Assembly: GCA_031555955.1 (NCBI GenBank)
Contig: JAVBTY010000025.1
Location: 33,205-97,204, forward strand
Reading direction: 5' to 3'
Source of the DNA: Rhodocyclaceae bacterium
GTDB lineage: Bacteria; Pseudomonadota; Gammaproteobacteria; Burkholderiales; Rhodocyclaceae
DNA: 64,000 bases
The number at the start of each line of letters is the position of its first letter. Positions within the stretch are counted from its first letter, which is position 1. Below are positions 1-64,000 of this stretch, one piece after another. Made by a program: the position numbers and the translations under genes. The notes below the pieces were generated by a model. It worked only from the letters and a program-made list of their open reading frames with translations. It was not told where the DNA came from and made no database searches.

Positions 1-1466
1 TTGATGACCTTGTTCATGTCGAGAATGACCACGTCCGGATGCCCGTCCTGCATCAGCAGCAGGTTTTCCAGCTTGTTGGAGGCGCCGAAGAACAGGCTGC
101 CGAACATGCGGTAGGCGAGGATGCGCGGCGTGTCGTCGGGGCGGGTGAGCATCTCGATGTCATGATGTTCCTCAAGCGCGATGCGCTCGATGCGGGTGAG
201 ATCGGATACGCGGTAGATGAAGAACAGACTCGCCAGCACCATGCCCAGTTCCACCGCCAGCGTCAGGTCGAACACCACGGTGACGAAGAAGGTGCCGAGC
301 AGGATGGAGCGGTACTGCACCGAATAGCGCGCCAGCTCCTTCGGTTTGAACGCGCGCCATTCCCCCATGTTGACCGAAACGAGCACGACGATGGCCGAGA
401 GCGTGGCGAGCGGGATGTAGCTTGCCAGCGGGGCGAGCACGAGCACGATGGCCAGCAGCACCAGCGAGTGGATCATGCCCGCCACGGGCGTGCGCCCGCC
501 GGTGCGGATGTTGGTGGCGGTGCGGGCGATGGCGCCGGTGGCGGCGAAACCGCCGAACAGCGGTGCGGCGAAGTTGGCGATGCCCTGTGCCATCAGCTCC
601 TGGTTGGGATCGTGGCGGTCGTCGATCTGGCTGTCGGCCACGCGCGCCGAGAGCAGCGATTCGATTGCGCCGAGCAGCGCGATGGTCAGCGTTGGCGCGA
701 TCAGCTTGCCCAGCGTGCCCAGCGAGAATTCGGGAAGAGACAGGCCCGGCAGATCGCGCGGAATGCCGCCAAAGCGGCTGCCGATGGTTTCCACCGGCAG
801 GCCGATCACGGCATTCACCGCGGTGGCGAGAATCAGCACCACCAGCGGCGCGGGCAGCCGCCGCATCCACGCCACGCGCGTGGAGAGCCGGTTCCACGCC
901 AGCAGGATGGTGAGCGAGGTTATGGCGAGCGCCACGGTGGGCCAGTCCAGCGTTGGCAGCGCGTCGGCCAGGGTTCTCATCTTGGCGAAGAATTCGCCCG
1001 GCAGGTTATCAATGCGCAGGCCGAGAAAATCCTTGATCTGCGAGATGAAAATCACCACGGCGATACCGTTGGTGAAGCCGATGACGACCGAGAGCGGAAT
1101 GAAACGGATCATCGACCCCAGCCGCAGCGCGCCCATGGCGAACAGCAGCACGCCCGACATCATCGTGGCGATAAGCAGGTTCTGCACGCCGTAATCGGCC
1201 ACGATGGCGTAAACGATGGGAATGAACGCCCCCGTGGGGCCGCCGATCTGCACGCGCGAGCCGCCCAGCGCGGAAATCAGGAATCCGGCGACGATCGCCG
1301 TCCAGATACCGGCCGTGGGCGACATGCCGGAGGCAATGGCGAACGCCATCGCCAGCGGCAGCGCGAGCACGCCAACGGTGATGCCGGCGGAAAGGTCGTG
1401 GGTGAAACTGTCCTTGCCGTAACCGGGCAGGGTGTCGAAAAGTTTGGGGCGGAACGGGATTTTCAT
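1..1466 (-). CDS. SulP family inorganic anion (sulfate/bicarbonate) permease, 3'-truncated by the window edge
   Basis: Not in the ORF track. Minus-strand reading from ATG 1466 gives MKIPFRPKLFDTLPGY...HDLSAGITVGVLALPLAMAFAIASG...GGSRVQIGGPTGAF...PATGAIART. These are SulP signatures, and the frame runs towards a STAS-like region (LFFGA) off the window edge. Confidence 0.9.
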   Translation of the reverse strand, partial: MKIPFRPKLFDTLPGYGKDSFTHDLSAGITVGVLALPLAMAFAIASGMSPTAGIWTAIVAGFLISALGGSRVQIGGPTGAFIPIVYAIVADYGVQNLLIATMMSGVLLFAMGALRLGSMIRFIPLSVVIGFTNGIAVVIFISQIKDFLGLRIDNLPGEFFAKMRTLADALPTLDWPTVALAITSLTILLAWNRLSTRVAWMRRLPAPLVVLILATAVNAVIGLPVETIGSRFGGIPRDLPGLSLPEFSLGTLGKLIAPTLTIALLGAIESLLSARVADSQIDDRHDPNQELMAQGIANFAAPLFGGFAATGAIARTATNIRTGGRTPVAGMIHSLVLLAIVLVLAPLASYIPLATLSAIVVLVSVNMGEWRAFKPKELARYSVQYRSILLGTFFVTVVFDLTLAVELGMVLASLFFIYRVSDLTRIERIALEEHHDIEMLTRPDDTPRILAYRMFGSLFFGASNKLENLLLMQDGHPDVVILDMNKVI

Positions 1467-1614
1467 GGGTGTTTGCGATGCTGTATTTTGCTGCGGTGGT
1501 CTTGCTGAGGTAATTCTGGCGTGGCGATGGCTTCGGCGCCCTGGAGGCCCATGCGCCGGGGGATTGCGGCGGGAGTTTTTTCCCCGCCGGGATCGCGCGG
1601 ATCCGGGGGGCTGT

Positions 1615-2940
1615 TCATTCTCCGTGTCCTCCGTGCTCTCCGCGCCCGATCCGGCCCAGCACGGCCGCAGCGCAGGCCGTGCCGGAGCGCACGGCGGATT
1701 CCAGCGTGGCCGGATAGTCCGATTCAATATAGTCGCCCGCCAGCCACAGGCCGGGCAGCGGCGTGCGGATGCCGGGGCGCAGCAGCCCGGGGCGGCAGGC
1801 GATGGTGGCGCGCTTTTCCACGATGACTTGTGACCACTCTGGCGCGGGCAGGCGGCGGGCGAGTTCGTGTTCGAGCTGGGCGTGGACAGCGAGGATGAGT
1901 TCGTCGCGCTCCATCGCCTCATGCGCGCCGTGCGCGCTGATAACGCAGCAGACCATCCCTTCCGGCCCGCCCGTCTGGCCACGGTCGAACGCCCACTGGG
2001 CGGGACCGCGGGCAAGACCGATCATCGGCCCGGGCAGCCGCTGGCCCGCGCCAAGGGCGAGATGGACCGAGACGATGGGCTCGTGCGGCAGCGCGTCGAT
2101 CTGCGCGGCGAGGCGGTCGCACGCGCCGGTGGAGGCGAGCAGCGCGCCAGCGTGATAGGGCGCGGTGGCGACCACCACCTGCGGCCACGGCTGGCTGCCG
2201 GGATCACCGTCGAGGCGGAAGCCTTCTTCCACTGGATGAATGGCGCTGATCGCGTTGCCGGTGCGCAGCTTGCCGCGCCGCGTGGCGAGAAAACGCGCGG
2301 CGGGCACGGGAAACAGTTCCGACAGGTCCACGCGTGGAATCAGCAACTCGCTCGCGCCCGAGCCCGCAGCAAGGCTGTCGCGCAGCACGTTGGCGAAAAC
2401 CTGCGCAGAGGCTTCGTCCGCCGGCGTGTTGAGCGCGGCCACGCACAGCGGCCGCCAGACGGACTGGCGCAGTGTTTCCGGCTGCGCCGCGCGGTGCAGC
2501 AGTTCTTCCACCGTCATTTCCGGGGGCAGGCGGAAGCGCGCTTTTTTCAGCAGACGCACCAGGCGCGGCAGCGCCAGGCGTTCGCGCCAGCCCAGTCCGC
2601 GCGCGCGCAGCAGGCCCACGGCCAGATGCAACGGGGCGGGCAGCGGGGCGGCGCGCAGTTCAAGAACGCCCGGAATATGCAGTGTGAACGGCAGGCGTTC
2701 GAGACGTTTGGGCGGGCTGCCGGTCAGGCGCAGCAGACGCGTGAGTTCGGCATAGGCGCCGATCAGGATGTGCTGGCCGTTGTCCGTTTCCCGGCCATCC
2801 TTGCGCACCACGCGCGCCCGCCCGCCCAGCGTGTGCGAGCGCTCGAACACCGTTACGTGCACGCCGTGGCGCGCGAGTTCGACCGCGCAGGCCAGGCCGG
2901 CATAACCGGCTCCGATCACGGCGACGGCGGGTACGCTCAT
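1615..2940 (-). CDS. hpnE: Hydroxysqualene dehydroxylase HpnE (FAD-dependent)
   Basis: VIGAGYAGL Rossmann motif, DNGQHILIGAY, C-terminal LAGDY..YPATLESAVRSG; adjacent to hpnD. Confidence 0.9.
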   Translation of the reverse strand: MSVPAVAVIGAGYAGLACAVELARHGVHVTVFERSHTLGGRARVVRKDGRETDNGQHILIGAYAELTRLLRLTGSPPKRLERLPFTLHIPGVLELRAAPLPAPLHLAVGLLRARGLGWRERLALPRLVRLLKKARFRLPPEMTVEELLHRAAQPETLRQSVWRPLCVAALNTPADEASAQVFANVLRDSLAAGSGASELLIPRVDLSELFPVPAARFLATRRGKLRTGNAISAIHPVEEGFRLDGDPGSQPWPQVVVATAPYHAGALLASTGACDRLAAQIDALPHEPIVSVHLALGAGQRLPGPMIGLARGPAQWAFDRGQTGGPEGMVCCVISAHGAHEAMERDELILAVHAQLEHELARRLPAPEWSQVIVEKRATIACRPGLLRPGIRTPLPGLWLAGDYIESDYPATLESAVRSGTACAAAVLGRIGRGEHGGHGE

Positions 2941-2959
2941 GGCTTCGGCCCGTTCATTT

Positions 2960-3793
2960 TCAGCCTCGCATCCAGGCGCGGCCCGCCAGCCATACCTTGC
3001 GCAGCGGGGTGAGCGAGGTGCGGCGGTCGAGCACCAGGAAGCCGTCGGCGGCGATTTCCTTCAGCAGCGTGCGGTAGATGGCCGCCATCGCCAGGCCGGG
3101 GCGCTGCGCCTTGCGGTCCACCTCCGGCAGGTGCGCCATAGCCTGGCTGTAGAACTGTTCGGCGCGCCCGGCCTGGAAGCCCATCAGTTCGCGGAAAGCG
3201 TCTGAGTGGCGTGCGCCGAGAATGTCTTTCGCCGGTACGTTGAAGCGCTGCAGGTCTTCGTGCGGCAGGTAGATGCGGCCGCGCCGCGCATCCTCGCCCA
3301 CGTCGCGGATGATGTTGGTGAGCTGGAAGGCCATGCCGAGATCGTGCGCATACCTGAGTGTGGCGCGATCCTGGTAGCCGAAGATTTCCGCCGCGAGCAG
3401 GCCGACGACGCTGGCCACTCGGTAGCAGTAAAGCTGCAGCCCCCTGAAATCGAGATAGCGCGTCTGCGTCAGATCCATTTCCATGCCGTCGATGATTTCC
3501 AGCAGCTGTTCGCGCGGCAGGGTGAAATCGCGCAGCACGTCGCACAGCGCCTGGCCAACCGGGTGGGTGGGCGCGGCGTCATACACGCGGTCCAGTTCCC
3601 CCCGCCACCATTCGAGCGTTGCCTGCGCCAGCGAGGGGTCGTGGCATTCGTCCACCACGTCGTCCACCTCGCGGCAGAACGCGTACAGCGCAATGATCGC
3701 CCGCCGCCGCAGCGGCGGCAGGAACATGAAGCTGTAGTAGAAGCTGGAGCCGCTGCGGGCGGCCTTGTCCTGGCAGTAATCGTGAGGGTTCAT
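2960..3793 (-). CDS. hpnD: Presqualene diphosphate synthase HpnD
   Basis: Start trimmed to MNPHDYCQDKAARSGSSFYYSF. Motifs YAFCREVDDVVD, YCYRVASVVG, QLTNIIRDVGED..RGRIYLP. Confidence 0.92.
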   Translation of the reverse strand: MNPHDYCQDKAARSGSSFYYSFMFLPPLRRRAIIALYAFCREVDDVVDECHDPSLAQATLEWWRGELDRVYDAAPTHPVGQALCDVLRDFTLPREQLLEIIDGMEMDLTQTRYLDFRGLQLYCYRVASVVGLLAAEIFGYQDRATLRYAHDLGMAFQLTNIIRDVGEDARRGRIYLPHEDLQRFNVPAKDILGARHSDAFRELMGFQAGRAEQFYSQAMAHLPEVDRKAQRPGLAMAAIYRTLLKEIAADGFLVLDRRTSLTPLRKVWLAGRAWMRG

Positions 3794-4107
3794 GGAAAAA
3801 CCGGCCGCAGTCCGGCCCGCGGGCGCGTTCCGGCCGGACGTTTCTGGCAGGAAATGCGGCAGGCCGTGCAGCCGGGAGCGCCGGAATATGTAACCGCTGA
3901 TTATAGCTCTGGATGGCCCGGGGGGCTTTACGGCTGGAGGAGAGCGGCAGGGCTGTCGCATGGATGCTGCGCCGCGCGGCCCGGAATTCCCGGTTATCGC
4001 GAACGGAACCGGGCCTTTGCGCCCAATGGCGGCTTCTCGCGACAGGTTTTGAACAGGTTCCGGGCTGCGCCGCCGCCGGGGCGGCGGAACCGCGCTATCT
4101 GGCGTCG

Positions 4108-4968
4108 CTAGCTGCAGACCGCCGCAAGAATTTTCTGTTTGCTGGCGCGGGCGGCTTCCAGCAGTGAATCGAAGCTGGTTTTGTCGATGCTGGCGGCGCA
4201 GGAGCCGAACAGGTCTGTTTTGCGCCCGGGGTCGAGCAGGGCGTCGAAGGGATTGGGGGTTTCCGCCGCGAATCCCGCGATCAGCACCGTGTCGGCAAGG
4301 TTCGCCGGAGGCCACGAACCGCCGTAGGGATTTTCGTACTGGAAGGCGTCGAGCACGCTGTCCGGAAGCTCGAAGGTTTCGAGAACGGCGCGCCCGGCGG
4401 GTTCGCTCCAGATCGAAACGAACCCGGCGAAGCTGTTCAGGTTTTCTTCCAGCGCGGGGTAGGCCGATGCGCGGGCAAGGAGGAAGAACTGTCCGATGCT
4501 GGCCAGCATTCCGGCGAGCATGGCGGTGTCGGGGTTCACTGTGCCCAGGTGGCGGGCAAGGGCATGGGACCACGAGGCCACGTCTACCGAATGCATCCAT
4601 AAGCCCGATGCGATCAGGCGCATGTTCCGGCTGCGGTGATCCTGGGCGATCTGCTCCGCCGCCACCGAAAATGCGAGGCAGCGCAGGGAGGACAGGCCAA
4701 TGCGCCTGACGGCCTCGGTGACGCTGGTCACCTGTGCGCCGTGGGGATTGAGCATCGCCGTATTGGCCATGCGGATAACCTTGGCGCTGAGTACCGGCTC
4801 GGCCCGGACCAGACCGGCGATGTCTTCCACCCGGGAGCCAAGATCGTCGGCCAGGCGCTTGATGCGCATGGAGACGTCGAATGCGGTGGGAAAATTCAGA
4901 TGCCCTCTCCGCAGTTCTTCTTCGATCTGGCCGGAAAAAAGCTGTATCTGGGCGTCGAAACTGTTCAT
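4108..4968 (-). CDS. HDOD domain signal-transduction protein
   Basis: EPVLSAKVIRMAN, AVRRIG, LWMHSVDVA and AMLAGML are typical HDOD helices. The usual LHDIG is degenerate (LASIG). Confidence 0.8.
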   Translation of the reverse strand: MNSFDAQIQLFSGQIEEELRRGHLNFPTAFDVSMRIKRLADDLGSRVEDIAGLVRAEPVLSAKVIRMANTAMLNPHGAQVTSVTEAVRRIGLSSLRCLAFSVAAEQIAQDHRSRNMRLIASGLWMHSVDVASWSHALARHLGTVNPDTAMLAGMLASIGQFFLLARASAYPALEENLNSFAGFVSIWSEPAGRAVLETFELPDSVLDAFQYENPYGGSWPPANLADTVLIAGFAAETPNPFDALLDPGRKTDLFGSCAASIDKTSFDSLLEAARASKQKILAAVCS

Positions 4969-5014
4969 GGCCGTCTGCGATGTCGGGGTGGGCGGGAGCG
5001 CCAGGGCGCGTGCG

Positions 5015-5584
5015 TCATTCTAGCGTGGCCGGAGTGGATGCCAGCCGGGACGTGTGCCGTTTCCGTCTGCGCCAGGCGCGGATCAGCCACGCCCGCCATG
5101 CGGCGCGGGTGGCGACGTAGCCCAGCGGGGAGAGCAGGGCGGCCAGCACCACGAGCCCCATGGCCAGGGGCGTGCCCAGGCCGATAACCCAGTCGGTGAG
5201 CGCGCCCAGCCAGGCGGCCAGACCTGATCCGTCCGGCTCGGGGGGCGGAGTAAAGCCGCTGCCGTCGTGGTGCAGCACGTGGGAGCCGAGTCGGTAGGCC
5301 AGGATGTAGATCGGCACCAGCGTGAAGGGATTCGTGTACAGCGTGGTCAGCAGGGCGAGCGGCAGGTTCACGCGAAACAGCACGCAGCACAGCGCCGCCG
5401 CGGGCATCTGGAACGGGCCGGGGATCAGCCCGCAGGCCAGTCCGGTGGCGATCGCGCCCGCGGCGGAATGGCGGTTCAGATGCCACAGCCGGGGATGGAG
5501 CAGGGTGTTGGCGAACGGGCGCAGCCACCGGCTTTCGCACACGGCTTCATGTTTTGGCAGGAAGCGTTTCAGATATTTGCGCAC
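5015..5584 (-). CDS. DUF2062 family membrane protein
   Basis: GTG start (VRKYLKRFLP); LWHLNRHSAAGA, PGPFQM, RVNLP..TLYTNPFT. Divergent from comEC, a common arrangement. Confidence 0.8.
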   Translation of the reverse strand: MRKYLKRFLPKHEAVCESRWLRPFANTLLHPRLWHLNRHSAAGAIATGLACGLIPGPFQMPAAALCCVLFRVNLPLALLTTLYTNPFTLVPIYILAYRLGSHVLHHDGSGFTPPPEPDGSGLAAWLGALTDWVIGLGTPLAMGLVVLAALLSPLGYVATRAAWRAWLIRAWRRRKRHTSRLASTPATLE

Positions 5585-5735
5585 GGGCTGTATTTTCTGG
5601 CGCGCGCGGATGGCGCGGCCAGTCGCCGGAATCCGGGAAGGGAATACGGAAAATTCTAGCAGGGCGCGTCCATTTTCGCGCAGGGTGGTCCCGCGCCTTG
5701 TTTTTGCGGCATGCCGGGAGGCATGATCCAGCGCC

Positions 5736-8159
5736 ATGCGGGTGGCGATCCTTTTTTTCGCAGCGGGTATCTGGTGGGTCCAGTGGTGGGCGGAGCTGCC
5801 GTCGCCCGCCGCGCTGTACGGCGGCGCGGCGGCCCTGCTGGCTGCGGCGTTCGCGCTGGCGTTATCCGCCAGCCGGTTGCCGCCAGGCTTCCGCAGGGCG
5901 CTGGCCTGCGCGCTGGCTTTGGGGATTGGCGTTGCCTGGGCGGCATTGCGGGCGGAATGGCGCCTTGCTGACGATTTGCCGATGGTGCTGGAAGGGCGTG
6001 ATCTCGCCGTAACGGGCGTGGTCGCGGAACTGCCGCAGCGCTCCGCAGAGGGCGTGCGCTTCGTTTTCGCCGTGGAACAGGCGCGGATCGCGGCGGAAGA
6101 GAAGGGGGAGGCGGAGGAGGGCGGAAACGCCGGAAACATCAGCCCGGCCACCGCCGCGGCGGAAGGGCCGGGGGAAGCCGCCGTGCCGCGGCGCATCCAG
6201 CTTGCCTGGTATCGCGGCCGTGATGAAACCGCGCCGCTGCCCGAGGTCCGGCCTGGCGAGCGCTGGCGCTTTTCGGTGCGTCTGCGGCGGCCTCATGGAG
6301 CGGTGAATCCGCAAGGGTTCGATTACGAAGCCTGGCTGCTGGAGCGGAACATCCGCGCCACCGGCTACGTGCGTGGCGGCGATGCGCAACGCCTGGAGAC
6401 GCATGCGGGCGGCGCGATGGCGCGGGTGCACGGGTTGCGCGGACGTATCCGCGACCGCTTTCTCGCCGCGCTGCCGGATGCGCCCTGGGCGGGCATGCTG
6501 GCGGCGCTGGCGGTGGGCGACCAGAGTGCGATCAGCGCGGGGCAGTGGGAGGTGTTCCGGCGTAGCGGCATCACCCACCTCGTCGCCATTTCCGGCATGC
6601 ACCTCTCTTTCATTGCCGCGCTCGCGGGGCTGTTTGCAGGCTGGATATGGCGGCGGCTGCCGGTGCTGGCGCTGCGTTTTCCCGCGCGCAAGGCCGCTGC
6701 CATCGGCGCGCTGCTCGCGGGGGGCGCATATGCGTTGCTGGCCGGGATGGGCATTCCGGTGCTGCGCGCGGTGATCATGCTTGCCATTGTCGCCAGCGCA
6801 TTGCTGCTGGGCCGCGAGCCGGCCCCGGGCCGGGTGCTGCTGCTGGCGCTGCTGGGCGTGCTGCTTGCCGATCCCTGGGCGGTGCTGGCGCCGGGGTTCT
6901 GGCTTTCCTTCGGTGCGGTCGCGGTAATCCTGCTGATGCTCGGCGGCCGTTTCGGACCGCCCCGGCCAGCGTGGCGCGAGGCGGTATCGCTGCAGCTGGG
7001 CATTACCCTGGCCATGGCTCCGGCGCTGCTGGTGCTGTTCCAGTCTTTTTCCGTGGTAGCGCCGCTGGCCAATGCGCTGGCGATTCCGCTGGTGAATATC
7101 CTCATCACGCCGCTTGTTCTGCTGGCGGCGGTGTTGCCGCTGGATGCGCTGCTGTGGCTGGCCCACTGGCTGGCGGCGCTGATGATGCACGGGGTGGAAT
7201 GGCTGGCCGCGCTGGATGGCGCGCTCTGGCGGCAGGCTGCGCCGCCGCCACTGCTGGCGGCGCTTGGTGTGGGCGCGGCGGGGGTGCTGCTGCTGCCGCG
7301 CGGCGCGCCCGGCAAGCTGGCGGCCGTGGCGGTGCTGGCGTGCCTGCTGGCGTGGCGGCCCGCGCGCCCCGCTGGCGGCGAATTCACCCTGACGGTGCTG
7401 GATGTGGGCAACGGGCTGGCGGTGCATGTGCAAACCGCCGCGCACGATCTGCTCTACGATGCCGGGCCCGCGTACAGCGCCACGGCGGACGCTGGCGAAC
7501 GCGCCGTGCTGCCTTACCTTGCCGGAGCGGGCGTGGAACGGCTCGACATGCTGGTGCTGTCGCACGACGACGAGGACCACACCGGCGGCGCGCATAGCGT
7601 GCTGGCCGGCGTGCCAGTGGGTCGTCTGCTTGCTTCCGGCGGCGATCCGGCTGTCACCGGCAGCGCCGTATCCCCCGAATTCTGCGCGGCGGGGAAAACG
7701 TGGACCTGGGATGGCGTCGCATTCGAGGTGCTGCACCCGGCCAGCCCCGCAACCGGCGCAAGGCGCGGCAACGACGATTCCTGCGTGCTGCGGATCGCGG
7801 CCCCCGGCGGCGCGGCGCTGCTCACCGGCGACATCGGCGCGCGCGCCGAGGCCGCCCTCGCCAGCCGCCTGGGCGATGCGCTGGCGAGCGAAATCGTGGT
7901 TGCCGCCCACCACGGCAGCCGCTCATCGTCCACGCCGCTTTTCGTCGATGCGGCGATGCCGCAGGCGGTGCTGTTTTCAGTGGGCTACCGCAACGTACAC
8001 GGCCACCCGCACCCGGCGGTATGGGCGCGCTGGAGCGAAGCCGGGGCGCGCAACTGGCGCACCGACAGCCAGGGCGCGCTGCGCGCCACGGTAACCGCCG
8101 CCGGCGTCGAGATCGAAGCGGAACGCCAGCGCGCGCCGCGTTACTGGCATGGGCGGTAG
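5736..8159 (+). CDS. comEC: DNA internalisation competence protein ComEC/Rec2
   Basis: NPQGFDYEAWL, HLVAISGMH competence motif, many TM segments, C-terminal metallo-beta-lactamase fold (LDVGNG, SHDDEDHTGG, HHGS, GHPH). Confidence 0.95.
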   Translation: MRVAILFFAAGIWWVQWWAELPSPAALYGGAAALLAAAFALALSASRLPPGFRRALACALALGIGVAWAALRAEWRLADDLPMVLEGRDLAVTGVVAELPQRSAEGVRFVFAVEQARIAAEEKGEAEEGGNAGNISPATAAAEGPGEAAVPRRIQLAWYRGRDETAPLPEVRPGERWRFSVRLRRPHGAVNPQGFDYEAWLLERNIRATGYVRGGDAQRLETHAGGAMARVHGLRGRIRDRFLAALPDAPWAGMLAALAVGDQSAISAGQWEVFRRSGITHLVAISGMHLSFIAALAGLFAGWIWRRLPVLALRFPARKAAAIGALLAGGAYALLAGMGIPVLRAVIMLAIVASALLLGREPAPGRVLLLALLGVLLADPWAVLAPGFWLSFGAVAVILLMLGGRFGPPRPAWREAVSLQLGITLAMAPALLVLFQSFSVVAPLANALAIPLVNILITPLVLLAAVLPLDALLWLAHWLAALMMHGVEWLAALDGALWRQAAPPPLLAALGVGAAGVLLLPRGAPGKLAAVAVLACLLAWRPARPAGGEFTLTVLDVGNGLAVHVQTAAHDLLYDAGPAYSATADAGERAVLPYLAGAGVERLDMLVLSHDDEDHTGGAHSVLAGVPVGRLLASGGDPAVTGSAVSPEFCAAGKTWTWDGVAFEVLHPASPATGARRGNDDSCVLRIAAPGGAALLTGDIGARAEAALASRLGDALASEIVVAAHHGSRSSSTPLFVDAAMPQAVLFSVGYRNVHGHPHPAVWARWSEAGARNWRTDSQGALRATVTAAGVEIEAERQRAPRYWHGR

Positions 8160-8167
8160 GGGAGGGT

Positions 8168-8196
8168 TTGACAGGAGGAGGGCTGTTCCCGGAAGT
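8168..8196 (+). promoter_or_regulatory. Possible sigma70 promoter for the cas operon (perfect -35, weak -10)
   Basis: TTGACA at 8168-8173 in the comEC-cas3 gap; no convincing TATAAT at 17 bp spacing. Confidence 0.25.
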
Positions 8197-8257
8197 TTGG
8201 CGCGCCCCACTTCGGGGATTACCATCGCGGTTCATTCTGCCCAGACAGGACGCAGCG

Positions 8258-10813
8258 ATGGAATTTGCAGCACATATCCGGGGAAAGGATAAACAACGGC
8301 AAGAGCTTTCCGTGCATCTGCGTGAGGTGGCTGCTATTGCCGCGGAGACCGCTGAAAAAATCGGACTGGCCCCTGCGGGGCGGGTGGCTGGTCTGGCGCA
8401 TGATCTTGGCAAGTACAGCGCTGCTTTTCAGATCTATATCCTCTCGGCGGAAGGGCTGCTTGATCCGGACAGGGACGATGAGTGGGTCGATGCCCGCCGC
8501 CTGAAGGGAAAAATCGATCATTCCAGCGCGGGCGCGCAATGGATCTGGCAGGCACTGGGTATTCAGGCGCAGCCGCCGCGCAACAGCGAAGAGAAGATGC
8601 GGCTGCTCGCGGCGCAAATGCTGGCGCTGACCGCGGCTTCGCACCACGGAGGGCTGATCGACTGCGTTGCTCCTGGCGTGCAGCAGGCAGGGCAGGACGG
8701 CTTTACGCGCCGCATCGGGAAAGACGGTGGAGAGACGCATCTGGAGGAGGTGCGGATGCGGCTGGACGAAGATGTCCGGCGGCTGTTGCAGGAACTGCTG
8801 GCTTCGGAAGAACTGGTCGCATCGGTTCGTGCGCTGCACCAGCGTATTTCCCGCACTGAAAAACAGCACGAAGGCAACAGGGCGATCCTGCAATGCAAGC
8901 TTGGGCTGGCGACGCGTTTTTTATTGAGCAGCCTGGTTGAGGGCGATCACCGAAGCAGCAGCGAATTTGAGAGTCCTGAAACAGTACGGATGCGCGGAGA
9001 GCAGAAGCCGGACTGGCGCGCGCTGGCCACCTTGCTGGAAAACGCTCTCGGAAATTTTTCCTGCAAACCCGGACAGGAAAAAATTCATGCGATCCGGGCG
9101 GATATCGCGGCGCACTGTCTGGCCGCGGCACCCCGCGAGCGGGGCATCTACACGCTGACCGTGCCGACGGGCGGCGGAAAAACCCTGGCCAGCCTGCGCT
9201 TTGCGCTGCACCACGCGCACGAACATGGGCTGGACCGCATCATCTACGTGATCCCTTTCACCTCGATCATCGACCAGAACGCCAGGGTTGTGCGCGGCAT
9301 TCTGGAGCCGGAAGGCGTTGCGCCGGAAAGTGTGCTGCTGGAACACCACTCCAACCTGCTGCCGGAAAAACTCACCTGGCGGCACAAGCTGCAGTCGGAA
9401 AACTGGGATGCGCCCGTTATCTACACCACCAGCGTGCAATTGCTGGAAGCGCTGTTCGGCGGGGGTACGCGCAATGCGCGGCGTATGCATGCGCTGGCGC
9501 GCGCGGTGCTGATTTTTGATGAGGTGCAGGCGCTACCGCTCAGATGTGCGCACCTGTTCGCCAATGCACTGAACTTTCTGGTGGAGCAGGCGGGCAGCAG
9601 TGCGGTGCTGTGTACGGCGACGCAGCCGCTGCTGCACGAGATTGATCACGATCACAAAAGTGGCCGGGAAAAGGTGGCCAGTGAAAAAAATGGCGCGGTA
9701 CGGCTGGCCCTCGACCATGAACTGATGCCGGATGTGGGAAAACTGTTCGCCGACCTTAAACGGACCGACATCATCAACCGCTGTCGGCCGGGCGGCTGGA
9801 GCCACGAAGCCGCCGCCGCGCTGGCTGTCGATACACAGCGTGAATTCCGCAGCACGCTGTGTATCGTCAACACCCGGGATGCGGCGCGTCAAATATTCCA
9901 GAACTGCCGCGCGCGAACAGAAACGCCGGTATTCCACCTGAGCACCAGCATGTATCCGGCGCATCGGCGCGAGGTGCTGGACCGGATCAGGGCCCGGCTG
10001 AACGGAAATGAGCCGGTGATCTGCGTCAGCACCCAGCTGATCGAGGCCGGGGTCGATGTCAGCTTTGGCTCGGTGATCCGTTCCATGGCGGGGATGGATT
10101 CCATCGCCCAGGCGGCCGGCCGCTGTAACCGCAATGGCGAACTGGCAACGCCCGCGCCGGTGTTCGTCATCAATCTGGCGCAGGAAAACATGGGGTTTCT
10201 GCCAGAAATCGCTGACGGACAACAGGTCAGTGAGCGCCTGTTTGATGAGTTCGCCAGAGAGCCAGCCCGTTTTCAGAACGATCTTCTGGCCGAACCGGGC
10301 ATGCGCAAATATTTTGAGTATTACTTTTTTCGCCGCACGGCATGCATGGGTTATCCGGTTTGTCTGGACCGGATGAGCTTCGCGGAAAAAGATAATTCTG
10401 ATACGACGCTGCTGTCGCTGCTGGGCGGCAATGACCGGGCTGTGAGCGAATACAGGAACAATAACGACGGACAGCCGCCCCCTTACCCGCTGCATCAGGC
10501 ATTCCGCACCGCCGCCCAGATTTTCAGGGCGATTGATTCGCCTGCGCAGGGGGTAGTGGTTCGCCACGGCGAAGGGGAAAACATTGTGGCCGGGCTGAAC
10601 GGGGAGCAGCATCCGGCGCGGATGAATGAACTGCTGCGCCAGGCGCAGCAGTTCAGCGTGAATCTGTTTGAATATCAGATCAGGGCATTGCAGGCGGAAG
10701 GGGCGCTGCACCAGACGTTATCCGGGATCTGGTATCTTGATCCGGGCTACTATCACCCTGATTCCGGCGTCAGCGCCACGCGATGCGCGCCAATGGAAAC
10801 GCAGATGTGGTAG
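8258..10813 (+). CDS. cas3: CRISPR-associated helicase/nuclease Cas3 (type I-C)
   Basis: Start trimmed to MEFAAH. HD nuclease motifs HL..V, HDLGK, DHS, HHGGL, SSLVEGD. SF2 helicase motifs PTGGGKT, DEVQ, TATQP, STQLIEAGVD, QAAGRCNR. Confidence 0.95.
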   Translation: MEFAAHIRGKDKQRQELSVHLREVAAIAAETAEKIGLAPAGRVAGLAHDLGKYSAAFQIYILSAEGLLDPDRDDEWVDARRLKGKIDHSSAGAQWIWQALGIQAQPPRNSEEKMRLLAAQMLALTAASHHGGLIDCVAPGVQQAGQDGFTRRIGKDGGETHLEEVRMRLDEDVRRLLQELLASEELVASVRALHQRISRTEKQHEGNRAILQCKLGLATRFLLSSLVEGDHRSSSEFESPETVRMRGEQKPDWRALATLLENALGNFSCKPGQEKIHAIRADIAAHCLAAAPRERGIYTLTVPTGGGKTLASLRFALHHAHEHGLDRIIYVIPFTSIIDQNARVVRGILEPEGVAPESVLLEHHSNLLPEKLTWRHKLQSENWDAPVIYTTSVQLLEALFGGGTRNARRMHALARAVLIFDEVQALPLRCAHLFANALNFLVEQAGSSAVLCTATQPLLHEIDHDHKSGREKVASEKNGAVRLALDHELMPDVGKLFADLKRTDIINRCRPGGWSHEAAAALAVDTQREFRSTLCIVNTRDAARQIFQNCRARTETPVFHLSTSMYPAHRREVLDRIRARLNGNEPVICVSTQLIEAGVDVSFGSVIRSMAGMDSIAQAAGRCNRNGELATPAPVFVINLAQENMGFLPEIADGQQVSERLFDEFAREPARFQNDLLAEPGMRKYFEYYFFRRTACMGYPVCLDRMSFAEKDNSDTTLLSLLGGNDRAVSEYRNNNDGQPPPYPLHQAFRTAAQIFRAIDSPAQGVVVRHGEGENIVAGLNGEQHPARMNELLRQAQQFSVNLFEYQIRALQAEGALHQTLSGIWYLDPGYYHPDSGVSATRCAPMETQMW

Positions 10814-10863
10814 TAGCAGGACGGCTGTCAATAAAAACGCATAAGACTTATCCGGGAGAACCC

Positions 10864-11595
10864 ATGCACGACACCGCCAGAAACACCCTGGAGTTCAGGG
10901 TGCACGCCAGATTCGCCCTGTTTACCGATCCCCTGACGCGCCTCGGCGGCGAAAAATGCTCCTATCACCTGCCGACCTACGAAGCGCTGAAAGGCATTGC
11001 CAAATCGATCTACTGGAAGCCGACCCTGATCTGGGTGATCGACGCCGTGCGCATCATGAGGCCGGTCCGCACCCAGACCAAGGGCATGAAACCGCTGGAT
11101 TACGCCAGCGGCGGCAATACGCTGGCGATCTATACTTTTCTTGCCGATGTCGAATACCAGGTGCGCGCGCATTTTATCTGGAACGAAGCGCGCCCCGAAC
11201 TGGCGCGGGACCGTATCGACGGCAAGCACTTCGCCATTGCCCGGCGCAGCCTGGAAAAAGGCGGCCGCCAGGATATTTTTCTCGGCACGCGTGACTGCCA
11301 GGGCTACGTCGAGCCATGCGTCTTCGGTAGTGGCGCCGGGCACTACGATAGTGCTGGCGAGCTGGCCTACGGCCTGATGTTCCATGGCTTTGATTACCCG
11401 GACGAAACCGGCGGCAGCGATCTCGTCAGCCGCTTCTGGCAGCCTGTATTGCGGAACGGCTACCTCGAATTTCCCGTCCCGGAAGCGTGCGCCATCCGTA
11501 AAACCGTGCGCCCGATGCAGGTCAAGGATTTTGGCTTTGGGGAAAACCTTCAGGACGTGGAAAGCGCCTGCCAGCAATGGGAGGCGGAGCCATGA
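10864..11595 (+). CDS. cas5: Cas5c (Cas5d) crRNA-processing Cascade subunit
   Basis: ALFTDPLTRLGGEKCSYHLPTYEALKGI..SIYWKPT, DGKH, IFLGTRDCQGY; GGAGA RBS upstream of ATG 10864. Confidence 0.95.
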   Translation: MHDTARNTLEFRVHARFALFTDPLTRLGGEKCSYHLPTYEALKGIAKSIYWKPTLIWVIDAVRIMRPVRTQTKGMKPLDYASGGNTLAIYTFLADVEYQVRAHFIWNEARPELARDRIDGKHFAIARRSLEKGGRQDIFLGTRDCQGYVEPCVFGSGAGHYDSAGELAYGLMFHGFDYPDETGGSDLVSRFWQPVLRNGYLEFPVPEACAIRKTVRPMQVKDFGFGENLQDVESACQQWEAEP

Positions 11596-13562
11596 GCTGG
11601 ATACAGCAGCTGTATGAAACCTACGAACAGTGCGCCGGCAGGGAAGCGCCCGGCGGGCAGCCGCTGCTTCCGGTCAGCCATACCGCCCAGCAGGCCCATG
11701 TCGAGGTGTGCATCAATGGCGAAGGCGGTTTTATGTCGGCCCGGGCGCTGTCGCCGCGCGCGGAAACCATTCTTCCCGCAACCGAAAAGTCCGCCGGGCG
11801 CACCAGCGGCGAAGCGGCGCATGCGCTGGCCGACAAAATCCAGTATTGCGCTGGAGACTATTCTGATTTTGGCGGGAAAAAGGCTTCGTACTTCGAAGGT
11901 TATATCGCGCAGCTGCGCGGCTGGTGCGCATCGCCGCACGGGCATCCCAAGGCGTGGGCCGTGCTGCGCTATCTCGAAAAAGGCACGCTGGTCGCTGATC
12001 TGCTGGAGTCCGGGGTGCTGCATGCCCGCGATGGGGTACTGCTGACCGCCTGGGATGGCGGCGAAGAGGGCAGAGAAGGAAAGAGCAGGGAAATACCCGA
12101 TATCTTCCGCCAGCTCACACCCAAAAACGAAAAGGGCGTCAAGGTGCAGGATCAGGGCGATGCCTTGGTGCGCTGGCGCGTTGTCATGTCCGGCGATCCG
12201 CAGGATCAGACCTGGCTTGATGGCAGCCTGTACCAGGCATGGCTGGATTACGATGCCTCCAACAGGCAGCTGCGTGGTGTGTGCATGTCCCGGGGCGAAG
12301 AAACGGCCATTGCCGAACAGCATCCGGCCAAACTGCGTCATGGTGGCGACAAGGCCAAGCTGATCTCCTCCAACGACACTACCGGTTATACCTTTCGCGG
12401 CCGTTTCGAGGAGGCCGATCAGGCCTGCACCGTTGGTTTCGACGTTACGCAAAAAGCCCATAACGCCTTGCGCTGGCTGCTTTCCGACAAAAAACGCACC
12501 TTCCAGAATGGCGAACAGGCCATCGTCGGCTGGGAAACCGCGGGTCATGAAATTCCCAGTCCCCTGCACGCCAGCGATGAATTTATCGACGATGAAGAGA
12601 TGCTGCCCGAAGGCCCCGACGCCGGGCGTCAGGATGCCGGGCGGATTTTCGCCCAACGGCTGAAGCGCAGGATCGCCGGATACCAGAGCGTGCTTGGATC
12701 CGCCGCCCGCGTGGTCGTCATGGCGCTTGACGCCGCTACGCCCGGGCGCATGGCTATCGTCTATTACCGCGAGCTGACCGGCAGTGAATTTCTGGCCCGT
12801 CTGGATGCCTGGCACGCCGGTTTTGCCTGGCCGCAGCGTTACGGCAAAGAACGCAGCTTTATCGGCGCGCCTGCGCCACACGATATTGCCGCAGCCGCAT
12901 TCGGGCACGATGTGGTGGGGCAGGACAAAAAGCGCAAGCTGCTCAAGGCCACGGTCGAGCGGCTGCTGCCCTGCATCATCGATGGCGTTCCGCTGCCGCG
13001 CGATCTTTTGCAGTGTGCGCTCAATCGCGCCACCCACCCGCAATCAATGCCGCGCTGGGAATGGAACAAGGTTCTGGGCATTGCCTGCAGTCTTTATAAA
13101 GGATCGCATCCACAGGAGAACTATCAGATGGCTCTGGAAACAGAACGCACCACGCGTGATTATCTGTACGGCCGACTGCTGGCCGTGGCCGACCGGCTGG
13201 AAGGGCTGGCGCTGTACGTGGCCAATGAAACGCGTGACACCAGCGCGGCGAAGCTGCTGCCGCGTTTTGCCGCGCATCCCTACCTTACCTGGGCGCAGCT
13301 GGAAATCGCCCTGAATCCGTACAAATCGCGCCTGCGCGCCAAACGTCCAGGGATGCTGCAGGATCTCGAGAAGCTCCAGCAGCACATCATGGCGACCTTT
13401 CAGGGCGATGAATTCCGCGATGACAGCAGGCTTAGCGGCGAATTTCTGCTGGCCTACCATTGCCAGAGCCAGGCGCTATGGGATCTGTGGAAAAAAGACG
13501 GCAATGCCGCCGCCGGTGATTCTGATTCTGCCGGGACATCATCAACTTTGAACGGAAAATAA
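11592..13562 (+). CDS. cas8c: Cas8c (Csd1) large subunit
   Basis: MSWIQQLYETY, PATEKSAGRT, LADKIQY, AKLISSND, QKAHNALRWL, ATPGRMAI, RDYLYGRLLA, EFLLAYHCQ. ATGA overlap with the cas5 stop. Confidence 0.95.
   Translation: MSWIQQLYETYEQCAGREAPGGQPLLPVSHTAQQAHVEVCINGEGGFMSARALSPRAETILPATEKSAGRTSGEAAHALADKIQYCAGDYSDFGGKKASYFEGYIAQLRGWCASPHGHPKAWAVLRYLEKGTLVADLLESGVLHARDGVLLTAWDGGEEGREGKSREIPDIFRQLTPKNEKGVKVQDQGDALVRWRVVMSGDPQDQTWLDGSLYQAWLDYDASNRQLRGVCMSRGEETAIAEQHPAKLRHGGDKAKLISSNDTTGYTFRGRFEEADQACTVGFDVTQKAHNALRWLLSDKKRTFQNGEQAIVGWETAGHEIPSPLHASDEFIDDEEMLPEGPDAGRQDAGRIFAQRLKRRIAGYQSVLGSAARVVVMALDAATPGRMAIVYYRELTGSEFLARLDAWHAGFAWPQRYGKERSFIGAPAPHDIAAAAFGHDVVGQDKKRKLLKATVERLLPCIIDGVPLPRDLLQCALNRATHPQSMPRWEWNKVLGIACSLYKGSHPQENYQMALETERTTRDYLYGRLLAVADRLEGLALYVANETRDTSAAKLLPRFAAHPYLTWAQLEIALNPYKSRLRAKRPGMLQDLEKLQQHIMATFQGDEFRDDSRLSGEFLLAYHCQSQALWDLWKKDGNAAAGDSDSAGTSSTLNGK
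13128..13562 (+). CDS. cas11: Cas11c small subunit translated from an internal start within cas8c
   Basis: AGGAG at 13114-13118, 9 nt before an in-frame ATG at 13128 (MALETERTTRDYLYGRLLA..., 144 aa). Internal Cas11 translation is established for type I-C. Confidence 0.75.
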   Translation: MALETERTTRDYLYGRLLAVADRLEGLALYVANETRDTSAAKLLPRFAAHPYLTWAQLEIALNPYKSRLRAKRPGMLQDLEKLQQHIMATFQGDEFRDDSRLSGEFLLAYHCQSQALWDLWKKDGNAAAGDSDSAGTSSTLNGK

Positions 13563-13575
13563 GAGGCATTCACCC

Positions 13576-14469
13576 ATGAGTACTCCACTGAGCCAGAAAA
13601 TCGACTTCGCCGTCATCCTGCGAGTCGCCAACGCCAATCCCAACGGTGATCCGCTCAACGGCAACCGTCCGCGCGCGGGTTACGACGGCTATGGCGAAAT
13701 CACCGATGTCTGCCTGAAGCGCAAACTGCGTGACCGTCTGCAGGAGCTGGGCGAAGCTATCTTCGTACAGTCTGATGACCGCAAAAACGATGACGCCAGA
13801 AGTCTGCAATCCCGCGCCAGCGCCGTACTTGGTGAGAAGCTTGGTTCGGACGAAACCCGTCAGATCGCGTGCAGCACCTGGTTCGACGTACGCGCTTTCG
13901 GACAGCTTTTCGCTTACAAGGCGCCGAAAAAGAAAGCCGCCAAAAAAGGCGAAAGCGAAGAGGGCGCCAGTGAAGGCGACAGCGGCATTTCCATCGCTAT
14001 CCGTGGTCCGGTCACCGTTCAGTCCGCTTTTAGTCTGCAGCCGGTCGAGATTACCAGCACCCAGATCACCAAAAGCGTTAGCGGCGAAGATCCCAAAGAG
14101 GGCAAAAACCGCGCCTCCGACACCATGGGCATGAAGCACCGTGTCGATCAGGCAATCTATGCTTTCTACGGCAGCATGAACCCGCAACTGGCGGAGCGCA
14201 CAGCTTTTTCCGATGAGGATGCCGGAAAAATCAAGGCGGCGTTGCCACGGCTGTTCGAAAACGATGCGTCGTCCGCCAGACCGGAAGGCAGCATGGAGGT
14301 GCTCAAGGTCATATGGTGGCAGCATGGCAGCAAGGCCGGACAGTATTCTTCGGCCAAGGTGCACCAGTCGCTGCGTGAGCGGCTGAGCGCCCAGGATGGC
14401 AGCTTCAGCGAAGAAGAGCTGAAAAACGCCTTGTCCGGGCTGAAACCTGAAATTATCCCCGGGTTTTGA
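13576..14469 (+). CDS. cas7: Cas7 (Csd2) backbone subunit
   Basis: ANPNGDPLNGNRPR, DVCLKRKLRD, WFDVRAFG, IRGPV, QITKSV, DTMGMKH, FENDASSARPEG. Confidence 0.95.
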   Translation: MSTPLSQKIDFAVILRVANANPNGDPLNGNRPRAGYDGYGEITDVCLKRKLRDRLQELGEAIFVQSDDRKNDDARSLQSRASAVLGEKLGSDETRQIACSTWFDVRAFGQLFAYKAPKKKAAKKGESEEGASEGDSGISIAIRGPVTVQSAFSLQPVEITSTQITKSVSGEDPKEGKNRASDTMGMKHRVDQAIYAFYGSMNPQLAERTAFSDEDAGKIKAALPRLFENDASSARPEGSMEVLKVIWWQHGSKAGQYSSAKVHQSLRERLSAQDGSFSEEELKNALSGLKPEIIPGF

Positions 14470-14560
14470 TAGCCGCACGACGGATGGAGAGTAGCCGCAG
14501 GTTGCGCTCCGTCCCGCGTGGCGGGTTGCCCGTTCTGGATGCCAGACGCCGGGAGCTGTC

Positions 14561-15253
14561 ATGACCGGGGTCGTGATTCTCCCCGGACTGGATGGCGCGG
14601 CGGTTCTTCGGGAACCGTTCTGCGCGCATCTGCGGAGGCTGGGCGTTCCGGCGCGGGCGATTGCTTATCCGGCCGATCTGGCGTCCGGTTACGGGGAACT
14701 GGAATCTTTCGTCCGGCCCCGGCTGCCTGCGGACCGGCCGTTCGTGCTGCTGGGCGAATCCTTTTCCGGACCGCTGGCGATCCGGATCGCCGCCCGCGCT
14801 CCGGCCGGGCTTGCCGGGCTGGTTCTTTCCACGACTTTCGCCGGATCGCCCGTACCGCTGTCCCGGCTGCTGGCGGCGCTGGCCCGGTTCGCGCCCGCCC
14901 GGCTGCCGGAGGTTGCGCTGTCGTGGCTGCTGCTGGGCCGCCAGACTACGCCGGAACAGCTGTGTTCCATGCGGGATGTGCTTGGCGCGGTCAGCCCCGC
15001 CGTGCTCCGTGCAAGGGCCGTCGCCGCCCTGCAGGCCGATGTCGCGGCGCTGCTTCCAGCGGTTTCCGTCCCGGCGCTCTGTCTGCGGGCGACGCATGAC
15101 CGTCTGCTGGCCGGATCTGCCCAGCGTGCGCTTATGAACGGCCTGCCCCGTGCCCGCATGCTTGAGGCGCCAGGGCCGCATTGCCTGCTGCAAACGGCTG
15201 CCGGGCTGTGCGCCCGGGCGGTTGCGGATTTCTGCGCGGATCTGGTTCCCTGA
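14561..15253 (+). CDS. Alpha/beta hydrolase
   Basis: LPGLDG oxyanion region, GESFSG nucleophile elbow, Asp (HDRL) and His (GPH) candidates. Confidence 0.8.
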   Translation: MTGVVILPGLDGAAVLREPFCAHLRRLGVPARAIAYPADLASGYGELESFVRPRLPADRPFVLLGESFSGPLAIRIAARAPAGLAGLVLSTTFAGSPVPLSRLLAALARFAPARLPEVALSWLLLGRQTTPEQLCSMRDVLGAVSPAVLRARAVAALQADVAALLPAVSVPALCLRATHDRLLAGSAQRALMNGLPRARMLEAPGPHCLLQTAAGLCARAVADFCADLVP

Positions 15254-15366
15254 CTGCCCGCCTGTATTGATGCCTGCCTGCCGCCCATGGCGCGCGGATG
15301 TGGCTGCGGCAGACGGGGGGCTGCTACACTCGCGCGGCCATTGCCGATGGAGCGCGCCGAACCGTC

Positions 15367-16290
15367 ATGAGCCTGCTTTCCGCCCTGCGCCGCCTGTTCG
15401 CGCCCGCGCCGCAGCCCGCCGCACCCGAGCCGCCCGCCGCGCAGCCGCGCCTGCGCAGCGTGCAGTGCATTGGCCCGCATGGACTGCACCGCATGGCGTA
15501 TGCCGAATGGGGCGATCCGCGCAACCCGCGGGTGCTGGCGTGCGTGCACGGGCTGACGCGCAACGGGCGCGATTTTGACGATTTCGCGCGCGCCATGAGC
15601 GGGCATTACCGCATCGTCTGCCCCGATGTCGCGGGCCGTGGCCGCAGCGACTGGCTGGGGGTGAAAGAGGATTACGGCTTTCCGCTTTACATCGCCGACA
15701 TGGTGACGCTGATCGCGCGGCTGGACGCGGACGAGGTGCATTGGGTCGGCACCTCGATGGGCGGGCTCATCGGCATGATGCTCGCGGGCCTGCCCCATTC
15801 GCCCGTTACGCGTCTGGTGCTGAACGATATTGGCCCGGCGATTACCGCCGCCGCGCTGCGGCGCATTGGCGAATACGTGGGTAACGCGCCGGAGTTCGCG
15901 GCGATGGAGGCGGTTGAAGCCTATCTGCGCGAGGTGAATGCCTCCTTCGGCCCGCTCACCGCCGCGCAATGGCGGCACCTTGCCCGGTATTCGGCGGGGC
16001 CGGCCGAAGGTGGTTTCGCGATGCTGTACGACCCGGGTATTGGCGATGTTTTCCGCCAGACGCCGCTCATCGCGGATATCGACCTGTGGCAGGTTTACGA
16101 CCGCATCGCCTGCCCGGTGCTGGCCGTGCGCGGCGCGCAGTCCGATCTGCTCGAACCCGCCGTGCTGCGTGCAATGACGGAGCGCGGGCCGCGCGCGCGG
16201 GCGGTGGAATTCGCGGGCGTCGGCCATGCGCCGATGCTGATGGACGAGGCGCAGATCGCCGCGGTGCGGGCGTTTCTGCTCGAACCGTGA
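15367..16290 (+). CDS. Alpha/beta fold hydrolase
   Basis: HGLTRN, GRGRS, GTSMGG and GHAP motifs; start trimmed to MSLLSA. Confidence 0.85.
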   Translation: MSLLSALRRLFAPAPQPAAPEPPAAQPRLRSVQCIGPHGLHRMAYAEWGDPRNPRVLACVHGLTRNGRDFDDFARAMSGHYRIVCPDVAGRGRSDWLGVKEDYGFPLYIADMVTLIARLDADEVHWVGTSMGGLIGMMLAGLPHSPVTRLVLNDIGPAITAAALRRIGEYVGNAPEFAAMEAVEAYLREVNASFGPLTAAQWRHLARYSAGPAEGGFAMLYDPGIGDVFRQTPLIADIDLWQVYDRIACPVLAVRGAQSDLLEPAVLRAMTERGPRARAVEFAGVGHAPMLMDEAQIAAVRAFLLEP

Positions 16291-16306
16291 CGGAAAAAAG
16301 CGGGCA

Positions 16307-17002
16307 ATGAACATACTCGACAGTCTTTTCTCCACCGCCTCCGCGCTCGATGCGGTCGCGCTGCTGTGGTTTCTTTCCGCCTGGGTGGGCTACGGCTGGT
16401 TTTCCGAGCGCAGCCGCTGGGCCGGGGGCGGGCTGCAGGGTGTCAGCCGCCGCTACCGCATGGACTGGGCGCGGCAGCTGCTCGGGCGCGAGATGCGCAT
16501 GGCCGACGCCGCCCTGGTCGGCAACCTGATGCAGAGCGTGTCTTTTTACGCCAACACCACGATTTACGTCATTGCCGGGCTGCTCGCCCTGCTCGGCACG
16601 CTCGACCAGGTGATGGGCCTTGCCGCCGACCTGCCTTTTGCCCGCCAGACCAGCCGCACGCTGTGGGAGCTGAAGCTGATCGTGCTGCTGGGCGTTTTCG
16701 TCGTCGCCTATTTCAAGTTCACCTGGTCGATCCGCCAGTTCAACCTGCTTTCCATCCTGATCGGCTGCAGCCCGAACAGCATGGAAGACGCCGAGGCCGA
16801 AGCCGCGGCGCAGCGCCTCGGAACCATCAACTCCCTGGCGGGCGACGAGTTTAACCGCGGCATCCGCGCCTACTATTTCGGCCTTGCCGCCGTCACCTGG
16901 TTTATCCAGCCGTGGTTTTTCATCACGCTCACCACGGCCATTGTGATCGTGCTGTACCGGCGCGATTTCGTTTCGCCCACGCTGGCGGCGCTGAAGTCCT
17001 GA
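16307..17002 (+). CDS. DUF599 family membrane protein
   Basis: Several TM helices; [25 protein letters not shown]. Confidence 0.8.
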
Positions 17003-17105
17003 AACGGCGTGCTGGCGCAGGGCGGGCGTATTCACAGGCTTGCAGCCCGCCTGTAAAAACGGCTTCGTAGCGGCTGTTCCATATCCCAAAAAGGAGACGT
17101 ACCAG

Positions 17106-18089
17106 ATGTTCAAGGGAATCCGTATCGACAAGGATGAGACCGGCTACCGCGTCGCGCTTGCTGATTTTGACGAAGCCGCGCTGCCCGCGGGCGATGTCAC
17201 CGTGCGCGTCGCTTACTCCACCCTCAACTACAAGGACGCGCTGGCGCTTACCGGGAAATCGCCTATCGCGCGTATTTCGCCGCTGATTCCTGGCATTGAC
17301 CTCGCGGGAACGGTGGAGCACAGCGCCCACCCCGATTACCGCGCGGGCGATGCCGTGGTGCTCAACGGCTGGGGTGTGGGCGAAGGCCACTGGGGCGGGC
17401 TGGCGCAGAAAGCGCGGCTGAAAGGCGAGTGGCTGGTGCCGCTGCCCGCCGCCTTCTCGCCGCGCCAGGCGATGGCGATCGGCACCGCCGGTTATACCGC
17501 GATGCTGTGCGTGCTCGCGCTCGAACGCCACGGCGTGACGCCGGACAAGGGCGAGATTCTCGTTACCGGCGCGGCGGGCGGCGTTGGCAGCGTCGCCATC
17601 TCCGTGCTTGCCCGGCTCGGCTATACCGTTGTTGCCTCCACCGGCCGGGCGGCCGAGGCGGATTACCTGAAAAGCCTCGGTGCGGCCGAAGTGCTCGACC
17701 GCGCGCAGCTCTCCGCGCCCGGAAAGCCGCTCGCCCGGGAACGCTGGGCGGGCGCGGTCGATACCGTTGGCAGCCATACGCTGGCCAACGTATGCGCGGC
17801 GACCCGCTATCGCGGCGTTGTGGCTGCCTGCGGCCTGGCGCAGGGGATGGACCTCCCCGCTTCCGTCGCGCCGTTCATCCTGCGCGGCGTGACCCTGGCG
17901 GGCATCGATAGCGTGATGTGCCCGCGCGCGGAGCGGCTGCTGGCGTGGCAGCGCCTGGCGACGGATCTCGACCCCGCGCACCTCGATCTGATGGTGCGTG
18001 AAATTCCGCTGGCCGAAGCCATCCCCGTGGCCGCCGACCTGATCGCGGGCAAGGTGCGCGGGCGGCTGGTGGTGGATGTAAACCGCTGA
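17106..18089 (+). CDS. acuI: Acryloyl-CoA reductase / YhdH-type MDR oxidoreductase
   Basis: [50 protein letters not shown]; AGGAG RBS. Confidence 0.85.
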
Positions 18090-18230
18090 AAAACCGCTGG
18101 GTGCGGCTTCTTGCGGAGATTTTTACGGAAACAGCCGACGGCCAGGTGAGAACCGGCCGCCGGTTTCGTTAGAATTCCGCCTTTGCGCCGCGCTGGCGGC
18201 ATCCAATCCCGCGATTTCGAGGACATCCCC

Positions 18231-19679
18231 GTGAAGTACATCTCTACCCGCGGCCATGCTGGCCAGCCGGAAAACCCCGGGTTTTGCGACATCCTGCTGG
18301 GCGGTCTCGCGCCGGACGGCGGACTGTACCTGCCCGAAAGCTATCCCCGCGTTTCGCGCGCGGAGCTGGATGCCTGGCGCACGCTTTCTTATGCCGATCT
18401 CGCCTTCGCCATCCTGTCAAAATTCATTACCGACATTCCGGCGGCCGATCTTGCGGCGATCTGCGCCAGAACCTACACCGCCGAAGTGTATTGCCACGCC
18501 CGCGCCGGTGACGACCCCGCCGACATTACCCCGGTGCGCTGGCTGGAACCGGGGCGGCTGGGCCTGCTGGAGCTTTCCAACGGGCCCACGCTCGCGTTCA
18601 AGGACATGGCCATGCAGTTGCTCGGCAACCTGTTCGAGTACGTGCTGGCCAAGCGCGGCGAAACAATCAACATCCTCGGCGCGACCTCGGGCGATACCGG
18701 CTCCGCGGCCGAATACGCGATGCGCGGCAAGCGCGGCGTGCGCGTGTTCATGCTTTCGCCGCATGGTTTGATGAGCCCGTTCCAGCGCGCGCAGATGTAT
18801 TCGCTTCAGGACGACAACATTTTCAATATCGCCGTCACCGGCATGTTCGACGATGCGCAGGACATCGTGAAGGCGGTGTCGAACGATCTCGCCTTCAAGG
18901 CGCGTCACAAGATCGGCGCGGTCAATTCGATCAACTGGGCGCGGGTGGCGGCGCAGATCGTGTATTACTTCAAGGGCTATTTCGCCGCCACGGCCAGCAA
19001 CGACCAGCAGGTGGCCTTCTGCGTGCCCTCGGGCAACTTCGGCAACATCTGCGCGGGCCATATCGCCCGCCAGATGGGCCTGCCGGTGGCGAAGCTGATC
19101 CTCGCCACCAACGAAAACGACGTGCTCGACGAGTTCTTCCGCAGCGGCGTTTACCGTCCGCGCAAGGCGGCGGAAACCCATGTCACCTCCAGCCCGTCGA
19201 TGGATATTTCCAAGGCGTCGAATTTCGAGCGCTTCGTGTTCGATCTCGCCGGACGCGATCCGGAAGTGGTGGCCGGGCTGTGGCGGCAGGTTGACGGCGG
19301 CGGCGCGTTCGATCTGTCGCAAACGCCCTGGTTCGCCCGCCTGCCGGAATTCGGCTTCACCTCTGGCCGCAGCACGCACGCCGACCGTCTGGCGACGATC
19401 CGCAAGGTGTTCGAGCGTTACGGCGTTGTCGTCGATACGCATACCGCCGATGGCCTCAAGGTGGCCTTCGACCATGCCGGCAGCGTGCCTGGGGGCGTGC
19501 CGCTTCTGGTGCTGGAAACCGCGCTTCCGGCGAAATTCGCCGAAACCATCCGCGAGGCGCTGGGGCGTGATCCGGAACGCCCCGCCGATCTCGCGCACAT
19601 CGAACAGTTGCCGCAGCGCGTCGAAGTGATGGCGCCGGACGTTGAGGCAGTCAAGGCTTTCATCGCCGCGCGGGTATGA
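18231..19679 (+). CDS. thrC: Threonine synthase
   Basis: GTG start (KYISTRG), GLAPDGGLY, GPTLAFKD (PLP Lys), ATSGDTG, NSINWAR, PSGNFGN. Confidence 0.95.
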   Translation: MKYISTRGHAGQPENPGFCDILLGGLAPDGGLYLPESYPRVSRAELDAWRTLSYADLAFAILSKFITDIPAADLAAICARTYTAEVYCHARAGDDPADITPVRWLEPGRLGLLELSNGPTLAFKDMAMQLLGNLFEYVLAKRGETINILGATSGDTGSAAEYAMRGKRGVRVFMLSPHGLMSPFQRAQMYSLQDDNIFNIAVTGMFDDAQDIVKAVSNDLAFKARHKIGAVNSINWARVAAQIVYYFKGYFAATASNDQQVAFCVPSGNFGNICAGHIARQMGLPVAKLILATNENDVLDEFFRSGVYRPRKAAETHVTSSPSMDISKASNFERFVFDLAGRDPEVVAGLWRQVDGGGAFDLSQTPWFARLPEFGFTSGRSTHADRLATIRKVFERYGVVVDTHTADGLKVAFDHAGSVPGGVPLLVLETALPAKFAETIREALGRDPERPADLAHIEQLPQRVEVMAPDVEAVKAFIAARV

Positions 19680-19814
19680 AACCGCCGCGCGGGCGGCAGT
19701 GAAGTCCGCCCGCGCACGGCGCGCCGGTTATTGGTATCGTTGCGCCCGTTCCGCTGCGCCGCCAGGCGATGCAGACGTTCCAGTTTGTTTGTTCTTTTAT
19801 TACGGAGATTCAGA

Positions 19815-20156
19815 ATGAGCGGTATCCAGATTTTTGAACCGGCGCAGTGCGGTTGTTCGGGCGGATGCGGTGGCGGCGCGGCGGGGTTCGACGCGGACTT
19901 CGAGTGGGCCGCGCAGAATGGCGCGAAGATCGAACGCATCAGCCCGTCGCGGCAGCCGGCGGCGTTCGCCGAAAACATGGCGCTCCAGGCAGTCCTGGCC
20001 CGTTCCGGTTCCGATGCCCTGCCGCTGACGCTGGTGAATGGCGAGGTGGTGCTGACGGGCCGTTATCCCAGCCGTGACGAACTGGCGGGCTGGGGCGATA
20101 TTTTCGAGAAGATGACCGCGCCGAAAGGCCATTGCTGCGGCTGCTGCGGCGGCTGA
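19815..20156 (+). CDS. arsD: ArsD-like metallochaperone (variant Cys pattern)
   Basis: IQIFEPAQCGCSGGCG, P.AF.EN, LPLTLVNGEVVLTGRYPSRDEL, C-terminal CCGCC; GGAGA RBS. Confidence 0.7.
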   Translation: MSGIQIFEPAQCGCSGGCGGGAAGFDADFEWAAQNGAKIERISPSRQPAAFAENMALQAVLARSGSDALPLTLVNGEVVLTGRYPSRDELAGWGDIFEKMTAPKGHCCGCCGG

Positions 20157-20514
20157 ACGCCCGCGCTCCAGACACGTGGAGCCGCTCTGCTGTGACGCGG
20201 CTCCGCGTCTCCGGCTCCACGCGCCTCCGGCCCGCTCGGGCCGGAATGTTTTCCACCACCAGACGGCGCGCGCTCAATACGCCCAGACGCTCCGCCGCCG
20301 CGTGCCGGACGAGCGGACCCGCATACGCGCCGGGCAGGCGTTCTTTCGCCAGCCAGACCCGCGGCAGTTTCCATAGCGTGTCGCGGAAGCGCCCATAAAA
20401 AAACGCGAAATGGCCGATTCCCGCCGGGCAGGGTGTTGCCCCTGGCTGCTGCGCGGCAGTCCTTATCCGGCAGGAATCCGGTTCGCCGTATCAGGGTTTT
20501 TCCGCATATATCAC

Positions 20515-20565
20515 TTGACGGCAAACATCAACAGAGTGACACTAATAGTAGCAATTATCATTACA
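20515..20565 (+). promoter_or_regulatory. Sigma70 promoter with adjacent Fur box for the ftr operon
   Basis: TTGACG (20515-20520), 17 nt, GACACT (20538-20543). Then AATAGTAGCAATTATCATTAC, whose reverse complement GTAATGATAATTGCTACTATT resembles the GATAATGATAATCATTATC consensus. Lies upstream of iron uptake genes. Confidence 0.7.
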
Positions 20566-20691
20566 GCAAGAGTATTCCTATGGCTACGCATGCGCGGCCG
20601 CACGGCCTGATCCGTGGGCCGGGGGTGTCCTGTTGATCCGTTCCGGCCAGCCCGCATGGGCGGCGGTTGTCCTGTTCTAATGGAGGTTTGC

Positions 20692-21243
20692 ATGTCTTTC
20701 CGTTTTCTGGCGGCGTCCGCCTTGCTGGGCGCGCTTTCTTTTTCCCCGTCCGCCCTGGCGATCGAATACCCCATCGGTTCGCCGCAGCAACGCTTTGGCA
20801 TGGAGATCGCCGCGGTCTATCTGCAGCCGGTGGTGATGGAGCCGGAAGGGATGATGAAGAGCGCGGAAAGCTCGGATATCCACATCGAGGCGGATATTTC
20901 GGCGCTGGGCAATAACCCCAACGGTTTCGAGGAAGGCGCGTGGATTCCCTATCTGATCGTGAAGTATGAAATCGCCAGGGTTGGCGGCGGCGACAGCGAA
21001 AAGCTCAGCGGCGAGTTCATGCCCATGGTGGCCAACGATGGCCCGCACTATGGCGACAACGTCAAGCTGTTCGGGCCGGGCAAGTACACGGTGAAGTACA
21101 CGATCCTGCCGCCGTCCGCGAACGCGCATGCCCACTTTGGCCGCCATACCGACCGGCTGACCGGGGTGCGCCCGTGGTTCAAGCCGTTCGAGGTGGAATA
21201 TGAATTCACCTACGCCGGTATTGGCAAGAAGGGCGGGTACTGA
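20692..21243 (+). CDS. ftrA: Periplasmic iron/copper-binding protein FtrA (P19/Tp34 family)
   Basis: Signal peptide; EYPIG, MEIAAVYLQP, DIHIEADI, MPMVANDGPHYG, FGRHTD; GGAGG RBS. Confidence 0.92.
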   Translation: MSFRFLAASALLGALSFSPSALAIEYPIGSPQQRFGMEIAAVYLQPVVMEPEGMMKSAESSDIHIEADISALGNNPNGFEEGAWIPYLIVKYEIARVGGGDSEKLSGEFMPMVANDGPHYGDNVKLFGPGKYTVKYTILPPSANAHAHFGRHTDRLTGVRPWFKPFEVEYEFTYAGIGKKGGY

Positions 21244-21244
21244 G

Positions 21245-22819
21245 ATGACGGCGTTTTCTGTTTCCCGTACCGCGCCGCGCCATCGCATGCGGGCGCTGGG
21301 GTTGGCCCTGGGGCTGGCGGCGGTCGGCGGCGCGCAGGCGGCGCCGTCGCAGGATGAGATGCTGCGCATGATGAAGGAGATGAACGCCCGTATCGACCGG
21401 CTCGAACGGCGCAACTCCGCGCTTGAACAGGAGCTGAACTCTGCGCGGAACTCCGCGCGCGGCGGCGCTCCCGCCCAGGCTGCACAGGCCGATGCGCCGT
21501 CGAAGCTGGAAGCGCGCGTGCAGGTGCTGGAGCAGCAGCAGACGAAGATCGCGGCTGATCTGGAAAAGGACACCATTTCCGAGAAGGAATCCGAGCTCAC
21601 CGCGCGCCTCAAGGCGATAGAGTTCCAGGGTGAGTCGGTGCAGAAGGCGGCGCGCATGGTCGAGGCGCTGGAAGGCGTGCAGGTTGGCGTGGCGTTTACC
21701 GCCGTCGCCCAGCATCCCGAAGGCGTACCGCGCGGCGTGGCCGAAAGCGAGCTCAACTATCGCGGCGATGCGTCGATCGGTATCGAACTGCCCAGCGTCG
21801 GCAATACCGGACAGCACCTGTTTGCGCATTTTCGTATCGGGCAGGGCGCGGGCCTGAACGGCCTGCCGGTGTATGCGGTGCCGAATGGCACGGTATTCAG
21901 CCCGATGTCGATGGAGCCGGATTCTGGCGATTCGTTCGCCGTGCTGGGCCAGCTCTGGTACCAGGCCACCATTCCGCTGCCGTTCGGCGGATTCGCGCCC
22001 AGTTCGAAGAGCCATCTGCATGTGAACTTCGGCAAGATGGATCCGTTCGTGTTCTTCGACCAGAACGCGGTCGCCAACGACGAATCGATCCAGTTCCTCA
22101 ATTCTGTTTTTGTGCATAACGCGCTGCTGGATGCGGGCGGAGATGTGGGCGTGGATTCCAACGGCTTTTCGCCCGGACTGCGCATGGCCTACATCAACGA
22201 GTCGAACGCGCAGGAACCGTGGATGCTGTCCTTTGGCGTTTTCGGCGCCGGGGAAGGCGCGAATTTCTCCCGCGCGTTTTCCGAGCCTTTCCTGATTGCG
22301 CAGGCGGGGAAAACCTTCCGGCTGTTCGAGGGCATGCCGGGCACCTACCGCGCCTATTACTGGCGCAACGGCCAGGCGGGCGGGTTCGATGAAACGGCCA
22401 GCTATATCCGCAAGGGCTTCGGCCTGTCGGTGGATCAGCAGATCGGCTCCGATTATTCCGTGTTCGCGCGCTTCGGCAAGCACATCCAGAACGATGGCGC
22501 CATGTTCGACCGTACGTGGTCCTTTGGCGGGGTGATGACGGGTAATCCGTGGAACCGCGGTGATGACCGCCTCGGGCTGGCGTTCAGCTGGCAGCGCACC
22601 AGCAGTGAATTCGCCGACTATTCGGCAGCGGGCGTGGAAGAGGGCAGTTCGGATTACGCCGCTTCTGGCAATGAGCGCGTGGCCGAGCTGTACTACAGCT
22701 ACCGCCTGAGCAAGGAGCTGGCGCTTACGCCCAGCCTGCAGTACATCACCAGGCCCGGCGGAAACAGTTCGGCCGACGATATCAGCATTCTCGGCCTGCG
22801 CGCCAACGTTGGGTTCTGA
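21245..22819 (+). CDS. OprB-like outer-membrane porin with N-terminal coiled coil (FtrP-like)
   Basis: Signal peptide, coiled coil, GKMDPFVFFDQNAVANDE..QFLN, ELYYSY...TPSLQYI, C-terminal Phe; embedded in the ftr operon. Confidence 0.8.
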   Translation: MTAFSVSRTAPRHRMRALGLALGLAAVGGAQAAPSQDEMLRMMKEMNARIDRLERRNSALEQELNSARNSARGGAPAQAAQADAPSKLEARVQVLEQQQTKIAADLEKDTISEKESELTARLKAIEFQGESVQKAARMVEALEGVQVGVAFTAVAQHPEGVPRGVAESELNYRGDASIGIELPSVGNTGQHLFAHFRIGQGAGLNGLPVYAVPNGTVFSPMSMEPDSGDSFAVLGQLWYQATIPLPFGGFAPSSKSHLHVNFGKMDPFVFFDQNAVANDESIQFLNSVFVHNALLDAGGDVGVDSNGFSPGLRMAYINESNAQEPWMLSFGVFGAGEGANFSRAFSEPFLIAQAGKTFRLFEGMPGTYRAYYWRNGQAGGFDETASYIRKGFGLSVDQQIGSDYSVFARFGKHIQNDGAMFDRTWSFGGVMTGNPWNRGDDRLGLAFSWQRTSSEFADYSAAGVEEGSSDYAASGNERVAELYYSYRLSKELALTPSLQYITRPGGNSSADDISILGLRANVGF

Positions 22820-22831
22820 CCAGAAAACAGC

Positions 22832-23188
22832 ATGATGCGTCTGCATGTATCTGCCTTCTGCCGCCGCGCCATGCTCGCCGCCAGCCTGCTGCTGGCGGCG
22901 GCGGGCGCGGGCGCGCAGGAGGATATGCCCAGCTTTGATCTCCTCATCAAGGCTGGGCGTTTTATTCCCGAAACGCTGGAGGTTCCAGCCAACACGAAAT
23001 TCCGCCTGCGGATCAAAAACGAGGGGCCCGGCGCGGAAGAATTCGAAAGCATCGAGCTGAAGAAAGAGAAAGTGCTTGCGCCGGGGGCGTCGAGTTTTCT
23101 CATCTTTCAGCCGCTGAAACCGGGCAGCTACAAGTTTTTCGGCGAGTTTCACCCCGAAACCGCGCAAGGCCGGATCGTCGCCCGATAG
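22832..23188 (+). CDS. ftrB: Cupredoxin-domain protein FtrB
   Basis: Signal peptide; PETLEVPA, EEFES..L..EKV, PGSYKFFGEFH. Confidence 0.88.
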   Translation: MMRLHVSAFCRRAMLAASLLLAAAGAGAQEDMPSFDLLIKAGRFIPETLEVPANTKFRLRIKNEGPGAEEFESIELKKEKVLAPGASSFLIFQPLKPGSYKFFGEFHPETAQGRIVAR

Positions 23189-23220
23189 GCGCGGACAGGG
23201 GCGCGCGAAAGGAAGCTGTG

Positions 23221-24033
23221 ATGGGCAATGCCCTGTTTGTGGTATGGCGTGAAAGCCTCGAAGCGATGCTGGTCATCGGCATTCTTCACGCCTGGATCGG
23301 GCGTAACCGGATCGAAGGCGGCTTCCGCGCGCTGTACGCGGGCGTTGGCGCGGGAATACTGCTCGCGCTGCTGCTGGGCTGGGCGATGCTCGCGGCGCAG
23401 AGCGAACTTTCCGGACTGGCGCTGGAGTGGTTCCAGACGGGGGTGCTGTTCGCCGCCGCCGTGCTGATCGCGCAGATGGTGCTGTGGATGGCGCGGCATG
23501 GGCGCGAGATGAAACAGCAGCTCGAAGCCGGCATGGCGCGGGCCGCCGGGCGCGGGCAATGGTTCGGCATGGCCGCGATCGCGGCGCTGGCCGTGGCGCG
23601 CGAAGGGGCGGAGACGGTGATTTTCCTCTACGGCCTGAGCATGGAAGGCGGCGGCATGGCCGCGCTGGCCGGCGGCGCGGCGGGCGGATTTCTCCTTGCG
23701 CTGGCGACGGCGTGGGCGGCGGCGCGCGGGCTGCGGGGGATCAACATGCGGCATTTTTTCACCCTCAGCGGCATCCTGCTGCTTGTGTTCGCCGCCGCGC
23801 TTTTCGCCGCAGGCATCGAGCGCCTCATTGGCATGGGCGTGCTTCCGGCGCTGATTGATCCGCTGTGGGATAGCAGCGCGCTGCTCGACGACAGTTCCAG
23901 CGGCGGGCGTTTCGTGGCCGGGCTCACCGGTTACCGCGCGCAGCCTTCGCTGATGCTGCTGCTGTGTTACGCCGCATTCTGGCTCTGCGTCGGCGGCCTG
24001 CGGCAGGCCATGGCGCGGACGTCGCGGGAGTAA
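23221..24033 (+). CDS. ftrC: FTR1 family iron permease FtrC
   Basis: Two REXXE motifs (RESLE, REGAE) and a hydrophobic multi-TM profile. Confidence 0.92.
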   Translation: MGNALFVVWRESLEAMLVIGILHAWIGRNRIEGGFRALYAGVGAGILLALLLGWAMLAAQSELSGLALEWFQTGVLFAAAVLIAQMVLWMARHGREMKQQLEAGMARAAGRGQWFGMAAIAALAVAREGAETVIFLYGLSMEGGGMAALAGGAAGGFLLALATAWAAARGLRGINMRHFFTLSGILLLVFAAALFAAGIERLIGMGVLPALIDPLWDSSALLDDSSSGGRFVAGLTGYRAQPSLMLLLCYAAFWLCVGGLRQAMARTSRE

Positions 24034-24037
24034 GCGC

Positions 24038-25405
24038 ATGCCGCGCGGTTTCATCGCCGCATTTGGGGAGGCGCTGGCGCGCCACCGGCGCACCCTTATC
24101 GCCATTCAATGGGCGGTGGTGGTGTTTTATTTCGGCCTGCTCATCATCCCCGTGTGGACGCCGCCGCCGCCGGAAGACGCCCATATCTGGAGCAACCTGC
24201 GCCTGCTGGCCCAGTTCGTATTCTGGGGGCTGTGGTGGCCGGGCGTCATGCTCGGCACGATGCTGTTCGGGCGGATGTGGTGCGGCGTGTTCTGCCCGGA
24301 GGGGGCGATCTCCGAATGGGCGAGCGGCTTCGGGCGCGGCAGGCCGGTGCCGCGCTGGCTCAAATGGGGCGGCTGGCCTTTTGTCGCGTTCGTGTGCACC
24401 ACGGTGTATGGGCAGCTCATCAGCGTGTATGAATACCAGGAAGCCGCACTGCTGATACTGGGCGGATCTTCGGTGGCGGCGGTGGCTATCGGGCTGCTGT
24501 ACGGACGGGGGCGGCGCGTGTGGTGCCGCCATCTGTGCCCGGCTTCGGGCGTGTTTGCGCTGCTGGCGCGGATCGCGCCGCTGCATTACCGCGTAGACCG
24601 CGCGGCGTGGGATCGCGGCGGGCGCGGCGTGATTCCGCTCAAACCCGTGGACTGTGCGCCGCTGGTCGATATCCGGCGCATGACGAGCGCTGCCGAGTGC
24701 CATAGCTGCGGGCGCTGCGCGGGGCATCGCGGTGCGGTCGAACTGGCCGCGCGCGCGCCGGGCGCGGAAGTGGCCGATCCTGGCGCGCCCGTGCGCGGCG
24801 CGGAGGCGGCGACGCTGCTGTTCGGCGTGCTGGGCGTGGCGACGCTGGCGTTCCAGTGGACGATCAGCCCGGTGTTCCTGCGGCTGAAAATGGCCGCTGC
24901 CGAATGGCTGGTGGAGCACGATGTTTTCTGGCCGCTGCAGGACAATGCGCCGTGGTGGGCGCTTACCCACTATCCCGCCGTCAACGACGTGTTCACCTGG
25001 CTGGATGGGGCGATGATCCTGGCCTACATCCTCGCTGGCGGCGTGCTGCTCGGCGCGCTGCTGTGGGGCTGCGTGGCGCTTGCGGCGAAAGTGGCGGCGG
25101 ATGCGCGCCTGGGCTGGCAGCGCCTGACGCTGACGCTGATTCCGCTGGGCGGCATCAACGTCGTGCTTGGGCTCACCATGCTCACCTTCAGCCAGCTGCG
25201 CGCGGAACGCATCGCCGTGCCCGGCGTGGACGGGCTGCGCGCCGCGCTGATGGCGCTGGCGGTGGCGTGGTCCATCGCGCTGGCCGTCGCGCTGCTGCGC
25301 CGCGCGGGCGGAAGCCTGCCGCGCCGCGCGGGCGCGTTCGCGCTGCTGCTGGCGCCGATGGCGGTGATGACGGCGATCTGGTACGCCATGTTCTTCGTCT
25401 GGTAA
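24038..25405 (+). CDS. ftrD: Membrane 4Fe-4S polyferredoxin FtrD
   Basis: GRMWCGVFCPEG, WCRHLCP, CHSCGRC motifs plus TM helices. Confidence 0.88.
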   Translation: MPRGFIAAFGEALARHRRTLIAIQWAVVVFYFGLLIIPVWTPPPPEDAHIWSNLRLLAQFVFWGLWWPGVMLGTMLFGRMWCGVFCPEGAISEWASGFGRGRPVPRWLKWGGWPFVAFVCTTVYGQLISVYEYQEAALLILGGSSVAAVAIGLLYGRGRRVWCRHLCPASGVFALLARIAPLHYRVDRAAWDRGGRGVIPLKPVDCAPLVDIRRMTSAAECHSCGRCAGHRGAVELAARAPGAEVADPGAPVRGAEAATLLFGVLGVATLAFQWTISPVFLRLKMAAAEWLVEHDVFWPLQDNAPWWALTHYPAVNDVFTWLDGAMILAYILAGGVLLGALLWGCVALAAKVAADARLGWQRLTLTLIPLGGINVVLGLTMLTFSQLRAERIAVPGVDGLRAALMALAVAWSIALAVALLRRAGGSLPRRAGAFALLLAPMAVMTAIWYAMFFVW

Positions 25406-25430
25406 GGCCGAAGGCCGGGGCGGCGTCCGG

Positions 25431-28400
25431 TTATCCGCCGCTGTGCGGGCGGAGCGGGGCGCGCGGCGGCCAGTCTCCGGCATCGTCCATCAGCAGCGCG
25501 GGGTTTCCGCCGCTGGCGGTGAGATCTTCCGAGAGCGTGCGCTCGGTGGCGAAGCGCAGCAGATAATGCGGCCCCCCCGCCTTCGGCCCCGTACCGGACA
25601 GTCCCTCTCCGCCGAAAGGCTGCGCGCCGACCGTGGCGCCGATCAGGCTGCGGTTCACATAGGTATTGCCCACGGGCAGGCGGGCGCGGATCCGCTCCAC
25701 GGTCGCGCCGATGCGGCTGTGAATGCCGAGGGTGAGCCCGTAGCCGAAGGCGGCGATAGCGTCGCACAGCGCGTCCAGCCCGTCCGCGCGCCAGCGCAGC
25801 ACGTGCAGCACCGGGCCGAACACTTCGCCGCGCAGGCGCTCCGGGCGGTCGATTTCCCACGCCTGCGGCGCGAAATAGGCTCCCGTGGCGGCGCGCGCCG
25901 GATCGAGGCGGCAGCGGTGGATCAGCCGGGCATGGGTCGCCAGCGCGGCGACGTGGGCATCGAGCGCCGCGCGGGCTTCAATGCTGATGAGCGGGCCGAT
26001 GTCAGTGGCGGGATTGCCCGGCGGGCCGATGGCGAGTTCATCCATCGCGCCCGCGAGCAGGGCGATGACGCGGCCGGCGATATCGTCCTGCACGCACAGC
26101 AGGCGCAGCGCCGAGCAGCGCTGCCCGGCGGAGTCGAACGCGGATGCGATGGCGTCGCGCACGATCTGTTCCGGCAGTGCGGAGGAATCGGCGATGAGCG
26201 CGTTCTGGCCGCCGGTTTCCGCGATCAGCGGCGTCAGCGGCCCCTCTCCGGCGGCAAGGCCGCGCGCGATCGCGCGCGCCACGGCGGTGGAGCCGGTGAA
26301 GGCGACGCCCGCGCAGCGGCGGTCCGCTGCCAGCGCGGCCCCGGTATGTCCATCGCCGGGCAGAAACTGCAGCGCCCCGGCGGGAATGCCCGCTTCGTGC
26401 AGCAGCAGCACGGCGGCGGCGGCGGTGAGCGGCGTCTGTTCCGCCGGTTTGGCGACCACGGTGTTACCGGCGGCGAGCGCGGCGGCGATCTGGCCGGTAA
26501 AAATCGCCAGCGGGAAATTCCACGGGCTGATGCAGACGAACACGCCGCGCCCGCCCAGGCTCAGGCTGTTGCGCTCGCCCGTGGGGCCGGGCAGGGCGCG
26601 TGGCGCGGCGAAAAGCTGGCGCGCCTGCTGCGCGTAATAGCGGCAGAAGTCGATCGCCTCGCGCGTTTCGGCCACGGCGGCGGCCAGGGTGCGGCCGCCT
26701 TCGCGCACGATCAGGGCGACAAAGGCTTCCTGGCGCGCCTGCAGCAGGTCAGCCGCCCGTTCCAGCGCGGCGGCGCGCAGCCCGGCCGGAGTGGCGCGCC
26801 AGGTGGGAAAGGCCGCGGCGGCGGCGGCGAGAGCGTCTCCGATGTCGCGGTTTGTGGCGTGGATAACGTGGCCGGTCACGTCGGCATGGTCCGCCGGTGA
26901 GGTCAGCGCGCGGGGCGGGCCAGAACGGGCATGGCCGTTGATCAGCGGCGCGGCGTGCAGCAGACCGGCGCGGCTGGCGTCCACCGCCCGCGCCAGGGCT
27001 TCTGCCGCGCGCCGGTCGGCAAGGTCGATTCCGGCGCTGTTTTCGCGCGGATGGTCAGAGTCGCGGTACAGATCGCGTGGCAGGGGCAGGCGCGGGGGGC
27101 GGATCTGTCCCACGTCCGCCAGCGCGGCCAGCGTTTCGGCCGGATCGCGCAGCAGTTCTTCCAGCGGCTGCGAGGCATCGGCGACGCGGTTGACGAAAGA
27201 GGCGCTGGCGCCGCTTTCCAGCAGACGGCGCACGAGGTAGGCAAGCAGATCCTCATGGCCGCCCACCGGGGCGTAAACGCGGCAGGGCTGCCGCCACTGG
27301 CGCGCGGCGGCGGCATGCAGCGCCTCGCCCATGCCGTGCAGGCGCTGGAATTCCCACTCCGCGCCGGGACCGGCGGCCGTGGCGAGTTCAGCCACGGCGG
27401 CCGCGGTGTGCGCGTTGTGGGTGGCGAACGCGGGGTAAAAGGCCACCGGATCGGCGAGCAGGCGGCGCGCGCAGGCAAGATAGGACACATCGGTGGCGGC
27501 CTTGCGCGTGAACACCGGGTAACCGGGCAGGCCGCGTTCCTGCGCGGCCTTGATTTCGCCGTCCCAGTACGCGCCCTTGACCAGGCGCACCGCCAGGCGG
27601 CGGTGCGTGCTGTGGGCGAGCGCGGCGAGCCAGTCCAGCAGCGGCAGGGCGCGTTTCTGGTAAGCCTGCACGGCGAGGCCCAGACCGTTCCAGCCCGCGA
27701 GCGCGGGGGCGTGCGCCAGCGCCTCGATGATGTCGAGCGAAAGTTCCAGACGGTCGCTTTCCTCCGCGTCGAGGGTGAAGCCGATATCGTGTTCGCGCGC
27801 CGCGCGCGCCAGCGTGAGCACGCGCGGCAGCAGCTCGCGCATCACCCGTTCATGCTGCTGCGGCTCGTAGCGCGGATGCAGCGCCGAAAGCTTGATCGAA
27901 ACCGAGGGCGCGGCGGATGCCGCTGCGGAGGAAGCATTCCGCGCGCCGGCGTGCGCGCCGGTGGCGGCGATGGCGGCGGCGTAGGCATCGAAGTAGCGTT
28001 GCGCATCGGCGGCGCAGCGCGCGGCTTCGCCCAGCATGTCGTAGGAATGACGCGCGCCCGCGCGCTCGGCGGCCGCGGCGCGCGCGAGCGCCTCGCCGAT
28101 GTTGCGCCCGATAACGAAACGCCGCCCGAGCAGCCGCACCGCGGCCAGCGCCGTGCGCCGCATCAGCGGATCGCTGGCGCGGGCGGCGATCCGGCGCATG
28201 AAACCGGCGTGCGCCGGATCGGCATGCAGCCGCTCCGCAAGGCGTAACGCCCACGACGATGCCTGCACAAAGGTGGAGGACGGCGCGCCGGAGGGCGGCA
28301 TCCAGCTGGCATGACCGGGCCGGCCGTGGATCAGGCGGTCGTGGATCAGGCGGTCGCGGGTAGCGTCGTCGGGCGTGCGCAGCAGCGCTTCGGCCAGACT

Positions 28401-28721
28401 CATCAGCGCCACGCCTTCAGGGGTGGAGAGCGCGTAGGCGTGCAGGAAGGCTTCCGCGCCCTGCCCGGCGAGGCTTGCCGCCCGCGCGGCTTCGGCGAGC
28501 GGGCGGGCGCGGGCGAGGATGCGTTCGCGCAGAGGGGCGTCGATGCGGGCGGCGGCAAGGCAGAGGCGCGCCGCTTCATCCTCGTCGCGGCGGCAGGCGT
28601 CGCGCAGCGCGCGGCGCTGCGCATCGGGCGGGCCCCCAGGCGGCGGGAGATCCGGCAGGGGCGGAGCCGTCGCCGGGCTGTTCGGGCGGGTGTGCGGCAG
28701 CGGGGCATTGTTGTTCATCAT
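25431..28721 (-). CDS. putA: Bifunctional proline dehydrogenase / glutamate-semialdehyde dehydrogenase PutA (no RHH domain)
   Basis: SYDMLGEAA, SIKLSALHPRY, LVKGAYWD, EFQRLHGMGE, ISPWNFPLAIF, AETGGQN, GQRCSALR, QPFGGEGLSGTGPKAGG. Confidence 0.95.
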   Translation of the reverse strand: MMNNNAPLPHTRPNSPATAPPLPDLPPPGGPPDAQRRALRDACRRDEDEAARLCLAAARIDAPLRERILARARPLAEAARAASLAGQGAEAFLHAYALSTPEGVALMSLAEALLRTPDDATRDRLIHDRLIHGRPGHASWMPPSGAPSSTFVQASSWALRLAERLHADPAHAGFMRRIAARASDPLMRRTALAAVRLLGRRFVIGRNIGEALARAAAAERAGARHSYDMLGEAARCAADAQRYFDAYAAAIAATGAHAGARNASSAAASAAPSVSIKLSALHPRYEPQQHERVMRELLPRVLTLARAAREHDIGFTLDAEESDRLELSLDIIEALAHAPALAGWNGLGLAVQAYQKRALPLLDWLAALAHSTHRRLAVRLVKGAYWDGEIKAAQERGLPGYPVFTRKAATDVSYLACARRLLADPVAFYPAFATHNAHTAAAVAELATAAGPGAEWEFQRLHGMGEALHAAAARQWRQPCRVYAPVGGHEDLLAYLVRRLLESGASASFVNRVADASQPLEELLRDPAETLAALADVGQIRPPRLPLPRDLYRDSDHPRENSAGIDLADRRAAEALARAVDASRAGLLHAAPLINGHARSGPPRALTSPADHADVTGHVIHATNRDIGDALAAAAAAFPTWRATPAGLRAAALERAADLLQARQEAFVALIVREGGRTLAAAVAETREAIDFCRYYAQQARQLFAAPRALPGPTGERNSLSLGGRGVFVCISPWNFPLAIFTGQIAAALAAGNTVVAKPAEQTPLTAAAAVLLLHEAGIPAGALQFLPGDGHTGAALAADRRCAGVAFTGSTAVARAIARGLAAGEGPLTPLIAETGGQNALIADSSALPEQIVRDAIASAFDSAGQRCSALRLLCVQDDIAGRVIALLAGAMDELAIGPPGNPATDIGPLISIEARAALDAHVAALATHARLIHRCRLDPARAATGAYFAPQAWEIDRPERLRGEVFGPVLHVLRWRADGLDALCDAIAAFGYGLTLGIHSRIGATVERIRARLPVGNTYVNRSLIGATVGAQPFGGEGLSGTGPKAGGPHYLLRFATERTLSEDLTASGGNPALLMDDAGDWPPRAPLRPHSGG

Positions 28722-28801
28722 CGCGCCTCTCCCTTGTCCTGTTGCGGCTTTGCCGCCGCGCCGGGCGATAATGCCTGCCCTGTTACCTCTTTTGATCCGA
28801 A

Positions 28802-29725
28802 ATGCCTATCCAATGGTTCCCCGGCCACATGAATTCGGCGCGCAGGCAGGCTGCGGAAAGCCTGGCCGTTATCGACGTGGTGATTGAAGTGACCGATGCC
28901 CGCCTGCCGGCGGCGAGCAGCAATCCGATGATTGAGGAGCTGCGCCGCTTCCGGAACCGGCCCTGCCTGAAGCTGCTGAACAAGTCTGATCTGGCCGACC
29001 CGGCCGCGACCCGGGAGTGGATGGATTTTTACAACCGCCAGCCCGGAGTCAAGGCGGTAGCGCTGTCGGCGAAAAAGGCGTCCGATGTCGCCCGTATCCC
29101 CGCGCTGTGCCAGAGCCTGGCTCCCCACCGCAATGATGGCGTCAAGCCGCTGCGGATGATGATCATGGGTATTCCCAACGTCGGAAAATCGACGCTGATG
29201 AACGTGCTGCTCAAACGCAAGGTGGCGGCGGTAGGCGATGAACCGGCGGTAACGAAGCGGCAGCAGACGCTCGATCTTGGCTACGCGATGACGCTGACCG
29301 ATACCCCCGGAATGATGTGGCCGAAAATCGCTTTCGACGCGGATGGCTACATGCTCGCCGCCAGCCACGCCATCGGCCGTAACGCCGTGATCGATGAAGA
29401 AGTGGCGGTTTTCCTGGGCGACATCCTCATCGCCCGTTACCCGCGGCTGCTCGCCGCGCGCTACGGTTTCGATCCTGCTGGCATGGATGGAGCGGCGCTG
29501 GTCGAAGCCATCGGCGCGCGGCGCGGCTGCCGGATGAAAGGCGGCGGGCTCGACCTGGAAAAAGCCGCGCTGATCCTGCTGGTCGACTACCGCAGCGGCG
29601 TGCTCGGCCGCATCAGCCTCGAAACGCCGCGCACGCGGGCCGCGATGATCGCGGCGGCGGAAGCGGAGCGTGCTGGAGGCGTGCAGGAAAACGGCCTGGC
29701 GGGAGAGGAGGCGGAACCGCAGTAA
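28802..29725 (+). CDS. rbgA: Ribosome biogenesis GTPase RbgA/YlqF
   Basis: IQWFPGHM, DARLP, NKSDL, GIPNVGKS, DTPG (circularly permuted GTPase). Confidence 0.92.
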   Translation: MPIQWFPGHMNSARRQAAESLAVIDVVIEVTDARLPAASSNPMIEELRRFRNRPCLKLLNKSDLADPAATREWMDFYNRQPGVKAVALSAKKASDVARIPALCQSLAPHRNDGVKPLRMMIMGIPNVGKSTLMNVLLKRKVAAVGDEPAVTKRQQTLDLGYAMTLTDTPGMMWPKIAFDADGYMLAASHAIGRNAVIDEEVAVFLGDILIARYPRLLAARYGFDPAGMDGAALVEAIGARRGCRMKGGGLDLEKAALILLVDYRSGVLGRISLETPRTRAAMIAAAEAERAGGVQENGLAGEEAEPQ

Positions 29726-29731
29726 AAAGGG

Positions 29732-30364
29732 ATGATGCGGTTCCGGGAAAAACACCGCGCCAGCCCGACTACCCTGGGATCGATGTACGACATGGGACTG
29801 AATGTCAGACCGGACCAGAAAGAAGCTGTGCGCTGGTTTACGCGGGCGGCGGAAAAAGGGCACAGCGGCGCGCAGAACAGTCTCGGCAGTCTCTACCAGG
29901 CCGGGGAGGGTGTCGCGCGCGATTACGCGGAAGCTCTGCGCTGGTATGAACTGGCCGCACGGCAGAACCACTCCACCGCGCTGATGAACCTCGGCTACAT
30001 GTACGACGAAGGCTTGGGCGTACCCGAGGATAACCGCCGTGCCATAGAGTTTTACACCCAGGCGGCTGAAAACGGAAAAATCGGCGCTGCGCTGAACATG
30101 GGGCTGATGTTCGAGAAAGGGGAACAGGGCGTTGAGCGTGATCCCGTGCGGGCTTTCATGTGGTTCGATCTGTGCCGTTTCTACGCGGGCAGGACAGGCG
30201 ATAAAGCCCTGGCCGGACGCGCGGCGGAATACGCCGCCCAGGTCAAAAAGGACATGACTGCGGAACAGCTCGCGCGCGGGGAGACAATGGCGAAAGAATG
30301 GGGCGCGGCGATGGCGAAAAAATGGGGCGGCCAAAGCCGGAATCCCGGAACGGGCGCGCCATGA
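29732..30364 (+). CDS. Sel1-like repeat protein, possibly N-terminally truncated
   Basis: Repeated LG.MY..G.GV..D...A..WY..AA units. Starts mid-repeat and has no signal peptide. Confidence 0.75.
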   Translation: MMRFREKHRASPTTLGSMYDMGLNVRPDQKEAVRWFTRAAEKGHSGAQNSLGSLYQAGEGVARDYAEALRWYELAARQNHSTALMNLGYMYDEGLGVPEDNRRAIEFYTQAAENGKIGAALNMGLMFEKGEQGVERDPVRAFMWFDLCRFYAGRTGDKALAGRAAEYAAQVKKDMTAEQLARGETMAKEWGAAMAKKWGGQSRNPGTGAP

Positions 30365-30430
30365 CGCACCGCATTTAACAGGCGTAACGCCGTTCGCGGA
30401 GCCCCGCTTCCCTGCGGCGGCTTTCGCGGG

Positions 30431-30488
30431 CCGCCAGCATTTTTGCGCCGGCTACAGCAGCGGGGCTGTAGCGGCGCATGGCTGGCGG
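30431..30488. terminator. Long imperfect hairpin between convergent genes
   Basis: CCGCCAGC...TGCGCCGGCTACAGC-AGCGGG-GCTGTAGCGGCGCA..GCTGGCGG between the Sel1 and MarR stops. Confidence 0.45.
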
Positions 30489-30507
30489 TGCGGCGGCCTG
30501 CCGGGCT

Positions 30508-31020
30508 TCAGGTTTTGTCGTCCTCGCTGCTGAAACCGAACAGCCCGGTGTGTTCATGCCTGCGCACAAGATTCCGCAGGGTGTGGATCAGCTCGCGCGA
30601 ATGCTCTTCTCCCAGCGGCTTGAGCAGATCCTGCTGATGCTGGCGCGCCTTTTCGATCAGGGACGCGATTTTGGCCTCTCCCTTTCTGGTGCTGGCGACG
30701 AGGGTCTGCCGCCGGTCGCCGCCGGTGCTTGTGCGCACAACCAGTTTTTCCGCCTCAAGGCGCTGAACCAGCTTCGATAGCGTTGGCTGCTTGAGCATGG
30801 CCAGGCGGGAGAGCGTGCCGATCGTTTCGCCCGCGCTGCCATTCAGGCTCGCCAGAACCCGCCATTCGGCCATGGACAGGCCCGTCCGCTCCACGTCGTG
30901 GTGGATGTCCCGTGAAATCCAGTAGCTCGCCTGCGCCAGCCAGTACGGCAGATATTCGTCGAGGAAACGGTGCGAGGCGGGGCTCTTCATGTCCTGCCCG
31001 GGTTTTTCAGGATTTGCCAT
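30508..31020 (-). CDS. MarR family transcriptional regulator
   Basis: YLPYWLAQA, EWRVLASL, wHTH QPTLSKLVQRLE, DRR wing. Divergent from the catabolic operon. Start could also be 30990. Confidence 0.88.
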   Translation of the reverse strand: MANPEKPGQDMKSPASHRFLDEYLPYWLAQASYWISRDIHHDVERTGLSMAEWRVLASLNGSAGETIGTLSRLAMLKQPTLSKLVQRLEAEKLVVRTSTGGDRRQTLVASTRKGEAKIASLIEKARQHQQDLLKPLGEEHSRELIHTLRNLVRRHEHTGLFGFSSEDDKT

Positions 31021-31360
31021 GCTAATGAAATTCCGTGGAAAGCAGATTGTTGACCCTGCTGCGCGCTTTGTTCGCCAGACCGCTCTTGCCTGTGTCCATG
31101 AAGCATTAATTGAATCAGAGTGCATTACTTTAACCTGGGAGCGGCTCTTCTGAAATTCCGGGTCTGTGCGGGCGCGCAGACTGGGGAGCAGGAAGTTTTC
31201 CTGGGGACGGGGGGTGGATTACGCCGTCCGGCTCCACGTATCAGCCTTGATGGCTCAGGCATTGATGCCCCGTCATGGAGTCCTCTTTTTCTCTCCAGAT
31301 CATAGTGTCCGCAGAAAGTGTGCGCGAACAGTCAATTCAAAAGCATTGCCAGCCATTTTT

Positions 31361-31376
31361 ACATGAATATTCATGT
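31361..31376. promoter_or_regulatory. Perfect 16-bp palindrome, candidate MarR operator
   Basis: ACATGAATATTCATGT is its own reverse complement and lies in the AT-rich divergent intergenic region. Confidence 0.6.
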
Positions 31377-31623
31377 TTTATTGTGCTCAACATCGTGGTG
31401 ATCGTTAATCCGGAGATGGGGGGATAAATAGGGGCTCAGATATTTCCGGATGCCTGAATTTAAAGGATATCGCCAGCATGGCCGGTGAAGGTATTGGCGC
31501 TGTGCAAGAGGAGTCATGAGTCGATCGCGGTATCCATAAAACCGGCCTGATGCATGAATGTGAAGAAATAAAAATACAGAGACACCTGTTGTAAAAGCAT
31601 TTAAAAATCCAAAGGAGGATGAC

Positions 31624-32595
31624 ATGAAATACCAGAAAAACGAGGCAAAAAGCTGGGCGCTGAAAAATCTTCCCGGCGTTTGCGGGGGAATCATCCAGCC
31701 GCTGAATAGCGATTACAGCATCGACTATGCGGGCACCCGGGCCTGGATTGAACGGCAGATTGAAATGGGCGTTGATTCCATTACCTGCGATGGCGCATGC
31801 GGTGAATGGCTGACGTTTACGGTCGAAGAGCGGAAGAAGATTTACGAAGTGGCCGTGGATGCGGTGGCCGGGCGGGTTCCCCTGCTGGCGAACACCAGCC
31901 ATCCCAGCATCATGGCGGCGGTGGAACTGGCGCAGCATGCGGAGGCGGTTGGCGTTGATGCGCTCATGCACGTGACGCCCTATTCCAATTCGTCTTCGAA
32001 CGAAGGTGTTTTCCAGTATTACAAGTATCTGGCTGACCGGGTGAATATAGGAATCTGCCTGTACAACACGCGCCCGTCCGGGTTCGTTCTTTCGCCTGAA
32101 TTCATCAGGGAGCTGGCGGAGAAAATCCCGAATATCTGCGGCATCAAGCAGGGCATGGGCAGTATCGACCAGACGCTGAAGGCTTATAAGCTCATCGGCG
32201 ACAGGATCGTCGTCGGCGATCCGTTCGAGGATTACTGGCCCGAGCAGATCCGCTATATGCCGGAGACGGCGTTCCAGTTCTGCAATTTCACCCCGGCGCT
32301 TTTCCAGACGCCGCAAAAACCACGCCTGACGCAGTACACGAAACTGCTGAAACAGGGAGAAACCGCGGCGGGGATGAAGATTTACAACGAACTGTCGCCG
32401 CTGCGGATCCTTTTCCATGAAACCCAGGTGGCAAGCCTGATGGGGAAAGGTGTTTTCCCGCTCACCGCGCTGAAATACTGGGCTGAAAAAATTGGCCTGC
32501 CTGGCGGTCCGGTCCGTCCTCCTTTCGAGGCGCTTTCGGATTACATGCGCAAGGCCATCGATACCCGCCTGGCTGAAGCCGGTCTGACCGCGTGA
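31624..32595 (+). CDS. DapA/NAL-family class I aldolase/lyase (not a true DHDPS)
   Basis: G..GE (GACGE), LYN Tyr, GIKQ Schiff-base Lys, GPVRPP; AAGGAGG RBS. Confidence 0.82.
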   Translation: MKYQKNEAKSWALKNLPGVCGGIIQPLNSDYSIDYAGTRAWIERQIEMGVDSITCDGACGEWLTFTVEERKKIYEVAVDAVAGRVPLLANTSHPSIMAAVELAQHAEAVGVDALMHVTPYSNSSSNEGVFQYYKYLADRVNIGICLYNTRPSGFVLSPEFIRELAEKIPNICGIKQGMGSIDQTLKAYKLIGDRIVVGDPFEDYWPEQIRYMPETAFQFCNFTPALFQTPQKPRLTQYTKLLKQGETAAGMKIYNELSPLRILFHETQVASLMGKGVFPLTALKYWAEKIGLPGGPVRPPFEALSDYMRKAIDTRLAEAGLTA

Positions 32596-32649
32596 TTCTT
32601 CATGTGTCTGGCAGTTGCGGACATGAATCAGCAGCCATGAGGAGGCGCG

Positions 32650-33840
32650 ATGATCGGATTCGAGTTATCGGAGGAGCAGCGGCAGCTGCAGGATGTCGCC
32701 AGGCGGTTTGTCGAAAAGGACATCAGGCCCGTTGCGGCGGGCGTGGACCGCATTGCCGATCCCAGAAAGGCCTTCCCCCTGGAGGTAATCAGGAAGGGAT
32801 TCGAGCTGGGTTTTCACTCCCTGCTTATTCCTGAGGAATACGGCGGCGCGGGAGGCTGCACGCTGGATTACGCGGTTTTGCTGGAAGAGCTTGCCGCGGG
32901 CGATATCGGCATGGCGAATGCGTTTCACGTTGTCATGTCGATGTCGGAAATGATCGCCCGCATGGGTACGAAGGAGCAGTGCGAGCGCTGGCTTACCCCG
33001 ATCGCGCAGGACGACACGGGTACGCACCTGATCTGCTTTGGCGCGACGGAACCTTCGGGCGGATCGGAGATTTTCTGTCCCCTTCCCGATCCGAAGCTGG
33101 GCACCCGGACAAGGGCGAGAAGGGATGGCGATCACTACGTCATCAACGGCAGCAAGGTTTTTTCCAGCAATGCCAGCGTATCGCAGCTTTACGGCGTGCT
33201 GGCCCGCAGCGACAGCAGCAGGGCGAATGCTGAATCCTGTTCGGTGTTCTTTTTCCCTGCCGATACCCCCGGTTTTTCCATCGGAACGATTGAAGACAAG
33301 ATGGGACACCGGGCCTCGATGAACGGCGAACTGATTTTCGAGGATATGCGGCTTCCGAAGGAAAACATGCTCGGCAAAGAGGGCGCCGGCTTCGAGACGA
33401 TCAACGCCATTTACGACACCAATGGCGTTGGCACCGGCACGATGGCCGTCGGCGTGGCGCGGGCGGCCTACGAGCAGGCTTTGCAGTACGCGAAAGAGCG
33501 CGAGATCTGGGGGCAGCCGATCGGCAAATACCAGGCTGTGGGGCAGATGCTGGTCGACATGAAGGCGGATCTGGAAATGGCCCGGCTGATGGTGCGCCGC
33601 GTGGCATGGCAAAGCGCGAACCGCAATACCAGCGAGGGCATGCTGCCGCCCAACATGGCCAAGATTTATCCGGCGGAAATGGCGCGACGCGTCACGATCA
33701 AGGCGATGCAGATATTTGGCGGGGCGGGCTACATGAAGGATTACCCGGTCGAAAAATATGTGCGCGATGCGATGGTGCTCCCGATCATCAGCGGCAGCAA
33801 TGAAGTGCTGAAGCATTTCATCGCGCAGCGGATGGTCTGA
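32650..33840 (+). CDS. Acyl-CoA dehydrogenase family protein
   Basis: IPEEYGG, TEPSGGS, NGSKVFSSN, KMGHRAS, QIFGGAGY..DYPVE, I.SGSNE. Confidence 0.92.
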   Translation: MIGFELSEEQRQLQDVARRFVEKDIRPVAAGVDRIADPRKAFPLEVIRKGFELGFHSLLIPEEYGGAGGCTLDYAVLLEELAAGDIGMANAFHVVMSMSEMIARMGTKEQCERWLTPIAQDDTGTHLICFGATEPSGGSEIFCPLPDPKLGTRTRARRDGDHYVINGSKVFSSNASVSQLYGVLARSDSSRANAESCSVFFFPADTPGFSIGTIEDKMGHRASMNGELIFEDMRLPKENMLGKEGAGFETINAIYDTNGVGTGTMAVGVARAAYEQALQYAKEREIWGQPIGKYQAVGQMLVDMKADLEMARLMVRRVAWQSANRNTSEGMLPPNMAKIYPAEMARRVTIKAMQIFGGAGYMKDYPVEKYVRDAMVLPIISGSNEVLKHFIAQRMV

Positions 33841-33902
33841 GCGCAATTCGCTTTGGCGCGGTCGCCAATGCCGTACTTAAAAACAGACAAAAGGGGTTCG
33901 TA

Positions 33903-35231
33903 ATGAGTCTGGACAGTTTATTCAAGCCCAGATCGATCGCGGTGTACGGTGCCTCGGCCACCGACCGGCGCAAGCTCGGCAATACGCTGCTGGCCAATGC
34001 GGCAAATGGTGCGGGCGAAGTCGTAGCGGTGCATCCCGGGGCGGATGTGATCGACGGGATCGGCGCGGTTGCGCGCCTGAATCAGCCCGTGGATCTGGCG
34101 CTGATTTCAGTGCCGGATAAAAGGGTGGAGGCGGCGGTGACTGATGCCGCGGCCGCGGGGACGAAGTGCGCGATCGTCCTGTCATCCGGTTTCGGAGAAA
34201 CAGGACCGGAAGGGCGCGTGGTGCAGGATCGCCTGACCGCCATAGCCAGGTCCGCCGGCATGCGGCTGGTGGGGCCGAACTGCATGGGCGTGGTGAGCAG
34301 CCTGGGCGGGGAGCGCTGGCTGAACGGCTCCTATTTCTGGCGCATCCCGACCACGCCGGGCGGCCTGTCGTTCATCAGCCAGTCGGGCGCGTTCGGAGGC
34401 ATGTTCTTCGGCCATATGCGCGGCAGCAGCCTGGGTTTGTCCCGTTTTCTCAGTGTCGGCAATTCGGCCGATGTCGGGATCACCGACGCGCTGGAGTGGC
34501 TGGGCGACGATCCGCAGACGACGGCGGTCGGCATTTTCGCCGAAGGTTTCGGTGACGGACGGCGCTTCGTCGAGGTCGCGCGCAGGGTTACGGCGCGCAA
34601 ACCCGTCGTGCTGCTCAAGGCCGGGAAGATGGCCGCAGGCGCGAAGGCCGCGGCGAGCCACACCGGCAGCATGGCGGGCAGCCATGCCGCGATCCAGGCG
34701 GGGCTGCGCCGCGCCGGGGTGATCGAGGCGGCGGATACGGAATCGTTCTTCGCCGCGATGGATTCCGCCGCTGCCGGACTGACGGCCAGGGTGGTGCGCA
34801 ACATTGCGGTCGTGACGATTTCCGGCGGCCCCTCCGTTCTCGCGGCGGATGCGGCGGAGCGCGCCGGGCTCGCCTTGCCCGCGCTGGGTGCCGCGACGGT
34901 TGAGCGGCTGCGCGCGCTCGTGCCTTCGTTTGCGGCGCTGGGCAACCCGATCGATCTGACGCCGCAGTGCCCGGCGGACAGTTTCGTGCCCGCCATTGAA
35001 GCGATTTATGCCGATGAGGCTATCGAAGGCGTTGTAGCGATCAATTGCGGGCTGGATCTGCTTCCGTTCGGAGCCGGTATCGCCCGTGGCGTTGCGGCGA
35101 CTGGCAAGCCCACGAGCGCGTTCGTGCTTGATGCGCCTGGCGTTGAAGCGGAAATGGCAAGTGCTGGCGTGCTGCGCTTTCCTTCGCCGGAGCGCGCCGT
35201 CAATGCACTGGCCTGGGGGGGTGGAAAATGA
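33903..35231 (+). CDS. ADP-forming acyl-CoA synthetase, CoA-binding (alpha) subunit
   Basis: PRSIAVYGAS, GPNCMG, SQSG, GNSAD, AASHTG (phospho-His), NPIDL. Confidence 0.88.
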   Translation: MSLDSLFKPRSIAVYGASATDRRKLGNTLLANAANGAGEVVAVHPGADVIDGIGAVARLNQPVDLALISVPDKRVEAAVTDAAAAGTKCAIVLSSGFGETGPEGRVVQDRLTAIARSAGMRLVGPNCMGVVSSLGGERWLNGSYFWRIPTTPGGLSFISQSGAFGGMFFGHMRGSSLGLSRFLSVGNSADVGITDALEWLGDDPQTTAVGIFAEGFGDGRRFVEVARRVTARKPVVLLKAGKMAAGAKAAASHTGSMAGSHAAIQAGLRRAGVIEAADTESFFAAMDSAAAGLTARVVRNIAVVTISGGPSVLAADAAERAGLALPALGAATVERLRALVPSFAALGNPIDLTPQCPADSFVPAIEAIYADEAIEGVVAINCGLDLLPFGAGIARGVAATGKPTSAFVLDAPGVEAEMASAGVLRFPSPERAVNALAWGGGK

Positions 35232-35857
35232 AGACATTGAGCGAATGGGAAAGCAAGCGGCGTCTGGGCGACGGACTGCCGCTCCCGAAAGAAATGCTGG
35301 CAGCGTCGCGCGGGCAGGCGCGGGAGTTCGCCGCCATGGTCGGGGGAGCGGTCGTCGCCAAGGCATCTGGCGTCGCGCACAAAACCGAGGGTGGTCTGGT
35401 GCGCTTCGGCCTCGGCGTGCAGGACATCGAAGCGGCCTGGGATGCGCTGGCCGCCGCCGGGGATGGAACGGTGCTGCTGGCGGAGCAGATCAGCGCCGAT
35501 CTCGAACTGATTGTCGGTGGTTACCGCGATCCGGGTTTCGGCCCGCTGGTCACGATCGGAATCGGCGGCATCGCGGCGGAAATTTTCGGCGATGTCGTCG
35601 CCATCCTCGCGCCGCCTGAAAAAGGGGAAGTCGCGGCGGCCGTGCAACGGCTTGCCGGGCGGCGGCTGCTGGAAGGCATCCGCGGTAAACCGCCGGTGGA
35701 CCTCGAAGCGCTGGAACAGGTCGTGGGCGTGGTTTCCCGGCTGCTCGTTGCGGATGCCACGGTCGCCGAAATCGATTGCAACCCGGTCATGGTGCGCGGG
35801 GGGCAGCCTGTGGTGGCGGATGCGCTGGTGGTGCTGTGCGACGGCGCGCAGCCGTGA
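35228..35857 (+). CDS. ADP-forming acyl-CoA synthetase, ATP-grasp (beta) subunit
   Basis: LSEWESK, HKTEGG, ELIVG..DP.FGP, EIDCNP; ATGA overlap with the alpha subunit. Confidence 0.85.
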   Translation: MKTLSEWESKRRLGDGLPLPKEMLAASRGQAREFAAMVGGAVVAKASGVAHKTEGGLVRFGLGVQDIEAAWDALAAAGDGTVLLAEQISADLELIVGGYRDPGFGPLVTIGIGGIAAEIFGDVVAILAPPEKGEVAAAVQRLAGRRLLEGIRGKPPVDLEALEQVVGVVSRLLVADATVAEIDCNPVMVRGGQPVVADALVVLCDGAQP

Positions 35858-35908
35858 CGGAGCGCACGGTCATGAAAATTTCATCAACCTGGAAACCGGG
35901 AACAGATC

Positions 35909-36781
35909 ATGCAGGAAATTAGCTCTTATCTGGCGCCCCGCCGCCTGGACGAAGCACTGAAAGCGCTGGCCGGGGGCAATGTAACGGTTTTCTGCGGCGG
36001 CACGGATCTGTCACCGCAGACGGAATCCGGCGCGAAGAGGTATCGCGCCGGGCTGATGAACCTGCGCCGTATCGAGGAACTGGCGGGTATCGAGGTTGGC
36101 GGGGACCAGATCCGCATCGGCGCGGCAACGACCATCACTGAAATCCGGCGTCACCAGGCGCTCGGCGATGCCGCGCCGCTGCTGGCCGAAGCCGCGGACC
36201 GCTTCGCCAGCGACCAGATCCGCAATGCGGCCTCGCTGGGCGGCAACCTTTGCAACGCTTCCCCCGCGAGCGACATGAGCCCCGCCTTGCTGGCGCTGAA
36301 CGCCAGCGTCGAGCTGGGCTGCTGGCGCGAGGGTGCGGTACGGACGCGTCTGGTGGCGCTGGAGAATTTTTTCGTCGCGCCAGGAAGAACCGTTAAGCGG
36401 GATGACGAACTGATGACCGCGGTGGTTTTCGACCGGCCGCCAGCGGATTTCGTCGGGAAGTTCCGCAAGTCCGGCCCTCGGCCCGCGCTTGAAATATCCA
36501 CCGTTTCCGTGGCGGTAGGCGGTCGGCTTGCGAACGGTGGATTCCACAACGTGCGCGTGGCGCTGGGCTCGGTTGCCCCCACGCCGCTGCGCGCGCGCAG
36601 GGTCGAAGCCGTGCTTGAAGGCCGGCCGCTGGATGCCTTGCGGATTGCCGCCGCCGTCGCCTGTGCCGGAGAGGATGCCAGGCCCATCGATGACGTGCGC
36701 GCAAGCGCGTGGTATCGCGATCATCTTGTCCGTGTATTCATTGAAGAGGTTCTGAACGATGTCTCTGGAAACCAGCATTAA
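35909..36781 (+). CDS. Xanthine dehydrogenase family FAD-binding (medium) subunit
   Basis: GGTDL, IGAATT, QIRNAASLGGNLCNASPASD, PIDDVRASA.YR. Confidence 0.9.
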   Translation: MQEISSYLAPRRLDEALKALAGGNVTVFCGGTDLSPQTESGAKRYRAGLMNLRRIEELAGIEVGGDQIRIGAATTITEIRRHQALGDAAPLLAEAADRFASDQIRNAASLGGNLCNASPASDMSPALLALNASVELGCWREGAVRTRLVALENFFVAPGRTVKRDDELMTAVVFDRPPADFVGKFRKSGPRPALEISTVSVAVGGRLANGGFHNVRVALGSVAPTPLRARRVEAVLEGRPLDALRIAAAVACAGEDARPIDDVRASAWYRDHLVRVFIEEVLNDVSGNQH

Positions 36782-37238
36782 TTTCAGGCTCAACGGCCGC
36801 GCGGTTTCGGTCAGGGTGCCGGTGGAGATGAAAACCCTGACGATGCTGCGCGAGGTTCTGGGGCTGACCGGAACCAAATACGCGTGCGGCGAAGGTGAAT
36901 GCGGCGCCTGCACGGTGCAGGTAGACGGCAAAACCCTGAACAGCTGCCTGATGTACGCCGTGGATTGCGATGGCCGCGAAGTGATGACGATCGAAGGGAT
37001 GAAAACGGCGGAAGGCCTGCATCCGATGCAGCAGGCGTTCGTCGATCACGGCGCGATCCAGTGTGGGTACTGCATGCCGGGAATGATCCTGCAGGCGAAC
37101 TACCTGGTGGAAGGTAATCCCGGTCTGACGCGCGAGGAGGCGCAGCGCGGGCTGGAAGGAAATCTTTGCCGCTGCACCGGTTACACCAAGGTGCTGGATG
37201 CGGTGACTTCCTGCGCCGCGAAAAAGGGCGGCTGCTGA
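36759..37238 (+). CDS. Xanthine dehydrogenase family 2x[2Fe-2S] (small) subunit
   Basis: C-GEGE-CGAC...SC, QCGYC, NLCRCTGY. Confidence 0.93.
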   Translation: MSLETSINFRLNGRAVSVRVPVEMKTLTMLREVLGLTGTKYACGEGECGACTVQVDGKTLNSCLMYAVDCDGREVMTIEGMKTAEGLHPMQQAFVDHGAIQCGYCMPGMILQANYLVEGNPGLTREEAQRGLEGNLCRCTGYTKVLDAVTSCAAKKGGC

Positions 37239-37315
37239 CCGGCGCGGCGGCGGGCGCGTGAGCGGCGTTAAATGTCGCGCTCATGGTGGTGGAGACTACA
37301 TAAGAGAACAATGTC

Positions 37316-39637
37316 ATGGAACAGAAAAGCGGCGGTTCGTGCATCGCAAAAACAACCCTGATCGGCCAGCGCATCAAAAAACCCGATGCGCCCGAAAAGT
37401 CGACCGGTAAAACCCGGTATATCAACGATATGGTTTTGCCGCAGATGCTGATCGGCAAGATCCTGCACGCGGGGCGCGCGCACGCGAAAATCCTTGGCAT
37501 CGATACCTCGGAGGCCGAGCGGCTGCCCGGCGTGCATGCGGTACTCACCGGCAAGGATGCGGCGGGGCTCAGATTCGGCTTCGTGCGCGACAACGTCGCG
37601 CTCAAGGACAAGGTGCGCTGCGAGCATGACGAAGTCGCGGCGGTGGCCGCCGAAACTGAAGAGATCGCACTCAGGGCGATCGGTCTGATCAGGGTGGAGT
37701 ACGAGGACCTGCCCGGCGTTTATTCGCCGGAGGAAGGAAGCCGGAAAGACGCGCCGCAGATTCACGACAATTTCCCCGAAAACAAAAGTCTGCGCTTTGA
37801 GTTCAGGCATGGCGATCTGGCGGCGGCCGAAGCGGCTTCCGACTTCATTGTTGATAACGTGTTCAGGCCGCACCACGTCACCCATTGCTGCATGGGCACG
37901 TCCTGCGCGATTGCCGATTTCGATAGCAACGGCAAGCTCACCATCTGGTCGCAGACCCAGTATCCGTACAACTACAAAATGGACCTCGCGCCCGCACTGG
38001 GCATACAGCCGGGCGACATCCGCGTGATCCAGCCGCCGGTGGGCGGCGCATTCGGAGCCAAGCTCGACGTTTATCCCTACGAACCGATCGCCGCCCTGCT
38101 GGCGAAGAAGACGGGCCGCCCGGTCAAACTGACCTATACGCGCGAGGAGGAATTCAAATGTTCCCCCACGCGCCAGCCAGCGGTCATCCACATGCGCACC
38201 GGCTGCACGCGTGATGGGGTGCTGACGTTCCGCAGCGCCGACGTGCTGCTGGATAACGGCGCGTATACCTCATGGGGGCCGACAATCCCGGTGATCATGA
38301 TGCGCACGACCTCCGGGCATTACCGGGTGCCGGTGGTCGATTTCAAGGCGCAGGCGATCTACACGAACAATCCCTATGCAGGGTCGTTCCGCGGTTACGG
38401 CAACGTGCAGACGACGTTCGCGACCGCCCAGCAGATGGACATGCTGGCCGACATGGTGGACATCGATCCGCTCGAATTCCATCTGAAGAATGCGCAGAAA
38501 TCCGGCGAGGTCACGCCACAGAAATCGTTTTTGCGCGAATGCGTGCTGGCGGAATGTCTGGAAACAGCGGCGCGGGCCAGCGACTACAGCCGCAAGCGCA
38601 AGGAATACGCGGCGGAAAGGGACAAACCGGGGCGCTACAAGAAAGGGATCGGCCTGGCCTCGTCGATCCATAACGCGGGCGGCGCGAAAATCCACAAATC
38701 GGACGGCTGCGGCACGATGCTGAAAGTGGACGATTTCGCGCGGGTTCTTGTGATTACCGGCGCCTCGGAAATCGGACAGGGCATCGATGCGGTCGTCAGC
38801 CTGATCGTCGCCGAAGAACTGGGCGTGCCGATCGAGCATGTCACGCTCGTCAACAACGATTCGGATATCGCGCCGTGGGATGTCGGCGTGCACGCCTCGC
38901 GCACGACCTTTATTGCCGGCAACGGCGCGCGCCGGGCCGCGCGCAAGGCGAGAAGCCAGATCCTGAACGCAGCATCGAGGGCGCTCGGCGTGGCGGAAGA
39001 GGAACTCGACCTGCGCGGCGGCTTTGTCGTCCGCGATCAGTGCGGCAGCCAGCTCATCAAGCTGGACAGGCTGCTGCGCCAGATGCATTTCCAGGAGGTT
39101 CCGGAACTGGTGATGGTCACGGACTATTACGAGCCGAAAAGCGAGCCGGAAGGCGCGGACCACGCTTCGGATCACTCCGCCGCCTATTCGCACGCGGTGC
39201 ACATCGCCGAAATCACCGTCGATACGCTGACTGGCGAAATCAGGGTCGACAAGATCACCGTGGCGCAGGACGTGGGGCGCGTCATCAACCGCATGGGACT
39301 TGAAGCCCAGATCGAAGGCGGCATCGCGACCGGGCTCGGTTACGGCCTGAGCGAAAACATGCAGCTGGAAAAGGGCATGCTGAAGAACGCCAGCTTCCGC
39401 GACTACAAGCTGATTACCGCGCCGGAAATGCCGCCGCTCGATCTGCATTTCATCGAAAGCAACTGCGCCGAAGGGCCTTATGGGGCCAAGGGCATTGCGG
39501 AACTGCCGACTATCGTTATTTCCCCGGCCATCGCCAATGCGCTGTTCAACGCGACGGGCGTGCGGATTTTCAGCCCGCCGCTGTCGCCAGAAAAGGTCGC
39601 GCGGGCGCTGCACGAAAAACGGCAGGCAAAGGAGTAA
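37316..39637 (+). CDS. Xanthine dehydrogenase family molybdopterin-binding (large) subunit
   Basis: VGGAFGAK, SFRGYG, EIGQG, ASR, QIEGG, GAKGIAE. Confidence 0.93.
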   Translation: MEQKSGGSCIAKTTLIGQRIKKPDAPEKSTGKTRYINDMVLPQMLIGKILHAGRAHAKILGIDTSEAERLPGVHAVLTGKDAAGLRFGFVRDNVALKDKVRCEHDEVAAVAAETEEIALRAIGLIRVEYEDLPGVYSPEEGSRKDAPQIHDNFPENKSLRFEFRHGDLAAAEAASDFIVDNVFRPHHVTHCCMGTSCAIADFDSNGKLTIWSQTQYPYNYKMDLAPALGIQPGDIRVIQPPVGGAFGAKLDVYPYEPIAALLAKKTGRPVKLTYTREEEFKCSPTRQPAVIHMRTGCTRDGVLTFRSADVLLDNGAYTSWGPTIPVIMMRTTSGHYRVPVVDFKAQAIYTNNPYAGSFRGYGNVQTTFATAQQMDMLADMVDIDPLEFHLKNAQKSGEVTPQKSFLRECVLAECLETAARASDYSRKRKEYAAERDKPGRYKKGIGLASSIHNAGGAKIHKSDGCGTMLKVDDFARVLVITGASEIGQGIDAVVSLIVAEELGVPIEHVTLVNNDSDIAPWDVGVHASRTTFIAGNGARRAARKARSQILNAASRALGVAEEELDLRGGFVVRDQCGSQLIKLDRLLRQMHFQEVPELVMVTDYYEPKSEPEGADHASDHSAAYSHAVHIAEITVDTLTGEIRVDKITVAQDVGRVINRMGLEAQIEGGIATGLGYGLSENMQLEKGMLKNASFRDYKLITAPEMPPLDLHFIESNCAEGPYGAKGIAELPTIVISPAIANALFNATGVRIFSPPLSPEKVARALHEKRQAKE

Positions 39638-39680
39638 GGCCCTACAGGCAAAAACAGCGTTTTGCAGCAGGAGCCAGAAA

Positions 39681-41195
39681 ATGAACATTGCAGACTGGAT
39701 CGAAAAATGGGCGCAGGCCGCGCCCGAAAAGATCGCGATCCGCTTTGAAGGCAGTGAAATGACGTATCCGCAGTTCAACGCCGCCATCAAGGCGTGCGCG
39801 GTGATGCTGCGGAATGAACTTGGCATCCGGCCCGGAGATCGCGTCGCCTGGCTGGGGCAGAATCATCCGCAGATTCTCGTTTTCTTTTTCGCCTGCGCGC
39901 GTTTCGGGGCCCTGTTCGTGCCGCTGAACTGGCGGCTCGCGCCCCAGGAGCATGCGCAGATACTGCGGGATTGCGGCGCGTCAGCGGTGTTTGTTGATGA
40001 ACCGTATGTAAGGCAGAGCGAGGCGTTCCGGAACGATCTGCCGCGTTGCCATTTTGTTGAAACAGGCGCGGGAGGAACGCCCGGCTGGTCTGGACTCGAC
40101 GAACTGATGAGGGCTGCGCGGGGGGAGGAGCGCTATCCGGACGCCAGCCTGGATTCCCCCCTGCTCATCATCTACACCTCGGGCACGACCGGTGCGCCGA
40201 AGGGCGCGGTGCTTACGCAGGAGGCGGTGCAGTACAACGCCTTCAACTGCACGATCCTGCATGGCATGACGGGCGAGGACCGGATCCTGACCTTTCTCCC
40301 CCTGTTCCACGTGGGCGGGCTGAACGTCCAGACCACGACGGGGTTTTATGTCGGGGCGACGGTGATCCTGCAACGGATCTTCGACCCCAGGCAGGTTCTG
40401 GATGCGATCATCCGTGAGAAACCGACGCTGACAATCATCCTGCCCGCGCACATGCAGCCGCTGCAAAGCCTGCCGGACTGGGAGCGCGCGGATTTTTCCA
40501 GCCTGCGCGCGGTGCTGACCGGCTCCTGTCCGATCCCCGCCGAAATGGCCGATTACTGGCGCGGACGGGGCATTCCCCTGCTGAACATGTACGGCGCCAG
40601 CGAAACCGCGCCTGTGGCCATCCACCAGATGATTCCCAATTCTTTTGCGACCCGGGGGTCGGTCGGATTTCCGGCGATGCACTGTGAAATACGTATTGTC
40701 GACGTCAATGGAAACGACTGCGGGGTGGATCAGACCGGCGAAATCCTCGTGCGCGGGAAAAACGTCATGGCCTGCTACTGGAACAACGAGAACGCGACCC
40801 GGAACGCGCTCGTCGATGGCTGGTTTCATAGCGGCGATCTGGGGTACGTCGACCGGTGCGGCTGTTATCACATCGTCGACCGCAAGAAAGACATGATCAT
40901 TTCAGGCGGTGAAAACATCTACCCGGCCGAGCTTGAAAGCGTGCTGTCCGAACACCCTGATGTACAGGAAGTCGCGGTTGTCGGGCGGCAGGATCCGCAA
41001 TGGGGGGAAGTGCCGGTCGCGGTTATCGTGCCCAGACAGGGATGCCGGCTGGGCAAGGGAGAAATTCTCGCCTGGCTCGACGGCAGGCTGGGCAGGTACA
41101 AGCATCCGAAAGACATCCTGTTTATGGATGCGCTGCCGAGAAACGAGATGCGCAAAGTGGTCAAGCACGTCCTGCGCAAAATGGTCGTTTCCTGA
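39681..41195 (+). CDS. AMP-forming acyl/aryl-CoA ligase
   Basis: YTSGTTGAPKG, LPLFH, YGASE, GDLG, DRKKDMIISGGENIYP; AGGAG RBS. Confidence 0.92.
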   Translation: MNIADWIEKWAQAAPEKIAIRFEGSEMTYPQFNAAIKACAVMLRNELGIRPGDRVAWLGQNHPQILVFFFACARFGALFVPLNWRLAPQEHAQILRDCGASAVFVDEPYVRQSEAFRNDLPRCHFVETGAGGTPGWSGLDELMRAARGEERYPDASLDSPLLIIYTSGTTGAPKGAVLTQEAVQYNAFNCTILHGMTGEDRILTFLPLFHVGGLNVQTTTGFYVGATVILQRIFDPRQVLDAIIREKPTLTIILPAHMQPLQSLPDWERADFSSLRAVLTGSCPIPAEMADYWRGRGIPLLNMYGASETAPVAIHQMIPNSFATRGSVGFPAMHCEIRIVDVNGNDCGVDQTGEILVRGKNVMACYWNNENATRNALVDGWFHSGDLGYVDRCGCYHIVDRKKDMIISGGENIYPAELESVLSEHPDVQEVAVVGRQDPQWGEVPVAVIVPRQGCRLGKGEILAWLDGRLGRYKHPKDILFMDALPRNEMRKVVKHVLRKMVVS

Positions 41196-41200
41196 AGCCG

Positions 41201-41452
41201 ATGAAAATACGGTATCACGCCTGGCTGAGGGACAGCGTGGGCTGCGCCGGGGAGGAGGTCGCGCTTCCCGCCGGGGTGACGGATGTCGGCAGGCTGCTGG
41301 ACTGGATGTCGACGCGCGGCAAAAGATACGAGGAGGCTTTCGAACTCATCGCGGTTGTGATGGTGCTGGTGAATGGACGCAACGCGGGCAGGAATCATCC
41401 GGTGTGCGACGGGGATGAAATCCAGTTCGTTCCGCCGATTGCGGGAGGATAG
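41201..41452 (+). CDS. MoaD/ThiS family ubiquitin-like sulfur carrier
   Basis: 83 aa, MKIRYHAWLRD...DGDEIQFVPPIAGG, ending in Gly-Gly. Confidence 0.85.
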   Translation: MKIRYHAWLRDSVGCAGEEVALPAGVTDVGRLLDWMSTRGKRYEEAFELIAVVMVLVNGRNAGRNHPVCDGDEIQFVPPIAGG

Positions 41453-41571
41453 GCGGGCTGCTCCGGCCAGGAGATCCGGGAGATTGGTGAAAAGGAGAAT
41501 GGAAAGGATTCTGTAGCAGATCGCTCGCTCAACGTATCTCGTTTCATGAATATAAATAGAGGAGACAGGAG

Positions 41572-42735
41572 ATGAAGAAAGCGTTGTTGTGTCTGGCGCT
41601 GGCCGGTGCGTTTTCCGTGGCGGCGCAGGCGGCGGATAAAATAAAAGTGGGATTCGTCAGCACTCTTTCCGGGCCGGGCGGAGTGCTGGGCGCCGGTATC
41701 CGCGACGGATTCATGCTGGGTATCGAGCATGCCGGAGGCAGACTTGGCGGTATTCCGGTGGAGCTGCTCGTCGAGGACGACCAGCAGAAACCCGATGTTG
41801 CGAAGCAGCTGACTGACAGGCTGCTGAAACGCGACAAGGTTGATTTCATGACTGGCATCGTTTTCCAGAACATCCTGCAGGCGGCGCAAGGCACGGTGTT
41901 TGGCGCGGAAACCTTTTACATCAGCCCCAACACTGGTCCGTCCGATCTGGCGGGGGCGGGGTGCAATCCGTATTTTTTCGCCGTTTCCTGGGCCAGCGAC
42001 AGCTACTCCGAAGCCACGGGCAAGGACGTTACGGACAAGGGGTACAAAAACGTTTTTGTCATCGCGCCTAACTATCCTGGCGGCAAGGATGTGGTGAACG
42101 GATTCAAGCGCTACTACAAGGGCGGCTACGCGGGAGAAACCTACACCAAGCCCGGGCAGCTCGATTACGCCGTGGAGATTTCACAGATCCGCGCGGCGAA
42201 GCCGGATGCCGTGTTTTTTTTCCTGCCCGGCGGCATGGGCGTGAACTTTCTCAAGCAGTGGCACCAGGCCGGGATGGGCAAGGATTTCCCGCTTTTCGGC
42301 ACGGGCTGGTCCTTCGACCAGGACACGCTGGCGGCGGTGGGCGAACCGACGCTGGGGGCGCTCAACGCCTCGCACTGGAACCTGGATCTGGACAACGCAG
42401 CCAACAAAAAGTTTGTTGCCGGTTTCGAAAAGAAATACGGCCGCCTGCCCAACGAGTTCGCCGCGCAGGGCTACGACGCGGCGATGCTTATCGATAGCGC
42501 CGTGCGCGATACCGGAGGGCGGATCGAGGACAAGGCAGCCCTGCGCAAGGCGCTGGAAGCAGCGAATTTCAGATCGGTGCGCGGCGCTTTCCGGTTCAAC
42601 AGGAACCATTTCCCGATCCAGAGCTACTACCAGCGCCAGGTGGTGAAAGATGAGCAGGGCCGTTTCGTGAACAAGACAACCGATACGATCTTTGTCGACC
42701 ACCAGGACGCCTACGTCACGGCCTGCAACATGTAA
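41572..42735 (+). CDS. Liv-type ABC transporter substrate-binding protein (aromatic-acid-binding clade)
   Basis: Signal peptide; TLSGP, EDDQQKP, APNY..GKD, FLPGGMG, SVRG.F.FN.NHFP. Confidence 0.88.
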   Translation: MKKALLCLALAGAFSVAAQAADKIKVGFVSTLSGPGGVLGAGIRDGFMLGIEHAGGRLGGIPVELLVEDDQQKPDVAKQLTDRLLKRDKVDFMTGIVFQNILQAAQGTVFGAETFYISPNTGPSDLAGAGCNPYFFAVSWASDSYSEATGKDVTDKGYKNVFVIAPNYPGGKDVVNGFKRYYKGGYAGETYTKPGQLDYAVEISQIRAAKPDAVFFFLPGGMGVNFLKQWHQAGMGKDFPLFGTGWSFDQDTLAAVGEPTLGALNASHWNLDLDNAANKKFVAGFEKKYGRLPNEFAAQGYDAAMLIDSAVRDTGGRIEDKAALRKALEAANFRSVRGAFRFNRNHFPIQSYYQRQVVKDEQGRFVNKTTDTIFVDHQDAYVTACNM

Positions 42736-42764
42736 AGGAGGAACGGGCGCTTCCAGGCGGACGC

Positions 42765-42786
42765 TCCGGCGGGAGCGCCCGCCGGA
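42765..42786 (+). other. Stem-loop after the substrate-binding-protein gene (mRNA stabiliser or attenuator)
   Basis: TCCGGCGGG-AGCG-CCCGCCGGA, a perfect 9-bp stem with no U tract. Confidence 0.45.
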
Positions 42787-42792
42787 CGCCCT

Positions 42793-43719
42793 GTGACCAT
42801 GACCGGGATCCTTTTTCTTGAGCAATGCCTGAACGGAGTGCAGTTCGGGCTGATGCTGTTTCTTCTGGTGGCGGGCCTGACGCTGATTTTCGGCATCATG
42901 GACCTGATCAATCTGGCGCATGGTTCGCTGTACATGACCGGCGCCTATCTCGTCGCCACGTTCGCGCAGGCCAGCGGTTCCTTCTGGCTCGCGGTTCCGC
43001 TGGGGATCGCTGCTACCGCTGCTGTGGGCATGATGGTTGAGGTTCTTGTCCTGCGCGGTCTTTACCGGCGGGATCACCTGAGCCAGGTGCTCGCTACTTT
43101 CGCGCTGATCCTGATCGCCAACGAAACCACGCGCGCCATCTGGGGTGTGCAGCCGCTCAGGCTCGATGTGCCGCAGGCGCTGTCCGGTTCGGTCGAACTG
43201 CTGCCGGGGCTGCATTATTCCGCCTTCCGGCTCGCCATCATCGCCGTGGGGCTGACCGTCGCCGTGCTGCTCTGGCTGCTGGTGGCGCGCACCCGCGTCG
43301 GCATGCTGGTGCGCGCGGGCGCATCCAACCGCCGCATGGCGACCGCGATGGGGACGAACATTCCATGGCTGTTCACCGCCGTTTTCGGCGTCGGCGCGGC
43401 CTTGTGCGCGCTGGCCGGGGCGATGCTCGGGCCGCTGCTGGAGGTGCAGGTCGGCATGGGCGAGAGCGTGCTGATCCTCGCTTTCATCACCGTGGTTATC
43501 GGTGGAACCGGTTCGATGCGCGGCGCTTTTGTCGGCGCCCTGCTCGTCGGCATCATCGATACCTTCGGGCGCGCTTTCATTCCGTCCGCCCTCAGGGCCG
43601 TGCTGCCGCCGTCGTTCGCCGATGCCGCCGGTCCTTCGCTGGCCGCGATCTCCATTTATCTGCTGATGGTGATCGTGCTGTTCTGGAAACCACGGGGGCT
43701 ATGCCCCGCTGGGGGCTGA
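42793..43719 (+). CDS. Liv-type ABC permease (LivH-like)
   Basis: GLTLIFG...INLAHG, VIGGTGS. Confidence 0.9.
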   Translation: MTMTGILFLEQCLNGVQFGLMLFLLVAGLTLIFGIMDLINLAHGSLYMTGAYLVATFAQASGSFWLAVPLGIAATAAVGMMVEVLVLRGLYRRDHLSQVLATFALILIANETTRAIWGVQPLRLDVPQALSGSVELLPGLHYSAFRLAIIAVGLTVAVLLWLLVARTRVGMLVRAGASNRRMATAMGTNIPWLFTAVFGVGAALCALAGAMLGPLLEVQVGMGESVLILAFITVVIGGTGSMRGAFVGALLVGIIDTFGRAFIPSALRAVLPPSFADAAGPSLAAISIYLLMVIVLFWKPRGLCPAGG

Positions 43720-43721
43720 TC

Positions 43722-44663
43722 ATGACAGGAGTTGTCCGTTACGGCCCGCTTGCCGCTGGCGTGCTGCTCGCGCTGGCGTTCCCCGTGCTCGCGATGATGT
43801 CCGGGCAGGAGTTTTACATTACGGTCGCCAGCCGCATGCTGATCTGGGCCCTGTTCGCCAGCAGTCTCAACCTGCTCGTGGGCACGGGCGGCATGGTCAG
43901 CATGGGGCATGCCGCATTTTTCGGCGTCGGCGCCTATGTGGCGGGGATCGTGGCGCAGGATGCGCCGCACTGGTCGGGGGCTGCAATGGTGCTGCCGCTG
44001 GCGATGCTGGCCGCCAGCACACTGGCGCTGGTTGTGGGGGCTATCTGCCTGCGCACGCGCGGTGTTTATTTCATCATGATCACGCTGGCGTTCGCGCAGA
44101 TGCTTTTCTACGTGTTCATTTCGCTCAAAAGCTACGGCGGGGAAGACGGCCTGACGCTGGCCCGGCGCGCGCCGTTCGCCGGGCTGGATATGGGCAGCGA
44201 TACGGTTTTTTACTACGTGGTTCTGGCGCTGTCCGGCTGCTGTCTTGTCTTTCTGGCCAGGCTGCGCAATTCACGTTTTGGGCGCGTGCTGCGTGGCATC
44301 AAGGACAACGAGGCGCGCATGGAAGCGCTCGGTTACGCCACGTTCCGGTTCAGGCTGACCGCTTTTGTTATCGCCGGTGCGCTGGGCGGACTGGCCGGCG
44401 CGCTGATGGCGAACCAGAACGGTTTTGTCAGCCCCGGCATGTTTTACTGGAACCAGTCTGGTATCGCCCTCGTCATGGTTATTCTCGGCGGCCTGGGCAG
44501 TCTGTGGGGCGGTCTTGCGGGGGCGCTGGCGTATCTGGTGCTGGAGGAGGTGCTGGTCGTGTTCACTCCGCACTGGCAGATCGTGCTCGGCCTGATCCTG
44601 CTCGCCGTAGTGTTTTTCGCGCCACGGGGCATTGCGGGTCTTTTTGCGGGGAAAACGCGATGA
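43722..44663 (+). CDS. Liv-type ABC permease (LivM-like)
   Basis: G.VSMGHAAFFG, YFIMITLAF, GGEDG, VILGGLG; start trimmed to MTGVVRY. Confidence 0.9.
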   Translation: MTGVVRYGPLAAGVLLALAFPVLAMMSGQEFYITVASRMLIWALFASSLNLLVGTGGMVSMGHAAFFGVGAYVAGIVAQDAPHWSGAAMVLPLAMLAASTLALVVGAICLRTRGVYFIMITLAFAQMLFYVFISLKSYGGEDGLTLARRAPFAGLDMGSDTVFYYVVLALSGCCLVFLARLRNSRFGRVLRGIKDNEARMEALGYATFRFRLTAFVIAGALGGLAGALMANQNGFVSPGMFYWNQSGIALVMVILGGLGSLWGGLAGALAYLVLEEVLVVFTPHWQIVLGLILLAVVFFAPRGIAGLFAGKTR

Positions 44664-44683
44664 ACGCACGCGAGGAAGGTGCA

Positions 44684-45451
44684 ATGAACATGCCGCTGCT
44701 GGAAACGCGCGCGCTCTGCAAGCGTTTTGGCGGTCTGGTCGCCACCAGTTCGGTATCGCTGGCGATCCGGCGCGGTGAATGCCATGCCGTGATCGGCCCC
44801 AACGGGGCGGGCAAGACGACGCTGATCGGCCAGCTTTCAGGCAGTCTGCGTCCCGATACCGGGTCGGTGCATTTTGCCGGACGCGATGTGACGCGCCTCG
44901 GGGCCCATCGTCGCGCCGCGCTGGGTCTTGCGCGCTCGTTCCAGATCACCAGCGTCCTGAATGATTTCAGCGTGGCCGAAAACGTTGGCATTGCCCTGCA
45001 GGCGGTAAGCGGATCGAGTTTCCGTTTCTGGCGACCGGTTGCCACCGAAAAAAAACTGGCGGCTGATGCCGTGGAAATCCTGCGTCAGGTGGACCTGGAG
45101 CCGCTCGCGTCACGCCAGGCGCGCGGGCTGTCGCATGGTGAGCACCGTCAGCTTGAAATCGCGCTGGCCCTGGCGGTGCGACCGCAGCTGATGCTGCTCG
45201 ACGAACCGATGGCGGGCATGGGGCCGGATGAGTCTGAACGCATGGTGCGGCTCATCGCCGGGCTTAAGGGACGCTATACCGTTTTACTGGTTGAACACGA
45301 CATGGATGCGGTCTTCCGCCTTGCCGACCGGATCTCGGTGCTTGTCGCCGGGAGCATCGTCGCAACCGGCACGGCGGATCAAATCCGCGCCTGCCGGGAA
45401 GTCAGAACCGCCTATCTGGGCGAGGAGACGGTGAATGGGCAATCTGCTTGA
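44684..45451 (+). CDS. Liv-type ABC ATP-binding protein (LivG-like)
   Basis: GPNGAGKT, LSHGE, LLDEPMAG, VEHDMD, VRTAYLG. Alternative start at 44660. Confidence 0.9.
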   Translation: MNMPLLETRALCKRFGGLVATSSVSLAIRRGECHAVIGPNGAGKTTLIGQLSGSLRPDTGSVHFAGRDVTRLGAHRRAALGLARSFQITSVLNDFSVAENVGIALQAVSGSSFRFWRPVATEKKLAADAVEILRQVDLEPLASRQARGLSHGEHRQLEIALALAVRPQLMLLDEPMAGMGPDESERMVRLIAGLKGRYTVLLVEHDMDAVFRLADRISVLVAGSIVATGTADQIRACREVRTAYLGEETVNGQSA

Positions 45452-46145
45452 AATCGAAGGGCTCGAAAGTTTCTACGGTGCAAGCCAGGCCCTGTTCGGC
45501 ATCGGGCTGTGCATTGCGCCGGGTGAAATGGTGACGCTGCTTGGGCGCAACGGCATGGGTAAAACCACCACGGTGCACAGCATTACCGGACTGGTGCGTC
45601 CGCGCGGCGGCACGGTGCGGTTTCGCGGCGAAGCGATTCACGGGCTGGACGCGGACCGTATCGGCCGCGCCGGCATTGGACTGGTACCGGAAGGGCGGCA
45701 GATTTTCCCGAATCTGACGGTGCGCGAAAATCTGGTGGCGTGGGCGTCGAACCGTAGCGGCGCGGCCGATCCATGGACGCTCGACAAGGTGTTCGCCTTC
45801 TTTCCGCGCCTGGCCGAACGCCAGAAAAACATGGGCAATCAGCTCTCGGGCGGCGAACAGCAGATGCTGGCGATCGGCCGTGTGCTGATGACCAATCCGT
45901 ACCTGATCATTCTTGACGAGGCCACCGAAGGACTCGCACCGCTGGTGCGGGAGGAAATCTGGCGCTGCCTGGTCAGCCTCAAGGCCAGCGGCCTGGCGGT
46001 GCTGGTGATCGACAAGTATGTGCGCAAACTCATCGCCATCGCCGACCGCCACTACATCCTGGAGCGCGGCAGCATCCGCTGGGAAGGCAGCTCCGCAGCG
46101 CTGGCTGCGAAGCCGGAACTCTGGCAGCGCTATCTGGGGGTGTGA
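45435..46145 (+). CDS. Liv-type ABC ATP-binding protein (LivF-like)
   Basis: GRNGMGKT, VPEGR, LSGGEQQMLAIGR, LDEATEGLAP. Confidence 0.92.
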   Translation: MGNLLEIEGLESFYGASQALFGIGLCIAPGEMVTLLGRNGMGKTTTVHSITGLVRPRGGTVRFRGEAIHGLDADRIGRAGIGLVPEGRQIFPNLTVRENLVAWASNRSGAADPWTLDKVFAFFPRLAERQKNMGNQLSGGEQQMLAIGRVLMTNPYLIILDEATEGLAPLVREEIWRCLVSLKASGLAVLVIDKYVRKLIAIADRHYILERGSIRWEGSSAALAAKPELWQRYLGV

Positions 46146-46179
46146 TTCCCGAAGCGGCCCGCCGGTGGCCTGGCGGGGG

Positions 46180-48210
46180 TCAGACGGTGAAGCGGCCTGC
46201 CTCGCGCGTCAGCGCCCCGGCCTGGGTTCTGAGGTTTTCGGCGCTGCCGGAAACGCGCCGGGCGGCGCTGTCCGTGGTGCCTGTCGCCTGTACGGTGGCG
46301 GCGATCTGCCGGGACATCGACTGTGCGGCTTTCGACTGTTCGCGCGTTGCCTCGGCGATGGTGGTGACGGTGGCGGCGAGATCGTGCGTGATCGTTTCGA
46401 TTTCCTCCAGCGCCGTTTCCGCCATGGCGCTTTTTTCCGCGCCCTTGCGCGCTTCGGCCACACCTTGGCTGATCGAGGCCTGCACCGCGGCGACGCCGGT
46501 GGTGACGCGGCTGAGGATTTCTCCCACCTGGTCGGCGGAGCGCGCCGACTGTTCGGCCAGTTTGCGCACTTCATCCGCGACAACGGCGAAGCCGCGCCCG
46601 ACTTCGCCCGCGCGCGCGGCCTCGATGGCGGCGTTGAGCGCGAGCAGGTTGGTCTGGCCCGCGATCTGGACGATGGTGGCGACAACGGCTTCGATGTGGC
46701 GGGAATGCGAGGTGAGGCTTTCCGCTTCCGCAAGCGAGGATTGCACCCTGTTTTCAACCGTGTTCATCGATCCGATGACTTCGAGCACCACCTGCTTGCC
46801 ATGTTCAACCCTGGTAACGGCGCTATCGACGAGCTGGTGCGATGATTTCGCCGACTCGGCGATATGTTCGATGGATTCCGAGAGCGTTCCGATGCTGCCG
46901 TCGATTTCAGCGGAGGCCGAAGACAGCCCCGCAACCGAATCCAGCACCTGACGCGTTGCATCGAAGACATCCGAGGCCGAGCTGGAAACGCTGCCGGCGG
47001 TTGTCCGGATGGTGCCGACCAGGGTGCGCATGGAACCAGCGGTATCGTTGATGCGCAGGGCCAGCAGGTCGACTTCGTTTTTCGAACGGGGCGCGGCGTC
47101 CAGGCGCACGGTCAGATCGCCTTGGCCCATCTGTTCAAGCCCCCGCGCCACGCCGGACAGGGGGCGCAGCTGCCTGCGGATGAGCAGGGCCAGTCCAAGG
47201 GCCAGAATCACGATGGTGCTGATCAGGCCCGCCGTGAGCAGATTCCGGATCGCATCAAAAGGCGCGGTGAATTCGTCTTCCCACGAGGCGACGACCGCGA
47301 TCCAGTGCAGGTCGGGGAGATATTCGAAAACAGCCAGTTTTTTCCGGATTTCGCCGTTCTGGTCGCGCCAGTTGTAAGAGGCTGCGCCGTTTTTCTGTTC
47401 GAGTATCGTGGAGGCGAAATCCTGCAGATCTTTCCCTACCGACGAAACCGGTTTGTTTTCGAATTCGGGGTGCAGGATAAAGCGCGGCTCTTTGGCATCG
47501 CCCGCCGCTTCGGCGAGGATGAAGGGATAACCCGATTTTCCGATGACGATGCCGCGCAGCTTTTCTTTCAGCAGCCGGATGCTTTCTTCCGCATCGATGC
47601 GCATCGTGATGGCGCCGATGATCTGCCCGCGCTCGTCCCGTACCGGCTTTGCCGCGAGGGCGTACATTTTTCCGGAGCGTTCAAGCGTGCCGGTGTAAAT
47701 GTCTCCCGCCGCCAGCGTTTTTGTGTATTCATCGGATACTTTTTCGCCGTCGCGGTAAGCGCCGTTTCCGTTTTTCAGCAGGGTTGTGGCGCGGTAGAAC
47801 TGTCCGCCATCCCTGAGCAGGAACGCGGCGTCGCTGGAGGGATTCGTTTTTTTGTAGGCCAGCAGAAAGGGCTGGTTGCCGGTGGCGCGGATATCGCCGA
47901 ATTCCAGCACCGGAAGCATGGCGCCGCCCAGTGCGGCCTTTTCTCCCGTCAGGCGCGGCGGCGGCAGTCCCGCTTCAAAGCGCTCCAGGGCGGCCAGCGC
48001 CGACTGTTTCAGGTTTTCCTGTGCGTACTTGAGCGTCTGCGCGATCAGGTCGGCCTGCGACTTCAGGGCGATACGGCTTTCTTCAAGGGCGACCTGCTGC
48101 ACTTTTGAGGACAGGATTACGGACAGGCCGATCACCGCGGCAGCGCACAGAACGGCGACGCCGATCAGGGTTTGCCTTAAAAGGGGCTGACGCTGAAGCG
48201 CGGTGAACAT
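46180..48210 (-). CDS. Methyl-accepting chemotaxis protein with Cache sensor domains
   Basis: Two TM segments, [38 protein letters not shown]; start trimmed to MFTALQ. Confidence 0.92.
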
Positions 48211-48382
48211 GGTGCGGTCTCTGGCAATCCGGTTGGGGGAGGGACTATAGCAAAGCAGTTCCGGTGGTGTTTTATTGCTGAAAAAACCGGATTTATCAAC
48301 CTGAAAGGCTGGGGGGCGAGGTTTGTGCCCGGATATCCGGGGCAGAACCAGAGGTATTGACCCGTTTATGGGGGCAGGGCCG

Positions 48383-48853
48383 TCAACCCCGGCCGAAGAA
48401 GCGCCCGATGGCGCGGGAGAACCAGCCCGTCGTCTCTTTCGTGGCGTAGGCCTGGTCTGGCATGTTCTTTTTTGCCGACCGGGCAAAGGCGGCATCCTCG
48501 CTGCGGATATGGCTGAAGAGCCAGCGCGACAGAAGGCGGTGCAGTTCATCCGTAACGTTTTCACCGTCCTTGAAGCGCGTCTGCATTTCGGCGACACGGC
48601 GGACGAAGATGTCATGGACTTTTTTGTGCGGACGGAAAAATTCGTAACCGCTATCTTCCATCAGCGTTTCTTCGAAAGCGAAATGGGAGAGGGTGTAATC
48701 GACCAGACCATCGATAATGCCGCCGATGGCGGTGCGGTCGCCCCCGGCCGTTGCGTCATGAAGATGGTTGATGAAGTCCATGATCTGGCGGTGCTGGTGA
48801 TCGATCACATCAATGCCTGTATCCAGGTCATGAGTCCAGATCAGATGCGCCAT
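48383..48853 (-). CDS. Bacteriohemerythrin
   Basis: W...L.TG...ID.QH, HF..EE, H...H, WL..HI...D di-iron ligands; AGGAG RBS. Confidence 0.9.
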
Positions 48854-49087
48854 GATGTCTCCTCTTTTATATGTCAGACGGTTGGTAATGGAAAAGCGGC
48901 TTCCCCGGTTTTCGTGCGTGCCGCCATCCGGGCTGTTCCGGGTGAGTGTTTCCCCGCAGCATAGGTGTTTTTACAGATAAATGCTGCTGTACTCAACCCC
49001 GCCGGGGCCATGCTGTTCCGGATGCGATTCAAATCCGCGGCTGCGTGCGCGAATCTGGCATGGTTCCCGTAAACTCATGGCGGATAA

Positions 49088-49567
<480 letters not shown>

Positions 49568-49581
49568 GCGGATATCGCACG

Positions 49582-50076
49582 ATGAGCATGCACATCCGCA
49601 TCAACCTCGCCCGGCAGTGCCTCGACCTGTTCGCCGCCGATGGCGCGTGCATCCGGCGCTATCCGGTATCCAGCGCGGTAAACGGGGCGGGCGAGCTGGA
49701 GGGCAGCGGCTGCACGCCGCGCGGGCGGCACCGTATCCGCGCGCGTATTGGCGCGGGCGCGCCGCCCGGGGCGGTATTTCGTGGGCGGCGCCCTACGGGC
49801 GAGGTGTGGTCGTCCGCGCTGGCGGCCAGCTTTCCCGGGCGGGACTGGATTCTGTCGCGCATTCTGTGGCTGTGCGGCGAGGAGCCGGGGCGCAACCGCC
49901 TCGGGGCGGTGGATTCCATGCGGCGCTATATCTATATCCATGGCACCGGCGACGATCAGCCGATGGGCGCGCCGCGTTCGCACGGCTGCATCCGCATGCG
50001 TAGCCGCGATATTGTGGAACTGTTTGAACTGGTCGCGGCGGGTACGCCCGTGGAGATTGTGGAATGCGCGGAGTGA
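49582..50076 (+). CDS. L,D-transpeptidase family (YkuD domain) protein
   Basis: YPVSS, TPRG, IYIHG, SHGCIRM. Confidence 0.85.
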   Translation: MSMHIRINLARQCLDLFAADGACIRRYPVSSAVNGAGELEGSGCTPRGRHRIRARIGAGAPPGAVFRGRRPTGEVWSSALAASFPGRDWILSRILWLCGEEPGRNRLGAVDSMRRYIYIHGTGDDQPMGAPRSHGCIRMRSRDIVELFELVAAGTPVEIVECAE

Positions 50077-50504
50077 GTCCGGATTACAGCCTGTACGTTG
50101 TCGACTGGGCGCAGGCGTGCGCGCTGGCTGCGCCGCTGCGTGAGCGTGTGTTCGTGCTCGAACAGGGTGTGCCGCCGGAACTGGAGCAGGACGGTATCGA
50201 CCCGGTATGCCGCCATGTGCTGGCGCGCGCCGCCGGTGGCGTGGTGGTGGGCGCCGGACGACTGCTGCCCGACGGGCATATCGGCCGCATGGCGGTGGCT
50301 GCGGACTGGCGCGGGCGCGGCGTTGGCGGCGCGGTGCTGGAGGCGCTGGTGCGGGAGGCCGCCGCGCGCGGTCTGGCGGCGGCGCTGCTGAATGCGCAGG
50401 TGCACGCGCTGGCGTTTTATCGCCGCCACGGTTTCGTTGAGGAAGGCGAGGCGTTCATGGAGGCGGGAATCATGCACCGCGCCATGCGCCGCCGCCTGGG
50501 CTGA
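50073..50504 (+). CDS. GNAT family N-acetyltransferase (YjcF/ElaA-like)
   Basis: R..VFV.EQ, IGRMAV, RGRGVG, FYRRHGF, EAGI.H. Confidence 0.85.
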   Translation: MSPDYSLYVVDWAQACALAAPLRERVFVLEQGVPPELEQDGIDPVCRHVLARAAGGVVVGAGRLLPDGHIGRMAVAADWRGRGVGGAVLEALVREAAARGLAAALLNAQVHALAFYRRHGFVEEGEAFMEAGIMHRAMRRRLG

Positions 50505-50555
50505 TCCGCGTCTACGCGGGTGGCCGCCGGCTCTGCCGTTGCCCGGCCAATACCG

Positions 50556-51491
50556 TTACCAGCCTGGATTCAGGCGGCGCGCCTCGGTGATTTCCCTGTG
50601 AATGATGCGGTAGTGCTCCAGCCGCTGGGGCTGGATGCCGCCGCTGGCGAGCGCCGCGTGCAGGGCGCAGCCGGGTTCGGCTTCATGGCGGCAGTCGCGG
50701 AAGCGGCACTGGCCCAGATGCGGACGGAATTCGATGAAGCAGCGGGCCAGTTCTTCCTGATCGAGATGCGCCAGGCCAAAGGCCTGCAGGCCGGGGCTGT
50801 CGATCAGCCAGCCCTGTTCCCCGAGCGGATAAAGGCGGGCGAAGGTCGTGGTGTGCTTGCCGGCGTCCAGCGCGAGGGAGATTTCCCGCGTGGCCGCCCG
50901 CGCTTCCGGAATCAGTGCGTTGGTCAGGGTTGACTTGCCCATGCCGGACTGGCCGACAAAGATGCAGCGGTGGCCGTCAAGGCGTTCTTTCAGCGGCCCG
51001 ATGCCGGTCTGGATGGAGGTTTCCAGCGTTTCATAACCGAGCGCGGCGAAAGGGGCAAGCTGTTGCCGCGCTCCGGCCAGGCTGGCGGTCAGGTCGGTCT
51101 TGTTCAGCACGATCAGCGGAACGAGCTGCTGGCTTTCCGCTGCGGCGATGCAGCGTGAAACGAGCAGGCTGGAAAAGCCCGGTTCGGTGGCGACAACGAT
51201 GACGACGTGGGAAAGGTTGGCCGCGATGAGCTTTTTCCGGAATGTGTCCGAGCGCCACAGCAGATTGCGCCGGGGGTGGAGCTGTTCGATCGCCCCCTGG
51301 CTGTCGCCATCCGGCATAACGTCAACCTCGTCGCCGCAGGCGAAAACGCTTTTCTTGCCGCGCGGGTAGCAGCGCAGCACGCCGTTAGTGGTCTGGACCT
51401 CGTAGTGGCGGCCAAAGGCGGCGATAACGGTGCCGTGGAGCGCCGCCGCCGTTTCGCGCCTGCCGTGGGCGGAGGTGCGCGGGTGCGTCAT
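50556..51491 (-). CDS. rsgA: Ribosome small subunit-dependent GTPase A
   Basis: NKTD, GQSGMGKS, GKHTT, DSPG, CRFRDCRH..EPGC Zn finger. Confidence 0.93.
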   Translation of the reverse strand: MTHPRTSAHGRRETAAALHGTVIAAFGRHYEVQTTNGVLRCYPRGKKSVFACGDEVDVMPDGDSQGAIEQLHPRRNLLWRSDTFRKKLIAANLSHVVIVVATEPGFSSLLVSRCIAAAESQQLVPLIVLNKTDLTASLAGARQQLAPFAALGYETLETSIQTGIGPLKERLDGHRCIFVGQSGMGKSTLTNALIPEARAATREISLALDAGKHTTTFARLYPLGEQGWLIDSPGLQAFGLAHLDQEELARCFIEFRPHLGQCRFRDCRHEAEPGCALHAALASGGIQPQRLEHYRIIHREITEARRLNPGW

Positions 51492-51555
51492 GGGCGGCGT
51501 CCGGAGTGTGGAAATGAATGGGGGAAGGGGGGGGCGGAGGCGGTTTTGCGCATGC

Positions 51556-52827
51556 TCAGGCCGGGGCGGGCTCTCCGCGCCCCAGTGCTTCCAGGCGGGC
51601 GATGCGCTGGGCGGCGGGCGGGTGGGAATCGAAAAAGCGGGAATACAGCGGATCCGGCGTCAAGGTGGCCGCATTGTCCTGGTAGAGCCGGACGAGCGCG
51701 CCGCACAGATCCGCCGCGCGGGTCTGCCGCGCTGCGTAGGCGTCGGCCTCGAATTCGTGCGCGCGCGACCAGTGGCTCATCAGCGGCGCCAGCGGAAAGG
51801 TGAAAACTGGCAGGGCGAGAGAGAAAAGCGCCAGCGCCGATGCGGTATCGGCGGCGCGCATGCCCAGCCCGGCAAAAAACCACGGCTGCGCGGTGAGCCA
51901 GCCCAGCAGGGCGAGCAGCGCAAGCCCCGCTGGCGCCAGTACCGCCAGACGTTTGATGATGTGCCGGTGGCGGAAATGCCCCAGTTCATGAGCCAGCACC
52001 GCTTCGACTTCGGGCGGGGAGAGCTTTTCCAGCAGCGTATCGAAGAACACGATGCGCCGGCTGGCGCCGAAACCGGTGAAATAAGCGTTACCGTGGGCCG
52101 AGCGGCGCGAGCCATCCATAACGAATAACCCCTGGGCGCGGAAGCCGCAGCGGGCGAGCAGGGCTTCGACGCGCGCCTTGAGCGCTTCGTCGGCCAGCGG
52201 GGCAAAGGTGTTGAACAGCGGCGCGATGAAAGTCGGCCACACCAGCAGCACGAGCAGGTTGAAACCGAGCCAGAGCGCCCACACCCACAGCCACCAGAAC
52301 CCGCCCATCGCCCCCATGAGCCACAGCACCGCGGCGAGCAGGGGCAGGCCGATAAGGGCGGCGAGCGCGGCTTCTTTGGCTGTGTCGGCGAGGAAAAGCG
52401 CCGGGGTCATACGGTTGAAGCCGAAGCGTTTTTCGATACCGAAAATACGGCTGAGCGCGAAAGGCAGCTCCACCAGCCAGCCCAGCGCGGCCAGACTGGC
52501 GAAAAGGGCCAGCCCGTGCGCGATGCCGCCAGGCGGGAAGCGCCCACTCCATGCGTCATGCAGCCATTGCAGGCCGCCGCCGGGCGTGAGCGCGAAGGTG
52601 AAGGCCGCCATCACCAGCGCTTCTGGCATGGCGAGGTGCATGCGTGCGGCGGTGTAAGCGGCGGCGCGCTGGTGGTCCGGCAGGGGAATCCGGCTGGCGA
52701 AGGCGGCGGGAACCGCGTTGCGCCGCGCTTGCACATGGCGGATCTGGCGCAGCATCAGCCCGGTTTTGAGCAGCAGCCCGGCGAGCAGGAAAACGGTGAA
52801 CAGGGCGGTGAGAAGCGGAGCGGTCAT
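51556..52827 (-). CDS. M48 family (Ste24-like) metallopeptidase
   Basis: DGSRRS.HGNAYF, HELGH, EFEAD, SHP; TM helices. Confidence 0.9.
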   Translation of the reverse strand: MTAPLLTALFTVFLLAGLLLKTGLMLRQIRHVQARRNAVPAAFASRIPLPDHQRAAAYTAARMHLAMPEALVMAAFTFALTPGGGLQWLHDAWSGRFPPGGIAHGLALFASLAALGWLVELPFALSRIFGIEKRFGFNRMTPALFLADTAKEAALAALIGLPLLAAVLWLMGAMGGFWWLWVWALWLGFNLLVLLVWPTFIAPLFNTFAPLADEALKARVEALLARCGFRAQGLFVMDGSRRSAHGNAYFTGFGASRRIVFFDTLLEKLSPPEVEAVLAHELGHFRHRHIIKRLAVLAPAGLALLALLGWLTAQPWFFAGLGMRAADTASALALFSLALPVFTFPLAPLMSHWSRAHEFEADAYAARQTRAADLCGALVRLYQDNAATLTPDPLYSRFFDSHPPAAQRIARLEALGRGEPAPA

Positions 52828-52964
52828 CCGTGACGAAAGGGCAGGGTGGAGGGTTATGTGATTGAGCCGGGCGGGGGAGACGGGGGGATCGGAGCATGGG
52901 CGAAATGTGACACAATCCCGGCCCTGACCGTTTTGCCCGGACGCTCCGGAAAGGCTTGAAGATT

Positions 52965-53513
52965 ATGGCACAGGACCCGAACCGCCTGATATGGCTGGAT
53001 ATGGAAATGACCGGGCTGGAACCGGACCGCGACCGCATCATCGAGGTGGCTGTGGTGATTACCGATGAGCGGCTGGAGGTGCTGGCCGAAGCGCCGGTGA
53101 TCGTGGTGCGCCAGTCTGATGAAGTGCTCGACGGCATGGACGACTGGAACAAGTCCACGCACGGGCGCTCCGGCCTGATCGAACGCGTGAAGACGTCTTC
53201 CGTGACCGAGGCGCAGGCTGAAGAGCGGATGATTGCGTTCCTGCAGGAATGGGTGCCGGAGCGGGCGTCGCCGATGTGCGGCAATTCGATCTGCCAGGAC
53301 CGCCGTTTTCTCGCGCGCTACATGCCGCGCTTCGAGGCGTGGTTCCACTACCGCAATCTGGACGTATCCACGCTCAAGGAGCTGGCGAAGCGCTGGCGCC
53401 CGGAGGTGCATAAAGGGGTGGAAAAGAAGGGGCGGCACGAAGCGCTGGCGGACATTCACGAATCCATCGCCGAACTGCGCCATTACCGCGACCACTTCCT
53501 GCGCCTGGCCTGA
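52965..53513 (+). CDS. orn: Oligoribonuclease
   Basis: [38 protein letters not shown]. Confidence 0.95.
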
Positions 53514-53555
53514 AGCAGCCTTCGTGGGCGCGCGGCCACGGAGGCGGTTACGGGC

Positions 53556-55184
53556 TCAGCCCGTGGTCGCTGCTGCGCGCCGCATCGCCTCCGCCGCTGC
53601 CGCCAGGGCGGCGGTCGAAGCGTCCTGATCGCCCGCCGCGCCTGAGGCCAGCGCCCGCGCCATGTCCTTGCCCAGTTCGACGCCATACTGGTCGAAGCTG
53701 TTGATGCCCCAGATCCAGCCCTGAACGAAAACCTTGTGCTCGTACAGCGCGAGCAGGCGGCCAAGGTTGAAGGCATCGAGCTTCGGCATCAGCAGCGTGG
53801 TGCTGGGCTGGTTGCCGGGGCAGACGAGGTGGGGGGCAAGGCGCTCCACCTCGTCCGGCGGCAGCCCTCTGGCGCGCAATGTGGTGCGCGCGGCGTCCAG
53901 ATCGCGCCCGGCCATCAGCGCGGCGGCCTGGGCAAGGGCGTTATCGATCAGCGCGCGCTGGCGCGGTTCGTCGGCGCCGACCGGCACGATGAAGTCGATG
54001 GGCACGGTATGCGCGCCCTGGTAAAGCAGCTGGTGAAAGGCGTGCTGGCCGACGGTGCCGACGCCGCCCCAGACCACGGGCGAAGTCGGCGTGGCGGTAA
54101 CGCTGCCGTCGCGCAGCGCCCGTTTGCCGTTGCTCTCCATTTCCAGCTGCTGCAGCCAGGGCGTGAAATGGCGCAGTCCGTGCGCGTAAGGCAGGACCGC
54201 CAGCGTGCCGAGGCCGAGAAAATCCGCATTCCACAGGCCGGTGAGCCCCAGCAGCACGGGCAGGTTGTCCGCCAGCGGCGTGTGGAAAAAGTGCTGGTCC
54301 ATCGCCCGCGCGCCAGCAAGAAAATCATCGAAAGCCGCCTCACCGGTGGCGATGAGCAGCGGCAGGCCGATGGTGGACCAGACCGAGTAGCGCCCGCCGA
54401 TCCATTCCGGTAGCGGAAATACCCGTTCGGCGGCGATGCCGAAAGCCGCTGCCGCTGCGGTGGCGTTGCTGACCGCGGCGAAATGCGCCGCCGTATCGGC
54501 AATGCCCGAGGCGTTGAGCCACGCCCGCGCGGCCTGTGCGTTGGCGAGCGTTTCGGCGGTGGAAAAACTCTTGGACGAGACGATGAACAGGGTGCTGGCG
54601 GGGTCCGCGCCGGTGAGCGCTTCGTCGAGTTCGCGCGGATCAATGTTGGCGACGAAGCGGACATCGGGGGCGCTGGCCGCATCGCGGTTACGCCCGCCGT
54701 GCAGCGCCTCGGCGGCCATGCGCGGCCCCAGGTCTGAGCCGCCGATGCCGAGGTTGATGACAGTGCGGAGCGGCGTGCCGCTGGCGCCGCGTATTCCGCC
54801 CGCCCGTAACGCGGCGGCGAAACGGCGCATCGGGCGGGAATCAGTTTCCGCTCCAGCGGGGGGCGGACAGCCGCCGCGCGCGGCCATGTGCAGCGCGGGG
54901 CGGCGTTCGGTGTAATTGGTGTTGCCCGCGGCGAACAGGCTGGTAATGCCGTCGCGCAGGCCGGTGTGTTCGGCAAGCAGAACCAGATCGGCCAGAACGG
55001 CGGCATCAAGGCGCTGTTTGGAAAAATCCGCCAGCAGATCGCCGCAGCGCCGCGACAGGCTGGCGAAGCGGGTAGCGTCGGTTGTGAAAAGCTGGCGGAC
55101 GGACAGGTCCGCAAGGCGTTCCGCGTGTGCGGTGAGCTGGCGCCAGACGGGCAGGCGATGGGGGGGGGTGAAATTTTCGGTCAC
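53556..55184 (-). CDS. pgi: Glucose-6-phosphate isomerase
   Basis: GIGGSDLG, SSKSF.T.ET, GGRYSVWS, QLEMESNGK, FDQYGVELGK. Confidence 0.93.
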   Translation of the reverse strand: MTENFTPPHRLPVWRQLTAHAERLADLSVRQLFTTDATRFASLSRRCGDLLADFSKQRLDAAVLADLVLLAEHTGLRDGITSLFAAGNTNYTERRPALHMAARGGCPPPAGAETDSRPMRRFAAALRAGGIRGASGTPLRTVINLGIGGSDLGPRMAAEALHGGRNRDAASAPDVRFVANIDPRELDEALTGADPASTLFIVSSKSFSTAETLANAQAARAWLNASGIADTAAHFAAVSNATAAAAAFGIAAERVFPLPEWIGGRYSVWSTIGLPLLIATGEAAFDDFLAGARAMDQHFFHTPLADNLPVLLGLTGLWNADFLGLGTLAVLPYAHGLRHFTPWLQQLEMESNGKRALRDGSVTATPTSPVVWGGVGTVGQHAFHQLLYQGAHTVPIDFIVPVGADEPRQRALIDNALAQAAALMAGRDLDAARTTLRARGLPPDEVERLAPHLVCPGNQPSTTLLMPKLDAFNLGRLLALYEHKVFVQGWIWGINSFDQYGVELGKDMARALASGAAGDQDASTAALAAAAEAMRRAAATTG

Positions 55185-56824
55185 GATGGATTACGCAGAT
55201 AAAGGCGCAGGATTTCGAGCTGCTTGCCGCCGCCACGGCGGAATTCCCAGGTTTTTTCCCACTCTGGGGCGGGAGATGGCGCGTTCGCGCGGCGATCATC
55301 ATAAACCAGCAGCAGTCCGCAGGGCGTTTCGTCATCGCGCGCGGTTATCGTGCGGATATCGCCAAAGTAATACAGGGAGGCGCGCATGGCGCTGGACAGC
55401 CCGGTCGTCGCCACGCAATCCGCCGGCTGCCGCGCCAGCGCCTGTTTGAGTGATTGGGCCATGGGCCGGTAGCTGCGGCCGAAATCGAACCACGGCATCA
55501 GCAGCGTTACGGCCAGGCACCACAGCATGGTCATGCCCATGGCCCAGTTGGCCGGGCCGCGCGTGGGGGTGCGCGGCTGACGCCAGACGAGGACGAGCCA
55601 GAGTGCGCAGACGGTGGCCCCCATGATGGTTTGGAACGTTCCGCTTCCGGGAACGAAGTCTGGCGCAATCCGGGCGACGTGCCGGGCGAGCCCGGGCGGC
55701 CAGGAAAAAAACAGGGCGCTCCAGGCGGTCCACACCAGTACCGCGAAAACGGCGAAATTCATTACGGCGAACCAGTCGAACGCATTGGCCGCGCCGCGCC
55801 GCAGCACGGGGGCACCGCCTGCGGCAAGCAGGGCGACAGACGGGATCAGCGGCAGGGCGGAAGTCGGCGCCAGATTGCCGTTGGCGATCATCCACGCCGT
55901 AACCGTCAGCATGGATGCCAGCGGCAGCAGCACGGGCAGCGTGGCGAGCCGGCGGCGGCTGCGCCACAGCCCCCACAGGGCCAGCGGCCACAGCGGCCAG
56001 ATGAACCAGGCGAACAGCCCGGGAAGTCCGGACAGATCGGCTGCGGTCAGGGGGTGGCCCAGCCTCTGCCATTCGTCCCCGAGCCAGAGCGCAAGCAGTT
56101 CCGGTTCGGCAAGATGCAGCGCGAGCGGCCACAGCGCGCCGGCGCTCACGGCGACGCACAGGCCGATGAGCAGGCCGCTGCTGGCGCGCGGCGAGCGGCA
56201 GTCCGGGCAGAGCAGCATCGTGAAAAGAAATAGCGGCAGGGTGAGCAGCGCGCCCGCCAGACCTCCCGCGAGAAAGGAAAGGGCGCTGCCCGCGCCAGCC
56301 AGCAGGCCGCCCGCAAGCGGTTTCGCCGGGATGCGTGCAATGCCCGCAAGGGTTAGTGCGAGCATGGCGAGCAGGGCGATGGCGGGCTGGGTTTCGTGGG
56401 CGTGCAGCACCAGCCCGAGCGTGCCGAGCGTCAGCAGCGCGGCGGGGGTGCGGGCCGGGTGGCCGTACAGGAATTCCGCGGCGCGGGCGATGAAATAGAT
56501 CGCGAGCGCGGTAAACAGCGCGCTGGCGAGGCGCGCGCCATCGTGCAGGGGCAGCAGGCCGTCGAAAAGAAAGGCCAGCGCGGCGGAAATCCAGTAGTAC
56601 AGCGGCGGGAAATCGGTGAACGGCTCCCCGGCGATCTGCGGAAAAAGCCAGCCCTCGCCACGGAGCATGCTGTACACCGGGCCGAAATAACGGGCATCGT
56701 CGCCGCGCCAGGGGTCGTGCCCGGTCAGGCCCCAAAGCAGGTAGATACCGGCCAGCAGCGCCAGCCCCAGCGTGGCGCGCAGGCGGGTGCGGGGCGGCAG
56801 GGATGAATGGGGATCGCTGAACAT
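55181..56824 (-). CDS. ArnT/GT39-like membrane glycosyltransferase
   Basis: GHDPW..DD, W..P...G.PF...PPLYYW, many TM helices; next to rpmE as in other Betaproteobacteria. Confidence 0.78.
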   Translation of the reverse strand: MFSDPHSSLPPRTRLRATLGLALLAGIYLLWGLTGHDPWRGDDARYFGPVYSMLRGEGWLFPQIAGEPFTDFPPLYYWISAALAFLFDGLLPLHDGARLASALFTALAIYFIARAAEFLYGHPARTPAALLTLGTLGLVLHAHETQPAIALLAMLALTLAGIARIPAKPLAGGLLAGAGSALSFLAGGLAGALLTLPLFLFTMLLCPDCRSPRASSGLLIGLCVAVSAGALWPLALHLAEPELLALWLGDEWQRLGHPLTAADLSGLPGLFAWFIWPLWPLALWGLWRSRRRLATLPVLLPLASMLTVTAWMIANGNLAPTSALPLIPSVALLAAGGAPVLRRGAANAFDWFAVMNFAVFAVLVWTAWSALFFSWPPGLARHVARIAPDFVPGSGTFQTIMGATVCALWLVLVWRQPRTPTRGPANWAMGMTMLWCLAVTLLMPWFDFGRSYRPMAQSLKQALARQPADCVATTGLSSAMRASLYYFGDIRTITARDDETPCGLLLVYDDRRANAPSPAPEWEKTWEFRRGGGKQLEILRLYLRNPS

Positions 56825-56915
56825 GCGCCGGAAAATTCTGGAAAATTTTTATCGGTTCTTCGGGGCGAAGGCCGATTGTATCGGCGCAGGGCGGACCCTG
56901 CCGCCGAGGTGTCGC

Positions 56916-56950
56916 AAAAACGGAAAAAGGCAGCCGAAGCTACCTTTTCC
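56916..56950 (-). terminator. Rho-independent terminator of rpmE
   Basis: Minus strand GGAAAAGGTAGC-TTCG-GCTGCCTTTTTCC followed by GTTTTT. Confidence 0.75.
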
Positions 56951-56987
56951 TGTCCTTTCCGTAGCGCGGATTTTTCGCGTGGGCGGA

Positions 56988-57206
56988 TCAGCCCAGACGC
57001 TGTACGTTGCCGTATTTCTGGCGGAAACGCTCGACGCGTCCGGCGGTATCGACGATCTTCTGCTTGCCGGTATAGAAGGGGTGGCAGGCGGAGCAGACTT
57101 CGATGTGCAGATCAGTCCTGCTGATGGTGGAACGGGTGGCGAACGTATTGCCGCAGGAGCAGGTGATGTTTACTTCGGCGTACCTGGGGTGGATCTCTGC
57201 TTTCAT
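56988..57206 (-). CDS. rpmE: 50S ribosomal protein L31 (Zn-binding type A)
   Basis: [28 protein letters not shown]. Confidence 0.96.
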
Positions 57207-57384
57207 TGCTGTCCTCGAAGGGCATGGGCGGCGGGTGTGGCCGCCCGGATTTGAATCCCGGGATTATGGTCCGGTGTTGCCGGAATGGCAAGGGAAAGGA
57301 GTGAATAACAGTCCTGCTGTTTCTGGTGCTGCCTGCGCCAGCGGGTTCGATAACCTGCGACGCGTGCGGTTCCGCGGCCAGCGG

Positions 57385-58662
57385 TTACCCGGGCAGGGCG
57401 ATGGTGTTTCCCGTGCTGAACTGGTAATCGCGAAACACATGCTCCGCAGCCAGTATCCTGTAATCGCCATTTTCGTCTTTCCGGGTCGTATCCTTGAGAC
57501 GATAGGTGTAGTGCCCGCAGGTCCAGCATGCGAAATTGCGCATCTGGGTGCACAGGCAGGTCTTGTCCATGACCCTGACCCGTTTCGCCTCCGGGTGCGC
57601 GGCGACTTCACGGTTGTAGGCGTCGATATACTGGCAGTTGCCGGAAGCGTCGAGCAGATAGCCGTAAGCCTCGCAGTTCGGGCGGATGCCGTCGCCAATT
57701 GCGGGGCTGTTTTTCAGCATGCGCATGGGGTAGCCGGTGGGCGAGATCATGTTGACCTCGATATCGTCTTCATCGGCCCTGAAATATTCCTGCTTCACGG
57801 CGTCCGGCAGGCCGCATTCATGGGTGACGGTGAAGCGGGTGGCTACCTGCACGGCGGCGGCGCCGAGTTCGAGCAGGGCGGTGGCGTCGCTTCCGGTGAA
57901 GATGCCGCCGGCCGGTATGAGCGGGATGTCCAGCTGTTCGGCTTTCAGCCAGTCGCGAATCTGGACCGTGATGGCGGCGAGATCGTATTCCGCCCAGTCC
58001 ATGCCGAACCCGAGATGCCCGCCGGCAAGGGGGCCTTCGACGACGACGTAGTCCGGCAGACGGCCGGTGCGCGAGTTCTTCTTCAGGAACAGTTGCAGCG
58101 CCCGTAGCGACGAAACAATGATGCCGAGCTGCGCATCGTGGAAGCGTGGATGGTCCGCGATCAGCGCGAATGATCCCAGGTGCAGGCCGGCGGCCAGCGT
58201 AATGCCGTCGATACCGGCGTCGAGCGCAGCCTGAAGACGTACCCGCAGTGTTTCCTTCGGGCCGTTCATGGTCAGTTTTTCCATGCAGTTTATGAAAACG
58301 AGGCCATCGCCGCGTTTTTCTTCCATGGTTTTGCTGACGTGTCTGGCGGTTGCTTCGGCAAGCAGGCCAAGATCAAACTGGACAACCGATTTGTCCGGAT
58401 TGGCGACATTGAACTTGTATTGCTTCAGTTTGTTCTTGACGTACTTGGTATTGAAGCGGCGGTCGGACACGGTGGGCGCCATGGCATCGGAAATGTGCCC
58501 GATGCCGCCAAGACGCGCCGCTTCAAGGGCCAGTTCGGCGGTTGAAATATCAACCCCCATGCCGCCGACCATGATCGGAACCAGCTCGTGCCCGCCAAGG
58601 CGCAGGCGGAAATCATCGACGCACTTCATTGTCCGGGTATCCGTTTTTCTGCAACTGTCCAT
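57385..58662 (-). CDS. Nitronate monooxygenase-family flavoprotein (FabK/FabX-like, Cys-rich C-terminus)
   Basis: GGMGVDIS, EGPLAGGHLG, AGGI, VQVATRF..T.EC, SPTGYP.R, C-terminal Cys residues. Start may be 58629. Confidence 0.8.
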   Translation of the reverse strand: MDSCRKTDTRTMKCVDDFRLRLGGHELVPIMVGGMGVDISTAELALEAARLGGIGHISDAMAPTVSDRRFNTKYVKNKLKQYKFNVANPDKSVVQFDLGLLAEATARHVSKTMEEKRGDGLVFINCMEKLTMNGPKETLRVRLQAALDAGIDGITLAAGLHLGSFALIADHPRFHDAQLGIIVSSLRALQLFLKKNSRTGRLPDYVVVEGPLAGGHLGFGMDWAEYDLAAITVQIRDWLKAEQLDIPLIPAGGIFTGSDATALLELGAAAVQVATRFTVTHECGLPDAVKQEYFRADEDDIEVNMISPTGYPMRMLKNSPAIGDGIRPNCEAYGYLLDASGNCQYIDAYNREVAAHPEAKRVRVMDKTCLCTQMRNFACWTCGHYTYRLKDTTRKDENGDYRILAAEHVFRDYQFSTGNTIALPG

Positions 58663-58793
58663 TATCGCTTAAGGCTGGAGTGAGCGCGCTCCGGCCTGCC
58701 GGAGCCGGAGGTATTGGGAGGTATTGATTTGTGCCGCTGTTACGCAAAAAGATCTGCAGAGACTGCGCACAGCGGGGTGTGTGCGGTCAGGCT

Positions 58794-59939
58794 TCATCCG
58801 CGCTCCTGCCGAAGAATCGAATCGAAGACCGCATCCAGGCGAGCGACCGTGCGGTCGATGTCGGCGAGCTTGTCCAGACCGAACAGGCCGAGGCGGAAAC
58901 TGCGGAAGCTGGCTGGTTCGTCACACTGCAGCGGCACTCCAGCCGCAGCCTGCAATCCGCAATCAATAAATTTTTTGCCGGACTGTATGTCCGGATCGTC
59001 TGTATGGCTGACGATGACCCCGGGGGCCTGGAAACCCTGCGCCGCCACGCTGGGAAACCCTTTGCGCACGAGCAGCGCGCGCACCCTGTCGCCCAGTTCC
59101 TGCTGGTGCGCGCGAGCCTTTTCGAGGCCGTAGCGCTCTGTTTCACGCATCGCCTCATGTACGCGGGCGAGAGCGTCGGTGGGCATCGTGGCGTGGTAGG
59201 CATGGCCGCTGTTTTCGTAGGTTTCCATGATCTGCAGCCACTTGCGCAGATCACAGGCGAAGCTGGTGCTTGTGGTTGATTCGATGCGCTCCCGCGCGCG
59301 CTCGCCCAGCATGACCAGCGCGCAGCACGATGGCCCGCTCCAGGTTTTCTGCGGGGCGCTGATGAGCACATCGACGCCGCTGGCGGCCATATCCACCCAG
59401 ATCGCGCCCGAGGCGATGCAGTCGAGCACGAACAGCCCGCCCGTTTCGTGCACTGCTCCGGCCACCGCGCGCAGGTAGCTGTCGGGAAGCATCATGCCGG
59501 AGGCGGTTTCGACGTGCGGCGCAAAGACGAGATCCGGTTTTTCCGCCCTGATCGTGGCGAGCACCTCGTCGATGGGCGGCGGGGTGAAGGCCGCCTGGGG
59601 GCGGTTTTCCGTCTGGCGGGCCTTGAGGATGTTTTCTCCGGCCGGGATGCTTCCCGCGCTGAAAATCTGGCTCCAGCGGAAGCTGAACCAGCCGTTGCGG
59701 ATCACGAGGCATTTTTTTCTGGTGGCGAACTGCCGCGCAACCGCTTCCATGCCATAGGTGCCGCCGCCGGGAACGATGATGGCGGAGCGCGCGTGGTAGG
59801 TCCGTTTGAGAATGTCCGAAATGCCCCGCATCACGTCCTGAAAAGCCTGGGACATATGGTTGAGCGCCCGGTCCGTATAGACAACCGAATATTCAAGCAG
59901 GCCCGCGGGGGCTGCGTCAGATTGCGGATGTGTTGTCAT
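58794..59939 (-). CDS. Class V PLP aminotransferase
   Basis: LLEYSVVYTDR, HVETASG, DCIASG, SAPQK (PLP Lys), FRLGLFG; start trimmed to MTTHPQ. Confidence 0.85.
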   Translation of the reverse strand: MTTHPQSDAAPAGLLEYSVVYTDRALNHMSQAFQDVMRGISDILKRTYHARSAIIVPGGGTYGMEAVARQFATRKKCLVIRNGWFSFRWSQIFSAGSIPAGENILKARQTENRPQAAFTPPPIDEVLATIRAEKPDLVFAPHVETASGMMLPDSYLRAVAGAVHETGGLFVLDCIASGAIWVDMAASGVDVLISAPQKTWSGPSCCALVMLGERARERIESTTSTSFACDLRKWLQIMETYENSGHAYHATMPTDALARVHEAMRETERYGLEKARAHQQELGDRVRALLVRKGFPSVAAQGFQAPGVIVSHTDDPDIQSGKKFIDCGLQAAAGVPLQCDEPASFRSFRLGLFGLDKLADIDRTVARLDAVFDSILRQERG

Positions 59940-60015
59940 GGGCGGTTCCGGAAGGGGGGAGGCGTCAGGGTGTCTTCTGCCTGAAGGCGTTAGTGCGTGG
60001 CGGACCGGATGAGTT

Positions 60016-60828
60016 TCAGGCCTGCGGCGCGGCGGAGCGGTATGACTGGATGACCGGAAGCAGCTGGGCGAATATCCGGGGGCTGCCAGCGACGATGTTT
60101 CCGGTGGTGAGGTAGTCTGCCTCACCCGAAAAATCCGCGCTCAGACCGCCGGCTTCCTGGATGAGCAGCGCGCCCGCGGCCATGTCCCACGGGGCCAGCC
60201 CCATTTCCCAGAAACCGTCCAGGCGGGCGCAGGCAACGTAGGCGAGATCGAGCGCGGCAGCGCCGGGGCGGCGGATGCCCGCGGTTTTCTGCGCGATTTC
60301 CTTGAATGTGGCGAGATAGGCGTCGATGTGCGCGAACTCGCGGTACGGGAAGCCGGTGCCGATCAGCGCTTCGGCCAGTTTTGTGCGTCCCGATACACGG
60401 ATGCGGCGATCATTGAGAAACGCGCCGCCGCCGCGGCTGGCGGTAAACAGTTCGTTGCGGACCGGGTCGTAGACGAGGCCGTGTTCGGGCACGCCGTTCT
60501 TCGTCAGCGCGATTGAAATCGCATACTGGGGAAAGCCGTGGATGAAGTTGGTGGTGCCATCCAGCGGATCGATGATCCAGAGGAACTCCCCGTCGCCGCC
60601 GCCCGCTGGCGCAAGCTCGCCGGACTCCTCTGCTAGAATTCCGTGCTCCGGGTAGCTTTCACGCAGCACCTCAATGATCGCCGCCTCGGCCGCGCGGTCA
60701 GTGTCGGTAACGAAATCGTTCTGCGCCTTCGCCTGCACGGCGACCTGGTGGAGCTGGGCGGAAGCCCGGTTGATGACCGTGGCGGCCCGACGGGCGGCCT
60801 TTACTGCGATGTTCAGGACTGGATGCAT
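60016..60828 (-). CDS. suhB: Inositol monophosphatase SuhB
   Basis: [34 protein letters not shown]. Confidence 0.93.
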
Positions 60829-60920
60829 ACGGATGGGCTTCGGCGGATTCAGGCTGGCCGGGGCTGGCCACTCGCGTTGCTCCCCGTCGCAGTCGGATAC
60901 GAAAAACCTTGGATTCTAAT

Positions 60921-61655
60921 ATGAACGGCGTATCCGCGCTTGACCGCATCCGGATTGTTCTTTCCCGGCCCAGCCATCCGGGCAATATCGGCGCGGCGGC
61001 GCGCGCGATGAAAACAATGGGGCTGTCCTCGCTCTGGCTCGTGGCGCCGGAAGATTTCCCCAGCCCTGTGGCCGAGGCGCGCGCTTCAGGCGCGGCGGAT
61101 CTGCTGGCTGCGGCGCGGGTGGCGCCGACGCTGGAGGCCGCGCTGTCGGGAACCGTGCTGGCCGCGGCGGTTACCGCGCGGCGGCGCGAACTGGGTCTGC
61201 CGCGGCGCACGGCGCGCGAGGCAGCGGGAGAGATCGTTTCATGGGCGGAGCGCGGCGAGGTGGCGCTGGTGTTCGGCAACGAAACCTGCGGCCTCTCCAA
61301 CGAAGAGGTCGGTTTATGCACGCTGCCGGTGACGATTCCGACCGATCCGGCGTTTTCCTCGCTCAATCTTGGCGCGGCGGTGCAGCTGCTTAGCTATGAG
61401 CTACGCATGGCCGCATCTGGCGTAGCGGCAGCGTATAAGGACGATATGCAGCCGCAGCCCGCCACGCACGACGAAATCGAAGGTTTCTTCGGCCATCTCG
61501 AACAGGCGGTGATCCAGAGCGGCTTTCACGATCCGGCCAATCCCAGGCGTTTGCTGCCGCGCCTGCGCCGCCTGTTTGGCCGTATCCGGCTGGAAAAGGA
61601 GGAGGTTGGCATCCTGCGCGGCATGCTGTCCAGCTTTCAGCGCAAGACTGATTAA
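60921..61655 (+). CDS. trmJ: tRNA (C32/U32-2'-O)-methyltransferase TrmJ
   Basis: HPGNIGAAARAMKTMG, FG.E..GL.NEE, SLNL; divergent from suhB. Confidence 0.9.
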   Translation: MNGVSALDRIRIVLSRPSHPGNIGAAARAMKTMGLSSLWLVAPEDFPSPVAEARASGAADLLAAARVAPTLEAALSGTVLAAAVTARRRELGLPRRTAREAAGEIVSWAERGEVALVFGNETCGLSNEEVGLCTLPVTIPTDPAFSSLNLGAAVQLLSYELRMAASGVAAAYKDDMQPQPATHDEIEGFFGHLEQAVIQSGFHDPANPRRLLPRLRRLFGRIRLEKEEVGILRGMLSSFQRKTD

Positions 61656-61732
61656 AATGACCGGGAATCATCCGGCTTTTTCCTTTGCGCGGGTACGTTT
61701 TTTCCGCGCCCCGTTTCTGGAGATACGAAAGC

Positions 61733-62488
61733 ATGTTCAGCCATCTGCGTGAGGATCTGGCCAGCGTGCGCGAACGCGATCCCGCAGCCCGTTCAACATG
61801 GGAGGTGCTGACCTGTTATCCCGGTGTACATGCGCTGGCGCTTCACCGCCTGGCGCATGCGGCGTGGAAGCGGCGCCTGTACTGGCTGGGGCGTTTCATC
61901 AGCCATCTGGGGCGTTTCCTGACCGGGATAGAAATCCATCCCGGCGCGGCAATCGGCCGACGCGTGTTCATCGATCACGGCATGGGTGTGGTCATTGGCG
62001 AGACGGCGGAAATTGGCGACGACTGCACCATTTACCAGGCGGTAACGCTGGGCGGCACCTCGCTCTACCGCGGCGTGAAGCGTCACCCCACCCTGGGCAA
62101 AGGCGTGGTGGTGGGCGCTGGCGCGAAAGTGCTGGGCGGTTTTACCGTTGGCGACGGCGCCAGGATCGGCTCCAACGCAGTAGTGGTGAAGCCGGTGCCG
62201 CCGGGGGCGACCGCGGTGGGCAACCCCGCGCGCATCGTCGATGCGGAACGCGACAGCGCGCGCGAACAGAAAGCGGAGCAGATGGGCTTTTCCGCCTACG
62301 GCGTGACGCGCGATATGGACGATCCGTTATCGAAAGCACTGCATGGCCTGCTCGATCACGCGGTGGAAACTGATCGCCGCCTGCAGGCGCTGGTCGACCG
62401 GCTTGCCGCCACCGGGGTGAAGCTGGACGATACGGTCGAGCCCGCCGACGGCTTTGATGCAACGCGGCTCTCCCGAATGGTTGATTGA
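61733..62488 (+). CDS. cysE: Serine O-acetyltransferase
   Basis: [31 protein letters not shown]. Confidence 0.93.
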
Positions 62489-62517
62489 AAAAGGCTATCG
62501 CGCTCATTAACAAAGGA

Positions 62518-62570
62518 TTAGTTGACCGTTTTTGTCGGGATACGTATAGTTGATCGCGATAGTCGGGTAT
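62518..62570 (+). promoter_or_regulatory. isc promoter with tandem type-1 IscR sites
   Basis: TTAGTTGACCGTTTTTGTCGGGATA and ATAGTTGATCGCGATAGTCGGGTAT resemble ATASYYGACTRWWWYAGTCRRSTAT. They overlap TTGACC (62522)-17 nt-TATAGT (62545). Confidence 0.8.
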
Positions 62571-62621
62571 TCCCGGCATCAACCCATCCGATGCTAATGA
62601 CTGGAACGCGGGGGAGCCGCC

Positions 62622-63101
62622 ATGAGACTGACCACCAAGGGACGCTTTGCCGTCACGGCAATGATTGATCTGGCCTCACGGCAGGCGGAAGGGCCGGTAA
62701 CGCTGGCTGGTATTGCGGAGCGGCAGCGGATTTCCCTTTCCTACCTGGAGCAGCTGTTCGGCAAGCTGCGCCGGCACAAGCTGGTCAGCAGCGTGCGAGG
62801 CCCGGGCGGCGGCTACCGGCTGGCGCGCGAAGTTACGGCGATCACGGTTGCCGACATCATCGTCGCGGTCGATGAGCCGCTCGATGCAACGCAGTGCGGC
62901 GGCAAGCAGAACTGTCACGATGAGCAGCGCTGCCTTACGCACGATCTGTGGACGAACCTGAACAAGCGCATGTACGGTTATCTGGCCTCGGTGACGCTGA
63001 GCGCACTGGTCAACCGCGAGGTAACGCCCGACCCTGAAACCGCCGTGCTGCAAGGCCTGCGCCGCCGTGTCGGCGTGATCATGCACGAAGCGGTGGCCTG
63101 A
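62622..63101 (+). CDS. iscR: Fe-S cluster assembly regulator IscR
   Basis: MRLTTKGRFAVTAM, SYLEQLF, RGPGGGY, three Cys plus His (C..C..C.TH). Confidence 0.96.
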   Translation: MRLTTKGRFAVTAMIDLASRQAEGPVTLAGIAERQRISLSYLEQLFGKLRRHKLVSSVRGPGGGYRLAREVTAITVADIIVAVDEPLDATQCGGKQNCHDEQRCLTHDLWTNLNKRMYGYLASVTLSALVNREVTPDPETAVLQGLRRRVGVIMHEAVA

Positions 63102-63117
63102 CTACGGAACATCTTCC

Positions 63118-64000
63118 ATGTTCGCCCCGGTTTATCTCGACTGGAACGCCACCGCGTCGCTTGATCCGGCGGTGCGCGAAGCCATGCTGCCATGGCTGGG
63201 CAGCCGCTTCGGCAACGCGTCGAGCCGGCACGAATACGGCCGCCAGGCGCGCGCCGCGATCGATGGAGCGCGGGCGCAGGTGGCCGCAGCGGCCGGCGCT
63301 CATGTCACCGAGGTGATTTTCACCAGCGGCGGTTCCGAGGCGAACAACCTTTTCATCAAAGGAGTCGCGTTGCTGCGCAAACCCGGTCTGATCGCGGTGA
63401 GCGCGGTCGAACATCCCTGCGTGCGGGAGCCGGCGCGGCAGCTGGAGCGCTCCGGCTGGACCATGCGGGAAATCGCGGTGGACGGGGAAGGGCGCATCGA
63501 TCCTGCGGACTGGAATGCCGTTCTGGCCATGCGCCCCGCGCTGGCCTCGGTCATGCTTGCGAACAACGAAACCGGCGTTTTGCAAGATGTGACGGCGCTG
63601 GCGTTGCAGGCGCGCCAATGCGGGCTCTGGTTTCATACCGATGCGGTGCAGGCGCTGGGTAAAATCGCGGTCGATTTTCGCGCGCTGGGCGTGCACGGGC
63701 TGACGCTGTCGGCGCACAAGATCGGCGGCCCCCCCGGCGCTGGCGCGCTGGTGGTGGACAAGCGGGTGGAGCTGGCGCCGCTGATTGCGGGCGGCGGGCA
63801 GGAACGCGGGCTGCGTTCCGGCACGGAAAACGTGGCCGCGATCGTGGGGTTTGGCGTCGCCTGCGAGCGGGCGGCCGCCCGGCTGGCGGATGAGTCCGCA
63901 AGGCTGGCGGCGCTGCGCGACAAGATTGCGGAACAGCTTGCGGCAGCCGGGGCCAGGATTTTTTCGGCGGACGCGCCGCGCCTGCCCAATACCCTGTTTT
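63118..64000 (+). CDS. Cysteine desulfurase (IscS/NifS group I), partial
   Basis: Not in the ORF track. MFAPVYLDWNAT, FTSGGSEANN, NNETG, HTDAVQ, AHKIGGP, GGQERGLRSGTEN; runs off the window. Confidence 0.9.
   Translation, partial: MFAPVYLDWNATASLDPAVREAMLPWLGSRFGNASSRHEYGRQARAAIDGARAQVAAAAGAHVTEVIFTSGGSEANNLFIKGVALLRKPGLIAVSAVEHPCVREPARQLERSGWTMREIAVDGEGRIDPADWNAVLAMRPALASVMLANNETGVLQDVTALALQARQCGLWFHTDAVQALGKIAVDFRALGVHGLTLSAHKIGGPPGAGALVVDKRVELAPLIAGGGQERGLRSGTENVAAIVGFGVACERAAARLADESARLAALRDKIAEQLAAAGARIFSADAPRLPNTLF

Follow-up and report, generated by a model that had tools for sequence, protein, structure and literature searches.

Does a block of CRISPR-Cas effector genes that has neither adaptation genes nor an array in its surroundings represent an orphan system? 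The question is raised by the type I-C genes cas3, cas5c, cas8c and cas7, which lie in a 64,000-nucleotide stretch of bacterial DNA (the window, i.e. the whole stretch that was analysed). A sequence-only reading had found no cas4, cas1 or cas2 and no array in the window, and had interpreted the block as an acquired, orphan module that uses a distant array, borrows adaptation in trans or is repurposed with non-canonical guides. Both absences are borne out: none of the three adaptation genes is present within the 64-kb window, and TRF detects no array there. The features of the block and its flanks are listed in Table 1.

Table 1. Features of the type I-C effector block and its borders, in positions of the window.
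Feature	Coordinates	Strand	Evidence
comEC/rec2, resident left flank, outside the system	5736..8159	+	TIGR00361, 332 bits
Host intergenic DNA with conserved element, ends at left insertion junction 8230/8231	8160..8230	+	G006 alignment
cas3, HD nuclease and SF2 helicase, 851 aa	8258..10813	+	TIGR01587 and TIGR01596, over cut-offs
cas5c, predicted Cas5d-type pre-crRNA endonuclease, 243 aa	10864..11595	+	TIGR01876, 237 bits
cas8c/csd1, large subunit, 661 aa	11577..13562	+	TIGR01863, 343 bits; PF09709, 395 bits
Putative internal cas11c, small subunit in frame inside cas8c, 144 aa	13128..13562	+	Conserved in-frame ATG
cas7/csd2, backbone subunit, 297 aa	13576..14469	+	TIGR02589, 303 bits
91-bp spacer with right insertion junction	14470..14560	.	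Homology to G006 absent
Alpha/beta hydrolase, resident right flank, outside the system	14561..15253	+	PF12146

All four effector genes pass the curated NCBIfam/Pfam cut-offs used for the family calls, including those for the subtype signature genes cas8c/csd1, cas7/csd2 and cas5c (TIGR01863, TIGR02589 and TIGR01876). Profile searches of Cas3 also matched PF22590 and PF18019, beside TIGR01587 and TIGR01596, and the protein consists of an HD domain, a helicase core and the Cas3 C-terminal domain. The genes had been described as full length and tightly coupled. They are full length. A longer cas5 ORF begins at 10783; the start codon is probably the ATG at 10864, judged by the SD motif GGGAGA 5 nt upstream of it, which would leave a gap of 50 nt between cas3 and cas5 and no overlap. 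Further downstream, cas5 and cas8c overlap by 19 nt and cas8c and cas7 are separated by 13 nt. The ribosome binding site AGGA (8247-8250) precedes cas3, and the hydrolase starts exactly 91 bp after the stop codon of cas7, as had been reported.

The catalytic motifs of the proteins are all in place. The HD residues of Cas3 (HD, DH, HH and D) and its helicase motifs I (GGGKT), II (DEVQ), III (TATQ) and VI (QAAGRCNR) are all kept in an alignment with 11 relatives, in agreement with the earlier description; the DExQ form of motif II is clade-wide. Cas5 contains both SIYWKP and DGKH. When it is aligned to the Cas5d of Bacillus halodurans (PDB 4F3M, E 2e-89), the Tyr of the former and the Lys-His of the latter correspond to chain residues Y48 and K118/H119, which we take to be Y46 and K116/H117 of the native Cas5d triad after a 2-residue tag offset. 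By this alignment Cas5 keeps the equivalents of the catalytic triad that had been recognized in it. Moreover, codon 518 of Cas8c is an in-frame ATG that is invariant in 12 of 12 aligned sequences and is preceded in all of them by a purine-rich SD-like motif at a distance of 7-12 nt (here AGGAGA, 13114-13119). Production of Cas11 from the large-subunit gene by internal translation has been described (bioRxiv 10.1101/2020.04.18.045682), and it is probable that a cas11c small subunit is made from cas8c in the same manner.

Judged by comparison with the closest same-genus genome (G006), the effector block is an acquired insertion, as had been proposed. G006 has comEC, about 650 bp, and then the same hydrolase and downstream genes, and cas genes are absent from this site; the comEC and the hydrolase that flank the block are 74-77% and 74% identical, respectively, to these neighbours. 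Cas8c matches in the same-genus genomes searched are only 25% identical. The GC content of the block is 60.2%, compared to 68.9% for the left and 67.0% for the right flank, which confirms the lower value first estimated by eye. Homology to G006 holds up to position 8230, is gone beyond it, is not found in the 91-bp spacer and returns at the ATG of the hydrolase. What has been inserted between comEC and the hydrolase is a bare cassette of 6.3 kb whose own DNA extends just 27 nt upstream of cas3, so that transcription would probably start from a resident promoter or depend on read-through from comEC. Just upstream of cas3 lies a host intergenic element that is conserved with G006 (TTGGCG-N17-TACCAT, ~8205-8228) and could act as promoter; a consensus scan of the region upstream of cas3 detected no sigma-70-like promoter.

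The genome containing the window is a 2.38-Mb draft of 115 contigs (80.7% complete, 1.7% contamination) that looks like a metagenome bin; the bacterium belongs to the Azoarcus/Thauera group of the Zoogloeaceae. Searching all of it for distant arrays and cas1 recovered exactly one cas unit besides the effector block, which lies on contig C55. This unit is found on contig C46 beside nadE and consists of cdd1-cas4-cas1c-cas2, an A+T-rich leader and a type I-C array. Its cas genes match TIGR00372, TIGR03640 (the I-C subtype of Cas1, 519 bits) and TIGR01573. Thus, the block is not an orphan: a cognate cas4-cas1c-cas2 set with leader and array is present on C46 and C27 of the same assembly, as in a simple split locus. 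The seven cas genes, of which cas4, cas1 and cas2 are on C46, are each present in a single copy, all ORFs are intact and full length, and no cas6 lies within or adjoining either cluster.

At its start, next to the leader and cas2, C46 carries 9 repeats that are all identical and end in GGATTGAAAC, and the end of C27 carries 5 repeats of the same kind. The outermost two of the latter are degenerate and mark a trailer end, putatively that of the C46 array. Across the two contigs there are at least 14 repeats, which represent the canonical 32-nt I-C repeat with a hairpin and end in ATTGAAAC, and 12 spacers of 34-36 nt, all of them unique. None of the 12 spacers is self-targeting (the longest chance matches are ≤21 nt). 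When five spacers and the spacer-like sequence of a solitary repeat unit (see below) were used to search IMG/VR, a single spacer found a match, at 33/36 positions, in a phage-family gene (phrog_2045). The viral contig is related, not identical, and the protospacer is flanked by TGC and not by the TTC PAM of type I-C. C55 itself carries no array detectable by a spaced k-mer array finder, and the genome's own I-C repeat is not found on it in a fuzzy search allowing ≤7 mismatches. The same k-mer finder flagged contigs C9, C15 and C107, whose candidates turned out to be tandem coding repeats. The silence of Rfam on the window is uninformative, because the gathering-threshold scan is also blind to the true arrays on C46 and C27.

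With cas7 followed by the hydrolase on C55, and nadE and cdd1 preceding cas4 on C46, there is no single contiguous operon with the array. Both arrangements recur in an independent Logan assembly of run SRR23967709, which contains one contig with cas8c-cas7, the 91-bp gap and Hydrolase_4, the same junction as on C55, and another with nadE-Cdd1-Cas4-Cas1-Cas2. Cdd1 is a small helix-hairpin-helix gene (PF11731) that overlaps the start of cas4 by 8 nt. It is not a recurrent partner of cas4, being found in none of 80 related I-C loci and in none of five genomes of the genus, and three close homologues lie in unrelated housekeeping contexts. The region upstream of nadE is variable within the genus, and the genes found there in G006 have no counterpart in the assembly; compared to genomes of the same genus, C27 has a mosaic structure.

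The two halves share a common ancestry. The closest relative of both is L010, a contiguous I-C locus of the MAG Proteobacteria bacterium Cu122P3bin14, to which Cas7 is 85% (next best 75%) and Cas1 77% identical (next best 60%). This pair of values is mid-range among pairs of contiguous loci that have similar Cas7 identity. Moreover, the repeat is identical to the first two repeats of L010, both leaders share GTTCGCGGAAAC, and effector and adaptation genes differ in GC by the same offset in L010. dN/dS relative to L010 is 0.04-0.14 overall (cas3 ~0.12, cas7 ~0.04), values that cover the whole lineage and not the period after the split, because dS is near saturation. Together with the intact ORFs, the unique spacers that do not match the genome itself and the one match to a phage-family gene, these values are signs that the system is in use. 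Most probably, the block represents the interference part of a single ordinary type I-C system whose two modules occupy two chromosomal sites. In two complete genomes of the genus, the corresponding host sites are separated by ~175 kb. Of the three modes of action proposed for the effector-only block, use of a distant array is the most likely; adaptation is not borrowed from another system, because both halves are nearest to L010, and nothing points to repurposing with non-canonical guides.

A search for the origin of the split yielded no mechanism. A single inversion is ruled out, since comEC directly adjoins the hydrolase in G006. The borders of the block show no IS element, transposase, target-site duplication or inverted repeat, and the only direct or inverted repeat of ≥8 nt that links them is one 8-mer of no apparent meaning. 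One might instead assume two independent acquisitions from related donors, an effector-only cassette at comEC and an adaptation unit with array at nadE, that complement each other by chance. Each unit is indeed a clean insertion in a conserved host context, with no traces of the other half beside it; one inversion cannot derive both sites from one locus, and cdd1 accompanies the adaptation half only. This is nevertheless quite unlikely, as both halves lie at mutually consistent distances from L010 and their GC offset mirrors that within this contiguous locus. Moreover, among the 80 related I-C loci compared, 76 had enough downstream sequence and 76/76 were contiguous, which makes the split unusual; with 0/76 being effector-only, donors of such a cassette look rare.

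The flanks of C55 and C46 match the same G006 genome with similar identity (74-86% and 67-88%) and conserved gene order, the cas genes are single-copy, and none of the contigs has cas7 joined to cas4 or shows one of the two sites free of cas genes. All this makes it very unlikely that the effector contig and the adaptation/array contigs were binned together from co-occurring strains, at least one of which would then be truly orphan, even though the assembly is bin-like in fragmentation, completeness and contamination and both junctions occur in only one sequencing run. The split, uncoupled modules might also belong to a decaying system, in which the effector cassette has ceased to be expressed or to be loaded with crRNA. 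Its native promoter could have been lost, because just 27 nt remain upstream, and both the promoter scan before cas3 and the sole protospacer match, which lacks a TTC PAM, would fit. Decay is highly improbable, however, given seven full-length genes with intact catalytic motifs, identical leader-side repeats and a conserved leader motif, and the element shared with G006 just before cas3 could supply the promoter.

Starting from the observed gene content, intactness, common ancestry and separate locations of the halves, the split type I-C system would be expected, from the established biology of the subtype, to be expressed, to load crRNA in trans and to carry out interference as follows. Cas4-Cas1-Cas2 would extend the array with new spacers at its leader end, and the RNA transcribed from the array would reach the effector proteins by diffusion. 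Cas5c would cleave every repeat at the base of the hairpin, and Cas5c, Cas8c, Cas11c and Cas7 would assemble around the crRNA. Finally, Cas3 would be recruited and degrade the matching DNA. A contiguous operon is typical of the type I-C family and not required for function.

In canonical type I-C systems (Dvulg/Csd), such as those of Desulfovibrio vulgaris, Bacillus halodurans and Neisseria lactamica, the order is cas3-cas5c-cas8c-cas7-cas4-cas1-cas2-array. The system described here shares with them the seven genes with their subtype-specific families, the Cas5c residues, the lack of cas6 at the clusters, the probable cas11c, the repeat type and the spacer lengths. Unlike them, it is cut between cas7 and cas4, with the halves at two chromosomal sites; its effector half lacks its own upstream region, and its adaptation half contains the additional Cdd1. 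Separate adaptation and interference cassettes occur in the type I-A systems of Sulfolobus. As in other split or partial loci that act in trans, the effector genes would rely on adaptation genes and an array located at another place in the genome. In contrast to borrowing between systems, the two halves are cognate and share both subtype and nearest relative, and the breakpoint lacks a mobile element. Incomplete or minimal CRISPR-cas configurations, some of them functional, have been described (PMC8616872); a literature search on split type I-C loci returned only general reviews.

The locus illustrates how tempting it is to misread a cas block that contains effector genes only: its presence in a 64-kb window is no evidence for an orphan or repurposed system as long as the rest of the genome has not been examined. 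It also provides a clean natural example of type I-C interference and adaptation modules at separate sites, and a cassette trimmed to 27 nt before its first start codon and set behind host DNA, beside the competence gene comEC, is informative with regard to the modularity and transplantability of type I-C systems. The case as such opens no new question; only a candidate crRNA-like unit ahead of the adaptation genes could gain interest.

This solitary repeat-like unit lies on C46 upstream of cdd1-cas4 and comprises a hairpin, a perfect 11-nt 5' handle (TGGATTGAAAC), ~30 nt of spacer-like sequence and a strong 3' hairpin. Outside the array, the 11-mer occurs nowhere else in the assembly, and the fold, with hairpins on both sides, has a z of -4.4. 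Solitary repeat units of type I-C systems, which have a hairpin and the conserved 3'-terminal 7 nt / 11-nt handle, give rise to crRNA-like regulatory RNAs (crlRNA/CRISIS; bioRxiv 10.1101/2024.12.27.630466). Layout and size of the unit are as reported for these, whereas its upstream hairpin does not reach the handle directly but stops 5 nt short of it, and the unit precedes the adaptation genes instead of lying between cas3 and cas5c. Local and genome-wide scans of the assembly, which is ~81% complete, found no target with a TTC or TTA PAM, so that a defining feature of crlRNAs, a spacer-like part with partial complementarity to a promoter beside such a PAM, is missing; the best local match was 9/15 and the best genome-wide match with a PAM 12/15, which is about chance. 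A match of 13 nt on C94 turned out to be unrelated, and the cas7-cas4 gaps of 31 related loci contain no solitary repeat units. Conceivably, the RNA of the unit, loaded by the distant Cascade, couples the two halves, which would place the adaptation operon, or a gene outside the assembly, under the control of effectors encoded ~175 kb away. We consider this unlikely; if true, the split would be more than a neutral rearrangement.

The sequence-only reading had described a full-length type I-C effector block without an array in the window, and family models, motif comparisons and array searches show that this observation is correct. Cas3 retains all HD and helicase motifs when aligned with 11 relatives, and its motif II has the form DEVQ, as it does in each of the 11. 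Cas5 matches Cas5d of B. halodurans (PDB 4F3M; E-value 2e-89), and the alignment to this structure places a Tyr (in SIYWKP) and a Lys-His pair (in DGKH) at the catalytic positions of Cas5d. Translation of cas5 likely starts at ATG 10864, which is preceded by the Shine-Dalgarno motif GGGAGA and would leave a gap of 50 nt between cas3 and cas5. Moreover, cas8c contains the in-frame ATG 13128 with AGGAGA ahead of it, and this internal ATG is invariant, each time with a Shine-Dalgarno-like motif, in 12 aligned Cas8c genes. The small subunit Cas11c has been reported to be made by internal translation (bioRxiv 10.1101/2020.04.18.045682), and ATG 13128 fits the start of such a putative Cas11c. The cas block has a GC content of 60.2%, compared to 67-69% in both flanks, and lies between comEC and an alpha/beta hydrolase gene that starts 91 bp past cas7. 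The block is acquired, with Cas8c matches in same-genus genomes being at best 25% identical, and it is effector-only at this site. No array was detected in the window by TRF, nor on the whole 111-kb contig (C55, with the window at 33205-97204) by a k-mer array finder and a fuzzy repeat search.

The cognate adaptation genes and array are found on two other contigs of the draft assembly (2.38 Mb in 115 contigs; 80.7% complete, 1.7% contamination). A Cas1 family search recovers a single cas1, which is of type I-C (TIGR03640, 519 bits) and lies on the 14-kb contig C46, and by tblastn each of the seven cas genes is single-copy in the assembly. C46 opens inside a CRISPR array of nine identical 32-nt repeats (GTCGCGCCCCTCGCGGGCGCGTGGATTGAAAC, minus strand), followed by an A+T-rich leader, cas2 (encoding 96 aa), cas1, cas4, a cdd1-family gene and the divergent nadE. 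Five further repeats in the same orientation are located at the end of contig C27; the two outermost deviate by two mismatches and one, a pattern typically expected of an array's trailer end. Beyond this array, a fuzzy search found no I-C repeat elsewhere in the assembly. Three other picks of the array finder, on C9, C15 and C107, were rejected, being GC-rich tandem repeats in protein-coding sequence with periods of ~18-36 nt.

The system is thus not the orphan that the sequence-only reading had proposed, since C46 and C27 carry exactly what that reading named as evidence against it, a cognate cas4-cas1-cas2 and array elsewhere. With its own cas4-cas1-cas2 it has no need of adaptation genes from a different system, and there is no sign of the non-canonical guides that had also been considered.

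Coordinates of the features discussed (window positions unless a contig or locus is named)
Feature	Location	Strand	Remark
comEC	5736-8159		left flank of the cas block
cas3	8258-10813	+	over curated family cut-offs
cas5c (type I-C)	10783/10864-11595	+	over curated family cut-offs
cas8c/csd1	11577-13562	+	over curated family cut-offs
cas7/csd2	13576-14469	+	over curated family cut-offs
Spacer with viral match	C46 368-403		in C46 array
Protospacer	L109 (IMGVR_UViG_3300008255_000444) 1417-1452		inside gene of phage family phrog_2045, function not known
cdd1	C46 2729-3037	-	helix-hairpin-helix, PF11731, 102 aa; 8-nt overlap with cas4 start
Candidate solitary repeat unit	C46 (L002) ~3215-3345	-	outside the window; 5' handle at ~3297
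VbhA-like and Fic/VbhT-like genes	C46 5071-6472	+	directly downstream of nadE
Small ORF at cas-cassette site of G006	L096 (G006:C22) ~5380-5750	-	~125 aa
Example cas7-cas4 gap insertions	L010:6642-7493, L027:4630-5481, L079:10899-11933, L086:10876-11691		related loci
Further gap insertions	L074:3534-4580, L058:11306-11812, L069:10885-11304		related loci
Rejected array-finder picks	C9 ~42880-43200, C15 ~10820-11180, C107 ~4050-4300		protein-coding repeats

To ask whether the two halves are one system, we retrieved from the genome collection 80 loci whose Cas7 proteins are close relatives, and judged the 76 with enough sequence downstream of cas7. In all 76, cas4-cas1-cas2 come after cas7, and wherever the sequence reached far enough, an array comes next. 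None shows a split, which is therefore unusual among close relatives; separated CRISPR modules as such are a known configuration (PMC8616872). The nearest neighbor of both halves is the same contiguous locus, L010, from the metagenome-assembled genome Proteobacteria bacterium Cu122P3bin14. Its Cas7 is 85% identical (next best relative 75%) and its Cas1 77% (next best 60%). Where the Cas7 proteins of two contiguous loci are 84-87% identical, their Cas1 proteins show identities of 59-93%, with a middle value near 75-77%, and the pair of our genome and L010 falls exactly where co-inherited halves should. Moreover, the first two repeats of L010 are identical to ours, and the leaders have GTTCGCGGAAAC in common. 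The adaptation genes lie 4-6 GC points above the effector genes in both genomes, indicating that the difference is a property of the genes and does not reflect separate histories.

Gene order around both halves is conserved in G006, the closest same-genus genome. Identities to G006 are 74-86% for the genes that flank the cas block (C55), and 67-88% for nadE together with the genes on its far side (C46). The named nadE homologues put the lineage among Azoarcus, Thauera and Aromatoleum (77% identity in Azoarcus sp. DD4). In the Logan assembly of run SRR23967709, a 3.1-kb contig carries partial cas8c, an identical cas7, the 91-bp gap and Hydrolase_4, and a 4.2-kb contig carries nadE, Cdd1, Cas4, an identical Cas1 and Cas2. 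Thus, both non-canonical junctions are reproduced by another assembler, and a single sample yields both. Two complete genomes of the genus, G003 and G001, have nadE and comEC on the same strand, at a distance of ~175 kb.

A single inversion as the origin of the split can be dismissed, because in G006 comEC and the same hydrolase gene are neighbors, separated by ~650 bp with one small ORF; from this arrangement, two events are needed. At the left border, homology to G006 continues past the comEC stop and across an intergenic element that both genomes share (TTGGCG-N17-TACCAT before cas3, TTGGCG-N17-TAGCAT before the small ORF of G006), and it ends at window position 8230; at the right border, it sets in again at the hydrolase start codon. 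Since homology is lost only 27 nt before the cas3 ATG, the cassette came with its ribosome-binding site and without a promoter region, and we infer that it is transcribed from host DNA. A consensus promoter scan found no sigma-70 site ahead of cas3, and the cassette is bordered by neither IS elements nor tRNA genes, nor by repeats in direct or inverted orientation. Synteny between C46 and G006 is lost ~15 nt upstream of where nadE truly starts (about C46:3465), and the region beyond is variable within the genus.

The breakpoint falls in the gap between cas7 and cas4. Across related type I-C loci this gap is a recurrent site for inserted genes, which encode Bro-N, RhuM, Fic, HipA_C, HEAT repeat, 23S_rRNA_IVP (23S-rRNA-IVS-type) or second Cas4 proteins. 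One locus (L080) has a 22-repeat array in the gap, and two (L076 and L083) carry a second array upstream of cas3.

Several features bear on function. All genes are intact. For the five genes with computable dS, comparison with L010 gives pairwise dN/dS values of 0.04-0.14, which, with dS near or at saturation, speak for long-term constraint only. We recovered 12 spacers of 34-36 nt; no two are identical, and none has a match in the genome. Five were searched against IMG/VR, and one, the third from the leader end of the C46 array, hits a viral contig with 33 of its 36 positions matching, including an uninterrupted stretch of 32. The 5' flank of this protospacer is TGC, not TTC.

A candidate solitary repeat unit lies ~185-250 nt upstream of cdd1 in operon orientation. 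Within it, a long hairpin is followed by a perfect 11-nt type I-C 5' handle (TGGATTGAAAC, the sole copy outside the array in the whole assembly), a spacer-like stretch of ~30 nt and a strong hairpin of 10-12 bp on the 3' side; the fold of the unit has a z-score of -4.4. This layout matches type I-C crRNA-like regulatory RNAs (bioRxiv 10.1101/2024.12.27.630466). We found no PAM-flanked target, locally or genome-wide in the 80.7% complete assembly, and no such unit in the cas7-cas4 gap of related loci. The unit may be what is left of a repeat; alternatively, it may be a regulator with a target in the part of the genome that the assembly lacks.

As judged from the gene arrangement, cdd1 itself appears to share a transcript with the adaptation genes. 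None of the 80 related I-C loci has it, nor does any of five same-genus genomes; its close homologues, with 65-76% identity, occur mostly in Burkholderiales, in unrelated genomic contexts. Finally, the Fic gene downstream of nadE has no match in the compared stretches of G006, G003 and G001; it encodes a Fic/VbhT-like adenylyltransferase and, together with the adjoining gene for a VbhA-like antitoxin domain protein, is a toxin-antitoxin pair.

Follow-up and report, generated by a model that had tools for sequence, protein, structure and literature searches.

A MarR-Controlled Operon Probably Serving Oxygen-Independent Indole-3-Acetate Catabolism: A Candidate Sister Architecture of the iaa Pathway

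The iaa cluster and the locus in the window

Indole-3-acetate, the principal auxin, also arises commonly from tryptophan. Its removal under anoxic conditions (e.g., from sediments, groundwater, sludge and rhizospheres) is, to our knowledge, represented by one known pathway that has been studied in one genus. The gene cluster for this anaerobic degradation, iaa, is said to have been worked out by Ebenau-Jehle in 2012 and Schuhle in 2016, and its Mo enzyme was assigned via proteomics and extract activities, not via purified protein. The cluster is described for anaerobic indoleacetate degradation in Aromatoleum aromaticum EbN1/A. evansii KB740, and a GGG motif is diagnostic of its IaaF (Schuhle 2021, PMC8360864). 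The Aromatoleum buckelii locus (L007) among those compared here carries a ligase, hydantoinase A/B, an acyl-CoA dehydrogenase (ACAD) with the GGG motif, a B12 mutase, the XdhMSL hydroxylase, a CoA-transferase and a binding protein.

In the window (the whole stretch of DNA that was analyzed, 64,000 nucleotides), a MarR-family regulator gene (30508..31125, minus strand; Pfam MarR_2/MarR) diverges from 14 co-oriented plus-strand genes separated by short gaps or overlaps, as seen in Pfam and NCBIfam scans of the whole block, after which start codons were refined. Every gene named in a preliminary description of this DNA, which had seen an oxygenase-free CoA/molybdoenzyme catabolic cluster for an aromatic carboxylate, was borne out by these scans, and its remark that the hydantoinase and B12 mutase of the iaa pathway are absent stands as well: neither of these, nor a crotonase or an oxygenase, was found by the domain scans in the 15-gene block. 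A promoter/terminator scan gave counts at chance level.

We refer to the architecture in the window as “type A” and to the canonical anaerobic indoleacetate cluster as “iaa”. The core set of type A (the DapA-like enzyme, the ACAD, both synthetase subunits, XdhMSL and the ligase) was present in 13/13 related loci of sufficient length, all of them from metagenome-assembled genomes (MAGs), with the order mostly kept and protein identities of 47–91%, and the set is not a chance juxtaposition; the MoaD-like gene was seen in every related locus reaching far enough. Among the 80 loci with the closest XdhL, 14 are type A and the other 66 are canonical iaa where the flanks suffice, and type A is carried by at least 15 genomes, counted at species level, from uncultured Beta- and Gammaproteobacteria. 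The literature searched held no account of such a gene arrangement, which agrees with the earlier impression that the cluster as a whole is uncharacterized. A phage-type integrase gene adjoins the type A cluster in one locus.

Genes of the upper pathway, uptake and regulation

The Mo hydroxylase is encoded by genes for an FAD subunit (XdhM, 290 aa; 35909..36781, plus strand; FAD_binding_5, CO_deh_flav_C), a 2x[2Fe-2S] subunit (XdhS; 36759..37238, plus strand; Fer2, Fer2_2) and a molybdopterin subunit (XdhL; 37316..39637, plus strand). XdhL shares 81–91% identity with XdhL of canonical iaa clusters (e.g., that of A. buckelii), 81–87% with that of type A loci and canonical betaproteobacterial iaa clusters and 66–79% with that of more distant iaa clusters, while the FAD and 2Fe-2S subunits are 66–77% and 71–84% identical, respectively, to their counterparts in clusters of both kinds. 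In the tree, type A XdhL branches from among the iaa sequences, within a clade (SH-aLRT 98) also containing A. buckelii; mean identity is 84.6% inside type A versus 84.5% between type A and iaa, and not one of the 773 positions strictly discriminates the 14 type A from the 43 iaa copies (a single position comes near to doing so), all of which marks the protein as an orthologue of the iaa hydroxylase.

The AMP-forming acyl-CoA ligase (39681..41195, plus strand; AMP-binding domains, AGGAG before the start codon) belongs to a type A clade (SH-aLRT 96) that falls within the iaa-cluster ligase clade (99), as sister (100) to ligases from canonical alphaproteobacterial iaa clusters, a placement pointing to an IaaB-type indoleacetate-CoA ligase. 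The 83-aa MoaD/ThiS-like protein encoded next (41201..41452, plus strand; ThiS/MoaD models) passes TIGR01687 at its cut-off, matches the ThiS domain and ends in ...PPIAGG, thereby combining the beta-grasp domain and the C-terminal Gly-Gly of MoaD/ThiS sulfur carriers; a full-length homologue (50–69% identity) is encoded after the XdhL gene in most iaa clusters and after the ligase gene in type A, and the protein probably serves the cofactor of the Mo hydroxylase.

A whole Liv-type ABC importer (41572-46145, plus strand) completes the operon, with a periplasmic binding protein (41572..42735; Peripla_BP_6), two permeases (42793-43719 and 43722-44663; BPD_transp_2 twice) and two ATPases (44660-45451 and 45435-46145; ABC_tran twice). 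The binding protein is 83–88% identical in five type A loci, its best solved relatives are 4evq, 4ey3, 4evs and 4f06 (which we take to be aromatic-acid binders from Rhodopseudomonas palustris), and its nearest relatives outside type A (44–49%) are located in 3-hydroxyanthranilate clusters. The uptake system varies from one type A locus to another (ABC, TRAP, SSF or MFS), and we count this swapping in favor of a carboxylate substrate. In one locus (L012), the type A cluster is directly adjoined by an operon for an aromatic amine dehydrogenase (282 and 192 bits against the A. faecalis enzyme versus 120 and 128–148 bits against methylamine dehydrogenase) together with an aldehyde dehydrogenase, a set that would feed it arylacetate from an arylethylamine, e.g., tryptamine.

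The MarR protein is 58–74% identical to those of eight other type A loci but shares only 26–34% identity with MarRs encoded close to some canonical iaa clusters. A perfect 16-bp palindrome, ACATGAATATTCATGT (31361..31376), is probably its operator; the core of this candidate, ATGAAWATTCAT, lies directly upstream of the DapA-like gene in nine betaproteobacterial type A loci and is missing from the corresponding position in iaa loci.

Five of the 14 genes (XdhM, XdhS, XdhL, the MoaD-like protein and the ligase) are thus orthologues or clade-mates of iaa genes, which makes analogies with furoate, picolinate and nicotinate degradation unlikely and leaves without support the preliminary view of an unassignable substrate and of a cluster apart from known pathways. 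In our judgment, the block is probably a MarR-controlled operon for the O2-independent catabolism of indole-3-acetate. The first three steps seem well supported by orthology: the ABC importer would bring in indoleacetate, the IaaB-clade ligase would form indoleacetyl-CoA, and the Mo/FeS/FAD hydroxylase would put a water-derived oxygen on pyrrole C2, giving 2-oxoindole-3-acetyl-CoA.

Lower-pathway enzymes and rival readings

What follows in the pathway is harder to read from the enzymes. The DHDPS-fold (DapA-like) class I Schiff-base enzyme (31624..32595, plus strand; PF00701) scores 122 bits against the dapA model (TIGR00674; cut-off 206) and retains the Schiff-base Lys (GIKQG) and the Tyr (LYN), i.e., Lys161 and Tyr133 of DapA proper, from which it departs in that Thr44 and Tyr107 of the triad are replaced (GTTGE to GACGEW and PYYN to PYSN). 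Its orthologues form a tight group (72–100% identity) found exclusively in MAGs or metagenomes, all relatives outside the group being at most 37% identical, and the predicted model (pLDDT 92.7) has a DHDPS-like fold for which Foldseek returned generic DHDPS matches only, w/o any substrate hint. Some distant relatives (32–37%) are located in 3-hydroxyanthranilate/kynurenine clusters, a context which hints that tryptophan-derived compounds are processed through enamine or 2-oxo-acid chemistry, though it is not evidence that can be transferred. Schiff-base cleavage is a plausible putative activity; as the indoleacetate skeleton yields no obvious 2-oxo acid, a pyruvate-type class I lyase could be given no chemically orthodox role on it, which counts against the indoleacetate reading.

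The ACAD-fold flavoprotein (32650..33840, plus strand; all three ACAD domains found) is ~31% identical to IaaF, the decarboxylating benzylmalonyl-CoA dehydrogenase, and is not that enzyme: in place of the YEG motif it reads ISG, as does every type A orthologue, whereas the IaaF of A. buckelii has GGG. With Asn at the isovaleryl-CoA-dehydrogenase-type Glu position, the canonical catalytic Glu (YEG or the alternative one in helix G) is missing altogether. The ADP(NDP)-forming acyl-CoA synthetase, in turn, has both catalytic histidines intact. Its alpha subunit (33903..35231, plus strand; CoA_binding_2, Succ_CoA_lig, Ligase_CoA_2) carries the phosphohistidine motif SHTGSMAG, kept in nearly all type A orthologues, and the ATP-grasp beta subunit (35228..35857, plus strand; ATP-grasp_5), whose start overlaps the alpha stop, carries AHKTEGG, the two motifs being diagnostic for NDP-forming acyl-CoA synthetases. 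Archaeal ACS II acts on aryl-acetyl-CoAs, indoleacetyl-CoA included, and a putative ATP-conserving release of CoA is plausible here.

Our account of how these three enzymes work together is tentative, and we would expect it to need revision. Since the beta-carbon (C3) bears a hydrogen solely after C2 hydroxylation, the Glu-less ACAD would probably act next, desaturating C3–C-alpha to a 3-ylidene oxindole or taking a non-canonical route; the synthetase would either free the acid with a gain of ATP or re-position CoA as IaaL does; and the DapA-like enzyme would take off or rearrange the side chain. The likely products would be a small C2/C3 acid and an o-aminophenyl compound (isatin/isatinate, anthranilate or 2-aminobenzoyl-CoA), the latter being consumed by genes located elsewhere. 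Four specific schemes (isatin plus acetyl-CoA, arylfumaryl-CoA hydration/lyase, ring expansion, and decarboxylation to 2-aminocinnamoyl-CoA) were set aside and none is asserted, because none supplies the DHDPS-fold enzyme with an orthodox 2-oxo-acid substrate. Malate synthase lies inside the cluster in just two loci, L010 and L040, which are close relatives and have no other copy of the gene in their genomes; glyoxylate as a product was dropped as too weak on that account.

As for the substrate, an unrelated (hetero)aromatic carboxylate (furoate, thiophene- or pyrrole-2-carboxylate, picolinate or a hydroxybenzoate) would follow the same general logic of CoA activation and then Mo hydroxylation, and the nearest solved large subunit to XdhL is indeed 4-hydroxybenzoyl-CoA reductase (370 bits); the identity with the iaa enzyme, the lack of type-specific residues and the iaa clade of the ligase, however, make this reading very improbable. 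The hydroxylase is not a 4-hydroxybenzoyl-CoA reductase either, as XdhL reaches 574 bits where the alpha model requires 994.6 and the FAD subunit, in place of a beta subunit with the extra Fe-S insertion, gives a partial match to the beta model, mainly over residues 8–116. A PutA gene adjoins the cluster in the window, for which reason proline and pyrrole-2-carboxylate had also been considered; these two, along with furoate, picolinate and nicotinate, were dropped, given the iaa-type XdhL and the lack of PutA at the other loci. More credible, albeit still rather unlikely, is the same chemistry on another indole or aryl alkanoate (indole-3-propionate, 2-oxoindole-3-acetate, a ring-substituted indoleacetate, or naphthyl- or phenylacetate), with a Mo enzyme that recognizes the indole ring alone and a diverged ligase and binding protein setting the specificity. 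The ligase is just 45–50% identical to Aromatoleum-type IaaB, no significant similarity was detected between the binding protein and its iaa-cluster counterpart IaaM, a three-carbon side chain would be an orthodox substrate for a pyruvate-type lyase, and IaaB itself, as Schuhle et al. reportedly found in 2016, also accepts related arylacetates and indolepropionate. Yet the closest relatives of the ligase reside within complete canonical alphaproteobacterial iaa clusters, the Mo subunit has no residue separating the cluster types, and an acetyl side chain on oxindole suits the ACAD step, so that indoleacetate is still the substrate we prefer.

The extent of its degradation is a separate matter, as the block has no gene able to dispose of the aromatic ring, which renders the earlier epithet “self-contained” doubtful. 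Searches of the host MAG, which is 81% complete, turned up neither the B subunit of class I benzoyl-CoA reductase, nor a 2-aminobenzoyl-CoA monooxygenase-like gene, nor iaa lower-pathway orthologues, and the reductase subunit occurs in just 3/15 type A genomes. This would fit a partial route in which activated indoleacetate is turned into its inactive 2-oxo form, electrons go to the respiratory chain, the synthetase (with its intact histidines) releases the product with ATP recovery, and the ACAD and DapA-like enzymes do limited further trimming, the aromatic product being excreted or salvaged. We regard such auxin inactivation with energy harvest as improbable: part of the host genome is missing from the MAG, an outlay of four additional conserved enzymes plus a dedicated importer of high affinity would be large for inactivation alone, and 2-aminobenzoyl-CoA and benzoyl-CoA genes neighboring several other loci suggest ring degradation. 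A full-length homologue of the FAD-monooxygenase/OYE fusion, presumably the architecture of 2-aminobenzoyl-CoA monooxygenase/reductase, was present in 8/15 type A genomes versus 24/201 genomes sampled from the same order, and boxR- and boxC-like genes adjoin one type A locus (L038).

Comparison with known systems

Full catabolism of indoleacetate by type A may amount to a new B12-independent, ATP-sparing dismantling of its oxidized pyrrole ring and side chain by a Glu-less ACAD-fold enzyme, a DHDPS-fold enzyme and an ATP-recovering synthetase, a possibility that we take seriously while rating it somewhat below an even chance. If true, it would entail ACAD-fold catalysis on an oxindole-acetyl thioester without the catalytic glutamate, a Schiff-base enzyme of DHDPS fold acting on a class of substrates new to the family, and substrate-level ATP recovery through an ADP-forming synthetase. 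Type A itself shows that a costly module of ring opening, mutase and CoA-transferase is exchangeable for four other genes. As the upper pathway is assigned through orthology, the lower steps are directly testable with defined substrates, and solving them could reveal new chemistry for three large enzyme families, while the type A genes are potential markers of auxin turnover in anoxic habitats.

Each of the known systems resembles the cluster in part. The furoyl-CoA route (HmfABCDE) and similar ones share the order of a ligase and then an XDH-family hydroxylase acting beside the heteroatom of a heteroaromatic acyl-CoA, whereas the sequence affinity is no closer than family, the Mo enzyme of type A is iaa-type, and an HmfE-type hydrolase is missing. 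With the DHDPS/NAL lyases (DapA, KdgD, HOGA, pyrroline-4-hydroxy-2-carboxylate deaminase and NahE-type hydratase-aldolases) the DapA-like enzyme has the TIM barrel, Schiff-base Lys and adjacent Tyr in common, but the Thr and second Tyr of the DapA triad are replaced and its scores stay under all NCBIfam cut-offs. The synthetase has the two-subunit layout and alpha/beta His motifs of the archaeal/bacterial NDP-forming enzymes (ACD/ACS I-II), from which it differs in staying below the acetate-CoA ligase cut-off (TIGR02717; alpha, 352 bits versus 567) and in having its genes within a catabolic operon.

The closest system is iaa, with which type A shares the orthologous three-subunit Mo hydroxylase, a ligase of the same clade, the MoaD-like GG protein, a MarR-type regulator, binding-protein-dependent uptake and an oxygenase-free CoA-based logic. 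The hydantoinase-like, lactam-opening IaaA/IaaE are missing from the cluster in the window and from 14/14 type A loci (HydB had no match in the 81%-complete host MAG), as are, from type A loci, the (2-aminophenyl)succinyl-CoA mutase IaaGH (best host-genome match 42% versus 66–89% among iaa orthologues) and the family III CoA-transferase IaaL (best host-genome match 30%); type A, unlike iaa, encodes neither an enzyme that opens the ring at the expense of ATP nor one that depends on B12. Where iaa has these and IaaF, type A has the DHDPS-fold enzyme, the Glu-less ACAD and the two-subunit ADP-forming CoA synthetase, and is, judging by gene content and orthology, a conserved sister architecture of the iaa pathway, undescribed in the literature searched.

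Gene content of the block

The preliminary description had proposed a divergent MarR gene followed by 14 co-oriented genes, and this layout was borne out by both the ORF listing and the Pfam/NCBIfam scans: the MarR gene occupies minus-strand positions 30508-31125, and the 14 genes run from 31624 to 46145 on the opposite strand. The first two encode a DHDPS-family (DapA-like) protein and an acyl-CoA dehydrogenase (ACAD). They are followed by genes for an NDP-forming acyl-CoA synthetase in two parts (alpha and beta) and for an XDH-family hydroxylase of three subunits, which carry FAD (XdhM), 2Fe-2S (XdhS) and Mo (XdhL). An AMP-forming ligase, a MoaD-like protein of 83 aa and a five-gene Liv-type ABC importer complete the series, with start codons refined for the ligase (39681), the MoaD-like gene (41201), the second permease (43722) and the first ATPase (44660). 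We refer to this architecture as type A.

The genes flanking the block (PutA, a GTPase, a Sel1-repeat protein and a Cache-domain chemoreceptor) are not kept alongside it in the other type A loci compared. The chemoreceptor, a methyl-accepting chemotaxis protein with a Cache_3-Cache_2 sensor (46180-48615, minus strand), is convergent with the end of the importer genes and is likewise not conserved across the other type A loci. The PutA matches two NCBI proteins at 79% identity and an Azoarcus protein at 69%; its homologues at 59-64% come mainly from Rhodocyclales-type bacteria (Accumulibacter, Propionivibrio, Azospira, Azonexus).

One molybdenum enzyme in two gene architectures

When the Mo subunit was used as the query of a homologue scan (one genome per species), the 80 closest loci, encoding proteins 66-87% identical to that of the window, fell into two kinds. 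Fourteen are type A, with the gene set of the window present and its order mostly kept (identities to the window of 77-85% for the DapA-like protein, 77-91% for the ACAD, 77-86% for synthetase alpha, 60-72% for the ligase and 47-64% for the MoaD-like protein), and the other 66 carry, wherever flank length suffices, the canonical set of the anaerobic indoleacetate (iaa) pathway. The latter is seen in Aromatoleum buckelii U120 (L007), where the ligase gene is followed by those for hydantoinases A and B, ACAD, both B12 mutase subunits (small, then large), XdhMSL, MoaD-like protein, family III CoA-transferase and binding protein, and where the ACAD has the GGG motif, which is diagnostic of IaaF (Schuhle et al. 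2021, PMC8360864).

In a maximum-likelihood tree of the Mo subunit, type A is nested within the iaa radiation, in a clade (SH-aLRT 98) that includes the A. buckelii enzyme too; type A sequences are on average 84.6% identical to one another and 84.5% identical to iaa sequences, the mean within iaa being 88.6%, and among 773 alignment positions none strictly separates the two types and one nearly does. As the enzyme has not diverged by any of these measures, there is strong evidence that it would catalyse the same reaction in both kinds of cluster, which in the iaa pathway is the water-dependent C2 hydroxylation of the pyrrole ring to its 2-oxo form (PMC8360864, PMC9613470).

All ligases linked to type A or iaa clusters fall within one clade (SH-aLRT 99), outside of which the other AMP-ligases from the same loci are placed, and the type A ligases (SH-aLRT 96) are sister (100) to those from complete iaa clusters of Emcibacter-like Alphaproteobacteria. 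The MoaD-like protein, ending in a C-terminal Gly-Gly, has full-length homologues in type A and iaa loci with overlapping identities (50-69%). The type A MarRs share 58-74% identity with one another and 26-34% with the MarRs near some iaa clusters; a perfect palindrome, ACATGAATATTCATGT, lies at 31361-31376 in the divergent intergenic region of the window, and nine other type A loci have its core directly 5' of their DapA-like gene, a position at which it occurs in none of the iaa loci compared.

The type A-specific module and its surroundings

Every relative of the type A module comes from an uncultured organism. Orthologues of the DapA-like protein (72-100% identity) were found in metagenomes and MAGs only, the next relatives being at most 37% identical; the protein scores under every NCBIfam family cut-off, and its confidently predicted model (pLDDT 92.7) gives generic matches to DHDPS structures. 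Both the Schiff-base lysine and the tyrosine beside it are retained; GTTGE has lost its Thr-Thr, and PYYN its second Tyr, to substitution. As the ACAD has ISG, invariant across type A, in place of the canonical YEG, and Asn at the alternative glutamate position (isovaleryl-CoA dehydrogenase type), it is, judging from these residues, mechanistically unusual, like IaaF, yet distinct from it. Both histidine motifs of the synthetase are intact, and ATP-coupled thioester chemistry is therefore to be expected of it.

Elsewhere, 3-hydroxyanthranilate/kynurenine clusters (metagenome loci L100, L131, L135, L103 and L116) carry members of a widespread DHDPS-fold subfamily with 32-37% identity to the window protein. 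Among the neighbours are 3-hydroxyanthranilate dioxygenase, aldehyde dehydrogenase, an aspartate-dehydrogenase-like protein, a Liv ABC importer and often an XDH-like Mo subunit, the stop codon of which overlaps the start of the DapA-like gene. The scanned parts of these clusters showed no ACMS decarboxylase, and the clusters could represent a so far undescribed route for 3-hydroxyanthranilate, with iminoaspartate/aspartate perhaps as its end point.

The importer is exchangeable across type A loci (six, the window included, have Liv ABC, L002 has TRAP, L054 a sodium:solute symporter, and L012 and L038 have MFS), which fits a carboxylate substrate. Directly downstream of the cluster in an Azonexus MAG (L012, 15034-20304), genes for an aldehyde dehydrogenase, a cytochrome c, the heavy chain, MauE, a MauD-like protein and the light chain make up an aromatic amine dehydrogenase operon, which could plausibly lead from tryptamine to indoleacetate. 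In the genomes of L010 and L040, the type A MarR is directly preceded by a paralogous hydantoinase/mutase/ligase set (L166:6913-17533, L167:3321-18750) that is 36-54% identical to the iaa proteins overall (hydantoinase A/B 52-54%, B12 mutase 36-39%) and also includes a ligase, a GST, a long ACAD, an OYE-like reductase, a second ligase and a thiolase (scanned in L167 only). Between the MoaD-like gene and the importer of L010 and L040 sits a malate synthase gene (L010:14157-15791, L040:14191-15789), the sole one found in either genome, and further upstream of the paralogous set is a FAD-monooxygenase/OYE-domain fusion, an architecture known from 2-aminobenzoyl-CoA monooxygenase/reductase. Of the 15 type A genomes, 8 have a full-length homologue of this fusion, compared with 24 of 201 same-order genomes sampled; the comparison is only indicative, as related genomes are non-independent. 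Class I benzoyl-CoA reductase subunit B was found in just 3 of the 15, and boxR-like and boxC-like genes adjoin the cluster in L038. Upstream of MarR in two Sulfuritalea-like loci (L001:2112-3539, L002:2165-3565) is a UbiD-family (prFMN-type) decarboxylase, which could act in (de)carboxylation of a pathway-linked aromatic or acrylic acid, and a phage-type integrase gene directly 3' of the MoaD-like gene in a gammaproteobacterial locus (L047:14126-15133, minus strand) is in keeping with horizontal mobility of the block.

The host MAG (2.38 Mb, 115 contigs) is 81% complete, so that absence is no proof, and in it no orthologues of hydantoinase B, the mutase (best match 42%), IaaL (best match 30%) or benzoyl-CoA reductase B were found, nor was a 2-aminobenzoyl-CoA monooxygenase-like fusion. 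On a contig other than that of the window it has two more XDH-family large-subunit genes (G000:C43:13673-26127; 39% and 29% identical), the closer of which scores 582 bits, under cut-off, on the 4-hydroxybenzoyl-CoA reductase alpha model.

Proposed pathway and its relation to anaerobic indoleacetate degradation

The upper steps are supported by orthology: the acid would be taken up by the importer and converted to indoleacetyl-CoA, which would then be hydroxylated at C2 to the 2-oxo product, C2 hydroxylation being the assignment reportedly made for the iaa Mo enzyme by Ebenau-Jehle in 2012 as well. The ACAD-fold enzyme most likely acts downstream of the hydroxylase, because an sp3 C3-H beta to the thioester exists in the 2-oxo product only, and on chemical grounds its simplest product would be a 3-ylidene oxindole. 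From the properties of its family, the synthetase might conserve thioester energy as ATP or else shift CoA from one carboxyl of a ring-opened arylsuccinate to the other, as IaaL does in the iaa pathway. The DapA-like enzyme, by the same reasoning, would perform lysine Schiff base chemistry; no orthodox 2-oxo-acid substrate for it could be derived on paper from the indoleacetate skeleton, and no lactam-opening enzyme is encoded in the block. The end product is likely an o-aminophenyl compound passing into 2-aminobenzoyl-CoA or benzoyl-CoA metabolism, as neighbours in other loci suggest.

A full-text literature search returned no description of the type A architecture. Five of the nine type A enzyme and cofactor genes (XdhM, XdhS, XdhL, MoaD-like protein and ligase) are common to the iaa pathway, and four features defining that pathway, namely the hydantoinase-like IaaA/E, the B12 mutase IaaGH, the GGG-motif ACAD IaaF and the CoA-transferase IaaL, are absent from the type A cluster, which, as far as gene content can tell, is iaa-like in its working at the top and a non-member at the bottom.
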